Part shown: one piece after another, positions 1-64,000 of the stretch
Layout of the letters: each line of letters begins with the position of its first letter
Numbering within the stretch: the first letter of the stretch is position 1
From: Phaeosaccion multiseriatum
Lineage: Eukaryota > Protista > Ochrophyta, other classes
Assembly: GCA_965112735.1 (NCBI GenBank)
Contig: OZ218951.1
Location: 248,001 to 312,000, forward strand
Length of the DNA stretch: 64,000 nucleotides
Direction of reading: 5' to 3'
The notes under the pieces: generated by a model
What the model was told of the DNA's origin: nothing
The model's input: the letters and a program-made list of their open reading frames with translations, nothing else
Databases searched by the model: none
Made by a program: the position numbers and the translations under genes

Positions 1-187
1 TTGGGCAGGAGTGGGCATGAGAGGGCATGAGAGGGCATGAGCAGGTGTTGAGCAGGTGTTGCAGCTACATTTACAATGGGCTCCGGCAAACCGGCGGTTC
101 TTTCGGCGCCGGCTCCGCCTCTGATCTTCCCATGCTCTTATCATGTTACCTTGTGCGTTCCCCCCCCCCCCCTTTGCCCCCCCCCAG

Positions 188-1309
188 ACCCACCCCCACA
201 CACTCCGCTCGAGGCCACCGGCGCTCTCACCGAGGCCACCGCTTGTCGGGCTCCAGCAGCCTTACGCCAGACACCCTCACAGGGCTCACGGAGGGGCAGG
301 GGCAGGGGCAGGCATATGGGCTGGAGCACGCGTATGCGCAGGTGTATGGGAGTGCAAGTCTGTGCATGTCCTCCTCATCATCCTCCTCCTCCTCCGACGA
401 CGACGACAGTGATGAAGGCAAGGAAGCGTGCCCGCCATCGCCGGCGGGGGCGGGAGTGGGCAGGGCATCACACGTGGCATCGGGGGGGGAAGGAGGGGGG
501 GAAGGAGGGGCAGGGGCGGTGGAGGGGGGCAGAGGTTTACGCTTCAAGGACTTGACGGTGGGGACGGAGGGGTTGGAGGCATACCGAGAGGACTCGTCTT
601 CAGATGACGACCACCGCGACGATTTCGACGACCACGACGAGGAGGGTGATGGGAACGACGTCGGAGCGACAGGTGAGAGGGGGCTTGGTCCTTCGTCTTT
701 CGTCACTGTCACTTGCCTGTATGTATGCCTTCGTATGTTTGCCCATACGCCTGCATGCTGCGCCTCGATGCGCTGCGGTGCTGCGGGTGTTGTGCGCTAC
801 ACATGTCATGTGCAAACGGATGGCAGCGGATGGAGGATTGGATGGCAGCGGATGGAGGGTTGGGCTTTGGGTTGTGGCAGTGGAAAGTCGAGGGGGATGG
901 CGCCACCCAAGGAAAGAAGGGAGGAAGGGAGGAAGGGAGGAAGGAAGGAACGGAGCGCTCCTTCATGCATCCATCCACCCTCTTGCTTCTCTTTTGCCTC
1001 ATTCCTCCCTCTCTTGCTGCTGCCCTTGCTGTTGGTGATACAGCCCGCGCGCGGCTCATGTCCCCCGGTCTGACGGTGGCGACCGCCAACTTCGATATGG
1101 CCCCCACCCCGGACCGCATGCTCAGTAGCCACAGCTACAGCTACAGCCAAGCTATGAGCCGCAGCCACGGCAACAGCCACACCAAGCCACGTAAGCGCAT
1201 CAGCATCTCCCTCCACCCCGATGCCTTGGCCGACGACGAGGAGGACGGCCACACATTCGTCGGGGGTAAGTGCGCGTGCGTGCGTGTGTGGGGCCGTGTG
1301 TGTGTGGGG

Positions 1310-1347
<38 letters not shown>

Positions 1348-2832
1348 GTGCGTGTGAGGCACCGCCTCGAAGTGCCGATGAGGAGGCACCCGCCTGCCCT
1401 GGCTCGACCCCCAACTAACGCCCCGATGCCCAACTGCCCCCACTTTACATTTGTCCGTCCCTGCCAATACACACACACACGTGCACACACACGCACCCAC
1501 ACAGCATCCCTGCCCGCCCCCGCAGCCCCCCTCCCACCAGGCCCGAGCCACACACACACACACACACAGGCATCGCCTCCCCGCCTGAGGATCGGGATCA
1601 AGGACAACGAGGACAACGAGGACAACGAGGACAGCGAGGACAAGAAGCACCCCCCCTGGCAAAAGCCCATGTCCCCCCCGGGGAAGCCAACGAGCCCCAT
1701 GGCTATGGCGGAGCTTCCCCCCCTGGGCTTTGGGGCCACGACGATCAGCACCCGTGGGCAGCCCGTGACGGTTTCGGACCTCGGCAACGGCACGTGGTGC
1801 ACCACATATCGCACGGCCTACGGGGGTACGTACACGAGCTTCAGGCTCGATGACTCCTTCGACCCCAGCATGGACACTCACCACATTGGCCACGGGCTCA
1901 GCGGCGGCGGCGGCGGCGGCGGCGGCAGTGGGTTGGGCGGCAGTGGCGCCATCGGCAGCGGTGGTTTGAGTGGCAGCGGTGCAATGGGTGGCAGTGGCGG
2001 CAGCGGTGCAATGGGCAGTGGCGCGCTGTTCGGCAGCGGCAAGCAGTCGCTCTTCGGGACGGGGCAAACGAGTCACTCTGGCATGAGCTTCGGAGATGGC
2101 AGTGGAGGGGGGGGGGGGGAGGGGGGCACGTACCCCCGGGAGGGCGAGTGGGCGGGCAGAGGCGGAGATGAGCGAGAGAGAGAAGGGTACGCGGCTCTAC
2201 TCAAGTACGGCAAGCGAACCCTCAGTAGGCTCGATCGCATTTCCCAGCAGGTGAGGGCGTTGCATACACGCGTTGGTGATCTCTTGTCCACGGTTGTTGT
2301 GAGTTGTGGGGGGGATGGACTGTTGTGAGCAGAGTTGCAGACCTACCTCCTGCCTCGGCACTTGTTTGCTCTGCCTCCCCCGCCAACCACACCCAATGTT
2401 GCTCTCGTCTCATGAACCGAACCCCCGTCTGCCATCCACTGCCATCCACTGCCATCCCACGCTCCCGGTCAGATCTTCCCCAACATGCAGCTGCAGGGGG
2501 ACGAGGCGGTGGAGGGGGGGGAGGAAGGGAGGGACAAGGAGGGGGAGGGGGGGGGGATGGCAGTGGATGGGCTGGGGAGCGCGGCCAGCATGGGCACAGG
2601 GATGGGAACAGGCGCAACAGCAGGGGCAGCAGGTGGTGATACAGGCTCTTCCTTGGCGACGGTACTGGGCTGGGAATTTCGATTCGGTGGTGGGAGGAGC
2701 AGTGGCGGCAGTGAGCCCGTGGGGGGGGGGCAGGCGCACCAAAGAGCAGCGGCACAAGCAGCGGCTGAGGCTGACGAGGGAGAGGACGGAGGAGGCAGTG
2801 ACCCCCCTCTCATGATCGTTGGAGGAGAGTGA
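188..2832 (+). CDS. 3' part of a spliced gene encoding a Gly/Ser/Asp-rich low-complexity protein of unknown function; 5' end probably outside the window
   Basis: Phase-compatible GT-AG joins give exons ~188-672, 1044-1265, ~1541-2250 and 2473-2832 (TGA). No recognisable domain. Confidence 0.5.
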
Positions 2833-3777
2833 GATTGCTCTTTGTTCCCTTCGGAGGAGGAGGGGGAGGCGACACACACACACACAGGCAGGGCGATGGC
2901 ACCTCATGGCGCGGGCGCTGACGGCTTGGGGAGCAGGAGGAGGAGGAGGAGGAACTATGGGGTTGTTGTTGAGGCACCGTGGGTTGAGACAGCATCGGGT
3001 TGGCGGGTTGGTTGTCTGCTTAGGTTCTGAGTCCTGCTTCACAGGCCATTGGACTCTGACGGGGCTCGATGATAAGTCGATACATGAGATAAAATACATT
3101 CGATTATCATAACATATAGTAATACTATTTCGAAAAAAATATACGTGGAATAGCCCCTCTCGAGGCGTTGCTGAGGTGAGGGGTGAGGGGTATAACATGT
3201 GAGGGGTGAGGGGTATAACATGTGCCCTCCCCCTCCCCCTCCCCCTCCCCCTCCCCCTCTCCTCTCTCCCTCTCCCTCTCCCTCTCTCTCACTGTCTCCA
3301 TCTCTCTCCCCCCCTCTCTCTTCTCCAGACCTCCAACAGGGCACACAAGGATTGAAATTGACCGTCAGTCAGTCTACTGTCCGCACCAGCCATTCCATTT
3401 GACTGCAAAAGCCATCCGAGGCACCCAAAGGCCCTACTACAAAAGCAGCCTTAATTTATCCCTTTGCCTCGGCCCATCCATCGATCCATCGAACAACACC
3501 CCCCCCCTCCCATTATTTAGTTTTGGAACAAAAAGCACCCCCCCCCCCATTATTTTTGTTTTGGAACAAAAAGCATTGCCCCCCGCCCCGCAAGGCTCCG
3601 GCCCACTCAACCGACAGACAGAAAAGCAAAAACTGTAACTGTCACTACTCTCAGAGGTGTCAGGCGCCTGATATCGATCGATATTTGATATCGGCCCCTG
3701 GCTGAGAGGGCGGCAGGAGAGACACTGTTAGCGGCTGACGAGCTGGTGCTGCCCCCCCCCCCCCCCTGCAACAGCCC

Positions 3778-6700
3778 TCATGACGGCGCCTTGGGCTGCA
3801 AGTGCAAGTGTTGCCCCTCCACCTCCACCATGGAGCTCATCTCCATGATGGAGCTCACTTCGAGCTGTTCCATATCCTGTGACGACCATTGGGACCCCTC
3901 CCCTTCCCCTCCCCCTCCCCCTTCCCAGGATATTGTGTGTACCCGGGGCATCATCTGCTGCGGCTGCGGCTGCGGGTAGGCGTGTTGCATATTCAGTGTG
4001 AGGGTCTGTGAGTCTCGTCCACCGCTGTTCCAACCGCCGCCGCCACGGCCGCCGCCGGCAGATTCCGACACCGCCATATCCACCGCCAACTGAAGTGCTT
4101 TGCTGAGGGGAGGTGGGCGGTGGTCAGCGGCAGAGAGGGAGAGGGGAGGGACCACAGCAGCGGAGGGGGGCGGGGAGGGGAGGGGGGTGCGCGGGAGAGA
4201 GGGAGAGAGGCAGACAGGGAGAGAGGGAGTGAGGGAGGGAGGGAGTGAGGGAGGGAGGGAGGGAGGGAGGGAGGGAGGGAGGGAGGGAGGGAGGGAGGGA
4301 GGGAGGGAGGGAGGGAGGGAGGGAGGGAGGGAGGGAGGGAGGGAGGGAGTGAGGGAGTGAGGTAGGGAGACAGGGGGTGGTGTGCCACTCAAGGCAATGA
4401 AGACAGCTCCAAGCAAGCTCCTAGTGAGTAAAAGGGGGACGATGGATGGACTTGCTTGTGGAATGGTCCTCCCCCCCCCCCGTTCCCCCTCCCCTTCCCT
4501 CCTCCTCCCCCCCCCTTCCCCCCCCCCCTTCACTCCTCCTCCCCTCGTGGACCTCCGTACGTAAGACTTACGTGATGCTCCTGTATACCCTCCAAGAGCC
4601 AATTGCTGCGAGGAAGCTGCTCACCACACATCCCAGGTTGAGCGCAAATGTGATGACCACGAATATCTGCACAAGGAGAGAGGAGGGGGGAGATGGGCTT
4701 AAAGGGTGCTTTCTTCAGCCCGACCGACCGCAGCAGCAGACGGAGACGAATCGAACCCGGGGACGCACTGGCGGGGGGGCACTGGTGAGGAGGGACTTCC
4801 AAAGGAAAGGCCAAAGGAAGAGCGAAAGGAAAGGAAGGCTTGGCGTTTCATCGGCGGTGTGCAACGTCGAGGCATGGACTGCCTTGCTTTCTAGCGATGA
4901 CGCATCATGCCCCATCATGCCCACTTATGCCCAATCATGCCCAATCATGCCCAATTATGCCCAATCATGCCCAATCATGCCCAATCATGCCCAATCATGC
5001 CCAATCATGCCCACTTATGCCCAATCATGCCCAATCATGCCCAATCATGCCCAATCATGCCCAATCATGCCCAATTATGCCCAATCATGCCCAGTGTGTG
5101 GCTCACCTTGGCGCCGGTCATGAAACCTTCTCCCCAATCTTGAGACGAGGCGAGGCGGGGCGTGGCGAGGGGAGGGGAGTCAGTCAGTCAGTCAGTCAGT
5201 CAGTCAGTCAGTCAGTCAGTCAGTCAGTCAGTCAGTCAGTCAGTCAGTCAGTCAGTCAGTCAGTCAGTCAGTCAGTCAGTCAGTCAGTCAGTCAGTCAGT
5301 CAGTCAGTCAGTCAGTCAGTCAGTCAGTCAGTCAGTCAGTCAGTCAGTCAGTCAGTCAGTCAGTCAGTCAGTCAGTCAGTCAGTCAGTCAGTCAGTCAGT
5401 CAGTCAGTCAGTCAGTCAGTCAGTCAGTCAGTCAGTCAGTCAGTCAGTCAGTCAGTCAGTCAGTCAGTCAGTCAGTCAGTCAGTCAGTCAGTCAGTCAGT
5501 CAGTCAGTCAGTCAGTCAGTCAGTCAGTCAGTCAGTCAGTCAGTCAGTCAGTCAGTCAGTCAGTCAGTCAGTCAGTCAGTCAGTCAGTCAGTCAGTCAGT
5601 CAGTCAGTCAGTCAGTCAGTCAGTCAGTCAGTCAGTCAGTCAGTCAGTCAGTCAGTCAGTCAGTCAGTCAGTCAGTCAGTCAGTCAGTCAGTCAGTCAGT
5701 CAGTCAGTCAGTCAGTCAGTCAGTCAGTCAGTCAGTCAGTCAGTCAGTCAGTCAGTCAGTCAGTCAGGCACTGCGTTACCCTACCCATGCAGACAGCCAA
5801 GACAGGCAGGCAGGCAGGCAGACAGGCAGGCAGGCAGCTGCATGCATGTGGGGCAAGGCGAGGAAAGACACCCGATTGGGCCGTACCCCGCTACGCACAG
5901 CACCATACCCCCCTACACACACCGCCATACCCCCCTACACACACCGCCATACCCCCCTACACACACCGCCATACCCCCCTACACACACCGCCATACCCCC
6001 CTACACACACCGCCATACCCCCCTACACACACCGCCATACCCCCCTACATACAGCGCCACCACACACGCCGAGGTGCAGGAGAAGCACGAGGAGACGCCA
6101 AAACCAGATCGACAAGGCTTGAGTTTCAACTCGTGGAGGTTGGGCTCGTGACATTGTCAATGCCGTTGCAAGGCAGCAGCTGACCGACGACAACGGGGGG
6201 AGGGGGGAGCCAGTCCTCACTCCGGCCCATCCCGCGAAGCGAACGTGTGGCTCCATGCCATAGGCCCACGGACAGCACAATCGCACAGCACACCCCACTC
6301 CCCTCCACACTGCACTCACATTCTGCGTCTGGGTGGTCCTGGAGATTGTGGGCTTCGACTATCGCTCTACCCCAGAACCAGCAGGCCATCGTGTCAGAAA
6401 GTGACGCCACGAACTGGCACAGCGCGTTAAACTTGAAGCTGGGGGAGGGAGGGAGGGAGGGAGGGAGGGAGGGGACTTAATAGCAAAACCCTTCTCTCCA
6501 ATTGCGAGAAATTCTTTGAAACTTTGTTTGCGCGCGTGTTTGCTCTCGCGCACGTATGTACACACACAAGACGCGTACGCACACGCCAAAATAGGCAGTG
6601 CTTCGGGAAGCTCTCCAGCAGCGCCCGCACGAAATGGGGTTGGACAGAGCTCATCAGTCTACAAGCGTACCTGCATTTTCCTCTGCTGCCACAGCACAGC

Positions 6701-7079
6701 GGAATGCTGCCTGCTATTGTCACGAGTAGAAAGGCAAGCCACGTGAACCACACAAGGAAGCCCATGTCAATAAGCGCCACGATGTGGAGCACCAGAGAGG
6801 CGATAGTCGCCCCATACCAGAGACTTGGCTCTGCTCGTGTGCGGTGCGCCGGAAGGAGGGGGGGAGAGCAGAGAGGCGATGGACGAGAACGTGAGTGAGG
6901 AGAGGGCGTTGTGGTTGGAACAAGCAACGGACCCCGTAGAACCGTACCCTTCTTCCGTGGGGGCTGGCAGCAAGCGTAGCCTCCTCTACTGGGCGAGACC
7001 TCCTTGTATGCTTGCGGCTGGAGAGAGGTCGGGAGAGAGATGGGGACGTAGCGGGAGCAAAGTATCGTCAGACTTGTTT

Positions 7080-7120
<41 letters not shown>

Positions 7121-7156
7121 TCTCCTACTAAGCGTTACCTGTCCTCCCTGCTGCAT
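3778..7156 (-). CDS. Small multi-pass (~4 TM) membrane protein of unknown function, 7 exons
   Basis: Hand-spliced exons: 7139-7156 (MQQGGQ), ~6948-7017, ~6671-6830, ~6321-6439, ~5108-5139, ~4571-4647 and 3778-~4103. They join in frame: ...EPSLWYGATIASLVLHIVALIDMGFLVWFTWLAFLLVTIAGSIPLCC...FNALCQFVASLSDTMACWFWG...YWGEGFMTGAKIFVVITFALNLGCVVSSFLAAIGSWRVYRSITKALQ... Confidence 0.7.
4905..5092. repeat. 10-bp minisatellite (CCCAATCATG)n, intronic
   Basis: Directly visible tandem array with occasional CCCACTTATG/CCCAATTATG variants. Confidence 0.95.
5178..5767. repeat. Perfect (AGTC)n microsatellite, ~590 bp, intronic
   Basis: Directly visible; source of the spurious VSQS-repeat ORFs. Confidence 0.98.
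5901..6050. repeat. 23-bp minisatellite (CACACACCGCCATACCCCCCTAC-like), ~6 copies
   Basis: Directly visible. Confidence 0.9.
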
Positions 7157-7312
7157 CACATGGCTTGGTAGCGACCGACACGGTAGTTTAGTTATTATAT
7201 ATTACACCCTTAAGCCACACAAAGTCACATCATCACACAATACAGTTTTCTAAAATTGCTACAGTTACGGGGGCTGACAAACTAAAACTAAAACTACCAA
7301 CGCCCCCTTTTA

Positions 7313-7743
7313 CTTTTTTTACTGTGATTGCTGTGATTTCGCGGTTGAATGGCACTTTTGACGCCCAATTATTACGCCCCATTAATTTTTTTTTACGCCA
7401 AATGACGATTTTTTTTGACGACGTTTGACGACGTTTGACGACGCTTTAGCCCCCTATTTGACGCCCTTTGACGCCTTTTGACGCCTTTTGACGCTCTTTG
7501 ACGCCCTTTGACGCCCTTTTCCGTGATTTTTTTTTACGTGATTTTTTTTAGACGAAATTAAGGCGAATTAAGATAAAAGGGCGTCAAAGTGCGTCAAAGG
7601 GCGTCAAAGGGCGTCAAATAGGGGGCTAAAGCGTCGTCAAACGTCGTCAAACGTCGTCAAAAAAATCGTCATATGGCGTTAAAAAAAAATTAATGGGGCG
7701 TAATTGGGCGTCAAAAGTGCCACTCAACCGCGAAATCACAGTA
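7313..7743. mobile_element. AT-rich foldback/MITE-like element built of TTTGACG(C/A) subrepeats
   Basis: Arm ~7313-7520 is the reverse complement of ~7575-7743, e.g. CTGTGATTTCGCGGTTGAATGGCACTTTTGACGCCCAATTA vs TAATTGGGCGTCAAAAGTGCCACTCAACCGCGAAATCACAG. Confidence 0.8.
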
Positions 7744-8321
7744 ACACTCGATTTGCGTAAGAATCGCCCAAATTTCGACCAAAACGGTTTTAGCGCATTT
7801 GCAGGAAAATGACGCTGGGAGGAGCGCTATAGCTCTTCGTGTAGCTCTTTGAGATCCCCACCGATCCATGGTCTTTCGGCTTTCATCGCCTCTTCCCTTC
7901 CGTAGTTGTCAGCATTTCCGCAGCAGCACCCCCTTCCCGGGGGGGGAGAAGGGGGATGTGCACGCCACGGAAATCGCTCATGGGCAGCTTGCTTGCCCGC
8001 CCTTCTGCAAGAGAACAGGCGCAGCGCTACGGCGGCTAGCCACAGTGGAGCAGCAGCAGGACCCTTGGCAAGCCTGGTGCGATTTCCGTGGCGTGCACAT
8101 CCCCCGTCCCCCCCCCGGGAAGGGGGTGCTGCTGCGGAAATGCTGACAACTACGGAAGGGAAGAGGCGATCAAAGCCGAAAGACCATGGATCGGTGGGGA
8201 TCTCAAAGAGCTACACGAAGAGCTATAGCGCTCCTCCCAGCGTCATTCTCCTGCAAATGCGCAAAAACCGTTTTGGGCCGGAAATCCGGCGATTTGGGCG
8301 ATTCTTACGCAAATCGAGTGT
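7744..8321. mobile_element. Non-autonomous TIR element (MITE) with ~235-bp inverted arms and TA target-site duplication (Tc1/mariner-like)
   Basis: Starts ACACTCGATTTGCGTAAGAATCGCCCAAAT and ends ATTTGGGCGATTCTTACGCAAATCGAGTGT. TA at 7742-7743 and 8322-8323; ~100-bp central spacer. Confidence 0.85.
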
Positions 8322-8370
8322 TAAAAAATTAAAAAAAAAAAATCATAATAAAAACCTCAAGATGCCACCA

Positions 8371-8718
8371 GGCCTCTCGCTGCGTGCTCCACACGCTGCC
8401 TGCATCAGGTAAGCCGCATCCCCTTGTCCTCTCTGGCTCCTCCTTTGCCACGACTCTTCGGCCTCCCTCCTCCCTTCCTCCTCCCTCCTCCCTCCTCCCT
8501 GTCCTTCCCCTCCGCTCCTCCTCCCCTCTCCTCCCCCTCCCCCTAGGCCATCCCGTCCGTGAGCAACAGCGTCACTAGCACCTGCACCACCGGGCTTGCA
8601 GTGATGTCAAGACCCGGGCACTCCATCTTGTCGAACAACAATTGGTCCACGCGCTCACGGAGCTCGTTCACAAGCACGGAGATGCGCGCCATGGCGGAGA
8701 AGCAGATCCACCCATCGA
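8371..8718 (-). pseudogene. Duplicated fragment of the DEAH helicase last exon and 3' flank (copy of 36311-36631)
   Basis: Encodes [58 protein letters not shown] count 3 mismatches in the 176-bp coding part versus 36456-36631. It lacks the exon's splice acceptor. Confidence 0.9.
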
Positions 8719-8798
8719 CAATGGGTCCGGGACCAGTCAGCCAAGTATACATCACCGCCCTAGACTATTCTTCAATCGCCCGTATCGTACTAGAGGGA

Positions 8799-11700
8799 TC
8801 AAACTACATCGAATCTATCTACATTCTTGGTCTCTTCAGGCTGATGCACACTCTTCCGCCGGAAAGGCGCTCCTCCTCGGCGAGGGCTGCTTCTCTCTCG
8901 AAGCACATGTCTCCTCGACTCTCCCCTGCCTTTGTTGCAAAGGGTTCGCTCTTCTGCCGGGGTTCCGCCGCTGTCCAGCTCCGTTCCGTGACGCGGCGCA
9001 GTGAGCGCTCGGGAGGACAAGACGTGCTTTCTCAGCGGTATGCCCACCCACGCCACGTCTCCACGCTTTGAATTGGTGACACTTTCACCTCTCATGGCCA
9101 TACTCAGGTCACCAACGTTAGCTCCTGCTTCAACGCGGCATCCAGGCTGCAAGTGAGCCCTTGCTCCGAGCCACGCGTTCTCCTCGACTTGCACAGTCTT
9201 GAAGACGAACCCTCCCGTGCCTTCGATGGTGTGCGCGAAGATTGTGGAGTCTTGCAACACCACCGCTTCGTCTCCAATGACGAGAAGATGCGCATCATAA
9301 GGCCTGAGCCATAAAGATGTGTCCTTGCCAACACTTGCCCCCAGCAGCCGCAGCCACGCCGCGTACACCGGCCCGCCCGCGAAGTACTTGATGCAGAGAG
9401 CCTCAATGAAGGCAGGGGCCATGCTGCCCAAGCGGTATATATCCAACGAAGGCGAATCGAGCGCTATAGGAGGCTGCCCCTCTTTGGCATGCAAGGATGT
9501 GCCCAGAACTCGATGGAAAAGAATGGCTGAGCAAGCGCCCGCCAAGGCCATGAGAACTTGAAAGACGAAGCTCCCCAACACAAGGAAGAACACTCCAGTA
9601 TGGCTCTCGCCCAGTGTATCCCTCGCCACCACTTCTGGAAGGACGAAGGGACAGAAGACGGCAGCCCCATGCACATGGCCATTGCGCAACAGCAGGTCAG
9701 ATACCGACGCGCTGATCAACACCCCCGGACACCAAACGCCGAGGAGCAGCACCACAGTCGCAAGCCCGCCGAGCGCATTGTGCATCCTCGACGGAACAGG
9801 AAGACTGCCTGCTGCATCGACGCCATCCTTCTCAGCAGCAGCACTCATTGGGTTCGGCAATACAAACGGCCTAGGGGCGCCCACTACAGAAGAGTTGCAC
9901 GGTACGTCGTCGTCTCTACTCACAACGGTGCGATCTGCGACCGTGCTTCCGTCCCCAATGCAAGCTCCGCCTAGGAGAAGAGCTTCGTTCGCAACAATGT
10001 TGAAGCGGCCGATTGTGATGCTTTGCGTATCCTCCTCTCCACGACCACCCCCATCAGCGAAAAGGTGCACAGAGCCCGCGAGCTGGGAGTTTTCCCCTAT
10101 CCTGAGCTTCTCCCATATCGTAGTGATAGGAAGGGTAAGAAGTGCGCACCCCCGCTCCAGCCTGGCGCCCATGGCGGAAGCAAAAACACGGTTGAGCCCA
10201 CATTGTGCCACAAAAAGGGAGCCAACTTTGAAGAGAGGACTCTCCTGAAGAACTCCGAGTGACAGCCGTGTGGTGGCGCTTGGGCCCAGCAGCAAGAACA
10301 CACGCTGTAGCGATAGCACTGCCACCATGTACAGCATGCTTCCGATCAGCAGCAGCACGGGGAATGCCAATGCACGAGCGAAGATGGAGACACTCTCCCC
10401 CGCGCCGTCGTCATCACCCCCACCGGCAAGCACAAGTATCCAGAGGGGCAGCAGGTACGACCCCAAGTTGGTCACTGAAAGCAGGGCCAAGGCACAAAGC
10501 TCTTTTCCTATCCGCCGCAGCCCCTGCTCGCGTTCGACCTCTGCCAGCGGGCCAGAGAGTGACGAATGGCCGAGCGACGCGTACGGACCGAGCTCCATCC
10601 CCTCGTCGATGACCAAGTCCTTTGGCTCCTTCTTCAGGCCCTCCCCCCCCTCCTGCGTCTGCCCCCCCTCCCATGGAGACGGACACACGTTGGACAGTAT
10701 GCACACCTTTGCTCCCTTCCCGATCCTCACGCGATGGACATGGAGCATGCCATTTCGAGTAATGACAGACGGGCGAATGACGGCTCCGTACTCGATCACT
10801 GCCCCTTCTCCAATCTCGATCAAGTCATGCTCGTGCAGCAGCCAGCTCTCTAAGCGCGCGCTTCCACTGATTCGTGCCCCCAGCAGGCGGTTCCACACCC
10901 GCAAGGCGAAGGTACCACGGAGAACAGAAATCAGCAGTGCGGCAAGTTTCAGCACATTCTGTACAGCATACCACCGCCAGTAGTACGAGCTCCTCACGGA
11001 CCATCGCCCCGGTCGCATGCGGCCAAGCACAGTCCACTTCACCACTACAATCAGGGCAAGGAACCAGCTTACTGACACGACGACGAGGGGTGGTAGCCAA
11101 GAAAGAATCGTCGTGTTGCCGCGCCCTGCTCTACGTAGCAAGTACACGCCAACGAAGCTGGGAGAAAACCCGCAGCTGAGCACAGCAACAACGAGCAGCC
11201 AACTCAGAACCTGCAGCACCACTTGCTTGCCAGTGCTGAGCCTCCGGTGCGCTTTCATCGCTTCCCCTTCTCCACCGACTGACTCGAAATCGCGCTCCTC
11301 GTCCTTCACTCGGGCTTCGCTTGCTGCCGACGACTCTTGCCCGCTGTCTCCTCGACCTCCGCCCTCCTCCGCGGCACCAAGCACTGAAAGTGCCACAGCG
11401 GTTCGGTTCTGGAAGATCTGCATTACTGTCAGAGCCTGCAGGAGTCACACAGACACAACAGGGTCAGCAACAAGGGCGAGACACAACACGGACGAAAGCT
11501 TTGTGCTCAAAGTCACTCACCTCGAAGCCGGGAACCTCTGCCCGAATACGCGAAACCGCCTGAGCTGCACTCAACGATGTGCCTCCCTCTGCGAACAAGT
11601 CGTCATTGGCCTGCAAGTGAGGCTGCTCCGTGGCCTGCCTCAGGATGCCCAGCACTTGGCGGGCAGTGTCGCCTAACGCCTCGTCACCATCGGACCACTT

Positions 11701-14700
11701 CACAGCGGTTTTGTTTCCCTTCGCTTCCGCCTTGATCATCCTCAGCACCTCTTTCACGTCTCTCTTTCCACTGCTCGTCATCGGTAGAGCATCCACGGCC
11801 ACAGCCGTGCTCGGCACCATGTATGACGGTAGCAGCCTGCTCACTCCTTGCAGCACCATCTCAACTTCGGCACTAGAAGGTGTCAGAGCCGCCACAACCG
11901 TCTCGCGCTCTCTGTCCACCGCTGCCACGGCGCTCCCCACCCCCTCTTGATGGAGCAGCGCAGCCTCCACCTCGCCCAGCTCAATACGATAGCCGCGCAC
12001 CTTGACTTGAGAGTCTCGGCGACCCCTAAACACCAGCGATCCGTCTGCCAGCTGCCGCACCAAGTCACCCTGTCAGAACGTGTTAAGTTTGAGATGCGTC
12101 AGATCAGAACAGTGCAGTAGGGAGCAGAGAAACCTACCTCCACCCTCACCCCCGTCTCTGCTTGTCACTGCATGGCATACCAAAGGCAAGTCAAATGTAC
12201 ACACAAACGCACACACACAAAGCCGCACACCCATGGGCAACCTTTTCGACTTACCGTACGATACACCCTGCGCTGGTCCGCCAAGAAGGGCGCGGGGATG
12301 AAGGCCTTCGACGTGAGCTCTGGGCGATTCAAGTACCCACGCGCCAGCTGTCTCCCCCCAATGCAAAGCTCGCCCTCCACGCCCTGAGGCACCAGCTGCA
12401 GACGCTTGTCCACCACATACACTTGCACGCCGGCTCGAGGCTTGCCGATGACGAACCCACTCGACATGGCACCCGGACTGTACTCATGTGCGGTCGCGAA
12501 AACCGTCGCCTCTGTTGGGCCGTAGCTATTGACAAGGCGAACACTGCGCCTCCACATGTCCACTTGGCCTTCCTTGATCGGCTCCCCAGCCAATGAGATG
12601 GACCGTAAGGTGGCCTCCTTAGCACCATTGGTGATGTCTTGCGGTCGAAGCAGCGACAGCAGTGACGGGGTGCAGTACATGTCTGTTACCCTCAAAGACC
12701 GTATCACCTCCGGCAGGTCGTTCAGCATGGAGCCCTTCGCTGCCAGGCACAGCGTCGCCCCACACGACAACGGCCCAAACAGCGACGCCACAGACACATC
12801 AAATGTCAAAGCAGCACTCAGGAGCACACGAGAAGATGCCGTTATCGTCAGTTCCTCTTCGTAGAGAGTCGCCATGAAGCTGGCCGTGCTTCTGTGCTCA
12901 ATCATCACGCCCTTTGGCCGGCCGGTACTACCGGACGTGTGAATCACGTACGCCATGTTCTCGCCCACGGCGTGGCACACAGGCTCCGCTGTACTCTCCG
13001 CTTGCATCACAGCCACCACGTCCACACAGCTCGCGTCTCCGACACGCCGCGCTAAGCTGGCATCGGCGGTTGCCAGCACCTCAGACTCGCCTACTGCCTT
13101 TGCCGTCGTCAGAACGACGCTCAGCCCGGCGTCTTGTGCGATCATCGACAGCCTATCGTCGGGATGCTCGGGATCCAGGGGCACGTACGCCGCCCCCGCT
13201 TTGAGCACGCCCAGCACTGCCACAACCGCCTCCACGCAGTCCCCAGCAATCAGCACCCCCACCAGGCACTCCGGCCCCACGCCTCTCCCCTGCAGCATGC
13301 ATGCCACCGTATTCGCATGCCCATTCAGCTCCCCGTAGCTCATCACTCGATCTGTCTCATACTCGTGCAGGGCTTCCTGCTCCGGACTGCGAGAGGCCAT
13401 CTCTTCGAAAGCCGCGTGCAGGAGGGGCGGTGGTGGCGATGCTTCCTCTGCACCTCCCTCCTCGTCTCCATTGCCATCCCCCGCCACCAGTGCAGCGCCG
13501 CTCAACGTCTCCACCACCTTCACACGGTCCTCGTGTGCCAAGAGACTCAGCTTCCACACGCTCTCGCCCGGCCTGCCCACTGCACTCTCCAGCAGCGCCA
13601 GGAAGCTCCGCGCCAGGGTCTCCACTGTGGCCTGGTCGAGCACCGCCGTATTGTAGCACAGGCTGCCGTGCATGTCCGACGCACTGTCCGTGCTGCGCAC
13701 AAGGTATAGTTCGATGTCAGTCGTATTATTCTTCCAAGTATCCAAACCCGCCTCCTGTAGTACAAAGAAGGCCTGCAGCGCCTTGCCACCATCATCTCTG
13801 CCGAGCTGGGCCCGCTCAACCACCTTGTGGAACGGTGCCTCGGCATGCTTCATGGCACCCAGATACGCGACCTGTACGCGAAGCAGCACCTCCCGAAAGC
13901 TGGGGCTTCCTCCCAGACCCAGACGGAACGCGAGGATGTTGACGAAGCATCCCAGCACGCCCTCCAAGCCTTGCGCCACGTCTCTTCCGAAGTGCGCAGT
14001 GCCCACCACCACATCCTCCGCTCCGCACACACGAGCCAGCAGCACTTGGAACGCGCCCATGAGCCCCACAAACAGCGTGGCGGAGCTACCCGCGCACAGC
14101 TTACTCAACTTGACCAGCACTGCATTGGGTAGCACCAAGTCCACCTTCCCACTTCCTCCCACACTGATATCTTCATGCACCATTTCTCCACTGAGGCCCT
14201 TTTGGGCATGTCGCTGATGGAGAGGCAGCTGCAGTGGACTGGTACCAGCCAGTTGACCCTGCCAGTATTCAAGCAGCTCCTCAATACGGCCTTCGCCGTC
14301 CAGCCGAGCTCGTTGCCACCTGGAGTAGTCCGCGAAGCTGAAGGGCAGAGCCGGTAGGTCTTGTGCAAAGCCTTGCCCGGCCATGAAAGCCGCGCACACC
14401 GCCTTGAACTCGCCCTGGAAGAGCAAGTAGCTTGCACCATCAAAGATGCAATGATGGAACGTAGATACTGCGGTATAGTGCTCCTCCTCTCCGCTCTGCT
14501 TCGGGACGTGCACGACCAGCGTGCGCCATAGTGGCTGTCTCTGCTCCAAATCGAATGTACGAGCATAATCGGCCTCCATCAGGCTCCGAGCCGCACCAGC
14601 ACTGCTCGCCACGGCTGAAGAGAGAGCAGCAGACACCACCTCGGCCGCCGTAATTCCAAGCTGAACCTGTCTCAGAGAGCCCTGCTTTGTCCACTCAAGC

Positions 14701-17700
14701 GCCGTCCGGAGCACGTCATGTCGCTCCACTATGCTGCCTAACACTTGTGCTATCATGTCCACAATTTCAGCGGATGTTCGTCCGGAGATCAGCGAGAGGG
14801 GCAGCGGCAGCACCGCTGGGAGATTGTACGCGCTCTGCCCGCCAGGGGCAGTCGTCCGCAGTGCTACGTCCGAAAGGTACATGTGCTCCTGCTGGTAAGC
14901 GGCGGGGGCGTCTGTGTCCGAAGAGGACTGCCAGAGGGCCATGGAGCTGCCATTTGCCCCGGCCCCCGTTGTTTGATCGTCTTGCTCATTCAGCGGCCCC
15001 GAGTCGGCTCCCAGCACTTCCTCTTCGACCCACACTGCCAGCGCTGACACCGTTGGATACGAGAAGAGCACATCAGTAGTCACCACAACCCCGAAGCGAG
15101 CCTGTAGCTGGCCGCGCAGCTCCACTGTTGACAAAGAGTCAAGACCTGCTTCCATCAAAGGAGTGTTCTCATCCAGCTCTTCGGCACCCTCCCCAAGGAG
15201 GTCCTTGGCCATATCAAGCACCGCCAATCGCACTGATTGCTGTCTCTCACCAGGGGGCAGTCTCAAGAGCGCCTCGCGCACTTCATTGTTGAGTTTGGTG
15301 TTGCTGGATGCGCCTGCTGCTGTTGAGACAAGCCCTGACAGCAGGGGCGATCTACTGGACACCCCCAAGCTGCCTGCAAACTTGCCCCAGTCCATGCCAG
15401 GCAGGACAGCCACATCACCCACGGACGCTGACGACATCGCAGCGGCATCTAAGGCAGCCATGCCCAGCTCAGCTGACACCGTGCCCACACCCGCGAGCTC
15501 CAACTGCTTTTGAACGATATCGAGCTGGGCGGCCATACCAACGTCAGCCCATGGCCCCCACTGCAATGACGCCCCTGCAAGCCCGAGGTGTCGCCTGTGC
15601 CGCATCAGCCCGTCCACAGCCGCATTCGCCGCAGCGTAGTTTGCCTGTCCAGCGTTGCCCAGTACTCCGGCCATGGATGTGAAGCAAAAGAAAAAGTCAA
15701 GGCCGGGAGAGCGCCCCTCCTCCTTCGCCCAAGCCAGCGAGAGCTCGTGTAAGTTCACCGCCCCCTGCACCTTGGGTCGGAAGACGTTCATCACGCTCTC
15801 CGCCGTCTGCTCTTGCAGCGGCTTATCATCCAGCACCCCGGCAGCATGCACCACACCGCGTACAGGGGGGAGCAGAGGCAGGACGCCCCCCAGGCAAGTC
15901 CGAAGTGCCTCAGCATCAGCAACGTCACAAGTAGGAGTATGGATCAGCTCCACCTTGTTCCGAAGCTGCTGCCACTGTTCCGTCATGCTCTCGGCGATCT
16001 TCCCACTCCTCGACAGCAGCACCAGGTGACGAGCGCCCCTCGACGCGAGGTGCTGGGCCGTCACGAGGCCGAGAGCTCCCAGACCGCCGCTGATGACGTA
16101 CGTGCCATCGGACACCACTGGCACACCATACGAGGGGTTGGTCAGCACCACCTTGCCGATGTGCTTCGCTTGGCTCATGTATACCATGGCCTTCTGAGTA
16201 TCCTCCCTCATGTCAAAGGGTATCGTCGGTAGGGGCTTCACATTGCCTGACATGCAGTCTTCAGCAAGACGCTGCAGCCCACCACTGATCCAGCCCGGCT
16301 GAGCTACGAAGTCAGACTCAATCATGCTATCCAGTGCCAGTAGCTCGTACCTCACATCGGATCGGGCGGTGCGCATCTGCTCGTGACTCCACACGCCTCG
16401 CTTGCCAATCTCGACGAATATACCGCCCTCACTCAGCATGTCCAATGAGAAGGGAATGTAGTCTTCACTCAGACAGTTGAGCACCACGTCCACCTTCACC
16501 TCACCCATGGACTGCTTGAACGCCTCTGCGTCTCGCGATGACGCAATGTGCTCCACTCCCAAGCTCCGGAGGAAGTCATGCTTCACAGCAGCGCCGGCAG
16601 TGGCGTACACCTCTGCGCCGACCCGCTGAGCATACTGTACGGCAGCAAGGCCCACACCGCCAGACGCGGCGTGAATAAGAACCTTCTCTCCAGCCTTGAG
16701 GCCCTCAAGGGCCTTTATCACGGTGAGGAACACGGTGGGAAGTGCAGCGGCCTGCTCGAAGCTCAGCACGGCCGGCATCACGGCCAGACACGCGTCCTCC
16801 GTCACCAGATGGCTGCGCAAACATCCTCCGTCCGCGAAGCCATATACATTATCACCGACACGGAAGCGCGAGCTGCCTCCTGTTCTGATCACCTCCCCGG
16901 CGAACTCGGAACAAGGGTCTCCAGGGTCGCCAGGATACATGTCCAGCACATTCAGCACGTCCCAGAAGTTGAGCCCCACGGCCCTCACCGCCACCTCTAC
17001 GGAGCTGCCAGCTGCTGGGTCGAGGGACGGATGCTTACCAACGCTCGTATCGTCACGCAGGGCGAAAGCGCTCACAATGCTGCCTCTTGCCTTCAAGTCA
17101 AGCGCGAAGGGTAGCTGCAGGGGTTGATGTACAAGCTGAGGTGTCCAGCATTGCCCATCGCGTACCCACACATCTTCTGTGGAGGCAGGGAAGGCCAAGC
17201 CCAAGGCAACCTCGCTGTCTTCGACCTTCTTGTCGCTCAGGTCCACCACACCGATCTGCATGGAGGGGTGCTCCATCCTCGCAGTCCGCACCAGCCCAGT
17301 CACCCAGCTGTGACACCAGTCCTCGCCGCTTTGGACGCCTCTCGTCAAAACCGTCAGCGGCACACTCGACGCAGTGGACAGGCTCCTGAGTAGAGCCATC
17401 AGAGCGTAGGCCGCTCGAGCAAGCTGGCCCTCTTCTGCGTCTCCTTCGCCATCCCTGGGGATCAGCACGTACAAGATTCGAGTCCACTCGTCCTCTTCAA
17501 GAAGAGCACCGTCGTCCCAAGAGCCGCCCACCCGTCCGTATCGAGGGTGCACGTCCACGCCCTCCGGAACAGAGCGTCGCACTGCCGCAATGATCTCAGG
17601 CTCACTCTCCCTCTGGTCCTGTGCACTAATCACGAGCCACTTCTGCTGCACCGCCTCACTATCATGATGAGGTCGCTGTGGAGGTACGGCTGACTCCGTG

Positions 17701-20700
17701 GGCTTCCACTCCAGCGTGTACATCGCTCGACGAAGCGGATTGGAGCGAGCGAAGCCTCTCGCTCGCTGAGCGCGGAATGCACGCATCTCCACCAGAACCT
17801 GCTTACTCTCGAAATCGGCAATCTTGATGTCAAACTTGATGCTGTTGCCCCCGGGTTCCACTTCAGCGAGCGTCGTGTGCACCCACACCTTTGCTCCTGT
17901 GATGACACTGAGGACGACAGTCTCGTCGAAACCAACGGGCAAGAATGGAGCTCCGCCTCTTTCTTCCAGCAGCTGGTGTGGGATTGCGTGTAGGATGGAG
18001 TGAGTCGCATTGTCGAGCACAGCAGGGTGCAGAGCAAAGTCCGTCGCCTCCCAAGGCTCGCAGAGCTCCGAGTCGAGAGCACGCACGACCGATAGCACCT
18101 CTCCGTCATTGGCGAACATCTGTAAATTCCGCTCAAAGCGAGGACCATAGTTGAAGTTGGCATCCGCCATTGCCTTGTACAGGCCACGGGCCAAGTCCAC
18201 CGTCCCTACGCGCTCTTTGATTCCCTCTACATCGAGCGTGTCACGCGGCTCGGCTCGATCTGTGATGGACACATAGTCCATCCTCGCGGTTATTCCCTTG
18301 TCGCCCGTGGCACCTCCGAAAAACTGCATGCTTCCATCTCTCGCGTACAAAGCACTCAAGCCGTCACAGACAATAGTACTGCGACTCTGCGCTTCGTCCG
18401 TGTTGATGTCCAGGAAACCCTCAATCTCCAAGGGAGCCACAAAGTTGGCTCCCTGTAGGAGTACTTGCTGCTCCACCCCGAGCTGTCTTCCTCCTAGAGC
18501 AGCGACGACGCCCACTTCAATGTACGTCACCCCCGGAATGATCACCACATTGTTGACGGCATGGTCCTTGAGAAGGCCCTTGAGGTGAGGAGAGAAGGGG
18601 CTGGCGAGCCGCATTCTGTCTCCCTCTTGGGACAGCTCGCCACTCGGCAAGAATGCCCGTGGAAGCCTGAACCAGCGAAACGCTCGGCGTGTGGGGTACA
18701 AAGCGTCACGTTCTGACTCTTTGTCCTTGTCAAGATCATGACTGACGCTGACGCCCTCTCCGTCAACACGCGTGGCAGTACTCTCAGCTCTGGGACCGGA
18801 TAGCACGGCGTGAGCATTGGTTCCACCGGAGCCAAAAGAGCTCACGGCAGCAACGAGTGCTCCTGTGTAGCCGCCTCGACCCACTGGCACCATGGTCGCA
18901 GGCAAAGTCACAGGGACGCCGGCGAGCTCCAGCTCGGGGTTGCTGTCCTTCAAATGCAGGTTCGGAGGGGCGACGCGGTGCTGCAGCACCAGTACGGTCT
19001 TGATGAGGCCTGCAACACCTGCGGCGCCCTCCAGGTGTCCGATGTTGGTCTTCACCGCACCTACCACCAACGCGTTTCCCGCGCCGCGCTCCAATCCACA
19101 GTACACGGCCTTGACGGCGCTCATCTCGATGGGGTCTCCCAGCGCCGTTCCCGTGCCGTGCGCCTCCACGAAGCCCACCTCTGCGGGGTCTCTTCCCGCC
19201 TCTGCCAGCGCGGCAGACAGGAGCTGCTGCTGAGCAAGAGGACTGGGTGCCGTCAGACGAGCGCTGGCCCCATTGTGGTTGACCGCACAGCCCTCGATCA
19301 CCGCTAGCACAGTGTCCCCGCTGGCCATAGCATCATCAAAACGCTTCAGCACAATGGCACCACATCCTTCGCCTCTGACATAGCCATTGGCCGCTGCGTC
19401 AAACGTTTTGCAGCGCCTGCGACAAGGCCAAGAAAGATAGGAGAGGGGAAGGGAGTGGGGCATGGCAGGGAAGTTCTTGTTGGGTCAGTAGAGAAGACGC
19501 CCAAGAATGAACTGCAAGAGCGGCAATTGGGTAAATATATAATAGCACTCAGACCAGAGCGGCGGGTGCAACTTACCAGTCGGGGGAGAGGAATGTCCCC
19601 GCAAACAATGACTGAAAGGTGCTCTTCCCGAGCAGCAGGTTCACGCCACCGACCACCGCAGAGTCGCACTTGCCCAGGCGGAGGTTGCTGCAAGCAGCGT
19701 CCAGAGCCACCAGGGACGACGAGCATGCTGTCTGCAGCAACGCACTGGGGCCGCAGAGACCCAGCGTGTAGGACACGCGATTAGCAATGTTCGAAGCCGT
19801 CAGGCCCATTCCGCCGTAGGCGCTCTGAGCAGCGGCATCTCCTGCCACGAAGCCCCAGTCCGTGTCCGACAAGCCCACGAATACGCCGGTGTTGCTGCCC
19901 CGCAGGCTGCTCTTGCTGTGGCCCGCGCGATGGAGGGCCTCGAAGGCCACCTCCAGCATGAGGCGCTGATTGGGGTCCATTGCCTCTGCCTCCGCAGCAC
20001 TGATGCCAAAGAAGGCATTGTCGAACATCTCCACGCCCTCAATGAACCCTCCCTGCAGCTCCGGCTCGCCCGCCTTGCTGTCCCATCTGTCGCGTGGTGC
20101 TGCTGTGATGCAGTCTCTGCCCTTGCACAGCAACGACCAGAACTGCTCCGGGCTGTTGGCTCCGCCGGGGAAGCGACACGCCATACTCACTACAGCGATG
20201 GGGGCTCGAGAGTCTAAGGACGAGGGCCGATTTGCCGGAAGCACCCGCTCACGCTCAGCATCACCCGGCGCCTCAAGAATCTGGGCCTCGAGCCACACGG
20301 CCATTGCAGACACCGATGGATACGAGAAGAAGGCACCGTTCGAAACGGTGACACCACACCAGGCCTTGATTCGATTGCGAAACTCCACGGACGCCATCGA
20401 ATCGAGCCCGGCTTCCATCAAGGGCATCCCTGCTGCCAAGGTGAAATCCTCGCCAACACACTCGACTGCCATACCCGTCAGGACTTGCTCGATCCTCTCC
20501 CGCCGTGCTGACTCCGGCAAGTGCAGGAGCTCCTCCCGCACCTCGGCATTGACGCTGTAGCCCTTTGCCGCCTCACCACTTTCTCCGCGGTCCGTCAACT
20601 GCCGGAGGAAAGCGCTGTGCACAGGGTCCAAGCTCGCTCGAAATCTGCCCCACCTCATGGCCGGCATGACAGCCACTTCCTGCACGTTGGTATGCGTCTG

Positions 20701-23700
20701 GCTTGCAAGGACGGCATCCAGAGCCTTCATACCTAGCGCCGATGAGATCAGGCCCACTCCGGCCATCTCCGCAGCTTTCGACACCATCTCAAGCCGCACC
20801 GCCATACCCACGTCGCCCCATGGGCCCCACTGAACGTTGGAAGCAGGAAGGCCAAGCTGGTGTCGGCGATACCGCATCAGCCCGTCCAACGCAGCGTTTG
20901 CCCCGGCATAGGCGCTCTGATTGGACAAGCCAAGCAAAGCGGAGGTCGATGAGTACGATGCGAAGAAGTCGATCTCCTCCCTGCCGCTCGCCGCCCACTC
21001 AAGGCACAACGCGTGGAGATTCCAACCTCCCTTGACCTTGGCGGCAAAGACATTTCGCACGTTCTCTTCCGTCTCGCCCGACAACATTCTCTTTGCGCCA
21101 TTCACCCCCGCTGCGTGAACCACACCCCGAACATGAGGCAGGCCCACTAAAGCGCTGGCTACAGCATCTCGAAGCTGGCTCATGTCGGACACATCGCAGG
21201 TCACGGCCACAGCGGTGACACTCTCCATGCTCTGCAGGGCCTGCCACAGCTCTGAAACTTCTTCCGCCGCCCGGCCGCTTCGAGACAGGAGGAGCAAGTG
21301 TCGAGCGCCCTGGGAGACCAAGTGATTCGCCGTCACCAGCCCCAGCCCCCCCAGACCACCGCTGATCAGGTAGGTCCCATCCTCCCTGCACGTGAAGCGA
21401 TCGACTCCTTCCGATGTCAGATGGAGTGTGCTGGGCACCAGCCTCGGAGCGAGGATCTCACACTCTCGAACCAGCAGGTCCACGCCTCGGCCGCCGTCGC
21501 GGGCTCCTGCAGCCAGCGTCACAGCCTGGGAGATAGCTTGGGCTTCCATCTTCTCTACTCTAGGTCGAGCATCCTCAGACTGTGGATACATGGCATACTC
21601 AAGGTCGATGTGGTTCACATCGAGGTCGCCCCGCTCCAGGCGTACGCTTCTCACCAGTCCTACGGTCCAGCTGTCCTGCCAACCAGCACCGCTGTACACA
21701 CCCGTTGTCACCACCATGATGGGCATCACTGCCGCGTCCCCGTCTAAGCTCTGTACAGTTTGCACAAAGTGGATTGCCCCATCGGTAGCAGAGCCCGTCG
21801 CTGACGTCAAGTAGAAGAGATGGGCCCCATGGAGCTGCGCGTCTGAACCGACCGCCTCCATCACGTGCACCTCTACACCACTTGCTGTCGCCGCGCTTCG
21901 GACAGCTTCCAAGGATCTGTGGTTGCTCGATGCGTGCTGCCCTTCGGCTGCCTGGGGAATCACGACGAGCCACGGAAGGCGGCCGGTCAGCGAAGCCTGC
22001 TGCGAAGCCGTGGGCACCTCCACCGCCTCCCACTCAACAACATAGAGCGGGCCCTGCTCAGCTTCACTCCGCGGCTGAGGTGCTGCCGTGGCTCGCGCTG
22101 TGTACCAAGGAAAGGCTTTGCGCGTTGGGAACAGGATATGCTCCTTGCCCTTACTCTCTGACTGCTGTACTGTGCTCAGACCTGCTCCAAACGACTCCTC
22201 GGAGCTCTTCCCGCGCGTGAGAGAAGATATCCACACCAGGCCCTCGCGACGCTCGCACTTGGCTCCCATACTGCTCAGCACAGGGTTGGGGCCCACCTCA
22301 ACGATGCTCAGGTCAGCCCCCCTCCCGTCTCCCATCCAGTGCTCCACCAGCGTGTGGATGCCTTCTGCGAACAGCACTGGCGACAGCATGTGTTGCACCC
22401 AATACTTCGCCTGCGTCACCTCCTCCGCTCTCACCACCTCACCCGTCACGTTGGACACCAGGGGTATGCGTGGGGCGCTGAATGACACCTGCCTCAGAAC
22501 CTCCTCCAGCGCACGTACAGCGGGCTCCATGAGAGGAGAGTGGAAGGCGTGCGACACCTCCAGGGCCTTGCAGCCCACCCCATCCGCCGTGAGCTTCTCC
22601 ACCACCTTGTCCACAGCGCTGCGAGCTCCAGAGATCACGCTCGCGCTCGGTCCATTCGACGACGCCAGCACCACCGCGTCTGCCCCCCCTGCAGCGTCGA
22701 TGCTTGCCAAAGTCGCCTCCTTGCCTGCCCTCACTGCGAACATCACTCCTTTGCCCTCGGGGCAGGTCTGCATGGCGGCTCCTCTCTTGGCGGACAGCAT
22801 CAGCCCGTCCTCCAGCGACATGACGCCGGCCACGCACGCCGCCACCACCTCGCCCAGGCTGTGGCCCATCACCATCGAGGGCTCCACGCCCTCCGACTTC
22901 CACAGCTCACACAGGGCGTACTCCAGCACAAACAGGCACGGCTGGCAGTAGCGCGTCTCCTTCAGCAGCGCTTGTGCAGTCTCCTCCTCCTCCTCTCCCT
23001 CCCCGTCCTCAGCAGCGGCAGGGTACATGAGCTCCACCACAGACTTGTCCAGCCAAGCTCGCTCCATGAGCAGCGTACTGCACCGCTGCACGCACTCGCG
23101 GAACACGCCCTCCTTCTCGTACAGCTCTCTGCCCATGCCCACGTACTGCGAGCCCTGTCCAGTGAACAAGAACGTCACCGATGAACGCTTCTTGCTTTGC
23201 TGTCCATCCAGCTGCGGCAAGACCTCACCCCTCTCAACCAACGTTGGTCCTAAGCTGCTGAGCACCACATGGGCGTTGGTGCCTCCAAATCCGAAGGAGC
23301 TCACCCCGACCAGCACAGATCCATCGGAGTTGGTGGGTAAAGGGGTCATGGAAGATGGGAACAGGACTGCAATTCCCTCCATGTCGAGCTCTGGGTTTTG
23401 CTCGATGAAGTGGAGATTGGGTGGAGCGGTCTTGTGCTGCGCCACCAGGACGGCTTTGATGAGTCCGGCAATCCCTGCCGCTCCCTCCAAGTGCCCGATG
23501 TTTGTCTTGAGCGCCCCTACGATCAAAGGCTTCGCTTCATCGCGGTCGTGGGCGAACACTCCTCTGAGAGCGCTCATCTCGATGGGGTCGCCGAGAGACG
23601 TGCCCGTGCCGTGAGCCTCGACGAAACTGACGTCGTTTGGAGATAGCCCGGCGTCGATCAAGGCGTCTGTGATGAGCTGCTTTTGAGCACCAGGGTTTGG

Positions 23701-26700
23701 AGCCGTCATCCGCGCGGTGGGCCCATTATGGTTCACAGCCGAGCCTCGCAGGACAGCCAGCACCTCATCGTCGTTGGCAAGGGCGTCGTCTAGGCGCTTC
23801 ACCACGATTGCTCCGCACCCCTCGCCTCTGACGTAGCCGTTGGCGGCCTTGTCAAATGTTTTACAGTGCCTTGAGAGTGAGGACGGAAGGGGGAAATAGG
23901 GAAGATTTAGCTAAGAAGGCGGGAGGAGAAAGGGGCGATTTAAGGGGCGATTTAAGGTTCTCAGGTTCTCACTCTACCTCCCTGAACGAAACAGTGGTGC
24001 ATGACCAGGTGCCTACCGACTACCTTATCGGGCCTTCACCTGCAGAGCATCATACTCACTAACTTCCTCCCTCCCCTCCCTCCCTCCCTCTCCTCCCTCC
24101 CGCCCCTCCCTCCCTCCCTCCCTCTCCTCCTTCCTTCCTCCCTGCCCCGCCCCCCTCTCTCCTCCTCCCTCACGCACACTCAAGCACTCACCCGTCTGGC
24201 GAGAGAAACCCTCCTGAGGAAAGGAGCTTGAAGGGCGCCTCGCTGAGAAGCAGGTTCACTCCACCGACCACAGCTGTGTCACACTTGCCCAATCGAAGGC
24301 TGCTGCAGGCGTTGTCCAGGGCGACCAAGGAAGAGGAGCACGCCGTGTCTACTGTTGAGCTCGGCCCCTTCAACCCCAGCGCGTAGGAAACTCGGTTGGC
24401 CAAATTCGACATGGAGGCTCCTGACGCCGCGTACACGCCCTCGCTCGCCTCGCCAGCTCCTTGGCTTGCTTTGGCCTGCAGCCAATCGCTTCCAGCGCAG
24501 CCGATGAAGACCCCTGTCTCGCTCTTACGGAGACTGCTCTTGTCACAGCCTGCCCTGTGCAGCGCCTCGAAGGCCACCTCCAGCAGCACGCGCTGGTTGG
24601 GGTCCATGCTTTCCGCTTCCGCTGACGAAATGCCGAAGAAGGTGTTGTCGAAGAGGTGGACGCCCTCTATGAAGCCTCCTCGCCACTCCTTCGAGCCGCC
24701 TCCCCACCTGTCTGCTGGAGCTGTAGAGATGCAGTCCGATCCCGTGCAAAGCATGCTCCAGAAACCTTGGGGCGAAGTCACTCCTCCTGGAAAGCGGCAC
24801 GCCATGCCCACCACCGCCAGCGGAGCTCGCATGCCTTGAGGCGAAGCCGAGGTGGGGCGCAAACCTCGCATTGGGTCTGTGGTAGCCCTTCCCATTACCT
24901 CGCCATCAAGCCAGCCCACAAGCTCCGCCACGCTGGGATACTCAAACAGCACATCGGCGGTGGCTGTAACCCCCAAGTCAGTTTGAAGGCGATTCCGCAC
25001 CTCCACGAGTGCCATCGAATCCAGGCCTGCCTCCATCAAGGGCACATTGTCGTCCAGCGGGGGCATGTCTGCATCAACGCACTTCAGCACGGTCGCCTTG
25101 AGCGCTTCCAGGAGAGCAACGCGTCGATCCTCTGGGGAGAGAGCAGAGAGAGTCTCGCGCAGCTGTGCGAGGGCGTCTCCAGCTGGGGGAGGAGCAGACG
25201 CAGCACCCTCGTAATCATGTGCTGGTGTTGCCCTCTTCGGGAGGGGAAACTCTCGCGACGAGGGGAATCCCTGCCAAGGGGTGCCCACTCTCTCTGCTGC
25301 GCCTTTGGGCCTCATGCCGCCATAGCTGCCCAAGATGACGTGGGCGTTGAAGCCGCCAACGCCGTAGGAATTCACCCCTGCGAGCAGCGTCGAGCCGTCG
25401 GAGCAGTAGGAGGAGAGAGGCGTCCTTCGGGTGGGCAGCGTGACGGGCACGCCCTCCAGCTTCAGGTTGGGGTTGACCTCCTTCAGGTGTAGGTTGGCTG
25501 GGGCCTCTCGCTGTTGTACTACCAAGATGGCCTTGATGAGCTGAGCCATCCCTGACGCCCCTTCCATGTGGCCTAGAGTAGTCTTGACAGTGCCCACTAC
25601 AAGGGGGGAGGCATCAGGCCTGTTGGGGGTGAACGCTGCCTTGAGAGCGCCTAATGAGTATCACGCGACGTGCGTTCGTGCGTGCGTGCATGAGGGACGG
25701 AGAGAGAGAAGGAGGGAGAGAGGGAGGGAGGGAGGGAGGGAGGGAGGGAGGGAGAGTAGAAGGGAGGGAGGGAGGGAGGGAGGGAGGGAGGGAGGGAAGG
25801 AGGGAGGGAGGGAGGGAGGGAGGGAGGGAGGGAGGGAGGGAGGGAGGGAGGGAGGGAGGGAGGGAGGGAGGGAGGGAGGGAGGGAGGGAGGGAGGGAGGG
25901 AGAGAGGGAGAGGGAGGAAGGAAAGAATGGAAGGAGGGAGGAGGGAGGGAGGGAGGGACGAGGGGAGGGCACGAATAAGCGTTGTTTACTATGTCTCATC
26001 ACAGCATCATTTGTCTAGTTGAGACGTAAGAGAGACATCACAATGATGGTCCAACACGAATGCCCCTCTTTTAACCCCTTTGCCTCCTTCAACGTACCCA
26101 GCTCGATGGTGTCGCCCATGACCGTTCCCGTGGCGTGAGCCTCAACGTAGCCCACTTCTCTCCCCTCGCACCCTGCCTGCCGCAGGGCGCTCCTCGCCAA
26201 GCTCTCTTGGGCGGCTCCCTTGGGGGCGGACAGAGAAGTGCTGACGCCATTGTGGCTGACAGCCGCTGCCTTGATGACGGCAAGGATGTTGTCTCCGTCC
26301 TTGATGGCGTCCGGCAGGGACTTTAGCACGACGGCCCCGCTGCCCTCACTGCGCACGTAGCCGTCCCCGGCCGCGTCAAAGGATTTGCAGTACCTGGAGA
26401 ACGAGACGGGACACAGGAAGCAGAGTTGGGGGGGGGGATGGATCAGTGTCCAAGCAAGGGACCAGAGAGAAGAGAAAGGGCGCTTTGGAAGGAAGAAAAT
26501 AGATGCAGAGCTGCAGGAGCACACTCACCCTTCCTTCGACAGAAGCCCCGCACTGGCTAGGCCGCCAAAGCCTTGGTCATGGAGCAGCAGGTTGACCCCG
26601 CCAACGACGGCAGAGCTGCACTGCCTCAGTTTCAGACTGTTGCACGCGTTGCTGAGGGCCACTAGGGCCGACGAACATGCTGCGTCTACGCTTTCGCATG

Positions 26701-29700
26701 GACCTACGAGGCCGAGTGTGTGCGAAATGCGGCCAGCGAAACATGCTCGGCTTGCCCCTGCCAACGTGTAGGCGCTGAGAGAAACGCCATCCGCGCTCTC
26801 ACGCAGCAAAGCGGGCCAGTCACTCCCTGCAGCGCCCACAAACACGCCAACTCGGTGACCTTCAAGCCTGCGTCGGCCCTCGTAGCCGGCTCTGTGCAGA
26901 GCCTCGTACGCAACTTCGAGCATGATGCGCTGGTTGGGATCTTGGGCCTCCGCCTCGGCGGTGGACATGCCGAAGAATGCGTTGTCGAACGCTTCAACAC
27001 CGTCGATGAAGCCACCTGTCGCATGACGGGGAGAGGAGGAGCGTCCAAAATGGGGTGAGCGGGGCACAGAGACGGGCAAAGAAGCGCCCAGCAAGCTTCC
27101 ATGCCCTCTACGAGTAACATTTGCAAGCCTCGTGGACACAGGGTAGAAACGCACCTCTCACTCCTGTTCCCAAGTCTCGCTCAAGGGGTGCATCGGTGAC
27201 GCAGTCCTCCTCATTGCACAGCTTCGCCCAGAGCTCTTCCGGGCTGTTGCAGCCACCGGGGAACCGACAGGCCATCCCAATGACTGCAATGTCGCCGCTG
27301 CTACCGTCAGAAGAAGGGACCCCAGGAATGGAGCGAGGCAGTCCGTCAACGGAAGCGTCGTCCTCCTCCTCTTCTTCTCCAAACAGGACCGTCTCCAGGT
27401 GAGCTGCGAGTAGAGCTGGTGTCGGATAGTCAAAGAGGGCGTCGGCCCCAATCTCAGAATCCTTGTCGCTCCCGTCTTCAGTCTTCTCGCTGCCCAGAAA
27501 GTCCTCGAGCATCACCGCCAGCTCGGCCATCATCACCGAGGTCATGCCCGCCTCCATGAAGCGGTCGTCGGCGGTCAAATCTCCATTATGCGTGACCTCT
27601 ACGGCAAACTCGAGGAGCTTCTCCAAGATGATGGCCACCCTTGCCTCCCTACCGAGGCCCTCCATAGCACGCATGGCCAGACCGTCTTCTCCTCCTCCTC
27701 TCCCCTCCGGGACACCGCCTTCGACGAAGCAAGCCCTTTCCTCTGGAGCTGAGCACACGCTGGCAAGGTTCACAGGAGGAGAGTCCTGTCGGTGTGGGTT
27801 GGGGGAGAAATGGACACGACAAGTGGGGTGAGACTCGACGCAAAGCCCTCAGCAGACGATTCCCTCACACAACGGCACGGATGAAAAGGGCTGTGAAGGG
27901 CAAGTACCAAAGCACACAGATTGAAGGGGGCAAAGGATTAGAGAGATGGGCAAGAGGCCTCCACTCCCGCTCACTCGCACCTGTGACATCGCAGTGCGGT
28001 CCTCGATGAGCTCGTGCACCATGTGCAGCTCGCCAGCGTGAAGCGCCTGTCTCGTCGCCCGCCGTCGGATCTTGCCGCTCGTGGTCTTGGGGATGGTCCT
28101 CTGCTTGATGGCCACCACCTTCGCCGCTCTGAGACCCAAGGAGGACGACAAGGCGGCCTGAGCGGCCTCCACCACTGCCTGGGCCTCGCCCTCTCGCTCT
28201 TGGCGGATCTCGAACACCACCTCCAGCACACCGTCCCCTCCCGTCTCGTCGGAGGAGAAGGCCGCAATGCAGCCCTGCCGAACGGCGCTGGAGGCCTCTT
28301 GCACAGCGAACTCGATGTCCTGCGGGTAGTGGTTGACCCCATTGAAGATGATGAGGTCCTTGATGCGGCCGCAGATGTACAGCAAACCCTCCTCCACAAA
28401 GCCCACGTCGCCTGTCCGTAGGTACTGGCGAGGAGGCAAGCTGTCACTGCCCCCAGCCCCACCCTGGAGAGAGAGCTTCGCCTGGAACACCTCCTTCAAC
28501 AGCTCGGGCTTGCCCCAGTACCCGGCGGCGACAGAGGGAGAGGAGACCCAGACCTCTCCCGTGGCTCCTGCTTCGCCGACCTCGGCCATGGTGTCGGGAT
28601 TGACAATTCGAATGTCCATAAAGTCTGCCCTCTCGCTCGGGGAGCCGACGCTGGTGAGGTCGGGGCGAGAAGGCGATCGATCGAGGACAGTGGTCCAGGA
28701 GACTGGGGAAAGTGTGCAATGGGGTGGGGAAGGCGAGAGAACGAGCGAATTAGTCGTTGGACCGATTCCTACACTGAGAGAGAATGAAATGCACCACTGC
28801 CTGCTGTCCCTTCGCCTCCACCCGGCCCCCCTTCTGTGCAGACTTCTTACCTAGAACCACGTGCTCAGCGAGCCCGTACGCAGCCGAGAACCACCTTACA
28901 GTGCACAAGTCACAGAGAGGCACGTACAAGGGAGAGGTATGAGGTTAAAAACCACTCACCGGCCGAAAAAAGGGGGGAGCACGGAGGATGTCGTGACAGG
29001 TCTCTCGAGCTCAAGCGCAGTCATAGCTCCTGCCGCACACTCACTCACCCCTGCCGGAGGCCGAAAGGCAGGAAGGCCCCTTCGAACCTCTCCACCGTCT
29101 CCGCTCGGATTGGCTCGGCTCCCGACTGCAGTCTGACCACGTGGGACAGATCCAGCTTGGGCTCCTTGCGAGTGCCGCGCACCTTGGCCATGTAGCGGGC
29201 GCAGAGGGCGTAGGCGAAGTCGGGGGCGACAGACCACTCCACGCGGTGTCGAGAGATGAGCTCCAGCCAGAGCAGGGGCCGCTTGATGAAGCTCACGGGG
29301 GACATGTAGTGCATAGTCATGCCCGTCAGGAAGGGGGTGAGGAGGCCGAGTACGAGGCCCATGTCCTGAGAAGCAAGGAGAAAGTAAGCAGGGTAGTGAG
29401 TGGGGCGCGAGTGAGCAACAGCAAAAGGCAAGACGAGGCGAAATGGAGAGCAGAGGCAGGGGTGTCCGGCCGCACATCGTTTCTCCCCTTCCTCACGCTT
29501 GCTTGGCGCTTCGTTCCTGGCCGTCCGTTTCCACATTTCTCCTCCCTTCATCTGTCCTGCCTCTGCTTCCTCGCTCCCTCGCTCGCTCACCTTCCCCCCA
29601 CTATATACAAGTCAACTCACATGATACTGGGGCAACCACGAGAAGCCCGTGGTTGGCACATTATGGATCCGCTCACTTGGTGCAGCCCTCTGGGTACGAC

Positions 29701-30696
29701 CGCTGCTGCTCGCCTCAGGCTGGTCTGATGGGGAGTCTCCAGCCTTGTGCGAGGGCCACAAGCGGTACATCCCCGTGGCGGGGTGGCAGCCGATGAGATA
29801 CACATTGGCCATGAGCGCTCCGAAGGTTACCATGACGCCCTTGGGGTCACCGGTGGAACCGCTGGTGTACTGCAGAAACGCCAGGTCCTCTTTGGCCACG
29901 CTCAGCTCGTCAAAGCTCCTCCTCCCTGCGCCTGACGAGGAGGAGAAGAAGAAGCTCAGAAGCAAACCCCCATCCGTAGCCTTAAAGTCGAGGTCCGCAG
30001 GCCACAGCTTGCGCGAGTCAGAGAGTGGATTGGACCTGTCCACTCTGCGCACAGCTGCTATCGTGGAGTCGGTGAGGCACAGCACGGGCTTACAGTCCGC
30101 CACGATCTTGCTCATCTTGGGCAGTGACTTGGACAGGGGAGGAGCAGGCGGGTACACCATCACCGCCACCACGCCCGCTCTCAGGCAGCCCAGGAAGGCG
30201 GCGAAGAAATGCAGGCCCGGCCCGTAGCACAGCACCACCATGCTGCCCTTGGGCACGCCCCACTCCTCGCGCAGCATGTAGGCAATCTTGCCCGCCTGAG
30301 GAAGGGTTGGGAGAAGAACGTTTGCATCTTGGGTTAATTATCACAAAGTGTCTAGTAGGAGTACCGGGGGGGGTTAAGGTGCAAGACTACAGCACGCCAG
30401 CAGCAGCTGAATCGGCGTGAGAAAGCAAGCAAGGGCATCAACATCTCCACGGAACGTCTGACCTCCACGGAATGTTTGTTCGTTGCTTTGCTTACCTCAT
30501 CCCACATGCGTCTGAAGCTGTACCTCTCCGCCTCTTTGCCCTTGCCATCGTACCAGAAGGCAAAGGGCTTGTCGCCGAGGTCAGCAACAACCTCATGAGC
30601 CCTCCTCAGTAGAGGAGCGAGAGAAGAAGAGGCCGCGACTCCCTCGATTCCGCCTCGTTGTCTCCCTGGAGACGTCACGGTTTCTTGTTCCTCCAT
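8799..30696 (-). CDS. Hybrid FAAL-PKS-NRPS megasynthase with Pls-like membrane terminal domain (~6,490 aa, 13 exons)
   Basis: Exons 30496-30696, 29621-30295, 29049-29365, 28851-28894, 27981-28702, 27155-27785, 26529-27015, 26098-26393, 24192-25650, 19577-23869, 12255-19416, 11521-12069 and 8799-11435. All are GT-AG and phase-compatible; total 19,473 nt = 6,491 codons. Splicing restores the split motifs WLPQYH|DMGL, YRT|GDLVR and SPDG|HCKTFD. The start ATG is uncertain. Confidence 0.92.
9030..11230 (-). other. Pls-like terminal domain: paired TM segments alternating with three left-handed beta-helix acyltransferase-like repeats
   Basis: Three repeats start [17 protein letters not shown] and LLGASVGKD, each followed by hexapeptide I/V-x-I-G strings ([44 protein letters not shown]). 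Hydrophobic helices lie between them, plus the motif [20 protein letters not shown]. Confidence 0.8.
11390..14900 (-). other. NRPS module: C-A-PCP
   Basis: [11 protein letters not shown]; [84 protein letters not shown]; [17 protein letters not shown]. Confidence 0.92.
15020..20205 (-). other. PKS module 3: KS-DH-ER-KR-ACP (no AT)
   Basis: [25 protein letters not shown]; [16 protein letters not shown] and HPAVLD; [12 protein letters not shown]; [30 protein letters not shown]; [17 protein letters not shown]. Confidence 0.9.
20280..24825 (-). other. PKS module 2: KS-AT(malonyl-type)-KR-ACP
   Basis: [28 protein letters not shown]; [23 protein letters not shown]; [22 protein letters not shown]; [16 protein letters not shown]. 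Confidence 0.9.
24900..27295 (-). other. PKS module 1: KS-ACP (no AT, no reductive domains)
   Basis: [40 protein letters not shown]; a short linker leads directly to [20 protein letters not shown]. Confidence 0.88.
27981..30620 (-). other. Fatty acyl-AMP ligase (FAAL)-type loading domain; ACP1 follows at ~27390-27640
   Basis: [68 protein letters not shown]; ACP1 [14 protein letters not shown]. Confidence 0.88.
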
Positions 30697-31055
30697 TTCG
30701 TCGCCTGCTGGAGAGTCTCGCTCCCGCAAGACTTGCGTCACCCCCCCTATTGGAACGTTACGACGGCCTTCCTCGCCCCTGGAACCTTCATTTCCATTGG
30801 CGTGGCGGGAGAGGAAGGGCTGCGTCACACCTCCCAGGCATCGTCCCCTCCTCGTGCACGATCCATCCTCACTTTTCGTCCCCTTTAAGCACCAATAAGA
30901 TCTTAGCAGCAAGAAATGGCACTGGTGGGCCCTCCCTTTTTTCATTTGAGTACTTTTTATTTTAATTTTCCCTTCTTTCTCTTCAGAAGATTGGTGTCTT
31001 TTTCTAAACGGTTACGTTGAATCCGGGTAGACAAGATCCACCCCCTCGGCTCCAG

Positions 31056-32647
31056 GCGAGGCTTCTCGGAGCTTGAACTTTCTTCTTATTGGGATTTCTT
31101 CAAGTAGCATCGCGGCGCCAGCCAATCATCTCCCACCTCAGCGACAACAGATGGAGAGAGCCATGGCTGATCACCAGGCTCTTCCCGGAGAGAGACGAGA
31201 CCCCAGCGCATGGGGCACGCACCTGTCGGTGGCAGAGGGGACCAGCCGGCCGCGGGTGATGCCCCCGGGGGGGGCGAGACACAGCCTGGGGGTGAGGGCG
31301 GGAGCAGACTTAGGCGAAGAGGGTGATGTTGGGATCGAAGTGATCCACCCTGGGGTGGGGGCGGAAGGGTGCGACGCAGCTGCAGGGCAGCAGGGGACCG
31401 CAGATGGACCAGCCTCCGATAGCGAGGCAGACCCAGGGGGGGGGAGTGACGAAGACCCAGGGGGTGGAAGTGACGAAGACCCAGGGGGTAAGCATGACGT
31501 GGAACCAGGAGGGGATGACGATAATGAGGGCGGCCGGCCACGCTGGCGGACAGAGGAAACCAAGATGTTGGACGGGGCTGGACCCTCCATCCCACACAGC
31601 CGACACGGGGAGAGGCGAGGTGCCCAGAAGCGCTTTACCAACAAGCTCCTCACGTCGAAGGCGAGGACAGACTTTCTGGAACGCCTGAAAGCGATCCCAC
31701 AGCAGGACGAACGGGAGAAGGGCCTGGCCAGAGCCCTCAGCCACAGTGTGAAGGGGGCTGGTGGTTGGCTTCATCTTCGACCTACCAAGAAGGCAGGGGG
31801 AGCACTCCACCTCACGGACGCCGAGCATAAGGGTGCCATTCGGAGACGGCTGGGCATCGATCCCACCTACAGCAGGGACTGCCATAAGTGCCCTGGCAAG
31901 ACGCTGACGGAGGGGCATATCATCACCTGCACTAAGACGGGGCTCGGCACACCCCAACACGACGCTGTGCAGAAGGCACTCGTCGCCCTGATGAAGAGCG
32001 AAGCAAGGCCTTGGCAGAGGGATAGTGCAGAACACCGGCTTCCCCTTCTTTATGAGGGCAAGAACGGTCACCCCGCGACGAGGGAGAGGGGGGAGCAACG
32101 CCGTGAGGGGTGACGCCCACGTGGCCAAGCAGATGGAGATGGACATTGTGACTCCCCCCAGGATGTTTGAGCTTCCATCCGACCACGAATATGGGGACGG
32201 CCACAAGCAAGTCCCTGATGATCGACGTCACGCTCACTGATGCCACTAACACCACCAATCGTGGCAAGGCATCGAAGGAGGCACTCGCGGCAGCCAAGAA
32301 GGCTGAAGCAACCAAGCGCACCAAGTATGGGGTGCCACAAGCCGGCATGGAAGGCCAGGGTGGAGATATCCACTATGACCCCACGAGGTACCATCTCGTC
32401 CCTTTCGGTATGGAACAACAAGGCGCATTTGGTCCGTCTGCCCAGGTGTTTATTAAAACACTCGCTGGGGGCATGTCCAGCCATCAGGGCTTATGCGAGG
32501 GCTGTTTGCGTCATTCGGCGGCGCTTAGCCGTTGCGCTCCAGCGGGCCCGACACGAAAGGTCGATTCGACATAGGATCCTGGCTGGCATCAACTTTATGT
32601 CGATGGGGAGAACTGACGCATCGGAGGGATACGACCTCGGGGGCTAA
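31056..32647 (+). mobile_element. Degenerate, 5'-truncated non-LTR retrotransposon (CRE/R2-type restriction-like endonuclease C-terminus)
   Basis: Across ~3 frameshifts: AGGWL..P, AIRRRLG, CCHC finger CHKC...GHIITC, QHDAVQKAL (RHD), MDIV...LMIDVT (PD..D), AEATKRTKY, LVPFGMEQQGAFG, RRRLAVALQR. No RT domain visible. Confidence 0.75.
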
Positions 32648-32916
32648 GTTCCCCGGGGCGGGTGAGACATTACTATTAGACAATCATAGATGGCACTTGA
32701 CTTAGCTAAGGGTGTAAACACCAACATGCTTCTCGGGCCCCCCGAAAAGCAGAAGCCTGAGGCGGCCTGCGGCCGAAAGCAAGAAGCCCGGGGCTGGCCT
32801 GCGGCCAGAAGCCTGCAGGAAAGTAGCGAGAAGCCCAAGTCTCCCATTTTTTTTCCGCGCTTGGAAAGTGATACACGTGGGCTGCTGGTCGAAATAATGA
32901 TACACTCTTCATTCCA

Positions 32917-34820
32917 TCGGCTCCAGACTGGCCTAGAAGCCAACGCCTAGAGACGAAAATCGGCCGGCCTAGGCGGGCCGCAGGCCCCCGGCCTAGGCCT
33001 TTCTTTGGCGCAGCCCCCCCGGCCTAGGCCTATCGACCCTGGACAGGATTAGCTACGGTGTGCGCCGGCCGTACTCAGTAATCAGCCCCCGGCTGGCGCA
33101 CGCATAATCCGTACTCAGGCCGGCTGGTCACCAGCTGTAAGCAACCAGGCCGGCTGGCGCCGGTCATAATCAGTAACCAGGCCGACTGCGCCCGTAATCA
33201 GTAATCAGATAATCTTGTCCAGGGTCGACTCCCTCCCTCCCTCCCTCCCTCCCTCCCTCCCGCCCTCCCTCCCTCCCTCCCTCCCTTCCTCCCTCCCTCC
33301 CTCCCTCCCTCCCTCCCTCGCTCCCTCGCTCCCTCCCTCCCTCCGCCCCTCCCTTTCTCCCTCTTTCTATACCTCCATCCCTCCCTCCCTCCCATCCCGC
33401 TATTCCTCCCTGTGGAAAGTCGATTCGTAAGGCAATGGCCCAGGCCCAGGCAGACACGGTGAGAACGAGTGGCATGGCTCTCACTATCCTATGTGCGTAG
33501 GTGGTCGTTTAGGACTAGCATGCGATAAGTTAATAGAGGCAAGGCTGGCTGCTAGGCTGGCGTTGGGGTTGCTGTTACCTTGTCCGTGTGTCTAGTTCTA
33601 TCCTATCTGTAGGCGACAGCGCATGTCGCTTTACACTATCTGTAGGCGACAACGCTTGTCGTTCTACATCCCTCCCTACCTCCTTTTATCCCTCTACCCC
33701 TCTGTCCCTCCCTCTCTCCCACCCTCCCTCCCTCCCTCTGTCCCTCCCTCCCTCCCTCCCTCCCTCCCCCCCTCCCTGCCTCCCTCCCTCCCTCCCTCCC
33801 TCCCGCCCTCCCTCCCTCCTTCCTTCCTCCCTCCCTCCCTCCCTCCCTCCCTCCCTCCGCCCCTCCCTTCCTCCTTCCTTCTATCCCTCCCTCCCTCCCT
33901 CCCTCCCTCCCTCTCTCTATCCCGCTATCCCTCCGCCCTCCCTACCTCCTCGTATCCGTCTATCCCACTGTCCCTCCCTCCCTCCCTCGCTCCCTCCCTC
34001 CCTCCGCCCCTCCCTTTCTCCCTCTTTCTATACCTCCATCCCTCCCTCCCTCCCATCCCGCTATTCCTCCCTGTGGAAAGTCGATTCGTAAGGCAATGGC
34101 CCAGGCCCAGGCAGACACGGTGAGAACGAGTGGCATGGCTCTCACTATCCTATGTGCGTAGGTGGTCGTTTAGGACTAGCATGCGATAAGTTAATAGAGG
34201 CAAGGCTGGCTGCTAGGCTGGCTTTGGGGTTGCTGTTACCTTGTCCGTGTGTCTAGTTCTATCCTATCTGTAGGCGACAGCGCATGTCGCTTTACACTAT
34301 CTGTAGGCGACAGCGCTTGTCGTTCTACATCCCTCCCTACCTCCTTCTATCCCTCTACCCCTCTGTCCCTCCCTCTCTCCCACCCTCCCTCCTTCCCTCT
34401 GTCCCTCCCTCCCTCCCTCCCTCCCTCCTTCCTCCCTCCCTCCCTCCTTCCTCCCTCCCTCCCTCCCTCCCTCCCCCCCTCCCTCCCTCCTTCCTTCCTC
34501 CCTCCCTCCCTCCCTCCCTCCCCCCCTCCCTCCCCTCCCTCCCCTCCCTCCCTGACCCTGGACAAGATTACGGTGTGCGCCGGCTGTAATCAGTAATCAG
34601 CCCCCGGCTGGCGCATAATCAGTAATCAGGCCGGCTGGTCACCGGCTGTAATCAGCAACCAGGCCGGCTGGCGCCATAATCAGTAATCAGGCCGGCTGCG
34701 CCGGCTGTAATCAGTAATCAGATAGGTCGAGGCCTAGGTCTAGAACCGCCGGCCTGGGGGAGAAAAAATGGCCGGTCTAGAGCGGCCAACGGCCGCCGGC
34801 CTAGGCCAGTCTGGAGCCGA
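32917..34820. mobile_element. Composite non-autonomous element with 20-bp TIRs, two internal mini-elements and a ~660-bp tandem duplication
   Basis: TCGGCTCCAGACTGGCCTAG (32917) and CTAGGCCAGTCTGGAGCCGA (ends 34820); GGCCTAG subterminal repeats; ~33340-33740 repeated at ~34001-34400. Confidence 0.7.
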
Positions 34821-36455
34821 ATTTCATCTCTCTGAGAGCAGCTCGCTGCTCATCCCTTCCCCTCTCGATACACTGGCTGCTTACACGCCTCACTATCAAA
34901 GCATTTGTTCTACCCCCCTGGTGTATCTGTAGCTCGGGGGTGATAGTCTCACGCATCTCCTGAGCCCCACAAGCAGCTCGTGTCCGCCAGCTCCCAGCCA
35001 CGGTCAGCACACGCTGCTCAAAATGTCAGAGGAAGCAGCAAGAGGAGGCAGGTGTAAGTGTATGGGCAGGACATCGACATTGGATATCGAGGAGGTCTAT
35101 TTAGGTCAAATTGGGGACAATGGGAGGGGCGGTTCAGTGACGAAGCCGTGTCGGGGGGCAAAGGGATGAGGCCGTGTAGGGGGCAAAGGGGAGTGACAAG
35201 GCCGTGTAATAATAATAAGGAAAGGAGTATCAGGACAAGGGCAGAAAGGGCATTGGGGAAAACGTAAGGACAGGACGACATCATCACAAGGGTACTTAAA
35301 GTACACAACATTACGTTAAGTACCCTTGGCATCTGTCTTGGAGTGAGCGGTAGGCCTCTAGGAGGCTACTGAGAGCTGTTCCGGGAAGGGTCGTCACTGC
35401 CCTTGGCCCGGAGGCTAACAGCCGGCATTCGACTTGTTGTCTCACGATGCGCATGTTCAAACTCGCTAAAACAGTAGTTGTGGGGGTGGAGGGCTGTTTG
35501 GGTGTCTCTAAAACGGTAGTGTCTTGCTTGGAGGTGAGTGGCCCGATAGTATGCTATCGAGAAAAAGAGGAAGGGGAGGAAAGGGGGGGGGGGGGTGGGC
35601 CCTGACGCTCATGGCTTGGAGCCAGACACATGGGCGGGTCCGTAACCTGCCCTTCCGGCCGTGACCTGCCTTTTTCGGTGGTTTATCGTTTTACTCGCAG
35701 TGGATGGGGATAAAAATGCATTATTTCTTATTTTCTTAGAGTTAGCCTGGCGTCGGCACAAGGCCTGCAGCGGCGGTCGCACGTGTCTTCTTCAACCCCC
35801 TTTGCTTGCGCGTACATGACCCTGCAGAAATGGTGTGAAGTCCTATCGCATTGGTCTTCTTTGCAGCCAGGTGTCGAGGTCAGGGTACTAGCGAGCCGGA
35901 CGGCTTTACAGGCGTCCTCGTAGGAGGAGCACCCCTGCGAGTAGGTAGGCGGTGCATTTTGTGCTTCTCGCTCCCAGCGCCGTGAGCCGGCGCAGTCCTC
36001 AAATCACTCCCTACTGTGCCCCCACCTCCACTTCCAACCCCTCCTCCGCCCCCGGAAGGGATCTTCCCTCTGCTAGCGGCACCACTCTCTCCTCCACTTG
36101 CCCCCATGCCCCCCCCCCCCCCTGCCTCCCTCCTCCCCCCCCCTGACGTGCTTGTGCTCCCTCTTCCACCAAGCCTCCCTTTGCTACCCCCCTTGGATGG
36201 TGTGCTCCCTCCTCCGCCGCGATTCGCTTCCCCCCCTCCCCCCCTGCCATGCCTCCCTCTGCGTCCAGTGCCATCCCTACCTGCTGTGCTCCTTTCTGCA
36301 CCTCGTACTTGGCCTCTCGCTGCGTGCTCCACACGCTGCCTGCATCAGGTAAGCCGCATCCCCCTTGTCCTCTCTGGCCCCTCCCTCTGCCACGACTCTT
36401 GGGCCTCCCTCTCTCCCTTCCTCCTCCCTCTCCTTCCCCTCCGCTCCTCCTCCCC

Positions 36456-39400
36456 CTAGGCCATCCCGTCCGTGAGCAACAGCGTCACCAGCACCTGCAC
36501 CACCGGGCTTGCAGTGATGTCAAGACCCGGGCACTCTATCTTGTCGAACAACAATTGGTCCACGCGCTCACGGAGCTCGTTCACAAGCACGGAGATGCGC
36601 GCCATGGCGGAGAAGCGGATCCACCCATCGATGGTCACCTGCGCAGCACCATCACACACACACATCCACACAAGCGTTACAGAAGAGGGGGGGGGGGAGG
36701 AGGAGTGGAGAGGATGGTCGGTGGGAGAGAGAGAGAGACGGGTGTGGAAGGTGACGGTGGTAGAGAAGGAGAGGGTAGAGAGAGGGGGAGAGGGAGAGCA
36801 CCGAGCAGGAGAAGGGTCCCCATGCGGTGTGGCGCCTCTCCTCTCTCTCCTTACGTAAGCCCACGTAAGTGACGTACGTACCTTGCCCTGCATGCCTGCC
36901 ACGCTGAGCTCCCCTCCAAAGAGCATGAGTGCGTAGGGGGACACCTCCGTGCTGTCGCGGATGAACACCTGCAAGGGCATCATGTAGAGGCATATAGGCA
37001 GAGGCGTACAGGGAGGCAGTCGCAAGGGTATCATGTAGAGGCATATAGGCAGAGGCATACGGGCAGTCGTAAGGGCATCATGTAGAGGCATACCGGCAGT
37101 GTCAGGGGTGGGGAGGGGGGGGGGGGATTGAGCGCGTCGTGTCGATGGAAGGAAGGAAGGGAAAGAGAGAGTGAGTAAGTGAGAGAGAGAGAGAGAGAGT
37201 GAGAGAGAGGACTCCCTCACCACCACTCACCTGTCTATCCACTGAAATGCCTCTCCCTTCCCCTCCCCTTCCATCCCCTCCCCCCCCATCGACTGCCATC
37301 TTCTTACCTTGCTGGTGGCCACCCTCTCGTTGTAGACCAGCCAGGGCGAGGAGAAGCTGTTGGTGTGAAAGTTCACAGATGCCGGGTGCAGGAACACGCG
37401 ATCGTCCCACTCGCGTCCCCCCGGTCCGTGCCTACCCCCGCCGCCGGAGCCAGTACCAGTGCCAGTGCTAGTGCCATAGCCTCGTCCACCATTAACGCTA
37501 CCGTTAGGGCCATTACCGCCGTATCCCCTTCCACGGCTCGCGTTGCCTCCTCCTTGCTGCTGTACGACGGGGTATGGGGGGACGAGAGGGAGCGAGGGAA
37601 GCACATGAAAGCGGATGAAACTTGATGCTAGGGGACCTAAGTGCTTTGAAAAATCAATGCGATCAATCAGTGGGAGGCAATCCCTCTCCTTCGACCCTTG
37701 TTGAGCGTATGACGGACAGACCAGTTCAAACCCATCCCTTCCTCACTCCCTTCCCAACCAAAGCTCGACCTCTCTTGAGCCTCACATGGTCCACACGCTC
37801 CTCCCCCTCGCCGCCCCATCTGGACTTTCCTATATATATATACTATATATAATATATATATACATCTAAGCGTTATATATATCCACGCCTCCCCCTCCTG
37901 CTGCTACTGCCGCTGGTACCTCTACCTACCCGCTGGTACTGCTGCTGCTGCTGCTGCTGTTGGGAGCCGTAGCCCCCTCCTCCTCCTCCTCCTCCTCCTC
38001 TTCCTCCTGCTGCTCCTGGTCCGCTGCCGCCACTACCTGGCGCCCCTCCCGGCAGGTACTCCTCCCCCATGGAAGCAGAGGCCGCCCTGGTGAAGAACTT
38101 GAAGTGACTCGCCTCGCTGCGCTGCACCACTGCACCCACACCCACCAGGTCCACGTACTGAGAGATGGCAGGGGATGGCAGGGGATGGTAGGAGATGGCA
38201 GAGGAGGAGGGGGGGGGGGGGATACGCATGTATACATACATTGTACAGGTCGGGCATTGCGTGAGGAAAGGGCTGTACGTGTGGCTGGTACGTGCGTGTG
38301 TGTGGGTGTGTGTGTGGGGGGGATGTGTGTGGGGGTGTGTGTACATGCGTGGGAAGATCTCCAATGCGAGGGTACTCGAAGTGGCGATCAAAATCCTCTG
38401 CGCTGGACTCAATGCCCATCTCCCTCCCTCCCCCTCCCCATCCCCATCCACTGCCATCCCTCCCTCATCCCCATCCACTGCCATCCCCCCCCCCCTTCCT
38501 TCCTCCCTCCCCACCCACTACTACCATTCCCTCTTCCCCATCCGTCAACTGCCATCCATCCGCTCACCTTCTCTTCGGGCCGCACCACCTTGACAACGTT
38601 GGGGTACAGGGCAGCGCACACGGCGGCCCTGACCACCCTCCATGAAGAGGCGTTGGCGTTGACAGGGGCACACGCGTCAAGAGCCTCGCGAGGGGAACGG
38701 ATGAAGTCGATGCCAGCCAGGGCCTCTAGCAGCTGCCTGCGGGCGTGTGTGTGTGTGTGTGTGTGCGTGCGTGCGTGCGTGTGTGTGCGTGCGTGCGTGT
38801 GTGTGCGTGTGTGTGCGTGTCAGTGTGTGGTTGTGTGTGTGCGTGTGAGTGTGAGTGAGTGTGAGTGCGTGTGTGTGTGCGTGTGAGTGAGTGTGAGTGA
38901 GTGTATGTGTGTGTGTGTAATAAAGGGAGGGAGGAGGGGGAGGGGGAGTCCTCGGTGCTCAGGGTAAGCATCGGCCTAAAATGAAGCAGCCTACACAAAG
39001 TTCCCAGCGCTCTCATCAGATTTAGACTTAGGCGTGAGGTGAGGTGTGTGTGGGGTGAGGGGAGGGGAGGGGAGGGGAGAGGAGGTGAGGGACGTGGTTC
39101 TTCGCTCTGCCTGCGTGTCAGCAAGTTGTGGCAGTTAAACGCCAGTCAAACGCCAGTCATGTTGCAGTCAAACGCCAGTATGAAGTATGAATCACCTGCG
39201 GAGGTCCCCTATCTCCTTCATGCGGTCGAAGCTCAGGCCGTGGCTGTTACAGTAGTCCCTCTTGGCTCGCTGGCCACCCCTGCCCGCCGCCTCCCACTCG
39301 TCCACTGCAACAGCAAGCAGCAAGTGGTCGCTCCTGAGGTACGAGAGAGAGAGAGGGGGAGGGGGAGGGAGAGAGAAGGTATGGGGGGGGGGGGGTGGGG

Positions 39401-42400
39401 AGGGAAAGAGAGAGAGAGAGTGAGAGAGGAGAGCGCAGTTGGTTATGCAGGGGCAACAGCAAGCAGCCATCCATCGGGCCCATTTTCGCGAGCATCATTC
39501 GAAATAAATCTCCCTCTCTCCTCTTCTCCATCTCTCTGTCTCTCCCTCTCTCCCTCCCAACAGTGTGAGTGTGTGCCCTTCCCTCCCTCTCACCGACTCC
39601 CACCTCCCCTCCCCATACGCCTCCACCCTCCACCCAGTGACACCTACTAAGTCAACAAACAGCCCACTATTAGCCGCCTGCTAACCCCCCCACCCCCTCC
39701 CACAGACACCGACCTCCCCCCGGCCTTCTTGGCCAGAGCAAGGCGTCCTGCGTCGATGTCGGCCTTGCGTTGTCGGTCGTTACCCCCCGACAGAAAGGGG
39801 CTCCTGCAGCTCAGAGCCGCCGCGATGGCCGAGAGGCGATCTAGACAGCCAAGAAGGCAGCCGAAGACAAGCATCTTCCCCACTCGGGGGGGGCAGGGGA
39901 GGGCGGCGAGGTGCCAGCCCAGGGGGGACAGCTCCATTTGGTCGTGCCCCTCCGCTCTGGGGGCGGATGGGGGGTGGGTGGGTGGTGGAGCGGGTTGAGG
40001 AGTGAGTAAGGCAGTGAGTAGGGGAGTGAGGAGGGTGGGTGAGTAGGGGAGTAGGGTGGAAAGAGGGGTGGGAAGGGGCAAAAGATTGAGTGAGGTGTGT
40101 CAGCATGTGCAAGCATACGGAGAGACGCGTTGAGGGAGGGGGAGAGTGCAGAGAGTGCAGGGTAGGGACTGACTCGAGGGCAAGGCGGTGGCGCACTCAT
40201 TGCCAGAAAGGCACGCGTTGTTCTGCTCGTCTACTTGTCTGCTCCACTGCATTTCTGCCGGGCACCAGCCGCCTGATACCTGCCCGACTCACTGACACCA
40301 GGTACTGATTTGACAGACTAACTGACTGACACCAGGCACTGACTGACTGACTGACACCAGGCACTGACTGACCTCTGCTTGTTGGTGAGAGGGACGGCTG
40401 CCTTCTGCAGGGCCTTGAGCTGTGTGAGCAAGTGCACTGCTGACGAAATGGCCCTTGGATGGGGAGGGTCCAGCGCTCGCCCTAGCACCGACGCCGGGCT
40501 CTGCTCACAGGGGGGGGGTGTTGATGAGAAGGAGGTTGTCGATATACATGGCGATGAGAAGGGAGCCTTACCCTGCCAGACAGACAGACAGAGCGTGTGC
40601 TCTTCTCTTACTCCCCATCCACTGCCATCCCTTCTCCCCATCCACTGCCATCCCTCACCTGAGTGATGCCCAGGGCCTTGATGGTGAGCACGAGCTGCTC
40701 CAGGGGGACTCTGCTCCAGGGGGAGGGACATACCCAGGGGGGAGGAGAGAACATTGGAGTGGAGAGAAGTAGAGAGAGGGAGAGATGGCATACGTGTAAG
40801 CACACACAGTGCCATACAGTGCCATACAGTGCCATACAGTGCCATACAGTGCCATACATCGAACGAGTGGGGGGCCTCGGCTGGCCCAGAGTGAGGATGG
40901 CGTTACAGATGGCGTTACAGTTGGGGGGGACTGACTCGCTATCACCGCTAGACATCGACACATCGATATCTGTGCATCGATATTTGATCCCGACACTCGA
41001 CACTCAATGTCGACACTCAAATGTCGACACTCCAATCCTACTTTCCTACAACAATACAGGGCACGCTGACACCGAGTCCCTTGAACCATCTCCATCTATC
41101 TAACCCCCATACACCTCTACTCTCTCTCCCCATACGCCTCTAATGCCCCACCTGAGCATCTCCGGAGTGCCGTGTAGAGGGAGCCTCGCGTGCGTGCTCT
41201 TGAGGATGAGGCGGAAACACACGCCCTCCTGTACACGCCCTGCTCGACCCTGTCATGTCACAAGTCACAACAAGAGAGGGCGGAGGAGTTCAGGTGAGAG
41301 GAGGGAAGGGGGGAGGGGCAGTGGAGAGGACGTCGAGAGCAGAGCTCGGGCTCTCTCTGGCGCAGTTTGAGATGGTAAGCACCCTTCTCTTCCACTCGCA
41401 AGCTCCAAGCCCGATCACAGGCAAGGCAGGTCGGGCCGCTCCTTCCATCCACTGCCATCCCCCCACGCACGCACGCACGCACCCACCTTTCTCTGCGTGA
41501 GGCTGTCCTTGCTGGCGAACTGTTCCTGGAGCCTTCGGATGGAGCGGAGAAGAGAGAAGGGCATCCATTCCATGAGGAGAGGACAGGAGGGGAGGGGAGC
41601 GGACGAGCGAGTCAAACACGAGCAGCAACAGCCGACAAGGCAGGGCTAGGGAGTTGGTGATACAGGGCAGGTCAGGGCAGGGAAGCCACTCCCCACTCCC
41701 CACTCCCCACTCCCCACTCCCCACTCCCCACCCATCCCATCTCCCCACCCCCCTACCCCACTCTCCTACCCGTCTGCTTGCCCCTGCGCGCAATCTGCCC
41801 CCTCCCCCCTCCCCCCTCCACTCCCCTCCCCTCCCCTCGCCTCCCCTGGCCGCTTGCTTCCTCACACCCACCCCTTCTGCATACCCTGGGCATCACCCAT
41901 CTACCCACCCACCCACCCCTTCTGTCTACCCTGGGCATCACCCACCTACCCTCCCATCCCTGTGCCTTACCTGGGCATCTGGCTGTGTACGTCGTAGCCC
42001 ATCTCCTTTACTCTGCAGCTGTCGAGCACGCACGTCACGTCGGGGATAGTGATGGAGGTTTCCGCCACGTTAGTGCTCACCACCACCTTGCGCTGCCCGG
42101 AGGGGGGCCGTCGGAACACCTGCATGCACGCACACACGCATGCACACACGCACGCACACACACGCACACACGCACACACGCACACACACACGCACACACG
42201 CACGCACACACGCATGCAGGCACCACGCACGGGGCAGGAGGTGTGAGGGGTGTGAGGAGGTGAGGGGTGAGGGGTGAGGGGTGAGGAAACAAGTCAACAA
42301 AAGTGGTCGGTTCAGGAGGACACCAACGCTCCCTCCCTCCCTCTCCACACACGCAGCACGTACGCACGCACACAAACATAACATACAAACACAAACACAC

Positions 42401-45400
42401 ACAAACCTTCTGCTGCTCCGCCGGTGGCAGCGCTCCATGCAGCGGCAGTACCCACAGCCGGCCCTCCCCCCACCTCTCGAGCTCCCTGCACAGTCTCCCA
42501 ATCTCCCCTACCCCCGGCATGAACACAAGCACCGCGCCTCCTTCCCTCAACCCCTCCTTCCCCGACCCTGGTGTGAGGGCGTCTCCCCTCTCGGAGGTTA
42601 GGAAGAGCACCATCTTGGCGAGCAAGTCGAAGTCTAAGGCCTCTTCGTCGATGTTGGTCAAGTCAGCTCCTCCTCTCCCCCCCCCCTCGCCCCCCTCCTG
42701 CCCTCCCTGCCCGTTGTCGCCCCTTCCTCGCGTCCCAAAGGGGTCGTCCCCTTCTTCTCGTTCTTCCTCCCCCTCTTCCTCCTCCTCCTCCTCTTCCTCC
42801 GCCTGGCCTCCTCCGTCCCCTGCTGCCCCTGCTGCCCCTGCTGCTCCTCCCCCCCCCCCCTGCCCCCTCCTCCTCCTCTTGGGCGCGTGTCCCGTGGCCT
42901 TGAGGGCGTCCTCCAAGAAGAACTCCTTGACTGAAGTGATGTCAAGCAGAGAGGTCAAGCAGAGAGGTCAAGCAAAGAGGTCAAGCGCAAATTTCATATA
43001 GCAGTCAAGAGCAATCGAGCACGAGATGTGAAGAAGCGATTGTCATGCATCATTCGCAGGCATCGCATGGCATTGAAGCCAACAACAAGGGAAGGCAGGG
43101 GGCAAAGGAAGCCAAGTGAGCGCTACGCCAAGGCTCCATCCTTCCAGTGAGAGAGATACAGAGGAAGCACACGCTCGTACGGAGTGTAAGCCCGGTACAA
43201 AAGGCCTCGACTCACGCACGCACGCACGCACGCACGCACCCACGCACCCACGCACCCACGCACCCACACACCTGGGAAGGTCCTCCCCGGGATGTGCAGA
43301 ATGGGTGATGCCTGCGGCTTGCTACCCGTCTGCCCGTGTCGGATGTCAGCGGACGGCACGTCGCTGAAGTACGCCGCAAAGCGCTTCGTATCTAAAGTGG
43401 CCGACATGAGAATCACCTGAAGGGGTGTGGAGGGGTGTGTGTGGGCAGGGTAGAGGTGTGTGAGCAGGGTAAAGACAGGGTACAGGTGTATGGGCAGGGC
43501 AGAGGTGTATGGGCAGGGCAGAGGTGTATGGGCAGGGTAGAGGTGTATGGGCAGGGTAGAGGTGCATGGGCAGGGCAGAGGTGTATGGGTAGGGTAGAGG
43601 TGTATGGGCAGGGTAGAGGTGTATGGTCAGGGTGGAGGTGTGTGGGCAGGGCAGAGGTGTATGGGCAGGGCAGAGGTGTATGGGAAGAAGAGGAGAGACA
43701 GGCAGACAAGCAGGCCGGAGTGGGGGGGGCAGAAGAGAAGCGAAGAACAGAGCCTCCTAATGCAGTGCGTGAGTGCGTGAGTGAGTGAGTGGGTGAGTGA
43801 GTGAGTGAGTTAGTGAGTGCGTGAGTGAGTGAGTGGGTGAGTGAGTGAGTGAGTGAGTGAGTGAGTGAGTGAGTGAGTGAGTGAGTGAGTGAGTGAGTGA
43901 GTGAGTGAGTGAGTGAGTGAGTGAGTGAGTGAGTGAGTGGGTGAGTGAGTCATAGACTTACCTTGAGCTTGGGGCGCTTTGGCAGGATGGTCTTGAGTAA
44001 CGCCAGGAGGAAGTCCGCCTCCAAGTGCCGTTCGTGCACCTCGTCGATCACCAGGTGGGTCAGCTCTGGGCATGTCAGAGGCATATAGGCATACAGGTAT
44101 ACAGGCATATAGCGGCATACAGGCAGGGAGAGGCCGGGCATAGAGGGGCGCAATGGCAGCAGATGGACAGGTAAGGTTTGGCCCTAAAACGGGTATTGTT
44201 ACCACGTAAGTATGCACGTAAGCAAAAGCTTCGGCAAGCACAAGCAGGGTTTAGCAAGGCTACTAAAAGGCCTAGAGAGAAAAGGCAGGGTCGTGAACCA
44301 ACAAAAAGCCTCCCCCAGCCTACAATATCGAACAGCCCGACGTACACCACCACCCCGAGGTACAAGAACACCACCACCCCGACCCAGAGTCCCACCTCCC
44401 ATCCCTCCTTTCCCTTCCTGCTCCTTCCTACTCTTGAGCAGCAGGTCTCCAGACCTACCACACCAGCACCCCGACCCAGAACCCCTCCCACCCCGACCCA
44501 GTACTGCTTTCTACCCCCCCCCCTCGTAGCCCTTCTTACCGTGGAGCAGCGGGTCTCCCTGCATCCTCCTGAGCAACACCCCGGTGGTGCAGAAGAGTAG
44601 GCGAGTGCGGTTGGACACAGCGCTGTCTCCGCGGATCTTGTAACCGACGCTCTGCCCTACTGACTCGCATCGTTCGTCCGCCACACGACCCGCCACACCC
44701 ACAGCAGCAATCCTGAGGGGGGGGGGAGGAAGGGAGAGGGAGGGGGAGAGGGAGAGGGAAGAGGGAGAGGGAGAGGGAGAGGGAGAGGGAGAGGGAAGAG
44801 GGAGAGGGAGAGGGAAGAGGGAAAGGGAGAGGGAGAGGGAGAGGGAGAGGGAGAGGGAGAGGGAGAGGGAGAGGGAGAGGGAGAGGGAGAGGGAGAGGGA
44901 GAGGGAGAGGGAGAGGGAGAGGGAGAGGGAGAGGGAGAGGGAGAGGGAGAGGGGGAGGGAGAGGGGGAGGGAGAGGGAGAGGGAGAGGGAGAGGGAGAGG
45001 GAGAGGGAGAGGGGGAGGGGGAGGGGAGAGGGGGAGGGAGAGGGAGAGGGGAGAGGGAGACGGAGACGGAGAGGGAGAGGGAGAGGGAGAGGGAGAGGGG
45101 GAGGGAGAGGGAGAGGGAGAGGGAGAGGGAGAGGGAGAGGGAGAGGGAGAGGGAGAGGGAGAGGGAGAGGGAGAGGGAGAGGGAGAGGGAGAGGGAGAGG
45201 GAGAGGGGGAGGGAGAGGGAGAGGGAGAGGGAGAGGGAGAGGGAAGAGGGAGAGGGAGAGGGAGATGGGAGTAGACGGGAGGGATGAGGAGCACGATGGG
45301 GAATAAAAGGGGGAGGGGCGCACCGAGACAAGTAAGAGCGCTGCCGCTGCCTGTCGCCCCCGAGCCCCACACACCTTCTTGGACAGACACACTGGTCAGA

Positions 45401-45846
45401 CCACATCCATGGCATAGCATAGCATAGCCCCTCCTCCTTCCCTCCTTCCCTCTCCTCCTTCCCTGCTTCCCTCTCCTCCTTCCCTCCTTCCCTCTCCTCC
45501 CTTCCCTGCTTCCCTCTCCTCCCTTCCCTGCTTCCCTCTCCTCTTTCCCTGCTTCCCTCTCCTCCTTCCCTGCTTCCCTCTTCCCCCTTCCCTCCCTCTC
45601 CTCCCCTCTTCCCTCTTCCCTCTTCTCTTCTCTCCTTTACCTCCTGGGTTGCGTAATGACCACTCGGAAGTCGTCTCCTCCCTTGCCCTGCTCCCACGCC
45701 TCCAGCAGGAACTGCGGGATTTGTGTGGTCTTGCCGCAGCCTGTCTCACCAGAGATGAGCACCACCTTCTCCGGCCATAGGGTAGGCAGGCAGGGGGGCA
45801 GGCAGGCAGGCAGGCAGGGGGGCAGGCAGGCAGGCAGGCAGGGGGG

Positions 45847-45879
<33 letters not shown>

Positions 45880-46307
45880 AGGGAGGGAGGGAGGGAGGGA
45901 GGGAGGGAGGGAGGGAGGGAGGGAGGGAGGGAGGGAGGGAGGGAGGGAGGGAGGGAGGGAGGGAGGGAGGGAGGGAGGGAAAGGCAGAGGGGCAGAGGGG
46001 CGGCACAGCGCCTGGGTGAGTGCCGGGAAACCGTGTCGGCCGAGAGGGAGGGCAGGCGGGGAGGGGGGGAGCCGTCGCATCGCCACCCTCTATACTACCC
46101 CAGTCTGCAGCTTCCTTCCTAAACGCAACAACAAAGGAGCACTCAGCACTACACTTCCCATCACCCTTCCTACCGCATGTCAACAATCACCCCTACCGTA
46201 TGTCAACAATCGCCCCGACGGATATGCACACGTAGATACACACACGTAAACATTACAAACACACATAAACACACAGACAAACACACACGCAGATACACAC
46301 TCTCTCC

Positions 46308-46348
<41 letters not shown>

Positions 46349-49300
46349 TCGTACCTGTGAGGACCTGACGTGCGCGAGCAGCTCTGGGCGTGCCTTGGCA
46401 GCAGGCAGGGCATCCCTCTCCCTCTTCATTGCAGCGAACTTGCCGGTCTTCTCCACAGCATCCCGCCCCTCCCTCCTCTCCCCCAGGGGGAGTGGAGGGG
46501 GGCCCGAATGGCCGTGACGCTGCGATAGTCTATTGTTGGGCCCTCTCCCTCCTCCCCCTCCTCCTCCTCCTCCTCCTCCTCCTCCTCCTGCTCCTCCTCC
46601 TCCTCCTCCTCCCCCTCCTCCTCCTCCTCCTCCTCCTCCTCCTCCTCCTCCTCCTCCTCCTCCTCCTCCTCCCCCTCCTCCTGCTCCTCCTCCTCCTCCT
46701 CCTCCTCCTCCTCCTCCTCCTCCTCCCCAGAGCTGCTCGCCTCTGTGGCCTACGAGGCGAGGGCGCTTCTTCCACGGCTTTGCTGCTGAGTGGACTTGGG
46801 TCCCCTCCCCGCCCCCAACTCCACCCCGCAAAGGGGGAGGGGGTCCACCCTTGCTGCCCTTGCTGCCCAGGGGAGGCGCTGGTGTTGGTTTGGGCTTGGC
46901 GGTATGCTTCTGCTGCTCAAGCTTGGGCATCCTCTCGTGCACCCACTCTTGCCCCCAGGATGCGAGCATGAAGCAGGAGGGCGCCCCCTTGAGCTCCAGA
47001 GCGTACACCCGCAGCTCCTCCTGGGCAGAGCGGAGGGCCTCACGCACTTGGGCATCAAGTTGGGCCCCTGAAGGGTTCAGCGTCGACGGTAAAGAGGTTC
47101 GCAGTCAACAGAACGGAAACGAGTAGGCACTATTCTGACAGCAAAGTGCGTGTATGTACGTGTGTGTGTGTGTGGTGTGTGTGCCTACACAGCCCCAAGT
47201 CCGGCGAGGAGGGGGGCGGCTCCCCGCCCGCCCACATACCCACCCACCCAGCCACGCACGCACCCACCCACCCGCCCACGCACCCACGCACGCACCCACG
47301 CACGCACCCACGCACGCACCCACGCACGCACCCACGCACGCACCTGCTTTGTTGGACTCCACTCTGAGCAGCGCCAAGGGAGCGGCGTGTGCAGGGTAGC
47401 CCCCCCTCCCGCCTATGCAAGGCACCCAGGCCTCCAGGTGCACGTGTTGTGCTCCACCCCTGCCTCCGCCTGCTGCCATTTGGAAGCTGACGAGCTTCCC
47501 CCCTGCCTGCAAATCTCCTACATGCACTGCCATCTGCCCCTCCTGTGCCTCCGAGTCGTCGCCAAAGATTGCCTCCAGGGCCTCGAGCTCCTGCCCCACC
47601 TCCTCCAAAGCCTCCGCCACCGCCTGACTCTCTCCCTCTCCTTCTTCCTCTGATTGGGTGTCCTGAGGAGGCCCATACCCGGGTAGCACCGCCCCACACA
47701 GCGCCACAAGGAGGGGGTGCAAGGTGTCTGGAGAGGGAGGAGTGTCGTCTGCTGCTTTCCCCTGCTGCAGCAACACGGCCTCGACCTCATCCACAGTGAA
47801 ACCGTACTCCAAGAGGCGGCAGAAAGTCGCCCTGTGCTGTTCCAGTCCTCCCCCTTCTCCTCTTCCTGCTGCTGCTGCTGCTGCTCTTTCTGCGGAATCA
47901 GAAGATTCCGTCGCCGAATCTCCCGTCGTGGAAGTGGGCAGCTGCACCTGTATGTCGTCATGAGTGTGATGTGTGTGTGCGATGCGTCAGTGTGATGAGT
48001 AAGGCAACTTCACCTGCCACCACCTACTGCACCGGTAGCCCAAGAGAAATGAGCTGTGCATCACCAACTGCTGTAATTGCAAACCTGTATGTTGTCATGT
48101 GTGATGACGTCGAGCATGCGGCCGGTTGGGTCTAAGACCTCGGGAAGGGCGGCCTCTTCGAGATGCCTCACGAGCCACTGCAGGAGGGAGTCGGCCTGAG
48201 CGTCCACCGCCTGCCTGTCCACTGCCATCTGAGGCTGGTCGACCTTGTTGAGCTTGGCCATCGACGAGGCTGTGTGAACGGCAGTGGATGGGGTGTCAGA
48301 TAAAGAGAGGAGGGGGAGGGAGAGAGGGAGAGAGAGGGGGGCAGCGAGAGGGAGAGGAGGAGGAGGAGGAGGAGGAGGAGGAGGAGGAGGAGGAGGAGGA
48401 GGAGAACGAGGAGGAGGAGGAGGAGAACGAGGAGGAGGAGGAGAACGAGGAGGAGGGGGAGGAGGAGGAGGAGGAAGAGAAGAAGGAGAAGAGGAGCGGT
48501 CGAGTTATCTGTGCCCTCGCAGAGGCGGATGAGCTCTCTCCAGCTATCGTACCGAATGCTTGCTCACCTCCGACTTGTTCTTTTACAGGGACTTCCGGCT
48601 CGGGATCCGCCGACATCTCCCAGCTATCCACCACTTCCGCAGCCCCTCCACCCGCCCCAGCCGCCACCAACCCCTCCCCCTGCTGCTGCTGTAGGACCAA
48701 CGGTTGCCCTTCCCCCATTGAGGCCGACAGCCCCGTCGCTCCACTGATGCCCAAGGTGCCTCTGACGGCCCTGAGTACGTCCTTCTCCTCGAAGCCCATG
48801 CCCTGTACCCTCTTCACCGCCTCCCTCTGCTCGGCACCTAGCCCGTCAAGCAGGGCCAAGAGCGCCTGTTCTGACTCCTCTGACTCGTCCTCGGCGGCCT
48901 CCTCCTCGCCCGGGTACGCACTGCCGCCGTCTTTTTCGTCAGAAGGGAAGGGAAGGGAAGGGAAAGGAAAGGAAGGGAAGGGAAGGGAAGGGAAGGGAAG
49001 GGAAGGGAAGGGAAGGGAAGGGAAGGGAAGGGAAGGGAAGGGAAGGGAAGGGAAGGGAAGGGAAGGGAAGGGAAGGGAAGGGAAAGGAAGGGCAGAGCAG
49101 GGCAGGGCAGGAAAGGGAAGGGAAGGGAAGGGAAGGGAGTGGTGGAGTGCAGTGGGGCGAAGTGGGGTGCAAGGGCAAAGTGCAAGGGCGTGAGTTGCTC
49201 AAGCGCAGGAGAGGACAAGAGAGAGCAGGCCCCCGCAGGATGGCAGCGGACGGAGCACAGGCTCGACGGACGCTCCAACGATTCAAGCGAACCTTCACGA

Positions 49301-49765
49301 CGCTCCTGACACGAGGTATTGCGGGTCTCACCGTCTGACTGTTCGAAGCATGACTCACAGCCGGCCTCCCTCCCTCCCTCCCTCCCTCCCTCCCTCCCTC
49401 TCTCTCTCCCTCCCTCCCTCCCTCCCTGCCTCCCACTCACCCCCCGTGCCCAGCGCGGTTTGCAAGAGGCTGCGCATATCTGCACTCATCATGACGTTCA
49501 TGTCGGCATCGCGCCGCTCTCGGGCATCACGCTTGCGCTGCTTCTCCTTCTGGACCTGGGGCAGCAACGGAGTGAGTGGGACCATCGATTATCCATATCG
49601 ACCTCGATATTTGATGTCGGGCTCTATGTCGGGACTCTCTCCTTGACATCGGTCAAGTCCGTCTGAAAGAAGCGAATGCTGTATTGAATGGTGCACACAC
49701 TCACATAACACATTCAACCACAAACACGCTCACGCACGGACGCGCACAAACACACACACGCACAC

Positions 49766-49822
<57 letters not shown>

Positions 49823-51924
49823 CACTCAAACACATGCGCACATACACACCTTCCTTTTCTCCGCGTAGGCCCTGTCAGACTCGTACTTGGAAGAGAATTT
49901 GCGCTCGGACTAAACAGGGGCATGGAATTACAGGGGCATGGCATGAAGACATAGCAGGACGGTTGGGCATGGGTAGAAAGGGCACGAGGATGATAACAAC
50001 AGCATTGGGCACGAGGACAGCAGCGGCAGGGAGAGAGAAAGCAGCAGGAGCAGGGAGGAGGTGAGATTCGTCGAGTCTTCCTTCCGTCAATCCTTCCGAC
50101 TTCCCCCTGCTCTTCTCAGACCCCCTTCCTTCCTTTCCTCCCTTCCTTCCCTTCCTTCCTTCCTTCCTTCCTCCGCCCTTCGTCATTGCCTTACCGAGAG
50201 CACCACAGGGGCGGGGGGTTGCAACTTAGCAGGAGCCGACCTTTCCCCTTCATCTTCCTGGCCTGTCCCTGCAGCCGTATCACCAACTGCCGCAGCTGGG
50301 TCAGCTGCCTTGGCTGCAGGAGTGCCCCACATGCTGTCTCCGAGGCTGTTCTCGTCTGCCTCTTTGGCAGCAGCGGCGGCAACAGCGGCGGCTTTCCTCT
50401 CCTTCTCCGCGAGTGCCGCCGCTGCTGCCTTGCCAGTTGCCTTGACTGCAGAACCTCCCTTGGTCGGGGCTGCACAGGGTGAGGGGAAGGGAACGAACAA
50501 GAGGACAGAGGCCATGGGCAGGCATATGGGCATATGGGCGTACGGGCATGGTGTAGGCACGAATATTGTGGGCGCGACGCGGAGACTTGCTGGGGTGGGT
50601 GGTGAGGGCAGGCAGGCTCAAGCACTATGGGTTGGTAGCTCCAAGCAGAGTGCCGGTATGCAAAGCCTAACAGCTCCCTCGCTCCCTCCCTCCCTCCCCC
50701 CCTCCCCCCCCAACTCACCCTTAGCCTTCTGCGCTGCCTGACTCTCCAGCCAAGTAGTGCGGTAGGGCTCTGGCAGCTTGCGCTCCAAAGGTAGTGTGCC
50801 CTGAATGGTGAGCAGAGCGAGGAGCGCGGCGTGCTCCTTCGCAGACGCCTACATAGGGGGTATAGGGGGGCGTGTGTGTGTGTGTGCGTGCGCGCGTTGG
50901 TGCGAGGGGGGCAGGTGTGTGTATGTGTGTGTGGTGCTCTCTCTCTCTCCTTGTCCAGTGAGTGAGTCTGTCTCGGACCCCGATCTGCCGCCGCACACCA
51001 CCCTAACCCTAACACCACCCCTTGTTGGCATTCGAGCCCCCTGTGCATCTCTCTTCTCTCTGCCTGCTCTACCTCCCCTCGCCAATGGACCCTTACGCGC
51101 CTTGTTACGTAATGAGTTACGTACCATGTTGTCGAAGTCCTGTGAGGGGACGAAGATGAGATCTTTGTTGCTGTTCTTAGGGTCAGGCAGCACGAGACGG
51201 AAGCGCCACCGATCTGCCTTAGAGGCACGTTGCTTGTCATAGCGGGGTCGAGGCCTCTTCTGCTTCTGGCAGTGCTCTTGCACGAACTAGATAGGAGAGA
51301 CCAGCACCAGTACCATGGAAGGGTAGGAAGGGGAGGGGAGGGGGGATATGGACGTGGGAAGAGGGCTCTGCGCACCAGGCCTGCCTCGAGGAGAGCGCGT
51401 GTGCTACACCGCTTGCATATCGTATACAGTGTCAATGGGGGGGAAAGATCGGGCACTCGTGGGGTCAAGGATGGGCATGAGAAGTGCCCCCCAACCCAGT
51501 GCCTTGCCCATCTTGCGCCCGTAAAAGACAGCGGGAGAGAGAGAGGCGCCTTCCACAGGCTCATGGGATAGAAGGCCTTCATATGCATCGCTGTAAGCCC
51601 CACTCACGCACCTGCATGGGCATGCGCTGCCAGGACTGTACCACCACCCCATCGGCCAGCTCCACGGGGCCTTTGTCCGACTGCGTGGTGCCGGCCCCCC
51701 TTCGCACGGAGACAGGGAGACGGGAGTGTGAGCAGAAGAGACCGGGGGAGCGGGCGCTTCTACTTCAGTACGAGACCTCTTCTTCTCACTCACCGCTGCT
51801 TGTGTCCACGTGGGGGGCGCTTCTTCTTGCCGTCGCTTGTGAACACCACGCCGATATCCTCAGGCGGTGGAGGCGGAGCAGCAGGCTTGCTACTGCTACT
51901 GCTGGCACCCCCCTTCTTGCCCAT
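36456..51924 (-). CDS. DEAH/RHA-family ATP-dependent RNA helicase, DHX57/Ucp12(YLR419W)-like, many exons
   Basis: [109 protein letters not shown]; HA2 [12 protein letters not shown]; SDHLL; OB-fold HPASVN; RWD-like ELEALEAIF...YP; N-terminal dsRBD-like [15 protein letters not shown] (MGKKGG) at 51924. Confidence 0.9.
43480..43950. repeat. Intronic 19-bp minisatellite (GGGCAGGGCAGAGGTGTAT) followed by (GAGT)n
   Basis: Directly visible. Confidence 0.9.
44730..45262. repeat. Intronic (GAGAGG)n hexamer array
   Basis: Directly visible. Confidence 0.95.
48943..49138. repeat. Intronic (GGGAA)n pentamer array
   Basis: Directly visible. Confidence 0.95.
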
Positions 51925-52597
51925 CCTTCCGCCCCGAGGAAGGGGGATATGGCTCTCTCATTACAACACGCAAAGATATCCATCTGTGAAAAGCCTTGAC
52001 GCAAGCAAAAATTCCGCAAAAAATTGCGGGCCGTGGCAGCCGTGCGTTCAAAAAGATTTAGGATTTTATATGTCCGTGGCAGCAGACACAGAGTTCATGT
52101 GTTAGTGACGCTAGGTGTGTGTGTATGTGTGTGTGCGTGCGTGCGTGTGAGTGTCTGTCTGTGTCCCTGTCCGTGTCCGGCCTTGAACGTGCCGTAGTTG
52201 ATAGGATATCGTGGGAGAGTGCCCGATAGAGTAGAGTGAAAGGAAAAGGAGAGAAGGAAACTTGGGGTGATTCATGGACTATGCTCGCATTGAAAGGACG
52301 GCGCGAGCAGCAGGAGCAGCTGGATACACGCCGAATGATCAGTTTTGAGACGAAGCCCTGGTGGGGCGTCTATAGGCCGGCAGAGAGAGCGGCAGAGAGA
52401 GCGGCAGAAGCTGCCCTGTCCGCCCCAAGGACCTTGCATCTATCGAGTCTACTTCATTGAATGTGTGTGAGACGCGTCCACCTCTCGCTGGACAAGAAGG
52501 GGGGGAAGGACAGACGCTAGATCTGTTTGCTGACGTACTGCAGATCTTGTCCGCTTGGGCGATGGGACCGCCCCAAGCCCCTTGCTAAGGCTTTCAA
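51925..52597. promoter_or_regulatory. Putative bidirectional promoter between the helicase and EPC-like genes
   Basis: Head-to-head start codons ~670 bp apart with an AT-richer patch near 52000-52070; inferred from position only. Confidence 0.4.
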
Positions 52598-55500
52598 ATG
52601 CCAACCCGCAGTGGTGGCTCGACCTCGGCAGCGGCAGTAGTCGTGGCAGCAGCCACCGACGGCAGAGCAGCAGCTTCTTCATCAGACAGCGCCGTCGGGG
52701 AGGGGCTGTGGGGAGCAGGCACGTCCCCAATAGCGACAATGGGAGGGCGAACATTGGCAGCCTCGCCCTGTACTCGCAGCAACGGTATCGCTGACGGTAC
52801 CAGGGCTGGCAATGACACGACAATTGCCACGAGAGCGAGTGGGGCGCGAGTGGAGGGCTCGGCCCCAAGCCAAGGACCGCCTTCCAGCGTTGGAAAGAGA
52901 GGGAGAGGAAAGGCACTGTCGCTCTCAGCACCGCCAGCAGCAGCAGCAGCAGCAGCTGTAGGAGCACCAGCAGCGGAGAGAGTACTAGCGGTAGGAGGGA
53001 CAGCGGAATCACTGCTAAGCGCTCCAAGTGCTTCCTCTCGTCTCTCCCCCACGGCATGCCCAGACAGCCCCAGGCAGGGCAAGAGGAAGAGGGGGAGGCC
53101 GTATGCGAGGGACAAGGGAGAGCGCACGAAGGAGGAGGGCTATCCCACCGCCCCCAGCAGAGGAGGCCGGCAGCGAGTGACCAGCAGACGCCTCAGCCCG
53201 GGCGGCCCATCCCCCCCCGATGTCGGAGACCCCACTTGGTCCAACTTCAACTTCAACTCAACAACTCCCGGCGAGGGTAGGGATGCGACCCCCGCGGCGC
53301 CGACGGGTAGGACGAGAGCAGCAAATGGTCGGGGGCGCGGCGCTACGGGCGGCAGCAGCAGGGACGGTGGCGGGGCGTTTGGGGAGGGAGGGGGTGCTTC
53401 AGACAAGACTTCCTCGCTGCACCAGCCGCAGCCTCTGTCGCTGTACGACTTGTCACAGCCCTTCGGCAGCAGCCCTCGCTCTTCTCCGCATCCGGGGGGT
53501 GCTGGGAGTGCATCACCCTTCCCGGGGGGGGGGCGTGTTGTGCGCACGAGACCGATTGACGTGGACAAGAAGCTCTTTGTTGTGTTCCCCAATGACGACC
53601 TCACAGCCCTGCTAAGGTAAGTCAGTGAGGAAGAGCGTGTGTGTGTGTGTCCGGATGAGGGAGCTCCCTTCTTTGTTGGGGGCTGGAGAGGAGAGGAGAG
53701 GAGGCCCATGTGCTTGAGAATGGTACAAGTGTCGTCTTGCTGAATCATCACGGCCCCATTCTTTTCCGCATTGCCATGTCCCGCCCCTCTCCATGGGTCC
53801 TCCCTCTCTGTCATTCACATCTTCCCCCCCTCCCTGCTTCCTTGTCGCTCCTCCTTAGGCGGCACGAGGAGCTGGACTTGGGCCTGCCCCCCGGGGCAAG
53901 CGCAGCGGAGCAACATGACGCGCTGGAGTCCCTCAAGAAGGCCATCGGAGAGGAGGAGGAGGAAGGGGGGGAGGGGAGGGAGGAGGGAGAGGGGTCAGCA
54001 GCCGGGGGGATGGCAGTCGACGGACAGCAGCGCTTCAGCACAGGGCCCAGAGGAGACAGCTTCCCAGCCACCGAAGGAGACGACGGGGAGGTGCTTGGGG
54101 CTACGAACAAAGGAGGAGGGACAGGGGCAGGATGGGTAGAGTCGGGAGGTGGACAAGGAGGAGGGGGAGGAGGAGGAGGAGGAGGAGGAAGAGGAGGGGC
54201 AGCGGAGGCCGGGAAGGGCAAGGGTAGCCTTGAGCTCCTGTCCCCCCTGGGCCGGAAGGGACAGGAACAGGCACACGCCCACGTGGCGGCCAGCAAGAGC
54301 ACAACCAAAAGTAAGAGCAAGGGCAAGAGCAAGGAGGCGTTGGTGCCACCCCCCCCTTCCTTGCAGTCGCCAGTCACGCGCTTGACCTCCGAGGGGCGCA
54401 GCCTCCCCGTGGCCAAGCCTGACGAGGACCTCGATGGGGACATATCAACGGCTCCAAGGGGGGAGGTCTTTGTGCCGCGCTTCCATCTCGTGGGTACACC
54501 CGCTCCCACAGCCCCCGCCACAGGGCCTCCAACAGGTCCAACAACGGCTGTACCACCACCTGCTCCTCCCACTCTGATCTCTTCCCCCCCGCCGCCGGTG
54601 CCGGTGCCGCTGCCGCAGTCGGATGGCGTGAAGTTTGCCACAACGGTGGGACCTGTGGGGGGCCCTCTCGGAGGAGCTGTTGTTGGATCTGTGGCGGGAG
54701 CGGCGGCTGTACCACCAACTGCTGCTGCTAATACTGCCATTGCAGGGGGACTGCCGGTGCAGACTGGTGGCGCTGTGCCGCCACTGCCTTACGGTGGTGC
54801 TTTTGCTGCCCCCCTTGTGGCTGGCGCTGGTGCTGCTGCTGCTGCTGCTGGTGCTGCTGGTGCTGGTGCTGCTGCTGCTGGGGTTGGTGCTGCTAGCGTG
54901 AGCACCAATGGGGGCGCTCTCCTGTCATCGCCGCCCCTCATGAGTCCGTTGGCGACGGCCACACAGATGCAGACAACGCCAACGACAACGACAACACCAT
55001 CTGTGCCCTCTGGAGCCTCTACGTCCAATGGCTCTGTCGTTAGTGCCTCTGTGGGCGGCGTCGGTACGTGGGCTGGGGCAGGGGCAGGGGCTGGGATAGC
55101 ACAGCAGAGCCACACACACAGCAACGGATTCCAACACGCCCCCGGAGGCGTCGCCAGGCTGCAAGCAGGGCAAGCAGGCCAAGCAGGGCTCACAGCAGCT
55201 CTTGCAGGAGGAATTGCAGGAGCAGCAGGAGCAGCAGGAGCAGGAGCCCCAGCCGCAGGTGTGCCCAAGCCCTTCGGTGTGTGGGACAAGGAGCTTCTCT
55301 ACACGGATTACGACCTTGACAGCGAAGACGAGGCCTTTGTCGAGGGGGTGTGCAGGAGGTATACACGCCCAGCCACGGCAGGTGCGAGTGCAAGTGCAAG
55401 TGCAAGTTCAAGTTCAAGTTCAAGTGCGCCAATCGCCAGTGGGCCAACAGTCTGTGCGCCCATATGGAGTAACGGGGTGGGGGGCGGAGGGGCAGTGGTG

Positions 55501-57173
55501 TACGCCAATGGTCATGGTGGCACCCAGGGCGGCGGCATCCAGGGGTGCGTACCCCAGGGGTGTGTGATCCAGGGGGGTGTGATCCAGGGGGGTGTGACCC
55601 AGCTGGGCATGACCCAGGGGGTAAACACACACCCACGCCACCCCCTGCTGTCTGTGGATATGTTCGAGCTGCTGATGGGCAGGCTCGAGAGAGAGAACTT
55701 CGTTGTCGCGCAGGACAGAGTGCTTTACGACGAGGTGAGGGGGGAGGGGGGGGGATGGCAGTTGACGGGGAGGGGAAGAAAGGAGGGCGGAAAGAGGTGG
55801 GCGTGCATACATGAGTAGATAGAGGCCTACGCCTATACACTAGCGTTGTGGCCGCCTCCGTTGGACAGACTGACTGACTGAGCTGCCACATTGCCGCTCT
55901 GCCTCACCTCCCCACCCACCCACCACCTCCACAGGGCATCCGCGTGGGGGAGGAGAACGAGGAGACGCTGATCCGGGTGAACAAGACGCTCCAACACGCC
56001 AAGGCCTTCCGTCAGTCAGGCGAGGGGGGGACAGGGGCCCAGGGGGTGGCGGGCCCAGGGGGGGAGGTGTCCCCAGGGGGGGCAGTGGCGGCGGTGCTGG
56101 CCCTGCAGGAGGGGGCAGCGGCGGGGGAGGCCTCCCACTCGGCCGCGGACGTTACAGGTGAGAGGCAGGCAATGTGAATCGGAATAGGGTACCGTTTATG
56201 AGAAACAATGGAAATCCTCCTCTAACTGCCACGTGCCATCTGCTGCCCTTTCATCTTCTGTCTGCTTTGTCTTGTGCGTTCCTTTACGATAGCGGCGGCG
56301 GCGGCAGCAGCGGCGTTGGACGTGGACGCGAGAATGCGCTCATCACCAGACTGGATCTTGCGAACGGCAAGCAGTGGTTCAGGCAGTATAGCAAGCATGG
56401 GCATCAGGGAGGAGGAGGAGGAGGATGAAGAGGAGGACGGCGAGGTGGAGACCGGAGACGGGGGCGGAGAGAGGGTGAGTGATGGAGCCGCAGCAACAGC
56501 AGCAGCACCACCACCACCGGCGGTTGGTGATACGGCAGCTGGCAGACGTGACCTCCCCCAGAAAAACGCCGAAGCGCCGCTCTCGAACCCCCAGTCAGCT
56601 CCCCTCAGCCTCGGCCGCGAAACCTTTCCGGTGGCGGCGGCTCCGGAGAGGACCGCATCAGATGCCTCTTCCACTCCATCAGTGACCGGAAACAGCCACA
56701 CCAACGGCCACAGCAACGGCCACAGCAACGGCTTACTGGGGAACGGCAAGGTCGGGAAGGGATTGGTCGGCAACGGAGTGCGGCCGCTCAAGTACCAGCG
56801 CAGTGCCAGTTTGGCAAGTATGGACCTCGAGAGCCTTGCCCCCTCGGGAATGAGCCGCAAGGACTCAAGGGCCCTGCGTAAGCTTCAAGTGCGTGCACGT
56901 GCACAGCTCTGCAGGCATCTGCACGACGACGTGTTGTCCAGGGGCAGGGCGGTGCAACTGCTGAGGCCGCTGCTGTATCACCAAGTGCCACGGCTGTCTG
57001 TGGCCTCGCTGGGCTCGTCGGGCTCGTTGGGCGCTTTGTCGGGGCAACCGAGGCAGAGGACAGAGGTTCAGCAGCCGCAACAGTTGGTGATACAACACCA
57101 GCAGCAGCCGCCGCCACAGCAGTTGGTGATGCAGCAGCAGCAACAGCAGCAGCAGCTGCAGCAGCAGCAGTTG

Positions 57174-57210
<37 letters not shown>

Positions 57211-57229
57211 TGGCGATACAGCAGCGGCA

Positions 57230-57260
<31 letters not shown>

Positions 57261-57356
57261 CAGCAAATGACAGTACAGCAGCAGCAGCAGCAGCAGCAGT
57301 GGGCGATACAGCAGCGGCAGCAGCAGCAGCAGCAACAACAACAGCAGTTGGCAGTA

Positions 57357-57389
<33 letters not shown>

Positions 57390-60300
57390 AATGGTGCCGT
57401 GGGAGTAAGGGTAGGGGCAGGGGCAGAGGGAAAAGCAGGAGTGAGTGTCACTAGCCAGCAAGTCCAACCCCAGCAGGTTCAGCCCCAGCAGGTGCAGCCA
57501 GCAGCCAACACGTCAGTCAACATGGTAGCCAACACAGCACTGACCCCACACAGCAACGGAGGAGAGCCTCAGGCATTGTCCTCCAATGGCGTTGTGTGTG
57601 GACCGTCTCCGTCCTGCCCATCTTCCCCATCTCCGTCTCCGTCGCCGGCTGTGTGGGGTGGAGCAGCAGGGGTGGCAGTTGGTGGTACAGCAGTTGGTGG
57701 TACACCAGTTGGTGGTACAACAGTTGGTGGCACAGCAGCAGCAGCAGCGGCAGCGGCAGTGGAGGAGCAGCTCCTGGGAGAAGTGTACATGCATTGGAAG
57801 GGCAAGCGGGAGAGGAGCAGCGGCCCCCTCTTGCGCTGCTTCCATCACTTCAGCCTCATGGAGAAGTGGACACATGGGGGACAGGAGCCCGGGGGGGTGC
57901 GGCCAGAGGAGAGGAAGGAGGACGTGCTAGAGGCTTTTCACACGGTGAGTTTGTGTGTGTGAGTTTGTGTGTGTGTGTGTGTGTGTGTGTGCGTGCATAC
58001 ATATATAGTATACAGTTGTAAATAGGAAGAAGAGAAGAGAGAGGGGTTCATTCCCCTTTTCGTCCTCGCCCTCTCTTCCTCGTGCTGCCCCCCCCCCCCT
58101 CACCGCCTCGTGCAACACCCCACTCGACCCTTGCCTCCCTCTCCCCTCCCCCCCCCTCCTCTCTTTGCCTCCCTCTCTCCTCCCTCTCCCCTCCCCTCCC
58201 CTCCCCTCCTCTCTTTGCCTCCTCCTCCCCTCCCTCTTCCTTTCAGATCCAGCGCCTTCGGAGAGACTTGGACAAAGCTCGTCTGCTGCTTGACGTGGTG
58301 AAGAAGCGCGAGAAGCTGAAGCGAGAGCTCGTCAGGGGCACCGTGGAGGAGTGGGACACGCTGTGCGGCGCTGCTCTCCTCGCGGGCGGAACGCAAATGG
58401 CAGAGGCGGATGTGCATGTGGCAAGCATGGATGTGGATGTGGATGTATCGGGAACCACTGAGTCTGAGACAGCGGCGTCGGGAGCAGCGTCGGGCGTAGT
58501 AGCGCCGAAGCAAGAGGAGCATGAGGAGGACGAGGAGGACAAGGAGGAGAGGCGAGAAGAGGCCTGTCGCCTCCGTCTGAAGGCACTGCTGAAGCTCGAC
58601 TCTCCTCAGGCACCCGGCAGCATGAGCGATGGTTGGAGGTATATGGGCCCTCCCCACGTGCCGCAGGACGACGTACCCGAGAGGGTGCTGCTGCTCAGGC
58701 AGAAGGTACGCTTACGTAATCTTACTATACGGGGGGACGGGAAGAAGGTTCGGGGAACGCTCCGGTTGGGGAGGGACGAAGGTCTTGTCCCTTTCTCGCT
58801 TCCCTGCTTCTCTACCGCCCCCCCCCCAACCAACCCCTTCCTGCTCTGCTGCTCTGCTCTCCTCCTCACTCTGGAACAACAGGAGCAAAAGCACTTGCAG
58901 AGGCAGCAGCAGAAGGAGAAGCAGCGCCAGGTGCGGCAGCAGCAGCGTCAGCAGCGCCAAAAGGGGCAGCAGGACCAGTTGGTGGCACAGCAGCAGCAGA
59001 CACAGCCGCACCACGTCCAGCTCCAGCACCAGCAGCAGCAGTTGGTGATGCAGCAGCAGTTGGTGATGCAGCAGCAGCAGCAGCAACAACAACAGCAGTT
59101 GGTGATACAGCAGCAGCAGCAGCGGCAGTTCGATCTGGACTTGATACCGCTCATCGAGGACGGGGGCGGGGCGAGTGGTATGAACGGCATCGGTTTGGCC
59201 CCCAACGCCAACGCCAATACGGCGGCCCTCGCACAGATGCCCATCCAAATGCCCAATCAGGGGCCCAATCAGAGGCCCACCCAGGTACCCAATCAGATGC
59301 AGGGCTCAGCAGCGGAGGACGCACACGCCTTCGGGGCCGGGCTGGGGCTGGACGAGGGACTCGGGCTCGGCCTTGGCATAGGCAATGGCAATGGAGGCTT
59401 CATGGGAGGAATGGAGGGGGCGGTGAGGCTGCTGGAGGGGGAGGAGGACTCGTGGGCCTTGCAGCAGGAGGGAGTGGGTCTCCAGCGCCTCGGGGAGGGT
59501 GAGGGGGAGGACCACCTTGCCCTGCATCTGCCGACAACTGTGAGTCGCGGAGGAGGACAAGGGCTAGGCACCGGGCCAGGGGCAGCAGCAGCAGCAGCGA
59601 CAGCAGCAGTTGGTGATACAGCAGCAGGATCCACAGGAGGGATGGTGCGAGGGCGGAGAAAGTCAGCAAAGGGCGGCGACTCTCAGACGGTGGTGAAGGG
59701 CCTTCCCGCTGGTTCTGGTGCTGCTTCTGCTTCTGCTGCCGACCCCTTTAGCGGTGGCGGCTCCGGCCGGAAGAACTCAGCCTCAGGCTCATGCGCAAAG
59801 CCGCGGGTTCGCGCGAGGAAGACGACGGAGAGGAAGACGCCGGGCCCCAAGCCAGGCACCAAGCGGCGCGGGGGAGCAGCAGCAGCAGCAGGAGCAGCAG
59901 CAGTTGGTGATACAGCAGCGGCGGGAGGCTGGGCGGGAGCCCAAAGCCCCTTACCCCATATACACATGGCCCTGGGTAACGGCAGTACCGGTCAGAGCAA
60001 CGACAACAGTTACCACGCCTTCGACCCGCTCTCAGCGGCCCTCATGGTCTCTGCAGACGGGGCACAGAGCAGCTTGGAGGGCAATGAGGGTAACAAGGGA
60101 GCGGGCAGGGGAGGCAGGGGAGGCAGGGGAGGCAGCAGCGCCACTAGTCGCTCCACGACTAGCAGCAGCGGCAGCAGCAGCGGCAGCGGTGGTGGCGAAG
60201 GCAGTAGCGGTAGCGCGAGCAAAGGGCGCGGCGGCGGGGGGCGAGCAGCGAAGGGCGCAACGGCAGCGGCGGTGAAGAAGGCCAGCAAGGCGCATGCTAA

Positions 60301-60808
60301 AGCCAAACCGACCAAAGCAAAGCCCAAGACGGGTCGTATCACTCGTGTGTACGTGCAAGGAGGAGGGGCGGAGGTGCCCGCGGCGGTGGAGGGGGACAGG
60401 AGGGTGTTCAAGATGTGGACGGCGGAGGAGGACGCGCTGCTGTTGGGTGGGGTGACTCGTCACGGGGCCAGCAACTGGACTGCCATCCGGGTGAGCACGG
60501 GTCTGACGCGTAACAGCGCTCAGATGAACCAGCGCTACGCACGTTTGTTGAGGAAGATTAAGGCGCAGGGGGAGGAGGATCAAGCCGCCGACGCCAATGG
60601 CAGCAACAGCAACAAGGGAGACAGGGCAGGGGAAGGGGTAGGGGCGGGGCTGAGCAAGGCGCAGCAGGTGGCGATGCAACGGGAGCATCAGCAGCAGCAG
60701 CCGAAGGAGCAGCCGCAGCCGAGGAAGCGGGACCGAGACCGAGACAGAGACCGAGACAGAGACCGAGACAAACCGCCGCGAAGGTCGTACAAGAAGAAGC
60801 AGGGCTAG
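52598..60808 (+). CDS. Enhancer of polycomb-like (EPL1/EPC) chromatin protein with polyQ tracts and a C-terminal Myb/SANT domain
   Basis: EPL1 motifs RPIDVDKKL.V, YDLDSEDEAFV, FELLMGRLERE, VYMHWKGKR...PLLR, LRRDLDKARLLLDVVKKREKLKRE; Myb WTAEEDALLLGGVTRHGASNWTAI...RNSAQMNQRY. Exons ~52598-53616, 53859-55734, 55935-56157, 56293-57944 and 58247-60808 (possible extra intron ~58706-58882). Confidence 0.82.
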
Positions 60809-61649
60809 ACTATTAGATTCGATAGAGAGCAGAGAGCTGGACGTAAGCCTGGCCTACCAGTAGCCCATACATGCGATGGCTTTACCTAAGGGACGCAGAC
60901 ACCGCCGCTGCGTCTGGGCCGGACAGGGACAGCGACAGGGGGCTTGAGAGGAGCCGCTGGGGGGAAGGAGAGCGCCAGTGATGGGTGGGCAGAGGCCGTC
61001 AGCGGAGCACCGCCCCAGTCAGGACGGTCAGAACCCAGACAGGAGGCGTTCCATCTTTCTCGTAACCTCACCCCATTACGAGCAACCATCTCATCAACAA
61101 CAGGAACGACAGTAACAACAACCAACAATAGCAACAATACTCAAACTCAAACTAAATTATATATTATATGATGGCGTTGCACTTGCTGGTCTCTTGCCTG
61201 AATGCGTCGACACCACCGAATATACTCCACGGTGCATGTGCGCTCCAACTACAATGCCGCTGCGCTCGTTTCGTGGCGCTCTCGTCGTCTCCTCTCCCTG
61301 GCGCTTTCTCGCCTTTCTCGCTCCCTACTCTCCCTTGCCTTGTCTCTCCGCCTTTCACTCAGTCCTCTACCCCTTCTCTCTCGCCCTCCATCACCCCGCT
61401 CTTCCTCCCGCTCTCAGTATGTACATGTACGTACGCAAACCCTTGTCCGCTCGCTCTCCCATCGCTTACTCTTCTCCTTCGCCCTCTTTTGTCTCTTGGA
61501 GTATCTACTGGCTCCTCTTCACCTTCTCGCGATGTTTCGAAAGCCTTCAAGCCTGACTTCCTCCCTACGCACACGACCCCTGAGGGAGCGGCACACAGCC
61601 GCACACAGCCGCACACAGCCAGACTAGCGAGAGCAGCAGATGCAGCTCG

Positions 61650-62738
61650 TCAGTCCTGGCAGTCGCAGGGGTGTCCGTTCACGTGCACCCACTGCTTGAT
61701 CTCCTCAAACGTGTCAGCACTAATGCCCCACTCCTCGTCCTGATCGTGAAAGTCTTCGTATATCCCTTCGTCCCTGATGCATTGTGGACACGAGCCGGCG
61801 TCCCACGCGCACTGCACCTCCTCTGACCGAAGCCACTTGAGTGTTGCCAGGCTCTCGGCGTGCATGACTGCAGATAAACAGACCCCCTCATCCCAGTCGC
61901 AGAGGTCGCGAGCATTGGCGTGGAGGAGCTGCAGCACCCCAAGGTGGCCCTCTTCGGCCGCCCGCAAAGTCCCCCATCCCCACTGTTCGTCAGCATTCTC
62001 TTCGAGCAAAGCTCTCGTGCGAGGATGATTGAGCAGGTACTCCACCACGGCGACGTTACCCCCCTTGCAAGCGTACAACCAGCTGTGACTGGTAAATGGA
62101 GCATTGCCTCCTTCTTCCGAAATCAGCCACTTTAGCATCTCAAGGTTGCCTGCTCTTCCAGCGTACCCGCAGATTCTTTCACTCCAGCACCTCTCCTTCC
62201 CAGGAAGATCTTGGGATAGAAGCCACTGGAGAACACTCAGGCCATGCTGCCGATTGAAAACCGTCTTCCTCCACGCCCGTGTATCCCAGGCACACCCCTC
62301 TTCATGGAGGGCCTTGCACACCTCGACATCCCCGTGTTTGGCAGCGGTCTTGAACGTCTCCTCATTGAGCTTGCACCCGAAGCGCTTCGCCCAGTGCACA
62401 TGCGCGGCAGACTCCACCACGCACCTCCTGGACGTTCTCTTGGCGGAGTGTGCACGTCTGTAGTGGTCCTTCCACTCCTTGCTCACCGTCGCAATGAAGG
62501 CATCATGGCTCTCGCCAATATAGCTCATGACTCTGCTGAGTATCAGAGCCTGCGCTAATGCCTTCTCACAGGCCTCAAAGGCGGGCACAGCTCCGGCACG
62601 TGCACAACTGCTCCTTCCTCTTCTCCTCTTTGTCCCGCCGCCGCTGCTGCTGCTCCCTGGCCCTAACCCTATCCCGGACCCTAACGCGAGCCGTAGCCCT
62701 AACCACAGCCCTGACTCGAACCCATCCTCGTCATTCAT
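61650..62738 (-). CDS. Intronless ankyrin-repeat protein with a possible N-terminal F-box-like motif
   Basis: 362-aa ORF with repeats AAKHGDVEVCKAL.EEGCAWD, AGRAGNLEMLKWL, ACKGGNVAVVEYL, AAEEGHLGVLQLL; ILSRVMSYI...VSKEW. Confidence 0.8.
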   Translation of the reverse strand: MNDEDGFESGLWLGLRLALGSGIGLGPGSSSSGGGTKRRRGRSSCARAGAVPAFEACEKALAQALILSRVMSYIGESHDAFIATVSKEWKDHYRRAHSAKRTSRRCVVESAAHVHWAKRFGCKLNEETFKTAAKHGDVEVCKALHEEGCAWDTRAWRKTVFNRQHGLSVLQWLLSQDLPGKERCWSERICGYAGRAGNLEMLKWLISEEGGNAPFTSHSWLYACKGGNVAVVEYLLNHPRTRALLEENADEQWGWGTLRAAEEGHLGVLQLLHANARDLCDWDEGVCLSAVMHAESLATLKWLRSEEVQCAWDAGSCPQCIRDEGIYEDFHDQDEEWGISADTFEEIKQWVHVNGHPCDCQD

Positions 62739-62967
62739 TTTTCTCTCCCTTTACCCTTTATGAAATCAACCATACGTGAGTGTTGGGTGCTCCGTGTAGG
62801 TTGAAGGAAAAAAAACCGAAATTTTTTCTTTTTTTTCTTCGAAGTAGCGTAGACTGCCTCCCTGCTTGCCTCCCTGCTTGCCTCCCTGCCTGGGGCACTC
62901 TACTCCATGGAGCACTCCTCCGACGCAAGCGCTCTTCAGGCCTCTTTCCTCCAAAGTAAGCACTCTA

Positions 62968-63170
62968 AGCTAAGCACCACTCCTCAGGCATATGGATAGG
63001 GCTAAGCACCACTCCTCAGGCATATGGATAGGGCGCTCATGAGGCCTAAGCACTCCCCAGCCTCCTAGGTACTCCTCAGGCATTCATGGAGCAATCAATC
63101 AAGCAAGCACTCCTCAGGCCTACTAGGTACTCCTCAGGCATTGATGGAGTAAGCAAGCACTCCTCAGGCC
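62968..63170. repeat. Imperfect short repeats of (C/T)ACTCCTCAGGC(A/C) at the RFC2 3' end
   Basis: About six copies, including a 31-bp direct duplication CTAAGCACCACTCCTCAGGCATATGGATAGG. Confidence 0.7.
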
Positions 63171-63958
63171 TTGTGCAGCCCCATGGCCCCGGCCTTGGTG
63201 CAGAGCCGCCCGCACATGCCCAGCAGCTGAGGAAGGGAGGGAGGGAGGGAGGAGGAGGAGGAGGAGGAGGAGGAGGAGGAGGAGGAAGGGGAATCAGGAC
63301 GGGTGGGGGTGGAGCGTGTCCAGCGAGGGAGGGCAGGGAGAGGCAGAGACACGGGAGAGTGAGTACAGGTAGGAGGGGCGGGGGGAGAAGCTTAGTACCA
63401 TGCATTGAACAATGACCGAGGCCCAAGCGCTTAGAATACAGGCAGTAGAAAGTGGCCCCACGAGTCCACCCACGCGCCCACGCGCGCACGCACGCACGCA
63501 CCTGCAAGAGGGAGTTGCACCCGTCCGCTATCCGCATGTGTGTAAAGCCCACCTCCTTAAGGAACTCGAGCTTCGGCTCCTCGCCAACCTGTGAGCACAC
63601 ACGGTGGCGGTGCACCAACACAGACGGAGGAGGGAGGGGAGGAGTGGAGGAGGGGAGCAGGGGAGAAGTGGAGGAGGGGAGCAGGGGAGGACGACTCCAC
63701 TGAGGTGCGCGGCAAGCAGTGGCAGCAACAACAGAAAGTAACGGACCGGGCCAGCCGACCACACCCTTCCCTTGCTTTGCTTGGGCACCCCTCCCCCCCC
63801 CCCAAAGATACACGAACCTGCAGCATGTTTTTGGCCACCTTAAAGACGGTGCCTATGATGTCGTTGCTGCTGTAGCCCGTGTCGTACAGGGATCGCATCG
63901 TTTCCTGCGCCAGGGCCATGTCTCCAGATGCACATGCCGTCAGGATCTTTAGCACCGT
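63164..63958 (-). CDS. RFC2: Replication factor C small subunit (human RFC2 / yeast Rfc4 type), 3' exons; gene continues beyond the window
   Basis: Exons ~63818-63958, 63502-63588 and 63164-63226 give LYDTGYSSNDIIGTVFKVAK...[33 protein letters not shown], matching the RFC2 C-terminus as I recall it. Confidence 0.88.
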
Positions 63959-64000
63959 CTGAGTAGGGGGCAGTGGGTGGACAGGAGGGGATGGGGAGGG

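Follow-up and report, generated by a model that had tools for sequence, protein, structure and literature searches.

In the window, the whole stretch of 64,000 nucleotides analysed here, a PKS-NRPS megasynthase gene of about 22 kb is enclosed by two direct repeats derived from the last exon of the neighbouring helicase gene and the adjoining part of its 3' flank. We regard the megasynthase-linked repeat as an ordinary segmental-duplication scar, useful as a marker. It probably goes back to a duplication of the helicase end that created one junction, which then spread with the megasynthase family and, in one class of copies (class R, below), was followed by exchange with the helicase locus.

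The two repeats, at 8371-8718 (left copy, E_L; 348 bp) and 36311-36631 (right copy, E_R; 321 bp), lie in the same orientation as originally predicted, according to both alignment and BLAST. They are 88.9% identical over 351 columns (BLAST, E 8e-133). In the alignment, 173 of 176 positions are identical in the coding part and 90 of 93 in the 3' block (6 differences in 269), and the mismatches fall mostly in a variable GA/CT microsatellite separating both conserved blocks. The enclosed 27,592 bp (8719-36310) contain the megasynthase domains and dispersed repeats, in line with the predicted ~27.6 kb of megasynthase and transposon debris, and E_L starts 80 nt beyond the megasynthase TGA at 8801-8799, where a distance of ~80 bp had been proposed. 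The features of the locus are listed below by position in the window.

7328-7744, no strand: second MITE, of a family with at least 50 copies; common with the contig-1 paralogue flanks
7746-8365, no strand: 620-bp MITE with 168-nt inverted arms and TTA(A) on both sides; insertion only in the window copy
8322-8370, minus strand: AT-rich flank L (TGGTGGCATCTTGAGGTTTTT...), found also at the C2:463k fragment copy and those of the two contig-1 loci
8371-8718, minus strand: left repeat copy (E_L), apparent helicase-derived pseudo-exon in the megasynthase 3' flank, without AG acceptor
8719-8798, minus strand: native 3' spacer of the megasynthase, 80 nt, ending at the microhomology junction GGACCCAT.. 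/ TCGATGGG; common with paralogue C2:540k up to the junction
8799-30945, minus strand: PKS-NRPS megasynthase gene, ~22 kb (Pfam scans; 5' limit inferred from the end of paralogue homology)
8799-11423, minus strand: megasynthase terminal exon, hexapeptide repeats (Pfam)
12165-19463, minus strand: megasynthase exon KS-DH-ER-KR-ACP-C-A (Pfam)
19573-23805, minus strand: megasynthase exon KS-AT-KR-ACP-KS (Pfam)
24188-25597, minus strand: megasynthase exon ACP-KS (Pfam)
27849-30277, minus strand: megasynthase exon FAAL/AMP-binding (Pfam)
31121-32698, no strand: dispersed repeat of ~1.58 kb, immediately upstream of the megasynthase; one of at least 40 copies, with one end missing in many
33054-34759, no strand: repeat debris of 661-bp tandem units, present also downstream of paralogue C2:2638k
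35571-36308, minus strand: TE_R, dispersed repeat copy joined to the E_R end at an internal point of the element
36311-36631, minus strand: right repeat copy (E_R), comprising most of the terminal exon, the GA microsatellite and a conserved 95-nt 3' block
36456-36638, minus strand: E_R coding part, the true terminal exon (60 codons and TAG; AG acceptor at 36640-36639)
36639-46089, minus strand: helicase body, DEVH-box, with motifs and domains assigned exon by exon
37230-38819, minus strand: helicase OB-like exons
39647-40081, minus strand: helicase HA2 (HA2_C, E 3.5e-12)
42080-42967, minus strand: helicase-C region
43953-44183, minus strand: helicase DEVH
45640-46089, minus strand: helicase motif I GETGCGKT and TQPRR

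The right copy belongs to the helicase. Its translated product matches the very C-terminal end of DHX29 (residues 1312-1367 of 1369; phmmer, E 6.8e-6) as well as DHX36, and it reads as the last exon; the proposed identity of the repeats, terminal exon plus proximal 3' flank, is thereby upheld. Motifs I, Ia and II, HA2 and the conserved C-terminal helix region, found in searches with the helicase exons taken singly and unjoined, as were those of the megasynthase, place the gene among the DEAH/RHA helicases (DHX29/36/57 group). The helicase body is single copy in the genome, simple repeats aside. The claim that the helicase was left intact also holds, its complete terminal exon, acceptor, stop and upstream motifs all being present.

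The left copy looks, from its sequence, like a non-coding relic, i.e., a pseudo-exon. Splicing of E_L into the megasynthase was rejected: no AG lies ahead of it, and indels break the frame in the contig-1 copies. A retrocopy of the helicase mRNA was also rejected, since the fragment starts 2-10 nt inside the last exon, contains neither an upstream exon nor an A-run and, in class R copies, runs on into genomic flank.

The helicase-end fragment occurs at eight loci in the genome, always with a megasynthase or with the helicase, and is thus not specific to this locus; occurrence at many other loci is what the original prediction had itself named as counting against it. In six megasynthase paralogues on two contigs, the window copy included, the aligned junction ...CTGGTCCCGGACCCATGAT / CGATGGGTGG is identical; it therefore arose once, before the radiation of the family. 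These six paralogues are 93-97% identical; a seventh copy, on a third contig, is truncated. The 2.6-kb terminal exon of the megasynthase is present in nine copies at 94-97%, with homology extending over 5-6.5 kb or longer. These are segmental duplications in the usual sense, with several copies of more than 1 kb at over 90% identity and the same breakpoint in six of them.

Two classes of flank follow the fragment. The AT-rich class L flank is found at the window-left copy, C2:463k and the contig-1 pair. Class R comprises the helicase, C2:2638k, C2:1012k and C6:691k, in which the fragment is followed by AA and TE_R, cut at the same nucleotide; other copies of the TE_R family (L026-L029) extend upstream with their own sequence. 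As class R carries the TE of the helicase cut at the same nucleotide, it has the joint expected from exchange between left and right copies. The match of C2:2638k to the helicase downstream region extends some 3.3 kb beyond the fragment, to 33054, and is interrupted by a stretch that is inverted and partly deleted. Class L looks ancestral and class R derived.

The coding parts of the other fragment copies differ from E_R at 3-6 of 176 positions, and E_L is no nearer to the helicase than they are. Introns differ between the megasynthase paralogues by 3.4-7%; by this sequence comparison, the fragment copies diverge at the intron (neutral) rate. The suggestion that the megasynthase borrows the 3' processing signals of the helicase finds no support, because the fragment evolves at this rate, its frame is broken in two copies and it contains no TGTAA, a motif that may not be the poly(A) signal of this organism.

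In the exon tree, the class R paralogues form one clade (support 94/99), and monophyly of all fragment-bearing paralogues is rejected (AU p 0.0018), so that three losses, or else gene conversion, have to be assumed. The window-left copy agrees with the helicase at column 203, where the remaining six have a derived C in common, as would suit a basal position of the former; columns 145 and 203 together show all four combinations among the copies. Arguments on polarity are accordingly soft, because the site patterns within the fragment are mosaic.

Paralogue C2:540k lacks the fragment and retains the spacer up to the junction, followed by a different sequence. The latter is probably the native flank of the megasynthase and reveals the microhomology. 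The fragment comes from the last exon, with adjoining 3' flank, of the single-copy DHX29/36-like helicase, and a single rearrangement would have joined it 80 nt past the megasynthase stop at the short microhomology GACC(C)AT / GAT. The source and a fragment copy lie side by side only in the window, which makes the window the probable birthplace of the junction. By our own arithmetic, the chance of finding one of six copies at 28 kb or less from the helicase is ~0.005 genome-wide and ~0.04 if contig 2 alone is counted.

The rearrangement, most probably at this locus, may have been a local duplication; alternatively, the megasynthase block may have been inserted at the 3' end of the helicase, duplicating ~345 bp of the target. 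The C2:540k native flank was not found in the window or at any fragment-bearing locus, which disfavours a tandem duplication followed by deletion; resumption of the flank L motif beyond TE_R was not found either. Neither simple model, insertion or tandem duplication with deletion, is fully closed. Microhomology-mediated rearrangements (MMBIR/FoSTeS) or end joining can give an insertion with a duplicated target. Like such events, the megasynthase-fragment junction has a short imperfect microhomology and the other edge, inside a repeat, shows partial similarity, although the mechanism is read here from two junction sequences only.

As to the later order of events, the composite of megasynthase and helicase tail would have been multiplied by segmental duplication and gene conversion to at least five further loci and one truncated copy, and the class R flank, with the downstream TE of the helicase, would stem from exchange of the helicase's copy with one linked to a megasynthase. 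The closest parallel is with the duplicons of primate genomes, segmental duplications with a common junction or a small core of genic origin. In both cases many copies are more than 90% identical, one common breakpoint marks common descent, transposable elements lie at the block edges and gene conversion has left mosaics. Unlike the primate examples, the present case is from an alga, its core is a neutral 340-bp helicase pseudo-exon attached to giant PKS-NRPS genes, and there is no sign that the core drives duplication. A literature search returned nothing relevant. An exact 21-mer of the fragment had no match in metagenome contigs, and a word search with a 256-aa ORF spanning the last two helicase exons was blank, which says nothing about relatives.

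The fragment might instead have been captured elsewhere, a paralogue being placed beside the helicase only later by ectopic recombination over the shared 340 bp. Gene conversion and recombination among the copies are evident, and homology-directed targeting would account for the adjacency too. We consider this course distinctly unlikely, however: it needs two separate events at the helicase locus, the window-left copy keeps helicase states where the other megasynthase-linked copies share derived ones, and the apparent polarity of the flank classes runs against it.

The original prediction envisaged a mobile 27.6-kb island carrying the megasynthase, recently integrated at the helicase 3' end (e.g., from a circle), with the target duplicated and the block still excisable. 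Integration with target duplication retains some basis in the repeat-block-repeat geometry and the intact helicase. Both block edges are simple breakpoints, one with microhomology and the other inside a TE, and the recombination-like joint of megasynthase, fragment and TE_R, as expected of a circular or tandem form, is present at C2:2638k, C2:1012k and C6:691k. The words "recent" and "island", in contrast, are contradicted, and we judge the reading as a whole very improbable. The island is not recent, because the left junction is repeated at five other loci with 3-7% divergence even in introns, and E_L does not resemble the helicase more closely than the other copies do. The 27.6-kb block was not found as a unit elsewhere in the genome; what the paralogues have in common is the 3' part of the megasynthase together with the fragment, whereas the 31-36 kb region is not shared as a unit, and the interval from the megasynthase 5' end to E_R consists of common dispersed repeats that do not travel with the paralogues. 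The paralogues also differ in module content and are therefore mosaics rather than unit copies. Pfam detected no integrase, recombinase or transposase domains in the ORFs tested (30.3-36.3 kb) or in the megasynthase exons.

Bacterial integrative genomic islands duplicate the 3' end of their target gene (att repeats at tRNA genes). The window resembles them in the direct repeats of a gene 3' end around a biosynthetic block and in the intact target gene, but differs in that no integrase was found in the tested ORFs, in a repeat of ~340 bp as opposed to tens of bp, in its presence at eight loci and an age equal to that of the gene family, and in a block that does not move as a unit. The other origin that had been offered, capture of the fragment beside the adjacent MITEs, was rejected. 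As in Pack-MULE, Helitron or MITE capture, an exon fragment adjoins MITEs; here, however, each MITE family numbers at least 50 copies, their copies stop before the fragment, so that the family boundaries exclude it, and the fragment itself is at eight loci only. An assembly misjoin of one copy or of the intervening block is barely credible: repeats and microsatellites abound in the region, but the copies differ by substitutions and indels, their flanks are distinct and unique, and at five more loci, spread over two contigs, the assembly recovered the junction independently.

The helicase-derived repeats may also have served as handles for recombination: exchange of the left with the right copy may have yielded tandem or circular megasynthase forms whose joint is fossilised at three loci, and such exchange may still change PKS-NRPS copy number in populations. 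We are inclined to doubt this; if true, excision or duplication of giant PKS-NRPS genes may continue in populations of the alga.

For annotators, a helicase-like ORF behind several megasynthase genes is not a gene, and simple megasynthase gene trees are unreliable because the paralogues are mosaics. The pseudo-exon provides a clean common-descent marker for one subfamily of giant algal PKS-NRPS genes. It indicates that recent segmental duplication and gene conversion, rather than mobile islands, enlarged this subfamily, and it marks out the locus that is the subfamily's probable place of origin.

The sequence features of the helicase 3' end and of its second copy behind the megasynthase are as follows.

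8371-8718, minus strand: left copy of the helicase terminal exon and 3' flank
30.9 kb (approximately) down to a TGA at 8801-8799, minus strand: PKS-NRPS megasynthase, from domain searches
31121-32698: dispersed element of 1.58 kb, with at least 40 copies
33-34.8 kb: tandem-repeat debris
35571-36308: the repeat TE_R
36311-36631, minus strand: right copy, belonging to the helicase itself
36640-36456, minus strand: helicase terminal exon as read from the sequence (AG acceptor 36640-36639, 60 codons, TAG 36458-36456)

The window spans positions 248001-312000 of contig 2 in a eukaryotic genome of 67 Mb and about 60% G+C. The repeat pair originally seen at the helicase 3' end is real. The two copies, which enclose 27,592 bp, align over their full length, and BLAST gives 88.9% identity across 351 columns (E 8e-133). 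The coding block is identical at 173 of 176 positions and the 3' block at 90 of 93, with a GA/CT microsatellite of variable length between them. The left copy starts exactly 80 nt past the megasynthase stop codon, and no AG acceptor was found on reading the sequence before it. The helicase-derived part begins 2-10 nt inside the terminal exon, nearly at the intron-exon boundary (36631-36638; 8718-8725). Its reading as a retrocopy was rejected.

The terminal-exon peptide hits the very C-terminal end of both DHX29 (residues 1312-1367 of 1369, E 6.8e-6) and DHX36, and the upstream exons on the same strand, searched individually, by reference, and not as a joined model, contain OB-region motifs, an HA2 domain, motifs I, Ia and II, and helicase-C. 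The helicase body is single copy, simple repeats excepted. The fragment therefore derives from the helicase, which is also intact, as had been claimed, having a terminal exon with acceptor and stop together with its upstream domains. Within one helicase intron, at 38745-38918, lies a repeat rich in GT/GC and roughly 174 bp long; well over 100 genomic sites match it, many of them in the form of tandem arrays.

The helicase fragment occurs at eight genomic loci. At five of the six outside the window (designated by contig and approximate kb position: C2:463k, C2:1012k, C2:2638k, C1:1177k and C1:1259k), the fragment is preceded by a copy of the megasynthase 3' end with 93-97% identity. The megasynthase-fragment junction is identical in the alignment of all six copies, these five and the window-left one, and was therefore formed once. 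The remaining locus, C6:691k, contains a truncated megasynthase followed by a 5'-truncated fragment. Three more megasynthase paralogues lack the fragment; in one of them, C2:540k, the 80-nt spacer is common up to the junction and divergent beyond it, where the sequence is probably the native megasynthase flank. This comparison reveals a short, imperfect microhomology to the first nucleotides of the helicase exon.

The contig-1 loci lie 82 kb apart and are near-identical (tree branch lengths 0.0015-0.002); what corresponds to 14912-20300 of the window, one module, is missing from both, and in one of them about 600 bp of extra sequence is inserted between stop codon and fragment. In the contig-6 region (682000-701799), truncated 5' parts of the megasynthase are clustered in tandem. 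One of them breaks off within an intron microsatellite (at the equivalent of about 25519 in the window) and joins the middle of the helicase fragment; 80 bp of TE_R follow, and the 5' region of the next copy lies about 1.1 kb further on.

The copies fall into two classes according to their flanks. In class R (the helicase itself, C2:2638k, C2:1012k and C6:691k), GCGAGAGGCC is followed by AA and then by TE_R truncated at an identical internal nucleotide; other TE_R copies extend upstream, each with its own sequence. C2:2638k shares the helicase downstream region to 33054, about 3.3 kb beyond the fragment; the stretch between TE_R and the debris is inverted and partly deleted. In class L (the window-left copy, C2:463k and the contig-1 pair), the fragment runs into AT-rich sequence with a MITE behind it, and the window carries one additional MITE inserted at TTA(A). 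Class R forms one clade in the terminal-exon tree (94/99) and class L does not; a history in which class L would be the older and class R derived once fits, the evidence for this polarity being soft. The class R fragment has the megasynthase on one side and the helicase downstream region on the other; exchange of a megasynthase-linked copy with the helicase copy would be expected to leave such a joint. In the same tree, monophyly of the copies that bear the fragment is rejected (AU p 0.0018), and fragment sites are mosaic among copies; gene conversion among megasynthase paralogues is therefore part of the history.

The window is probably the birthplace of the junction, because it is the only locus where source gene and derived copy are neighbours, because the chance of helicase adjacency for six copies is low by arithmetic (about 0.005 genome-wide, about 0.04 within contig 2), and because at one site the left copy keeps the helicase state, with the derived base in all other megasynthase-linked copies. 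Either insertion of the megasynthase block at the 3' end of the helicase would have duplicated a target of about 345 bp, or a local duplication would have created the megasynthase-fragment junction.

A recent date for such an integration, as in the original prediction, is contradicted. The left copy differs from that of the helicase at 6 of 269 aligned sites, other fragment copies differ at 3-6 of 176 coding-part sites, paralogue introns differ by 3.4-7%, and indels break the frame in the contig-1 copies. These levels of divergence in fragment and introns show that the fragment evolves at about the neutral rate; its capture is not recent but dates from roughly the time when the megasynthase family radiated.

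The block (8719-36310) was also proposed as a possible genomic island. No recombinase or transposase domain was found in the block ORFs tested, the block never recurs as a unit, and the paralogues vary in module content. Apart from its megasynthase, whose domains run in the order FAAL, ACP-KS, KS-AT-KR-ACP-KS, KS-DH-ER-KR-ACP-C-A before a terminal exon bearing hexapeptide repeats, the block consists of repeats. For the FAAL-type 5' region (27800-31000), at least 25 related copies of 76-96% identity are spread over many contigs, a family far larger than the nine terminal-exon copies. The sequence directly upstream of the megasynthase, reaching into the dispersed repeat (30948-31564), is 98% identical to C2:375820-376430; the coding part next to it in that paralogue has only 81-90% identity, a mosaic or recent partial conversion.

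Borrowing of the helicase 3' processing signals by the megasynthase appears unsupported, since the fragment contains no TGTAA and three sister paralogues lack the fragment. Capture of the fragment beside a MITE fails as an alternative, the MITE family copies stopping short of it. The MITE at 7746-8365 is 620 bp long and flanked by TTA(A), and its 168-nt arms show 98% complementarity; its family has at least 50 genomic copies, some of them regularly arrayed on contig 15 (spacing about 4.8 kb).

The repeat pair is a scar left by segmental duplication, of a type already known, and can serve as a marker in tracing how a large algal megasynthase family evolved.

Follow-up and report, generated by a model that had tools for sequence, protein, structure and literature searches.

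Assembly lines are known to release their products through thioesterase, reductase or terminal condensation domains. Fatty-acid-primed lines with a loader-ACP front include the apicomplexan megasynthases, e.g. Cryptosporidium CpFAS1 and CpPKS1. To our knowledge, the membrane domain that ends the Pls and PosA synthetases has been studied only for its role in polymerizing cationic amino acids, and we know of no studies of Pls/PosA-type release in fatty-acid-primed assembly lines. PosA of Acinetobacter baumannii and Pls of Streptomyces albulus, which together with the fungal epsilon-PL synthetase of Epichloe form the closest described system, share the order adenylation (A) domain, carrier and terminal domain with the locus described below (PMC10522769, PMC7179176). 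In the PosA end, three beta-helices pack together above six helices arranged as three pairs; the Pls/PosA terminal domain comprises ~730 residues with soluble units of ~180 residues, and the Pls end, a homolog of that of PosA, is needed for polymerization (PMC10522769). A Glu at position 3 of the A-domain code is a hallmark of the polylysine/polyornithine-type enzymes (PMC12042044). Bacterial lipopeptide and PKS lines primed by a fatty acyl-AMP ligase (FAAL) have been reviewed (PMC11837247). In Nannochloropsis, PKS-Clade II enzymes contain AMP-binding, carrier, KS, AT and KR domains, with transmembrane helices listed in a figure legend; a proposal based on expression data alone has them carry out incomplete extension of C14-18 fatty acids, with hydroxy fatty acids as the products (PMC6872974). 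Literature searches for TIGR02353, or for polylysine synthetase with PKS and algae, found nothing.

The window analyzed here (the whole 64-kb stretch of DNA, in which all coordinates are positions) contains one intact nuclear gene on the minus strand, 8799..30696, with 13 exons and 12 introns in our rebuilt model:

30496-30696, 29621-30295, 29049-29365, 28851-28894, 27975-28768, minus strand: exons 1-5
27155-27785, 26529-27015, 26098-26393, 24192-25650, 19577-23869, minus strand: exons 6-10
12255-19416, 11521-12069, 8799-11435 (including the stop, 8799-8801), minus strand: exons 11-13

The spliced frame begins with ATG 30696, ends with the stop codon 8799-8801 and encodes 6,514 residues, its 19.5 kb of coding sequence being free of internal stops and frameshifts, and all 12 introns have GT..AG ends. 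An earlier note on this DNA had read one eukaryotic protein of ~6,490 residues from 13 exons; the rebuilt model has the same ends, the same number of exons and a continuous frame. Exon junctions lie within conserved motifs (WLPQYH/DMGL, GDTIELG/ALK and VYRT/GDL, the slash marking the junction), intron 11 splits the A domain inside YRT/GD, and the SxxG/xCKxFD motif spans a junction in all three KS domains. A 44-nt micro-exon (28851-28894) encodes the FAAL motif YGLAE; both it and the acceptor of intron 8 were placed with the help of alignments to KS2/KS3 and P0095, a metagenome protein. An upstream ATG at 30945 was set aside as the start for that at 30696, 22 residues past which the similarity to P0095 begins; judged from the alignment, a start at 30696 is the more probable.

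The public runs retrieved are of unknown kind and come from one sample. Across 8700-14600 they cover both introns at exon-like depth and contain no splice joints, the sole read joint (12104 to 12215) being an indel within a TG-rich intron. These runs look like DNA and carry no information on expression. Among the 40 listed of 104 variants in them, 21 are synonymous and 19 non-synonymous, an excess of synonymous changes over the expected 25% (binomial p 2e-4). The listed variants of the last exon alone divide 10:10 (p 0.015), a result that is not significant under a transition-biased neutral expectation (p 0.09).

Pfam scans of the open segments of the minus strand from 8.8 to 30.3 kb (E-values down to 1e-74), with NCBIfam scans, which alone detected the C-terminal part of the A domain and the PCP (11467-12063), gave the domain order FAAL-ACP-KS-ACP-KS-AT-KR-ACP-KS-DH-ER-KR-ACP-C-A-PCP, followed by a last exon of 878 residues that holds the end domain:

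28020..30633, minus strand: FAAL-type loader, exons 1-5 (Pfam AMP-binding, AMP-dom_DIP2-like; NCBIfam)
27396..27620, minus strand: ACP0, loading carrier, serine in GMTS (Pfam PP-binding)
25484..27293, minus strand: KS1, spliced, Cys/His/His intact (Pfam ketoacyl-synt, Ketoacyl-synt_C)
24908..25096, minus strand: ACP1, GLDSM (Pfam PP-binding)
23407..24823, minus strand: KS2, spliced, DTACSS, HGTGT, NIGH (Pfam)
22273..23175, minus strand: AT, malonyl-type, GHSLG and HAFH (Pfam Acyl_transf_1, E 6e-51)
20815..21378, minus strand: KR of module 2, without LDD motif (Pfam KR, E 2e-52)
20299..20436, minus strand: ACP2, GLDSM (Pfam PP-binding)
18951..20202, minus strand: KS3, spliced, triad intact (Pfam)
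17757..18623, minus strand: DH, motif His and Pro, LHPAVLD (Pfam PKS_DH_N, PS-DH)
16143..16658, minus strand: ER, Pfam-matched part, GGVG (Pfam ADH_zinc_N, ADH_zinc_N_2)
15543..16106, minus strand: KR of module 3, with LDD motif (Pfam KR, E 2e-58)
15036..15221, minus strand: ACP3, GLDSL (Pfam PP-binding)
13524..14837, minus strand: condensation (C) domain, HHCIFDG (Pfam Condensation, E 9e-49)
11760..13409, minus strand: amino-acid A domain (Pfam AMP-binding, E 1e-74; TIGR01733, 322 bits, above cut-off)
11521..11700, minus strand: PCP, serine in GGTSL at ~11575-11577 (NCBIfam NRPS models, 11467-12063)

The loader is nearer to fatty acyl-AMP ligases than to acyl-CoA ligases: the top NCBIfam families of its C-terminal half are PRK12476 and PRK05850 (fatty acyl-AMP ligases; 157 and 150 bits), whereas the long-chain acyl-CoA ligase models among those listed reach at most 76 bits, except PRK07768 with 108. 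ACP0 follows next in frame, its GMTS serine aligning with the GLDS serine of P0095, and the FAAL-ACP-KS front as a whole is 40% identical to that of P0095 over 865 columns (40-43% across the comparisons made). The central part has the features of a modular type I PKS, with Cys/His/His triads intact in three of three KS domains, a carrier in each module (four ACPs in the protein) and an AT for extender loading. This AT, in module 2, is the protein's only one; modules 1 and 3 are AT-less, and neither an AT nor a reductive domain lies between KS1 and the next carrier. Both KR domains contain the NADPH motif and the YAxAN tyrosine motif. The HHxxxDG-type C domain behind a PKS carrier, the A-domain core motifs A3, A5, A7, A8 and A10 (SGKRD), and the PCP serine mark the protein as a hybrid PKS-NRPS. 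The five carrier serines (GMTS, GLDSM, GLDSM, GLDSL and GGTSL), the KS triads, GHSxG and HHxxxDG were thus all found, as claimed in the earlier note, and its FAAL-type loader and its domain order from FAAL to PCP are likewise borne out by the Pfam and NCBIfam results. As in Pls and PosA, a thioesterase is missing; over the full frame, neither the Pfam nor the NCBIfam scans detected a release domain of the thioesterase or reductase type. In bacterial FAAL-primed lines and in CpFAS1/CpPKS1, a fatty acyl-AMP ligase and an ACP load KS modules just as here, a further parallel being the hybrid transition in which an ACP passes its chain to a C-A-PCP module, but those lines close with a thioesterase or reductase, whereas this one closes with a membrane-borne triple beta-helix.

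In the last segment Pfam detected Hexapep and NCBIfam TIGR02353. Hydropathy of the last exon shows three pairs of membrane helices, six in all, and a soluble unit follows each pair; the AF2 model (pTM 0.81) consists of a helix pair and a left-handed beta-helix, repeated three times (helices numbered in residues of the last exon):

10671..11234, minus strand: end-domain unit 1, helices 68-100 and 108-140, then beta-helix 1 (hydropathy, AF2)
9855..10499, minus strand: end-domain unit 2, helices 313-337 and 345-386, then beta-helix 2
9021..9785, minus strand: end-domain unit 3, helices 551-583 and 611-645, then beta-helix 3
8802..9020, minus strand: Arg-rich C-terminal tail, predicted disordered (pLDDT <40, residues 809-878)

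A Foldseek search against Swiss-Prot models ranked PosA first (residues 618-1330, E 6e-23, TM 0.57 by query), with an alignment of two predicted structures that covers query residues 65-805 (740 residues). The Pls-type layout that the earlier note had proposed, i.e. three helix pairs with three beta-helices, is thus confirmed at the level of hydropathy and predicted fold. Many AFDB clusters have the same fold; among PDB structures the fold search found only single beta-helix acetyltransferases, single units resembling serine/maltose acetyltransferases, and a sequence search of the PDB with the end domain gave zero matches.

The best NCBIfam family for the end domain is TIGR02353 (E 1e-38, 3 stretches), at a score of 132.9 bits that lies below the curated cut-off of 423.1; the best of the stretches is unit 1 (pLDDT about 90). 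Relative to the family consensus, the domain differs at ~35 of ~75 highly conserved columns, chiefly in unit 2, the most diverged of the three, and substitutions near the unit-3 motif include E714D, D716H and K641H. Such losses in about half of the highly conserved columns, together with the low family score, are what would be expected if the end domain had no transfer catalysis and instead anchored the protein in the membrane or formed an export conduit, the chain being freed by water or a separate enzyme. We consider this doubtful, in view of what has been kept: the near-invariant histidine of unit 3 (last-exon residue 735; window 9231-9233), E738, E784, the K-W-G-G-R motif of unit 1 and a confidently predicted fold. 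The synonymous enrichment among the listed last-exon variants, the lack of any other release domain in the frame and the retention of the fusion in relatives from several eukaryotic lineages also argue against a bare anchor or conduit.

Uncharacterized relatives include a Chrysoparadoxa australica protein (CAM9397790.1; P0008, locus L001), a Stygiella incarcerata transcript (P0081) and P0095, in each of which this end domain is joined to PKS modules. In Chrysoparadoxa, DH-ER-KR-ACP-C-A-PCP-end occupies one uninterrupted frame of 3,195 codons, so that the fusion of PKS-NRPS and end domain is real; the record ends at its contig end, and the front beyond this frame is absent from it. The protein is colinear with the C-terminal 2,300 residues of ours across the PCP/end junction (35.5% identity over 2,322 columns), identity to relatives inside the end domain being 21-28%. 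The Stygiella transcript carries PKS and end domain in one ORF, and both it and P0095 differ from our protein in lacking the C-A-PCP module, their ACP standing directly before the end domain. The layout of P0095 is also that described for Nannochloropsis PKS-Clade II, a lead that the membrane part of those enzymes may be this end domain; unlike our protein, those enzymes have a single module and no NRPS part. The earlier note's statement that no characterized enzyme has the full architecture holds for the literature searched, to which uncharacterized relatives of the C-terminal half in other eukaryotes must now be added.

An A, FAAL or PKS domain lies upstream of the end domain in 103 of 153 proteins (from the 150 best representatives), and the remainder, where looked up, are partial records or have carrier domains; there was no sign of free-standing end domains among the 150 best representatives. 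This bears on whether the locus is one working gene at all, rather than a silent or decaying copy or at least two transcription units, e.g. a PKS-NRPS ending at the PCP and a separate membrane protein. Retention of intron 12 would indeed give a stop at 11464-11466 and then an ATG at 11423 from which the second protein could start, and searches for public runs turned up DNA-like runs and no RNA. We nevertheless regard a broken or divided locus as very improbable, since the long open coding sequence, the canonical introns, the intact catalytic motifs and the synonymous enrichment among the listed variants all speak against it, as do the colinearity of the PCP/end junction with the uninterrupted Chrysoparadoxa frame and the lack of any sign of free-standing end domains in that sample.

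On a tree, our protein falls in a long-branched, eukaryote-rich group to which all relatives fused to a PKS or a FAAL belong; the branch that divides this group from the 62 classic rows has 99% support, and within the group our protein is placed with P0008 and P0011 (97% support). Our protein and the whole eukaryote-rich group lack the conserved E, S and D of unit 2, and likewise Q, D and R near the histidine. To judge from its sequence, then, the end domain is not a classic Pls/PosA member, and the gene also differs from Pls and PosA in being eukaryotic and split by introns, and its end unit is preceded by a FAAL, by three PKS modules and by a canonical C domain. This C domain, with 13 more domains upstream, also sets the protein apart from stand-alone A-T-terminal enzymes.

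The A domain points in the same direction. Its specificity code, DVAYSASVFK, has Ala at position 3, unlike the Glu-containing codes DAESIGTVVK and DMEHNGTVSK/TK of classic relatives; the same extraction places Glu at position 3 in 65 of 79 relatives, and the code of the cationic homo-poly-amino-acid synthetases is thus not the one seen here. The earlier note's Pls-type reading is supported by the A-PCP-end layout and the fold, its limits being the low family score and an A code that is not of the Pls/PosA substrate type. DVAYSASVFK corresponds to no specificity code known to us. LgrA module 2 and TycA, the best solved A domains, proved too distant to name the amino acid.

The polymerizing role of Pls and PosA suggests that the end domain could act iteratively here also, with units joined via a side-chain nucleophile (the 5-hydroxyl of the chain or an amino-acid side chain) and a polyester, poly(lipo-amino acid) or acyl-capped oligomer extruded at the membrane. 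The match of the whole-domain fold to the polymerase PosA, the shared A-PCP-end order, the retained histidine and most of the unit-1 motifs, and the free hydroxyl on the colinear product are consistent with this. We think it unlikely, however, because the action of the C domain would leave no free alpha-amine, the code lacks the position-3 Glu of diamino-acid binders, residues of the classic polymerases are lost in our protein and in its whole eukaryote-rich group, and the strongly supported branch separates that group from the classic rows.

We favor, with some reserve, a membrane-anchored hybrid PKS-NRPS whose end domain would release the product by a single acyl transfer to a membrane acceptor. 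The FAAL would adenylate a fatty acid and load it onto ACP0, and the single malonyl-type AT would serve all three modules, AT sharing being presumed. KS1 would carry out one extension that leaves the keto group in place, module 2, with only a KR, would yield a hydroxyl, and module 3, with DH, ER and KR, would reduce fully, so that ACP3 would then bear a 5-hydroxy-7-oxo-acyl chain. The C domain would couple this chain to the alpha-amine of a non-cationic amino acid on the PCP. The colinear product, as foreseen in the earlier note and following from the reductive domains, would be a 5-hydroxy-7-oxo-acyl-amino acid; it is only a prediction, because the modules without an AT might be bypassed or depend on an AT acting in trans. 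Release is assigned to the Pls/PosA-type end domain, with its putative three beta-helices on a six-helix membrane base, because the frame contains no thioesterase or reductase. Its most likely reaction would be one transfer, in which an acceptor hydroxyl or amine at the membrane takes over the acyl-aminoacyl group bound to the PCP as a thioester; the conserved histidine of unit 3 would probably serve as the base. A single transfer is preferred over polycation synthesis because the A code is without the position-3 Glu and classic acidic residues have been lost.

In this gene, and in a few uncharacterized protist genes, a Pls/PosA-type domain stands at the end of a PKS or PKS-NRPS line primed with a fatty acid. 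If true, the transfer of a finished lipid to a membrane acceptor would be a new release logic and would indicate an unfamiliar class of algal lipo-amino-acid or wall lipids. A bolder proposal is that eukaryotic lipid assembly lines in general use the Pls-type domain to unload their products at a membrane, coupling synthesis here to export and joining or polymerizing hydroxy-oxo lipo-amino-acid units into an extracellular or wall polymer, e.g. an algaenan-like one; we hold this to be improbable, yet general off-loading, if true, would add a third route, after thioesterases and reductases, by which chains are released. Long-chain diols, which serve as a palaeotemperature proxy, have been proposed to derive from hydroxy fatty acids that related single-module enzymes make. 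The line, comprising three PKS modules and a single NRPS module, is compact enough for a lipidomic search for the predicted product.

Other long ORFs of the 64-kb window gave Myb-like and ankyrin matches only, and neighboring tailoring genes were not seen among them. A homolog search with the C-A region was dominated by multi-module bacterial NRPS, and a search for long proteins gave five matches from the Chrysoparadoxa end domain and two from that of P0095.

At the level of its predicted structure, the last segment of the encoded protein (878 codons) is shown to have a Pls/PosA-type fold, and it is sited where a release domain would be expected; neither a thioesterase nor a reductase domain is found anywhere in the 6,514-codon frame. 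Pfam recognizes only hexapeptide repeats in this segment, and its best NCBIfam family is the Pls/PosA terminal domain TIGR02353 (E 1e-38, in three stretches), at 132.9 bits against a curated cut-off of 423.1. Three pairs of strongly hydrophobic stretches (six in all) stand out by hydropathy, with a soluble hexapeptide-repeat stretch after each pair. An AlphaFold2 model based on an alignment with 64 relatives places a long helix pair before a beta-helix three times over (pTM 0.81, mean pLDDT 75), with low confidence in the N-terminal linker, two loops and the Arg-rich tail. The top-ranked fold match among Swiss-Prot models is PosA (618-1330 versus query 65-805, E 6e-23, TM 0.57). The terminal domain of PosA is described as ~730 residues long, with three helix pairs (six helices) and three beta-helices packed in a roughly three-fold symmetrical way, and the same paper states that polymerisation requires the homologous terminal domain of Pls (PMC10522769). 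The hydropathy, the model and the PosA match uphold the Pls-type end with three transmembrane/beta-helix units that an earlier note had proposed. The whole fold is common to many AlphaFold clusters, and a PDB fold search matched single beta-helix acyltransferases only, e.g. serine and maltose acetyltransferases; a PDB sequence search found no similar solved chain. Among all representatives of 1.84 billion protein clusters, 1,101 relatives were found, most of them ~1,300 residues long with an A domain upstream, as in the classic Pls/PosA layout, and none was a near copy, the best sharing 34% identity.

The synthase region has a G+C content of ~60%, a markedly negative GC skew across 8-24 kb and a succession of long open segments on its minus strand. 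In-frame GT..AG pairs between neighboring open segments were listed as splice candidates, and choices were made by aligning the three KS domains mutually and the front end to a metagenome relative, P0095. The resulting model has 13 exons, 12 canonical introns (82-447 nt) and 6,514 codons, from an ATG at 30696 to a stop at 8799-8801 (-). Most junctions are bridged by conserved motifs (WLPQYH/DMGL, GVR/[11 protein letters not shown], VYRT/GDL, the slash marking the junction). The KS alignment sets the end of intron 8 at 25651 and the start of exon 9 at 25650, which restores the stretch GDTIELG to [10 protein letters not shown], common to all KS domains. One exon is easily overlooked, and the FAAL loader seems broken without the YGLAE that it contributes:
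28851-28894, minus strand, micro-exon of 44 nt encoding [14 protein letters not shown] with the FAAL core motif YGLAE
Each KS domain is interrupted by an intron in the same phase and at the same codon, with SxxG/W on its 5' side and xCKxFD on its 3' side:
26394-26528, minus strand, KS intron
23870-24191, minus strand, KS intron
19417-19576, minus strand, KS intron
Because the KS domains share this intron site and phase and are 52-64% identical to one another, the sequence suggests that the PKS modules arose by internal duplication after intron gain. (CCCT)n-type microsatellites (GAGG or CCTC on the plus strand) fill introns 8 and 9 at 25692-25969 and 24066-24171, and a further array lies just past the stop, at 8462-8541.

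From 30.3 to 8.8 kb, Pfam gives the order AMP-binding (its C-terminal part DIP2-like), PP-binding, KS, PP-binding, KS, AT, KR, PP-binding, KS, DH, ER, KR, PP-binding, Condensation and AMP-binding; the C-terminal part of the A domain and the PCP were matched by NCBIfam NRPS models in segment 11467-12063. The top NCBIfam models for the C-terminal half of the loader are fatty acyl-AMP ligases (157 and 150 bits), with acyl-CoA ligase models well below. The Cys/His/His triad is intact in all three KS domains, the single AT is of malonyl type (GHSLG and HAFH), and the DH retains its His and Pro plus an LHPAVLD motif. GGVG is found in the ER and HHCIFDG in the C domain, core motifs A3, A5, A7, A8 and A10 occur in the A domain, and each of the five carriers has its serine. 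The LDD motif is present in the KR of module 3 and absent from that of module 2. Modules 1 and 3 lack an AT, because only ~100 residues separate the KS from the next domain. The earlier note had described 13 exons with the same gene ends, which the rebuilt model reproduces, and had judged the KS triads, GHSxG, HHxxxDG and five carrier serines to look intact, as we also find.

A phylogeny of 80 end domains is divided by one branch (SH-aLRT support 99%) into 62 rows, all A-only proteins or fragments, and 18 that contain the window's protein and every PKS- or FAAL-fused protein. Members of the smaller group that were looked up belong to Chrysoparadoxa, Stygiella, Phalansterium, a chytrid, Cymbomonas, a dinoflagellate and an MMETSP transcriptome, others to metagenomes, and one cluster bears bacterial MAG names. 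The window's protein clusters with Chrysoparadoxa P0008 and metagenome P0011 (97% support), the branches being long and the details unsure. At a threshold of at least 85% of relatives, approximately 75 end-domain columns count as conserved; of these, the window's protein keeps ~40, among them K133, W134, G138, G143, R154 and D204 in unit 1 and H735, E738 and E784 in unit 3, and departs from ~35, chiefly in unit 2, so that a degenerate end domain serving only as an anchor is a possible reading. The acidic and polar residues that typify classic members, namely E, S and D of unit 2 and Q, D and R flanking the unit 3 histidine, are also lost across the eukaryote-rich group, in which that histidine is nearly always retained. 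Motif mapping reads the A-domain specificity code as DVAYSASVFK. The first residue (Asp) and the tenth (Lys) are retained, from which the predicted substrate is an alpha-amino acid. The identical procedure gives DAESIGTVVK and DMEHNGTVSK/TK for classic relatives, and DMEHNGTVSK agrees with the published PosA residues Asp217, Met218, Glu221, His260, Asn280, Thr304, Val312 and Ser313. The position-3 Glu, a stated hallmark of the Pls/PosA class (PMC12042044), is absent from the window's code and present in 65 of 79 relatives. The protein's end would act like the terminal domain of classic Pls/PosA enzymes and shares its fold and topology, but the protein falls below the curated score, lacks the A-domain hallmark and departs from their stand-alone C-less layout, its A-PCP-end segment being situated behind a C domain and PKS modules. 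More broadly, the end domain seems, from sequence comparison, to serve many non-cationic acyl donors. In P0011 and the relatives P0116 and P0033/P0146 it is joined to still other front ends, such as two amine-oxidase domains with carriers, FAAL with catalase, or A domains without the alpha-amine-binding Asp (code HVAKLGGCHK), the last from clusters with fragments named alpha-hydroxy-acid oxidase.

Indirect support for the PKS-NRPS/end-domain fusion is good. The Chrysoparadoxa australica locus (contig CAXMZZ020000274.1, 1-9588) has a single uninterrupted 3,195-codon frame (DH-ER-KR-ACP-C-A-PCP-end) that runs off the contig end. Its annotated protein and the window's model are colinear over ER through end domain (35.5% over 2,322 columns), a span that crosses the PCP/end junction. 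That 2,459-aa annotation is a truncation, the frame staying open for 736 codons further upstream, via ER and DH. Because it does so up to the contig end, the real gene is longer than annotated, and it is probably also a PKS-NRPS. A Stygiella transcript carries (FAAL)-KS-AT-KR-ACP-KS-DH-ER-KR-ACP-end in one ORF, and a metagenome contig with eukaryote-like neighbors carries FAAL-ACP-KS-AT-KR-ACP-end. A search for RNA data among public runs found none: the runs labelled as the same organism match 8700-14600 and appear DNA-like, because both introns there are covered as deeply as exons. Their 104 differences from the window in 5.9 kb (~1.8%), together with one contig in which 110 nt of the TG-rich intron 11 (12104-12215) are missing, point to another strain or haplotype. 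Synonymous changes make up 21 of the 40 variants listed among the 104, versus 25% expected (p 2e-4; pN/pS ~0.31); in the last exon the listed variants are 10:10 synonymous to non-synonymous (p 0.015, rising to 0.09 if the neutral expectation is made harsher).

We propose that FAAL loads a fatty acid, which would undergo three malonyl extensions, without reduction, then with keto-reduction and then with full reduction, yielding a 5-hydroxy-7-oxo-acyl thioester, and that the C domain would N-acylate an amino acid held on the PCP. The end domain may then move the acyl-aminoacyl group onto some nucleophile located at the membrane. Because the membrane spans between the PCP and the three beta-helices are even in number, all of these should lie on the same membrane side, and the helix bundle offers a possible path for acceptor or product. 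Polymerisation via the 5-hydroxyl or a side chain is possible, but we put a single transfer ahead of it, because the C domain would block the alpha-amine and features tied to cationic monomers are missing.

In the literature searched, no PKS or PKS-NRPS line was found to end in a Pls/PosA-type domain, nor any characterised enzyme of the full architecture, in agreement with an earlier statement to that effect. The nearest published lead is Nannochloropsis 'PKS-Clade II' (AMP-PPT-KAS-AT-KAR), a proposed maker of hydroxy fatty acids for long-chain diols, with transmembrane helices among the features drawn for it (PMC6872974); its membrane part is a candidate for the same end domain. Among the long ORFs of the window, no tailoring or transport gene evidently adjoins the synthase. 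Pfam matched none of the other long ORFs within 31-58 kb, and beyond them identified the following:
58082-60808, plus strand, long ORF with a Myb-like DNA-binding domain
61650-62738, minus strand, long ORF with ankyrin repeats

Follow-up and report, generated by a model that had tools for sequence, protein, structure and literature searches.

A divergent Pls-type terminal domain at the predicted end of a PKS-NRPS gene in the alga Phaeosaccion multiseriatum, with a possible role in chain release at the membrane

The window analysed here, a stretch of 64,000 nucleotides from Phaeosaccion multiseriatum (assembly GCA_965112735.1, contig OZ218951.1, positions 248,001 to 312,000), carries on its minus strand a series of exons whose Pfam matches and motifs give the domain order FAAL-ACP-KS-ACP-KS-AT-KR-ACP-KS-DH-ER-KR-ACP-C-A-PCP-terminal domain (all features located below are on the minus strand, and positions are those of the window). 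The upstream exons of this assembly line (19573..30337, the latter figure being their limit as annotated, and the exact 5' end of the gene may differ) match, in Pfam, a FAAL-type AMP-binding domain, ACP, KS1, ACP, KS2, AT, KR, ACP and the start of KS3. A large exon (12255..19463; Pfam and motifs) then supplies the end of KS3, followed by DH, ER, KR, ACP, the C domain and the core of the A domain. All three KS domains have their active-site Cys, and in Pfam searches module 2 shows a KR and no DH. The first-pass annotation had recognised a conventional C domain, and this is indeed present, with an intact HHCIFDG motif (14436-14456, read as a motif). The large exon is followed by an intron of 185 nt (12070..12254; GT..AG, phase 0), the splicing of which restores the A-domain motif YRT|GDL, and by an exon (11521..12069) encoding the A domain's C-terminal subdomain together with the opening portion of the PCP (Pfam AMP-binding_C and PP-binding), including the phosphopantetheine Ser of the PCP (GGTSL, 11575-11577). 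A further intron of 85 nt (11436..11520; again GT..AG and in phase 0 from the sequence) splits the PCP, and the last coding exon (8799..11435) begins beyond it. Contigs of DNA-like character (four runs of one study) continue through the introns, 11436..11520 among them, and show no splice joints.

Is the last exon really the end of this assembly line? The split PCP, together with a relative in Chrysoparadoxa australica (locus L001) whose stretch from the DH to the end domain is colinear and lies in one frame, supports the continuity of the gene, and we favour, as part of an overall explanation that we rate a little better than even, the idea that a single large PKS-NRPS gene with introns includes this exon as its C-terminal part. 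Identity to the Chrysoparadoxa locus is 40.6% over 2210 aa, with 39% for the PCP exon and 27% for the end domain. An ATG at 11423, close to the start of the exon, might suggest instead a separate gene or transcript that is not fused to the PKS-NRPS; but the exon opens with the last PCP helix, while the PCP Ser lies in the preceding exon, the intervening intron is canonical and in phase 0, and the same fusion occurs both in the unbroken Chrysoparadoxa frame and in transcripts of other protists, so that a separate gene seems very improbable indeed.

The open reading frame of the last exon is uninterrupted over 878 codons (8799-11423/11435) and, to judge from the frame, the profile TIGR02353 and an AlphaFold2 model, comprises the end of the PCP, a linker, a Pls-type terminal domain, a low-complexity tail and the stop codon (8799-8801). 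The first 19 residues (11379..11435) align with the helix that closes the PCP in proteins of the Pls family. Kyte-Doolittle hydropathy then picks out six hydrophobic segments in three pairs, which correspond to the same six long helices in the model. The first pair consists of TM1 (residues 68-102; 11130..11234) and TM2 (residues 107-137; 11025..11117), which ends in a family-wide KW..GR..PG motif, and leads into a soluble unit, C1 (10521..11024), in which a helical part and beta-helix 1 (from TIGR02353 and model strands) are accompanied by a low-complexity insert; the best stretch of the match to TIGR02353 (residues 70-257) falls in this region. TM3 (residues 306-337; 10425..10520) and TM4 (residues 351-383; 10287..10385) precede C2 (9789..10286), with its own helical part and beta-helix 2, and TM5 (residues 550-584; 9684..9788) and TM6 (residues 610-645; 9501..9608) precede C3 (9021..9500), with a helical part and beta-helix 3. 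Column comparison shows that a family Lys following TM6 is replaced here by His. The three hexapeptide units thus placed between and after the helix pairs were detected by Pfam Hexapep (PF00132, E 2.2e-10; residues 744-771 in C3) and by NCBIfam LbH acetyltransferase models (residues 440-520 in C2, and 712-778). Hydropathy, modelling and domain searches therefore bear out an alternation, proposed from the first reading, of hydrophobic helix pairs with three hexapeptide-repeat units after the PCP. No second copy of the terminal domain was found elsewhere in the window.

This terminal domain is homologous to that of Pls and PosA but divergent, and it is not an equivalog. The TIGR02353 profile matches the last exon in three stretches (E 1.2e-38), with a total of 132.9 bits, against a curated equivalog cut-off of 423.1 bits and scores of 687-764 bits for canonical ends. 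The AlphaFold2 model (pLDDT 84.2, pTM 0.90) superposes on Pls/PosA end-domain clusters with TM scores of 0.80-0.83 over 670-714 aligned residues (rmsd 3.2-4.4), these clusters being themselves predicted. Both the profile and the structural comparison suggested at the outset have thus yielded the match to Pls that was anticipated. Each unit on its own resembles LbH acyltransferases (Foldseek gives probabilities of 0.99-1.0 for the serine, maltose and LpxA enzymes), and searches of the PDB by sequence, profile and Foldseek found no Pls end domain, the matches being to single LbH enzymes only. In this predicted fold the six membrane helices form three hairpins, and the three left-handed beta-helix units that they carry would pack together as a pseudo-trimer facing the cytosol.

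A word search with the end domain gave a weak best match (E 2.5e-17), and an exhaustive search found 1067 relatives with none closer than 35% identity, in collections that do not contain the organism's own proteins. With the C-A region, a word search yielded mostly bacterial NRPSs of several modules (31-35% identity), which pointed to no particular taxon. In trees built with FastTree and IQ-TREE the domain falls in a clade of 14-15 members, from protists or of odd architecture, with support of 99-100 (FastTree 100; IQ-TREE SH-aLRT 99), although the clade is made of long branches and its unity may be partly an artefact. Its IQ-TREE sister group is the Chrysoparadoxa protein together with P0034 (support 86). 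Throughout the clade the end domain is fused to further modules (C-A, PKS or others), with a donor module upstream that is something other than a diamino-acid A domain, as in the Phaeosaccion gene; those other than the Phaeosaccion domain score 177-329 bits against TIGR02353, all under the cut-off, and at 133 bits the Phaeosaccion domain has the lowest score among the members tested and is the most divergent seen.

How many of the conserved positions of the family are left? His735 (codon at 9231..9233, in C3) occupies a near-invariant column (kept in 97% of 104 relatives) and is a candidate catalytic base by analogy with LbH acyltransferases. Lys133 and Trp134, in the KW..GR..PG motif at the end of TM2, are conserved in both the canonical and the protist clades. 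The canonical motifs of C2 (E..ST and FxAD) and C3 (TEFD and QTHLFEDR) have gone, apart from the His, and the protist clade in general is without the conserved acidic motifs of the canonical family in these two units. Other changes are peculiar to the Phaeosaccion domain, which alone shows R420S, K641H, D716H and G500A at positions conserved in both clades, and retains 53 of 119 conserved columns. A family Glu-x-Asp site, conserved in 98-100% of canonical members and 93% of the protist clade, reads Asp714-Ala-His716 here (9288..9296), and D716H was found in no other of 105 sequences. The read variants listed for the last exon comprise 13 synonymous and 14 non-synonymous changes (pN/pS about 0.37), from which it follows that constraint on the exon may be relaxed and that the domain could be impaired.

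Chain release decides the product of an assembly line, so it is relevant to ask what else might end this one. Pfam searches of the last exon and of ten further ORFs of at least 70 aa (seven on the minus strand past the stop, at 1141-8764, one on the plus strand and two upstream of the gene) revealed no thioesterase or reductase, and the terminal domain is the sole candidate release catalyst in the gene. The first-pass annotation was right in reporting the lack of such domains, with the small correction that a literal GxSxG, GASVG, does occur at residues 699-703. It is best regarded as a chance match: it forms part of a family-conserved 'R..GA..G' turn before beta-helix 3, conservation does not extend to its Ser, and nothing matches the alpha/beta-hydrolases, so a thioesterase reading was rejected.

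Some indication of what the PCP carries comes from the A domain. Its code, read manually from the motifs, is DVAYSASVF, which lacks the Glu at position 239 that, with Asp235, marks a diamino-acid code, and the amino acid is probably small and neutral, although any more particular assignment of substrate is a guess. Glu is found at this position in 80 of 106 family members, and all the codes quoted in PMC10522769 carry it. A polyamide resembling polylysine is an unlikely product, given the missing Glu239 and an intact C domain that would be expected to transfer an acyl group to the alpha-amine. The gene also differs in architecture from those that consist of A, PCP and terminal domain only, in having the C domain and three PKS modules upstream.

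From these considerations we envisage, with a confidence only modestly above even, that release takes the form of transfer of an N-acyl-aminoacyl chain to a free acceptor at the membrane, and not of polymer building. The polyketide part would build a partly reduced fatty chain, which the C domain would link to the alpha-amine of the amino acid held on the PCP. The PCP would then present the resulting N-acyl-aminoacyl thioester to an active site at the beta-helices, where the conserved His735 could activate a free nucleophile (an amine or hydroxyl group on a small molecule, a lipid head group or a wall component), and a single intermolecular acyl transfer at the membrane would free the chain. 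The expected product would not be a polycation. There are precedents for such chemistry among LbH enzymes in LpxA and LpxD, which use acyl-ACP donors and a His base.

The original suggestion was that the domain either acylates an acceptor or polymerises aminoacyl or lipo-aminoacyl units, and that a lipid-primed polyamide might result. Transfer to an acceptor fits the evidence better, and homopolymerisation of aminoacyl units fits poorly, because the code has no acidic residue to accommodate a side-chain amine, the intact C domain would block the alpha-amine, the clade lacks the canonical acidic motifs and the score is far under the cut-off for Pls/PosA equivalogs. The same points weigh against any iterative Pls-like polymerase, whether it joined N-(hydroxyacyl)-aminoacyl units head to tail or extended a lipid-primed polyamide, to give a lipo-depsipeptide or polyamide polymer. 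On the other side, the overall fold matches that of the polymerising domain of Pls and PosA, His735 is retained, and the presence of a KR without a DH in module 2 may leave the chain with a free hydroxyl as acceptor. In Pls, the growing chain is a free acceptor (PMC9205021), so a donor with its own nucleophile could in principle polymerise. Of the earlier suggestion, lipo-aminoacyl units might conceivably be polymerised by way of a hydroxyl on the chain, a polyamide like polylysine is not expected, and we consider an iterative polymerase of any kind unlikely.

Two other alternatives to transfer call for comment. The end domain might be catalytically impaired and serve mainly as a membrane anchor, with release by water or by a separate enzyme: its low profile score, the four unique replacements, the modest number of conserved columns kept and the ratio of about 1:1 between synonymous and non-synonymous variants could all be read in this way. 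However, the 878-codon frame is intact, the AlphaFold2 model is confident, His735 is retained along with the majority of glycine and structural positions, most of the non-synonymous variants lie in loops and the tail, the pN/pS value still indicates purifying selection, and the ORFs scanned nearby offer no other release domain; so we think impairment unlikely. If, on the other hand, the domain is active but water is its acceptor, the product would be a free N-acyl amino acid entering or crossing the membrane. Such compounds could plausibly come from a PKS that feeds a C-A-PCP module, and hydrolysis would accord with the loss of the canonical acidic residues on the acceptor side and with the lack of any acceptor-binding motif that can be named. 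It is decidedly unlikely, in our estimation: the LbH enzymes known to us are transferases, not hydrolases, and an elaborate six-helix membrane domain, spread across protists, is hard to square with plain hydrolysis.

Full-text literature searches brought up no paper on a PKS or PKS-NRPS that carries a Pls-type end domain as a fusion. Nearest in the literature are the work on PosA, a bacterial cluster in which A-PCP-Pls is a gene apart (PMC13291983), and a gene family of the Symbiodiniaceae with the annotation NRPS_term_dom. The occurrence of a Pls-type end on a full eukaryotic PKS-NRPS, within a protist-wide clade of fusions, points to a membrane-coupled release step for lipids and lipopeptides in algae and other protists, and if the acceptor were a lipid or wall component, megasynthases would be directly linked to membrane or cell-surface chemistry. 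A more adventurous idea, to which we attach rather little probability, is that the end domain is a membrane-bound polymerase or a wall- or lipid-grafting enzyme for lipo-amino acids, joining N-(hydroxyacyl)-aminoacyl units through their own hydroxyl or placing them on a membrane lipid or cell-wall polymer. If this were true, the product in this alga would be an aliphatic depsipeptide material of a new class, and eukaryotic PKS-NRPS lines would have a third general kind of ending, besides TE/R and C_T. The PCP and the end domain with His735 make up a defined unit for studying the function of the clade.

Finally, we compare the Phaeosaccion protein with known systems. Epsilon-poly-L-lysine synthetase (Pls) of Streptomyces albulus and delta-poly-L-ornithine synthetase (PosA) of Acinetobacter baumannii (PMC10522769) belong to the TIGR02353 family, and share with it a carrier protein followed by six paired TM helices and three beta-helix units in one pseudo-threefold domain, as well as the near-invariant His of the third unit. 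They differ in consisting of A, PCP and end domain only, without a C domain or PKS, in having diamino-acid A domains with Glu239, and in possessing the acidic motifs of C2 and C3 that are absent here, and the Phaeosaccion gene is eukaryotic and has introns. Work on the Pls/PosA end domain has, to our knowledge, been confined to single-module enzymes whose products are polycationic antimicrobial polymers, and we know of no solved structure. Among the protist relatives, CAM9397790.1 of Chrysoparadoxa australica has the order DH..ER-KR-ACP-C-A-PCP-end, and its locus is colinear with the Phaeosaccion gene for over 2800 residues; C-A-PCP-end occurs in Phalansterium solitarium and Diplonema ambulator, and PKS-ACP-end in Stygiella incarcerata. 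All have end domains of the same clade, but identities are only 27-40%, and residues 420, 641 and 716 (R, K and D) are changed in Phaeosaccion alone. The usual release domains (thioesterase, terminal reductase and terminal condensation domains) occupy the same position, directly after the last carrier protein, but none is present in this gene, and they bear no relation in sequence or fold to its end domain. Each of the three units has the hexapeptide-repeat fold of LpxA, LpxD and the serine, maltose and galactoside acetyltransferases. In LbH acyltransferases the active site lies at the interfaces between units, with a His base, and the same would be expected here. Whereas those enzymes are soluble homotrimers with one unit per chain, the three diverged units of the Phaeosaccion domain share a single chain, in which they alternate with membrane hairpins and are joined to an assembly line.

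The last exon of the PKS–NRPS gene is an open frame of 878 codons on the minus strand, running from 11435 to a stop at 8801-8799. It is directly preceded by an 85-nt intron (11520-11436), a 549-nt exon (12069-11521), a 185-nt intron (12254-12070) and, upstream of 12254, an exon of 7.2 kb, all on the same strand; both introns are GT..AG and in phase 0. Removal of the 185-nt intron restores the A-domain motif YRT|GDL, and the 85-nt intron splits the PCP: the GGTSL Ser (11575-11577) is encoded before it, whereas the PCP's last helix takes up residues 1-19 encoded by the last exon. Pfam searches, run on single exons as were all searches and folding here, gave the order FAAL-type AMP-binding, ACP, KS, ACP, KS, AT, KR, ACP, KS, DH, ER, KR, ACP, C, A, PCP, with the active-site Cys present in all three KS domains and HHCIFDG in the C domain. 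Module 1 (24191-27848), a KS–ACP, lacks its own AT and KR, and a single AT was found across the whole gene. The G+C content of the window (c. 60%), together with the spliceosomal introns, marks it as eukaryotic.

Might the last exon nevertheless be a separate gene, and not part of the PKS–NRPS? The sequencing runs found to contain this stretch were four, from one study and none of them RNA, and their contigs run across the introns, as DNA would. The split PCP, the canonical in-phase splice sites and the occurrence of the same fusion in a relative argue that the end domain is continuous with the PKS–NRPS. In tblastn, the three exon products matched the Chrysoparadoxa australica contig encoding CAM9397790.1 in the same order and all in one frame; identity was 40.6% from DH to A (2210 aa), 39% for the PCP exon and 27% for the end domain. 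This colinear relative is in keeping with a stramenopile origin of the window. Transcriptome proteins of other protists have a carrier protein fused directly to a Pls-like end domain. The CAM9397790.1 model begins at base 2077 of its contig, but in-frame homology to the DH–ER region of the window starts as early as base 178, close to the contig end; the model is too short at its N terminus, and the contig breaks off within the gene.

The first-pass annotation had proposed that no thioesterase or reductase follows the PCP, and we found none in the last exon or in ten further ORFs of at least 70 aa (seven of them beyond the stop at 1141-8764, minus strand). One literal GxSxG does occur, GASVG at residues 699-703, within the conserved turn that precedes beta-helix 3; its Ser is not conserved, and we reject a thioesterase reading of it. 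Just past the stop, at 7800-8320, contig depth is 10-30x that of the gene, and in many contigs c. 360-460 bases (7834-7923 to 8288-8297) are missing, with a filler of poly-C/poly-A; a dispersed repeat, or a low-complexity insert that varies, would look like this. A neighbouring ORF on the plus strand (4840-6183) matches DUF445 and, in low-complexity sequence, the Gp5_C repeat.

The predicted alternation of hydrophobic helix pairs with three hexapeptide units is borne out by hydropathy (six hydrophobic segments, in three pairs), by matches to three hexapeptide-repeat units between and after the pairs, and by a confident AlphaFold2 model (mean pLDDT 84.2, pTM 0.90) built on an alignment of 104 of the 1067 relatives that an exhaustive HMMER search recovered from 1.84 billion representatives, none above 35% identity or 138 bits. 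The model has six long helices, and short helices precede each of its three beta-helix blocks, a layout that agrees with the PosA model described in PMC10522769. The suggested resemblance to the Pls terminal domain likewise held in both profile and structure: TIGR02353 (NCBIfam; Pls/PosA terminal domain) matched in three stretches at E 1.2e-38, its 132.9 bits being far under the curated cut-off of 423.1, and in an ESM Atlas shape search, clusters named Pls/PosA, or having PP-binding and Hexapep, superposed at TM 0.80-0.83 (670-714 residues). In the PDB no Pls-type end domain was found, the matches being only to single LbH acyltransferases and gamma-carbonic anhydrases. Two cases join part of a Pls-like end domain to a catalase domain: a further ESM Atlas cluster, 'Catalase/hexapeptide' (56 members, all eukaryotic, mostly Streptophyta), which gave TM 0.50 to model residues 281-735, and P0121, an amine oxidase–A–PCP–end domain–catalase.

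Trees of 105 end domains (FastTree) and of 44 (IQ-TREE) separate a large canonical group from a group of 14-15 (support 99-100) that comprises the window domain and all members whose upstream region is unusual; the named members of this smaller group are from Chrysoparadoxa, Stygiella, Phalansterium, Diplonema, Gymnodinium, Biecheleria and an MMETSP transcript. Given the long branches, the unity of this protist group is likely rather than proven. The clade also holds other unusual fusions: cNMP-binding–A–PCP–end domain–FMN-dependent dehydrogenase (P0055 and four cluster members), two amine oxidases with two PCPs and an end domain (P0034), and C–A–PCP–end domain–acyltransferase (AT; P0134). Canonical ends score 687-764 bits with TIGR02353, against 177-329 for five protist ends, all under the cut-off. 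Across the whole protist group, hydrophobic or small residues take the place of columns conserved in at least 85% of canonical members, namely E..ST and FxAD (beta-helix unit C2) and Q.HLFEDR (C3). Both groups share the C3 His, the Glu-x-Asp pair and the structural Gly, Pro, Lys-Trp and Arg.

What might the domain receive from the PCP? A-domain specificity positions were read from motifs, and the same columns taken in 105 relatives. Glu occupies position 239 in 80 of the 106 sequences (e.g. DAESIGTVV, DMEHNGTVT, DGESISVVN), and codes with Glu239 have been tied to Lys, Orn, beta-Lys and similar substrates (PMC10522769). The window code, DVAYSASVF, has no acidic residue, and Glu239 is also absent from the Chrysoparadoxa (DAMMEGAVF) and Phalansterium (DVSDVAIVT) proteins. 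The donor type does not fit a diamino acid; from the bulk of Tyr278 and Phe331, the amino acid is probably small and neutral. As an intact C domain stands ahead of the A domain, the polyketide chain is expected to acylate the alpha-amine.

LbH acyltransferases use a catalytic His, and LpxA and LpxD among them take acyl-ACP donors. By analogy, the PCP would present its N-acyl-aminoacyl thioester at a beta-helix interface holding the active site, where His735 may activate a free amine or hydroxyl, the chain being released at the membrane by one transfer; hydrolysis is a rival means of release. With the canonical acidic residues lost, a polycation is an unlikely acceptor. An iterative polymerase, with the chain's own hydroxyl as acceptor, is a further rival to single transfer, to be set against four lines of evidence (donor, architecture, phylogeny, and motifs with scores) that set the domain apart from the polymer synthetases. 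Alternatively, the domain may be an impaired anchor: it retains 53 of 119 family-wide conserved columns, has Asp at position Glu714, and alone has Ser for Arg420, His for Lys641, His for Asp716 and Ala for Gly500. It keeps His735, however, and the read variants listed for the last exon (13 synonymous, 14 non-synonymous; pN/pS c. 0.37) have their non-synonymous changes mostly in loops and the tail, a pattern that fits a functional yet fast-evolving domain. Across 8799-12707 the public contigs show many differences, A>G and T>C for the most part, with two alleles at some sites in a single run, which suggests a heterozygous or mixed sample or another strain.

No description of a PKS or PKS–NRPS fused to a Pls-type end domain was found in the literature searched. 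Homologues are recorded in Amoebozoa, Metazoa and Alveolata by PMC10522769, which considered only proteins of 1100-1800 residues, and a 2026 preprint mentions that Symbiodiniaceae have an NRPS_term_dom gene family whose function is unknown. The window domain falls in an unnamed clade of protist proteins, none of them studied. It is homologous to Pls and PosA, the closest characterised systems, but departs from them in equivalog score, architecture, substrate code and motifs, and on these four counts we do not class it as a Pls/PosA synthetase.
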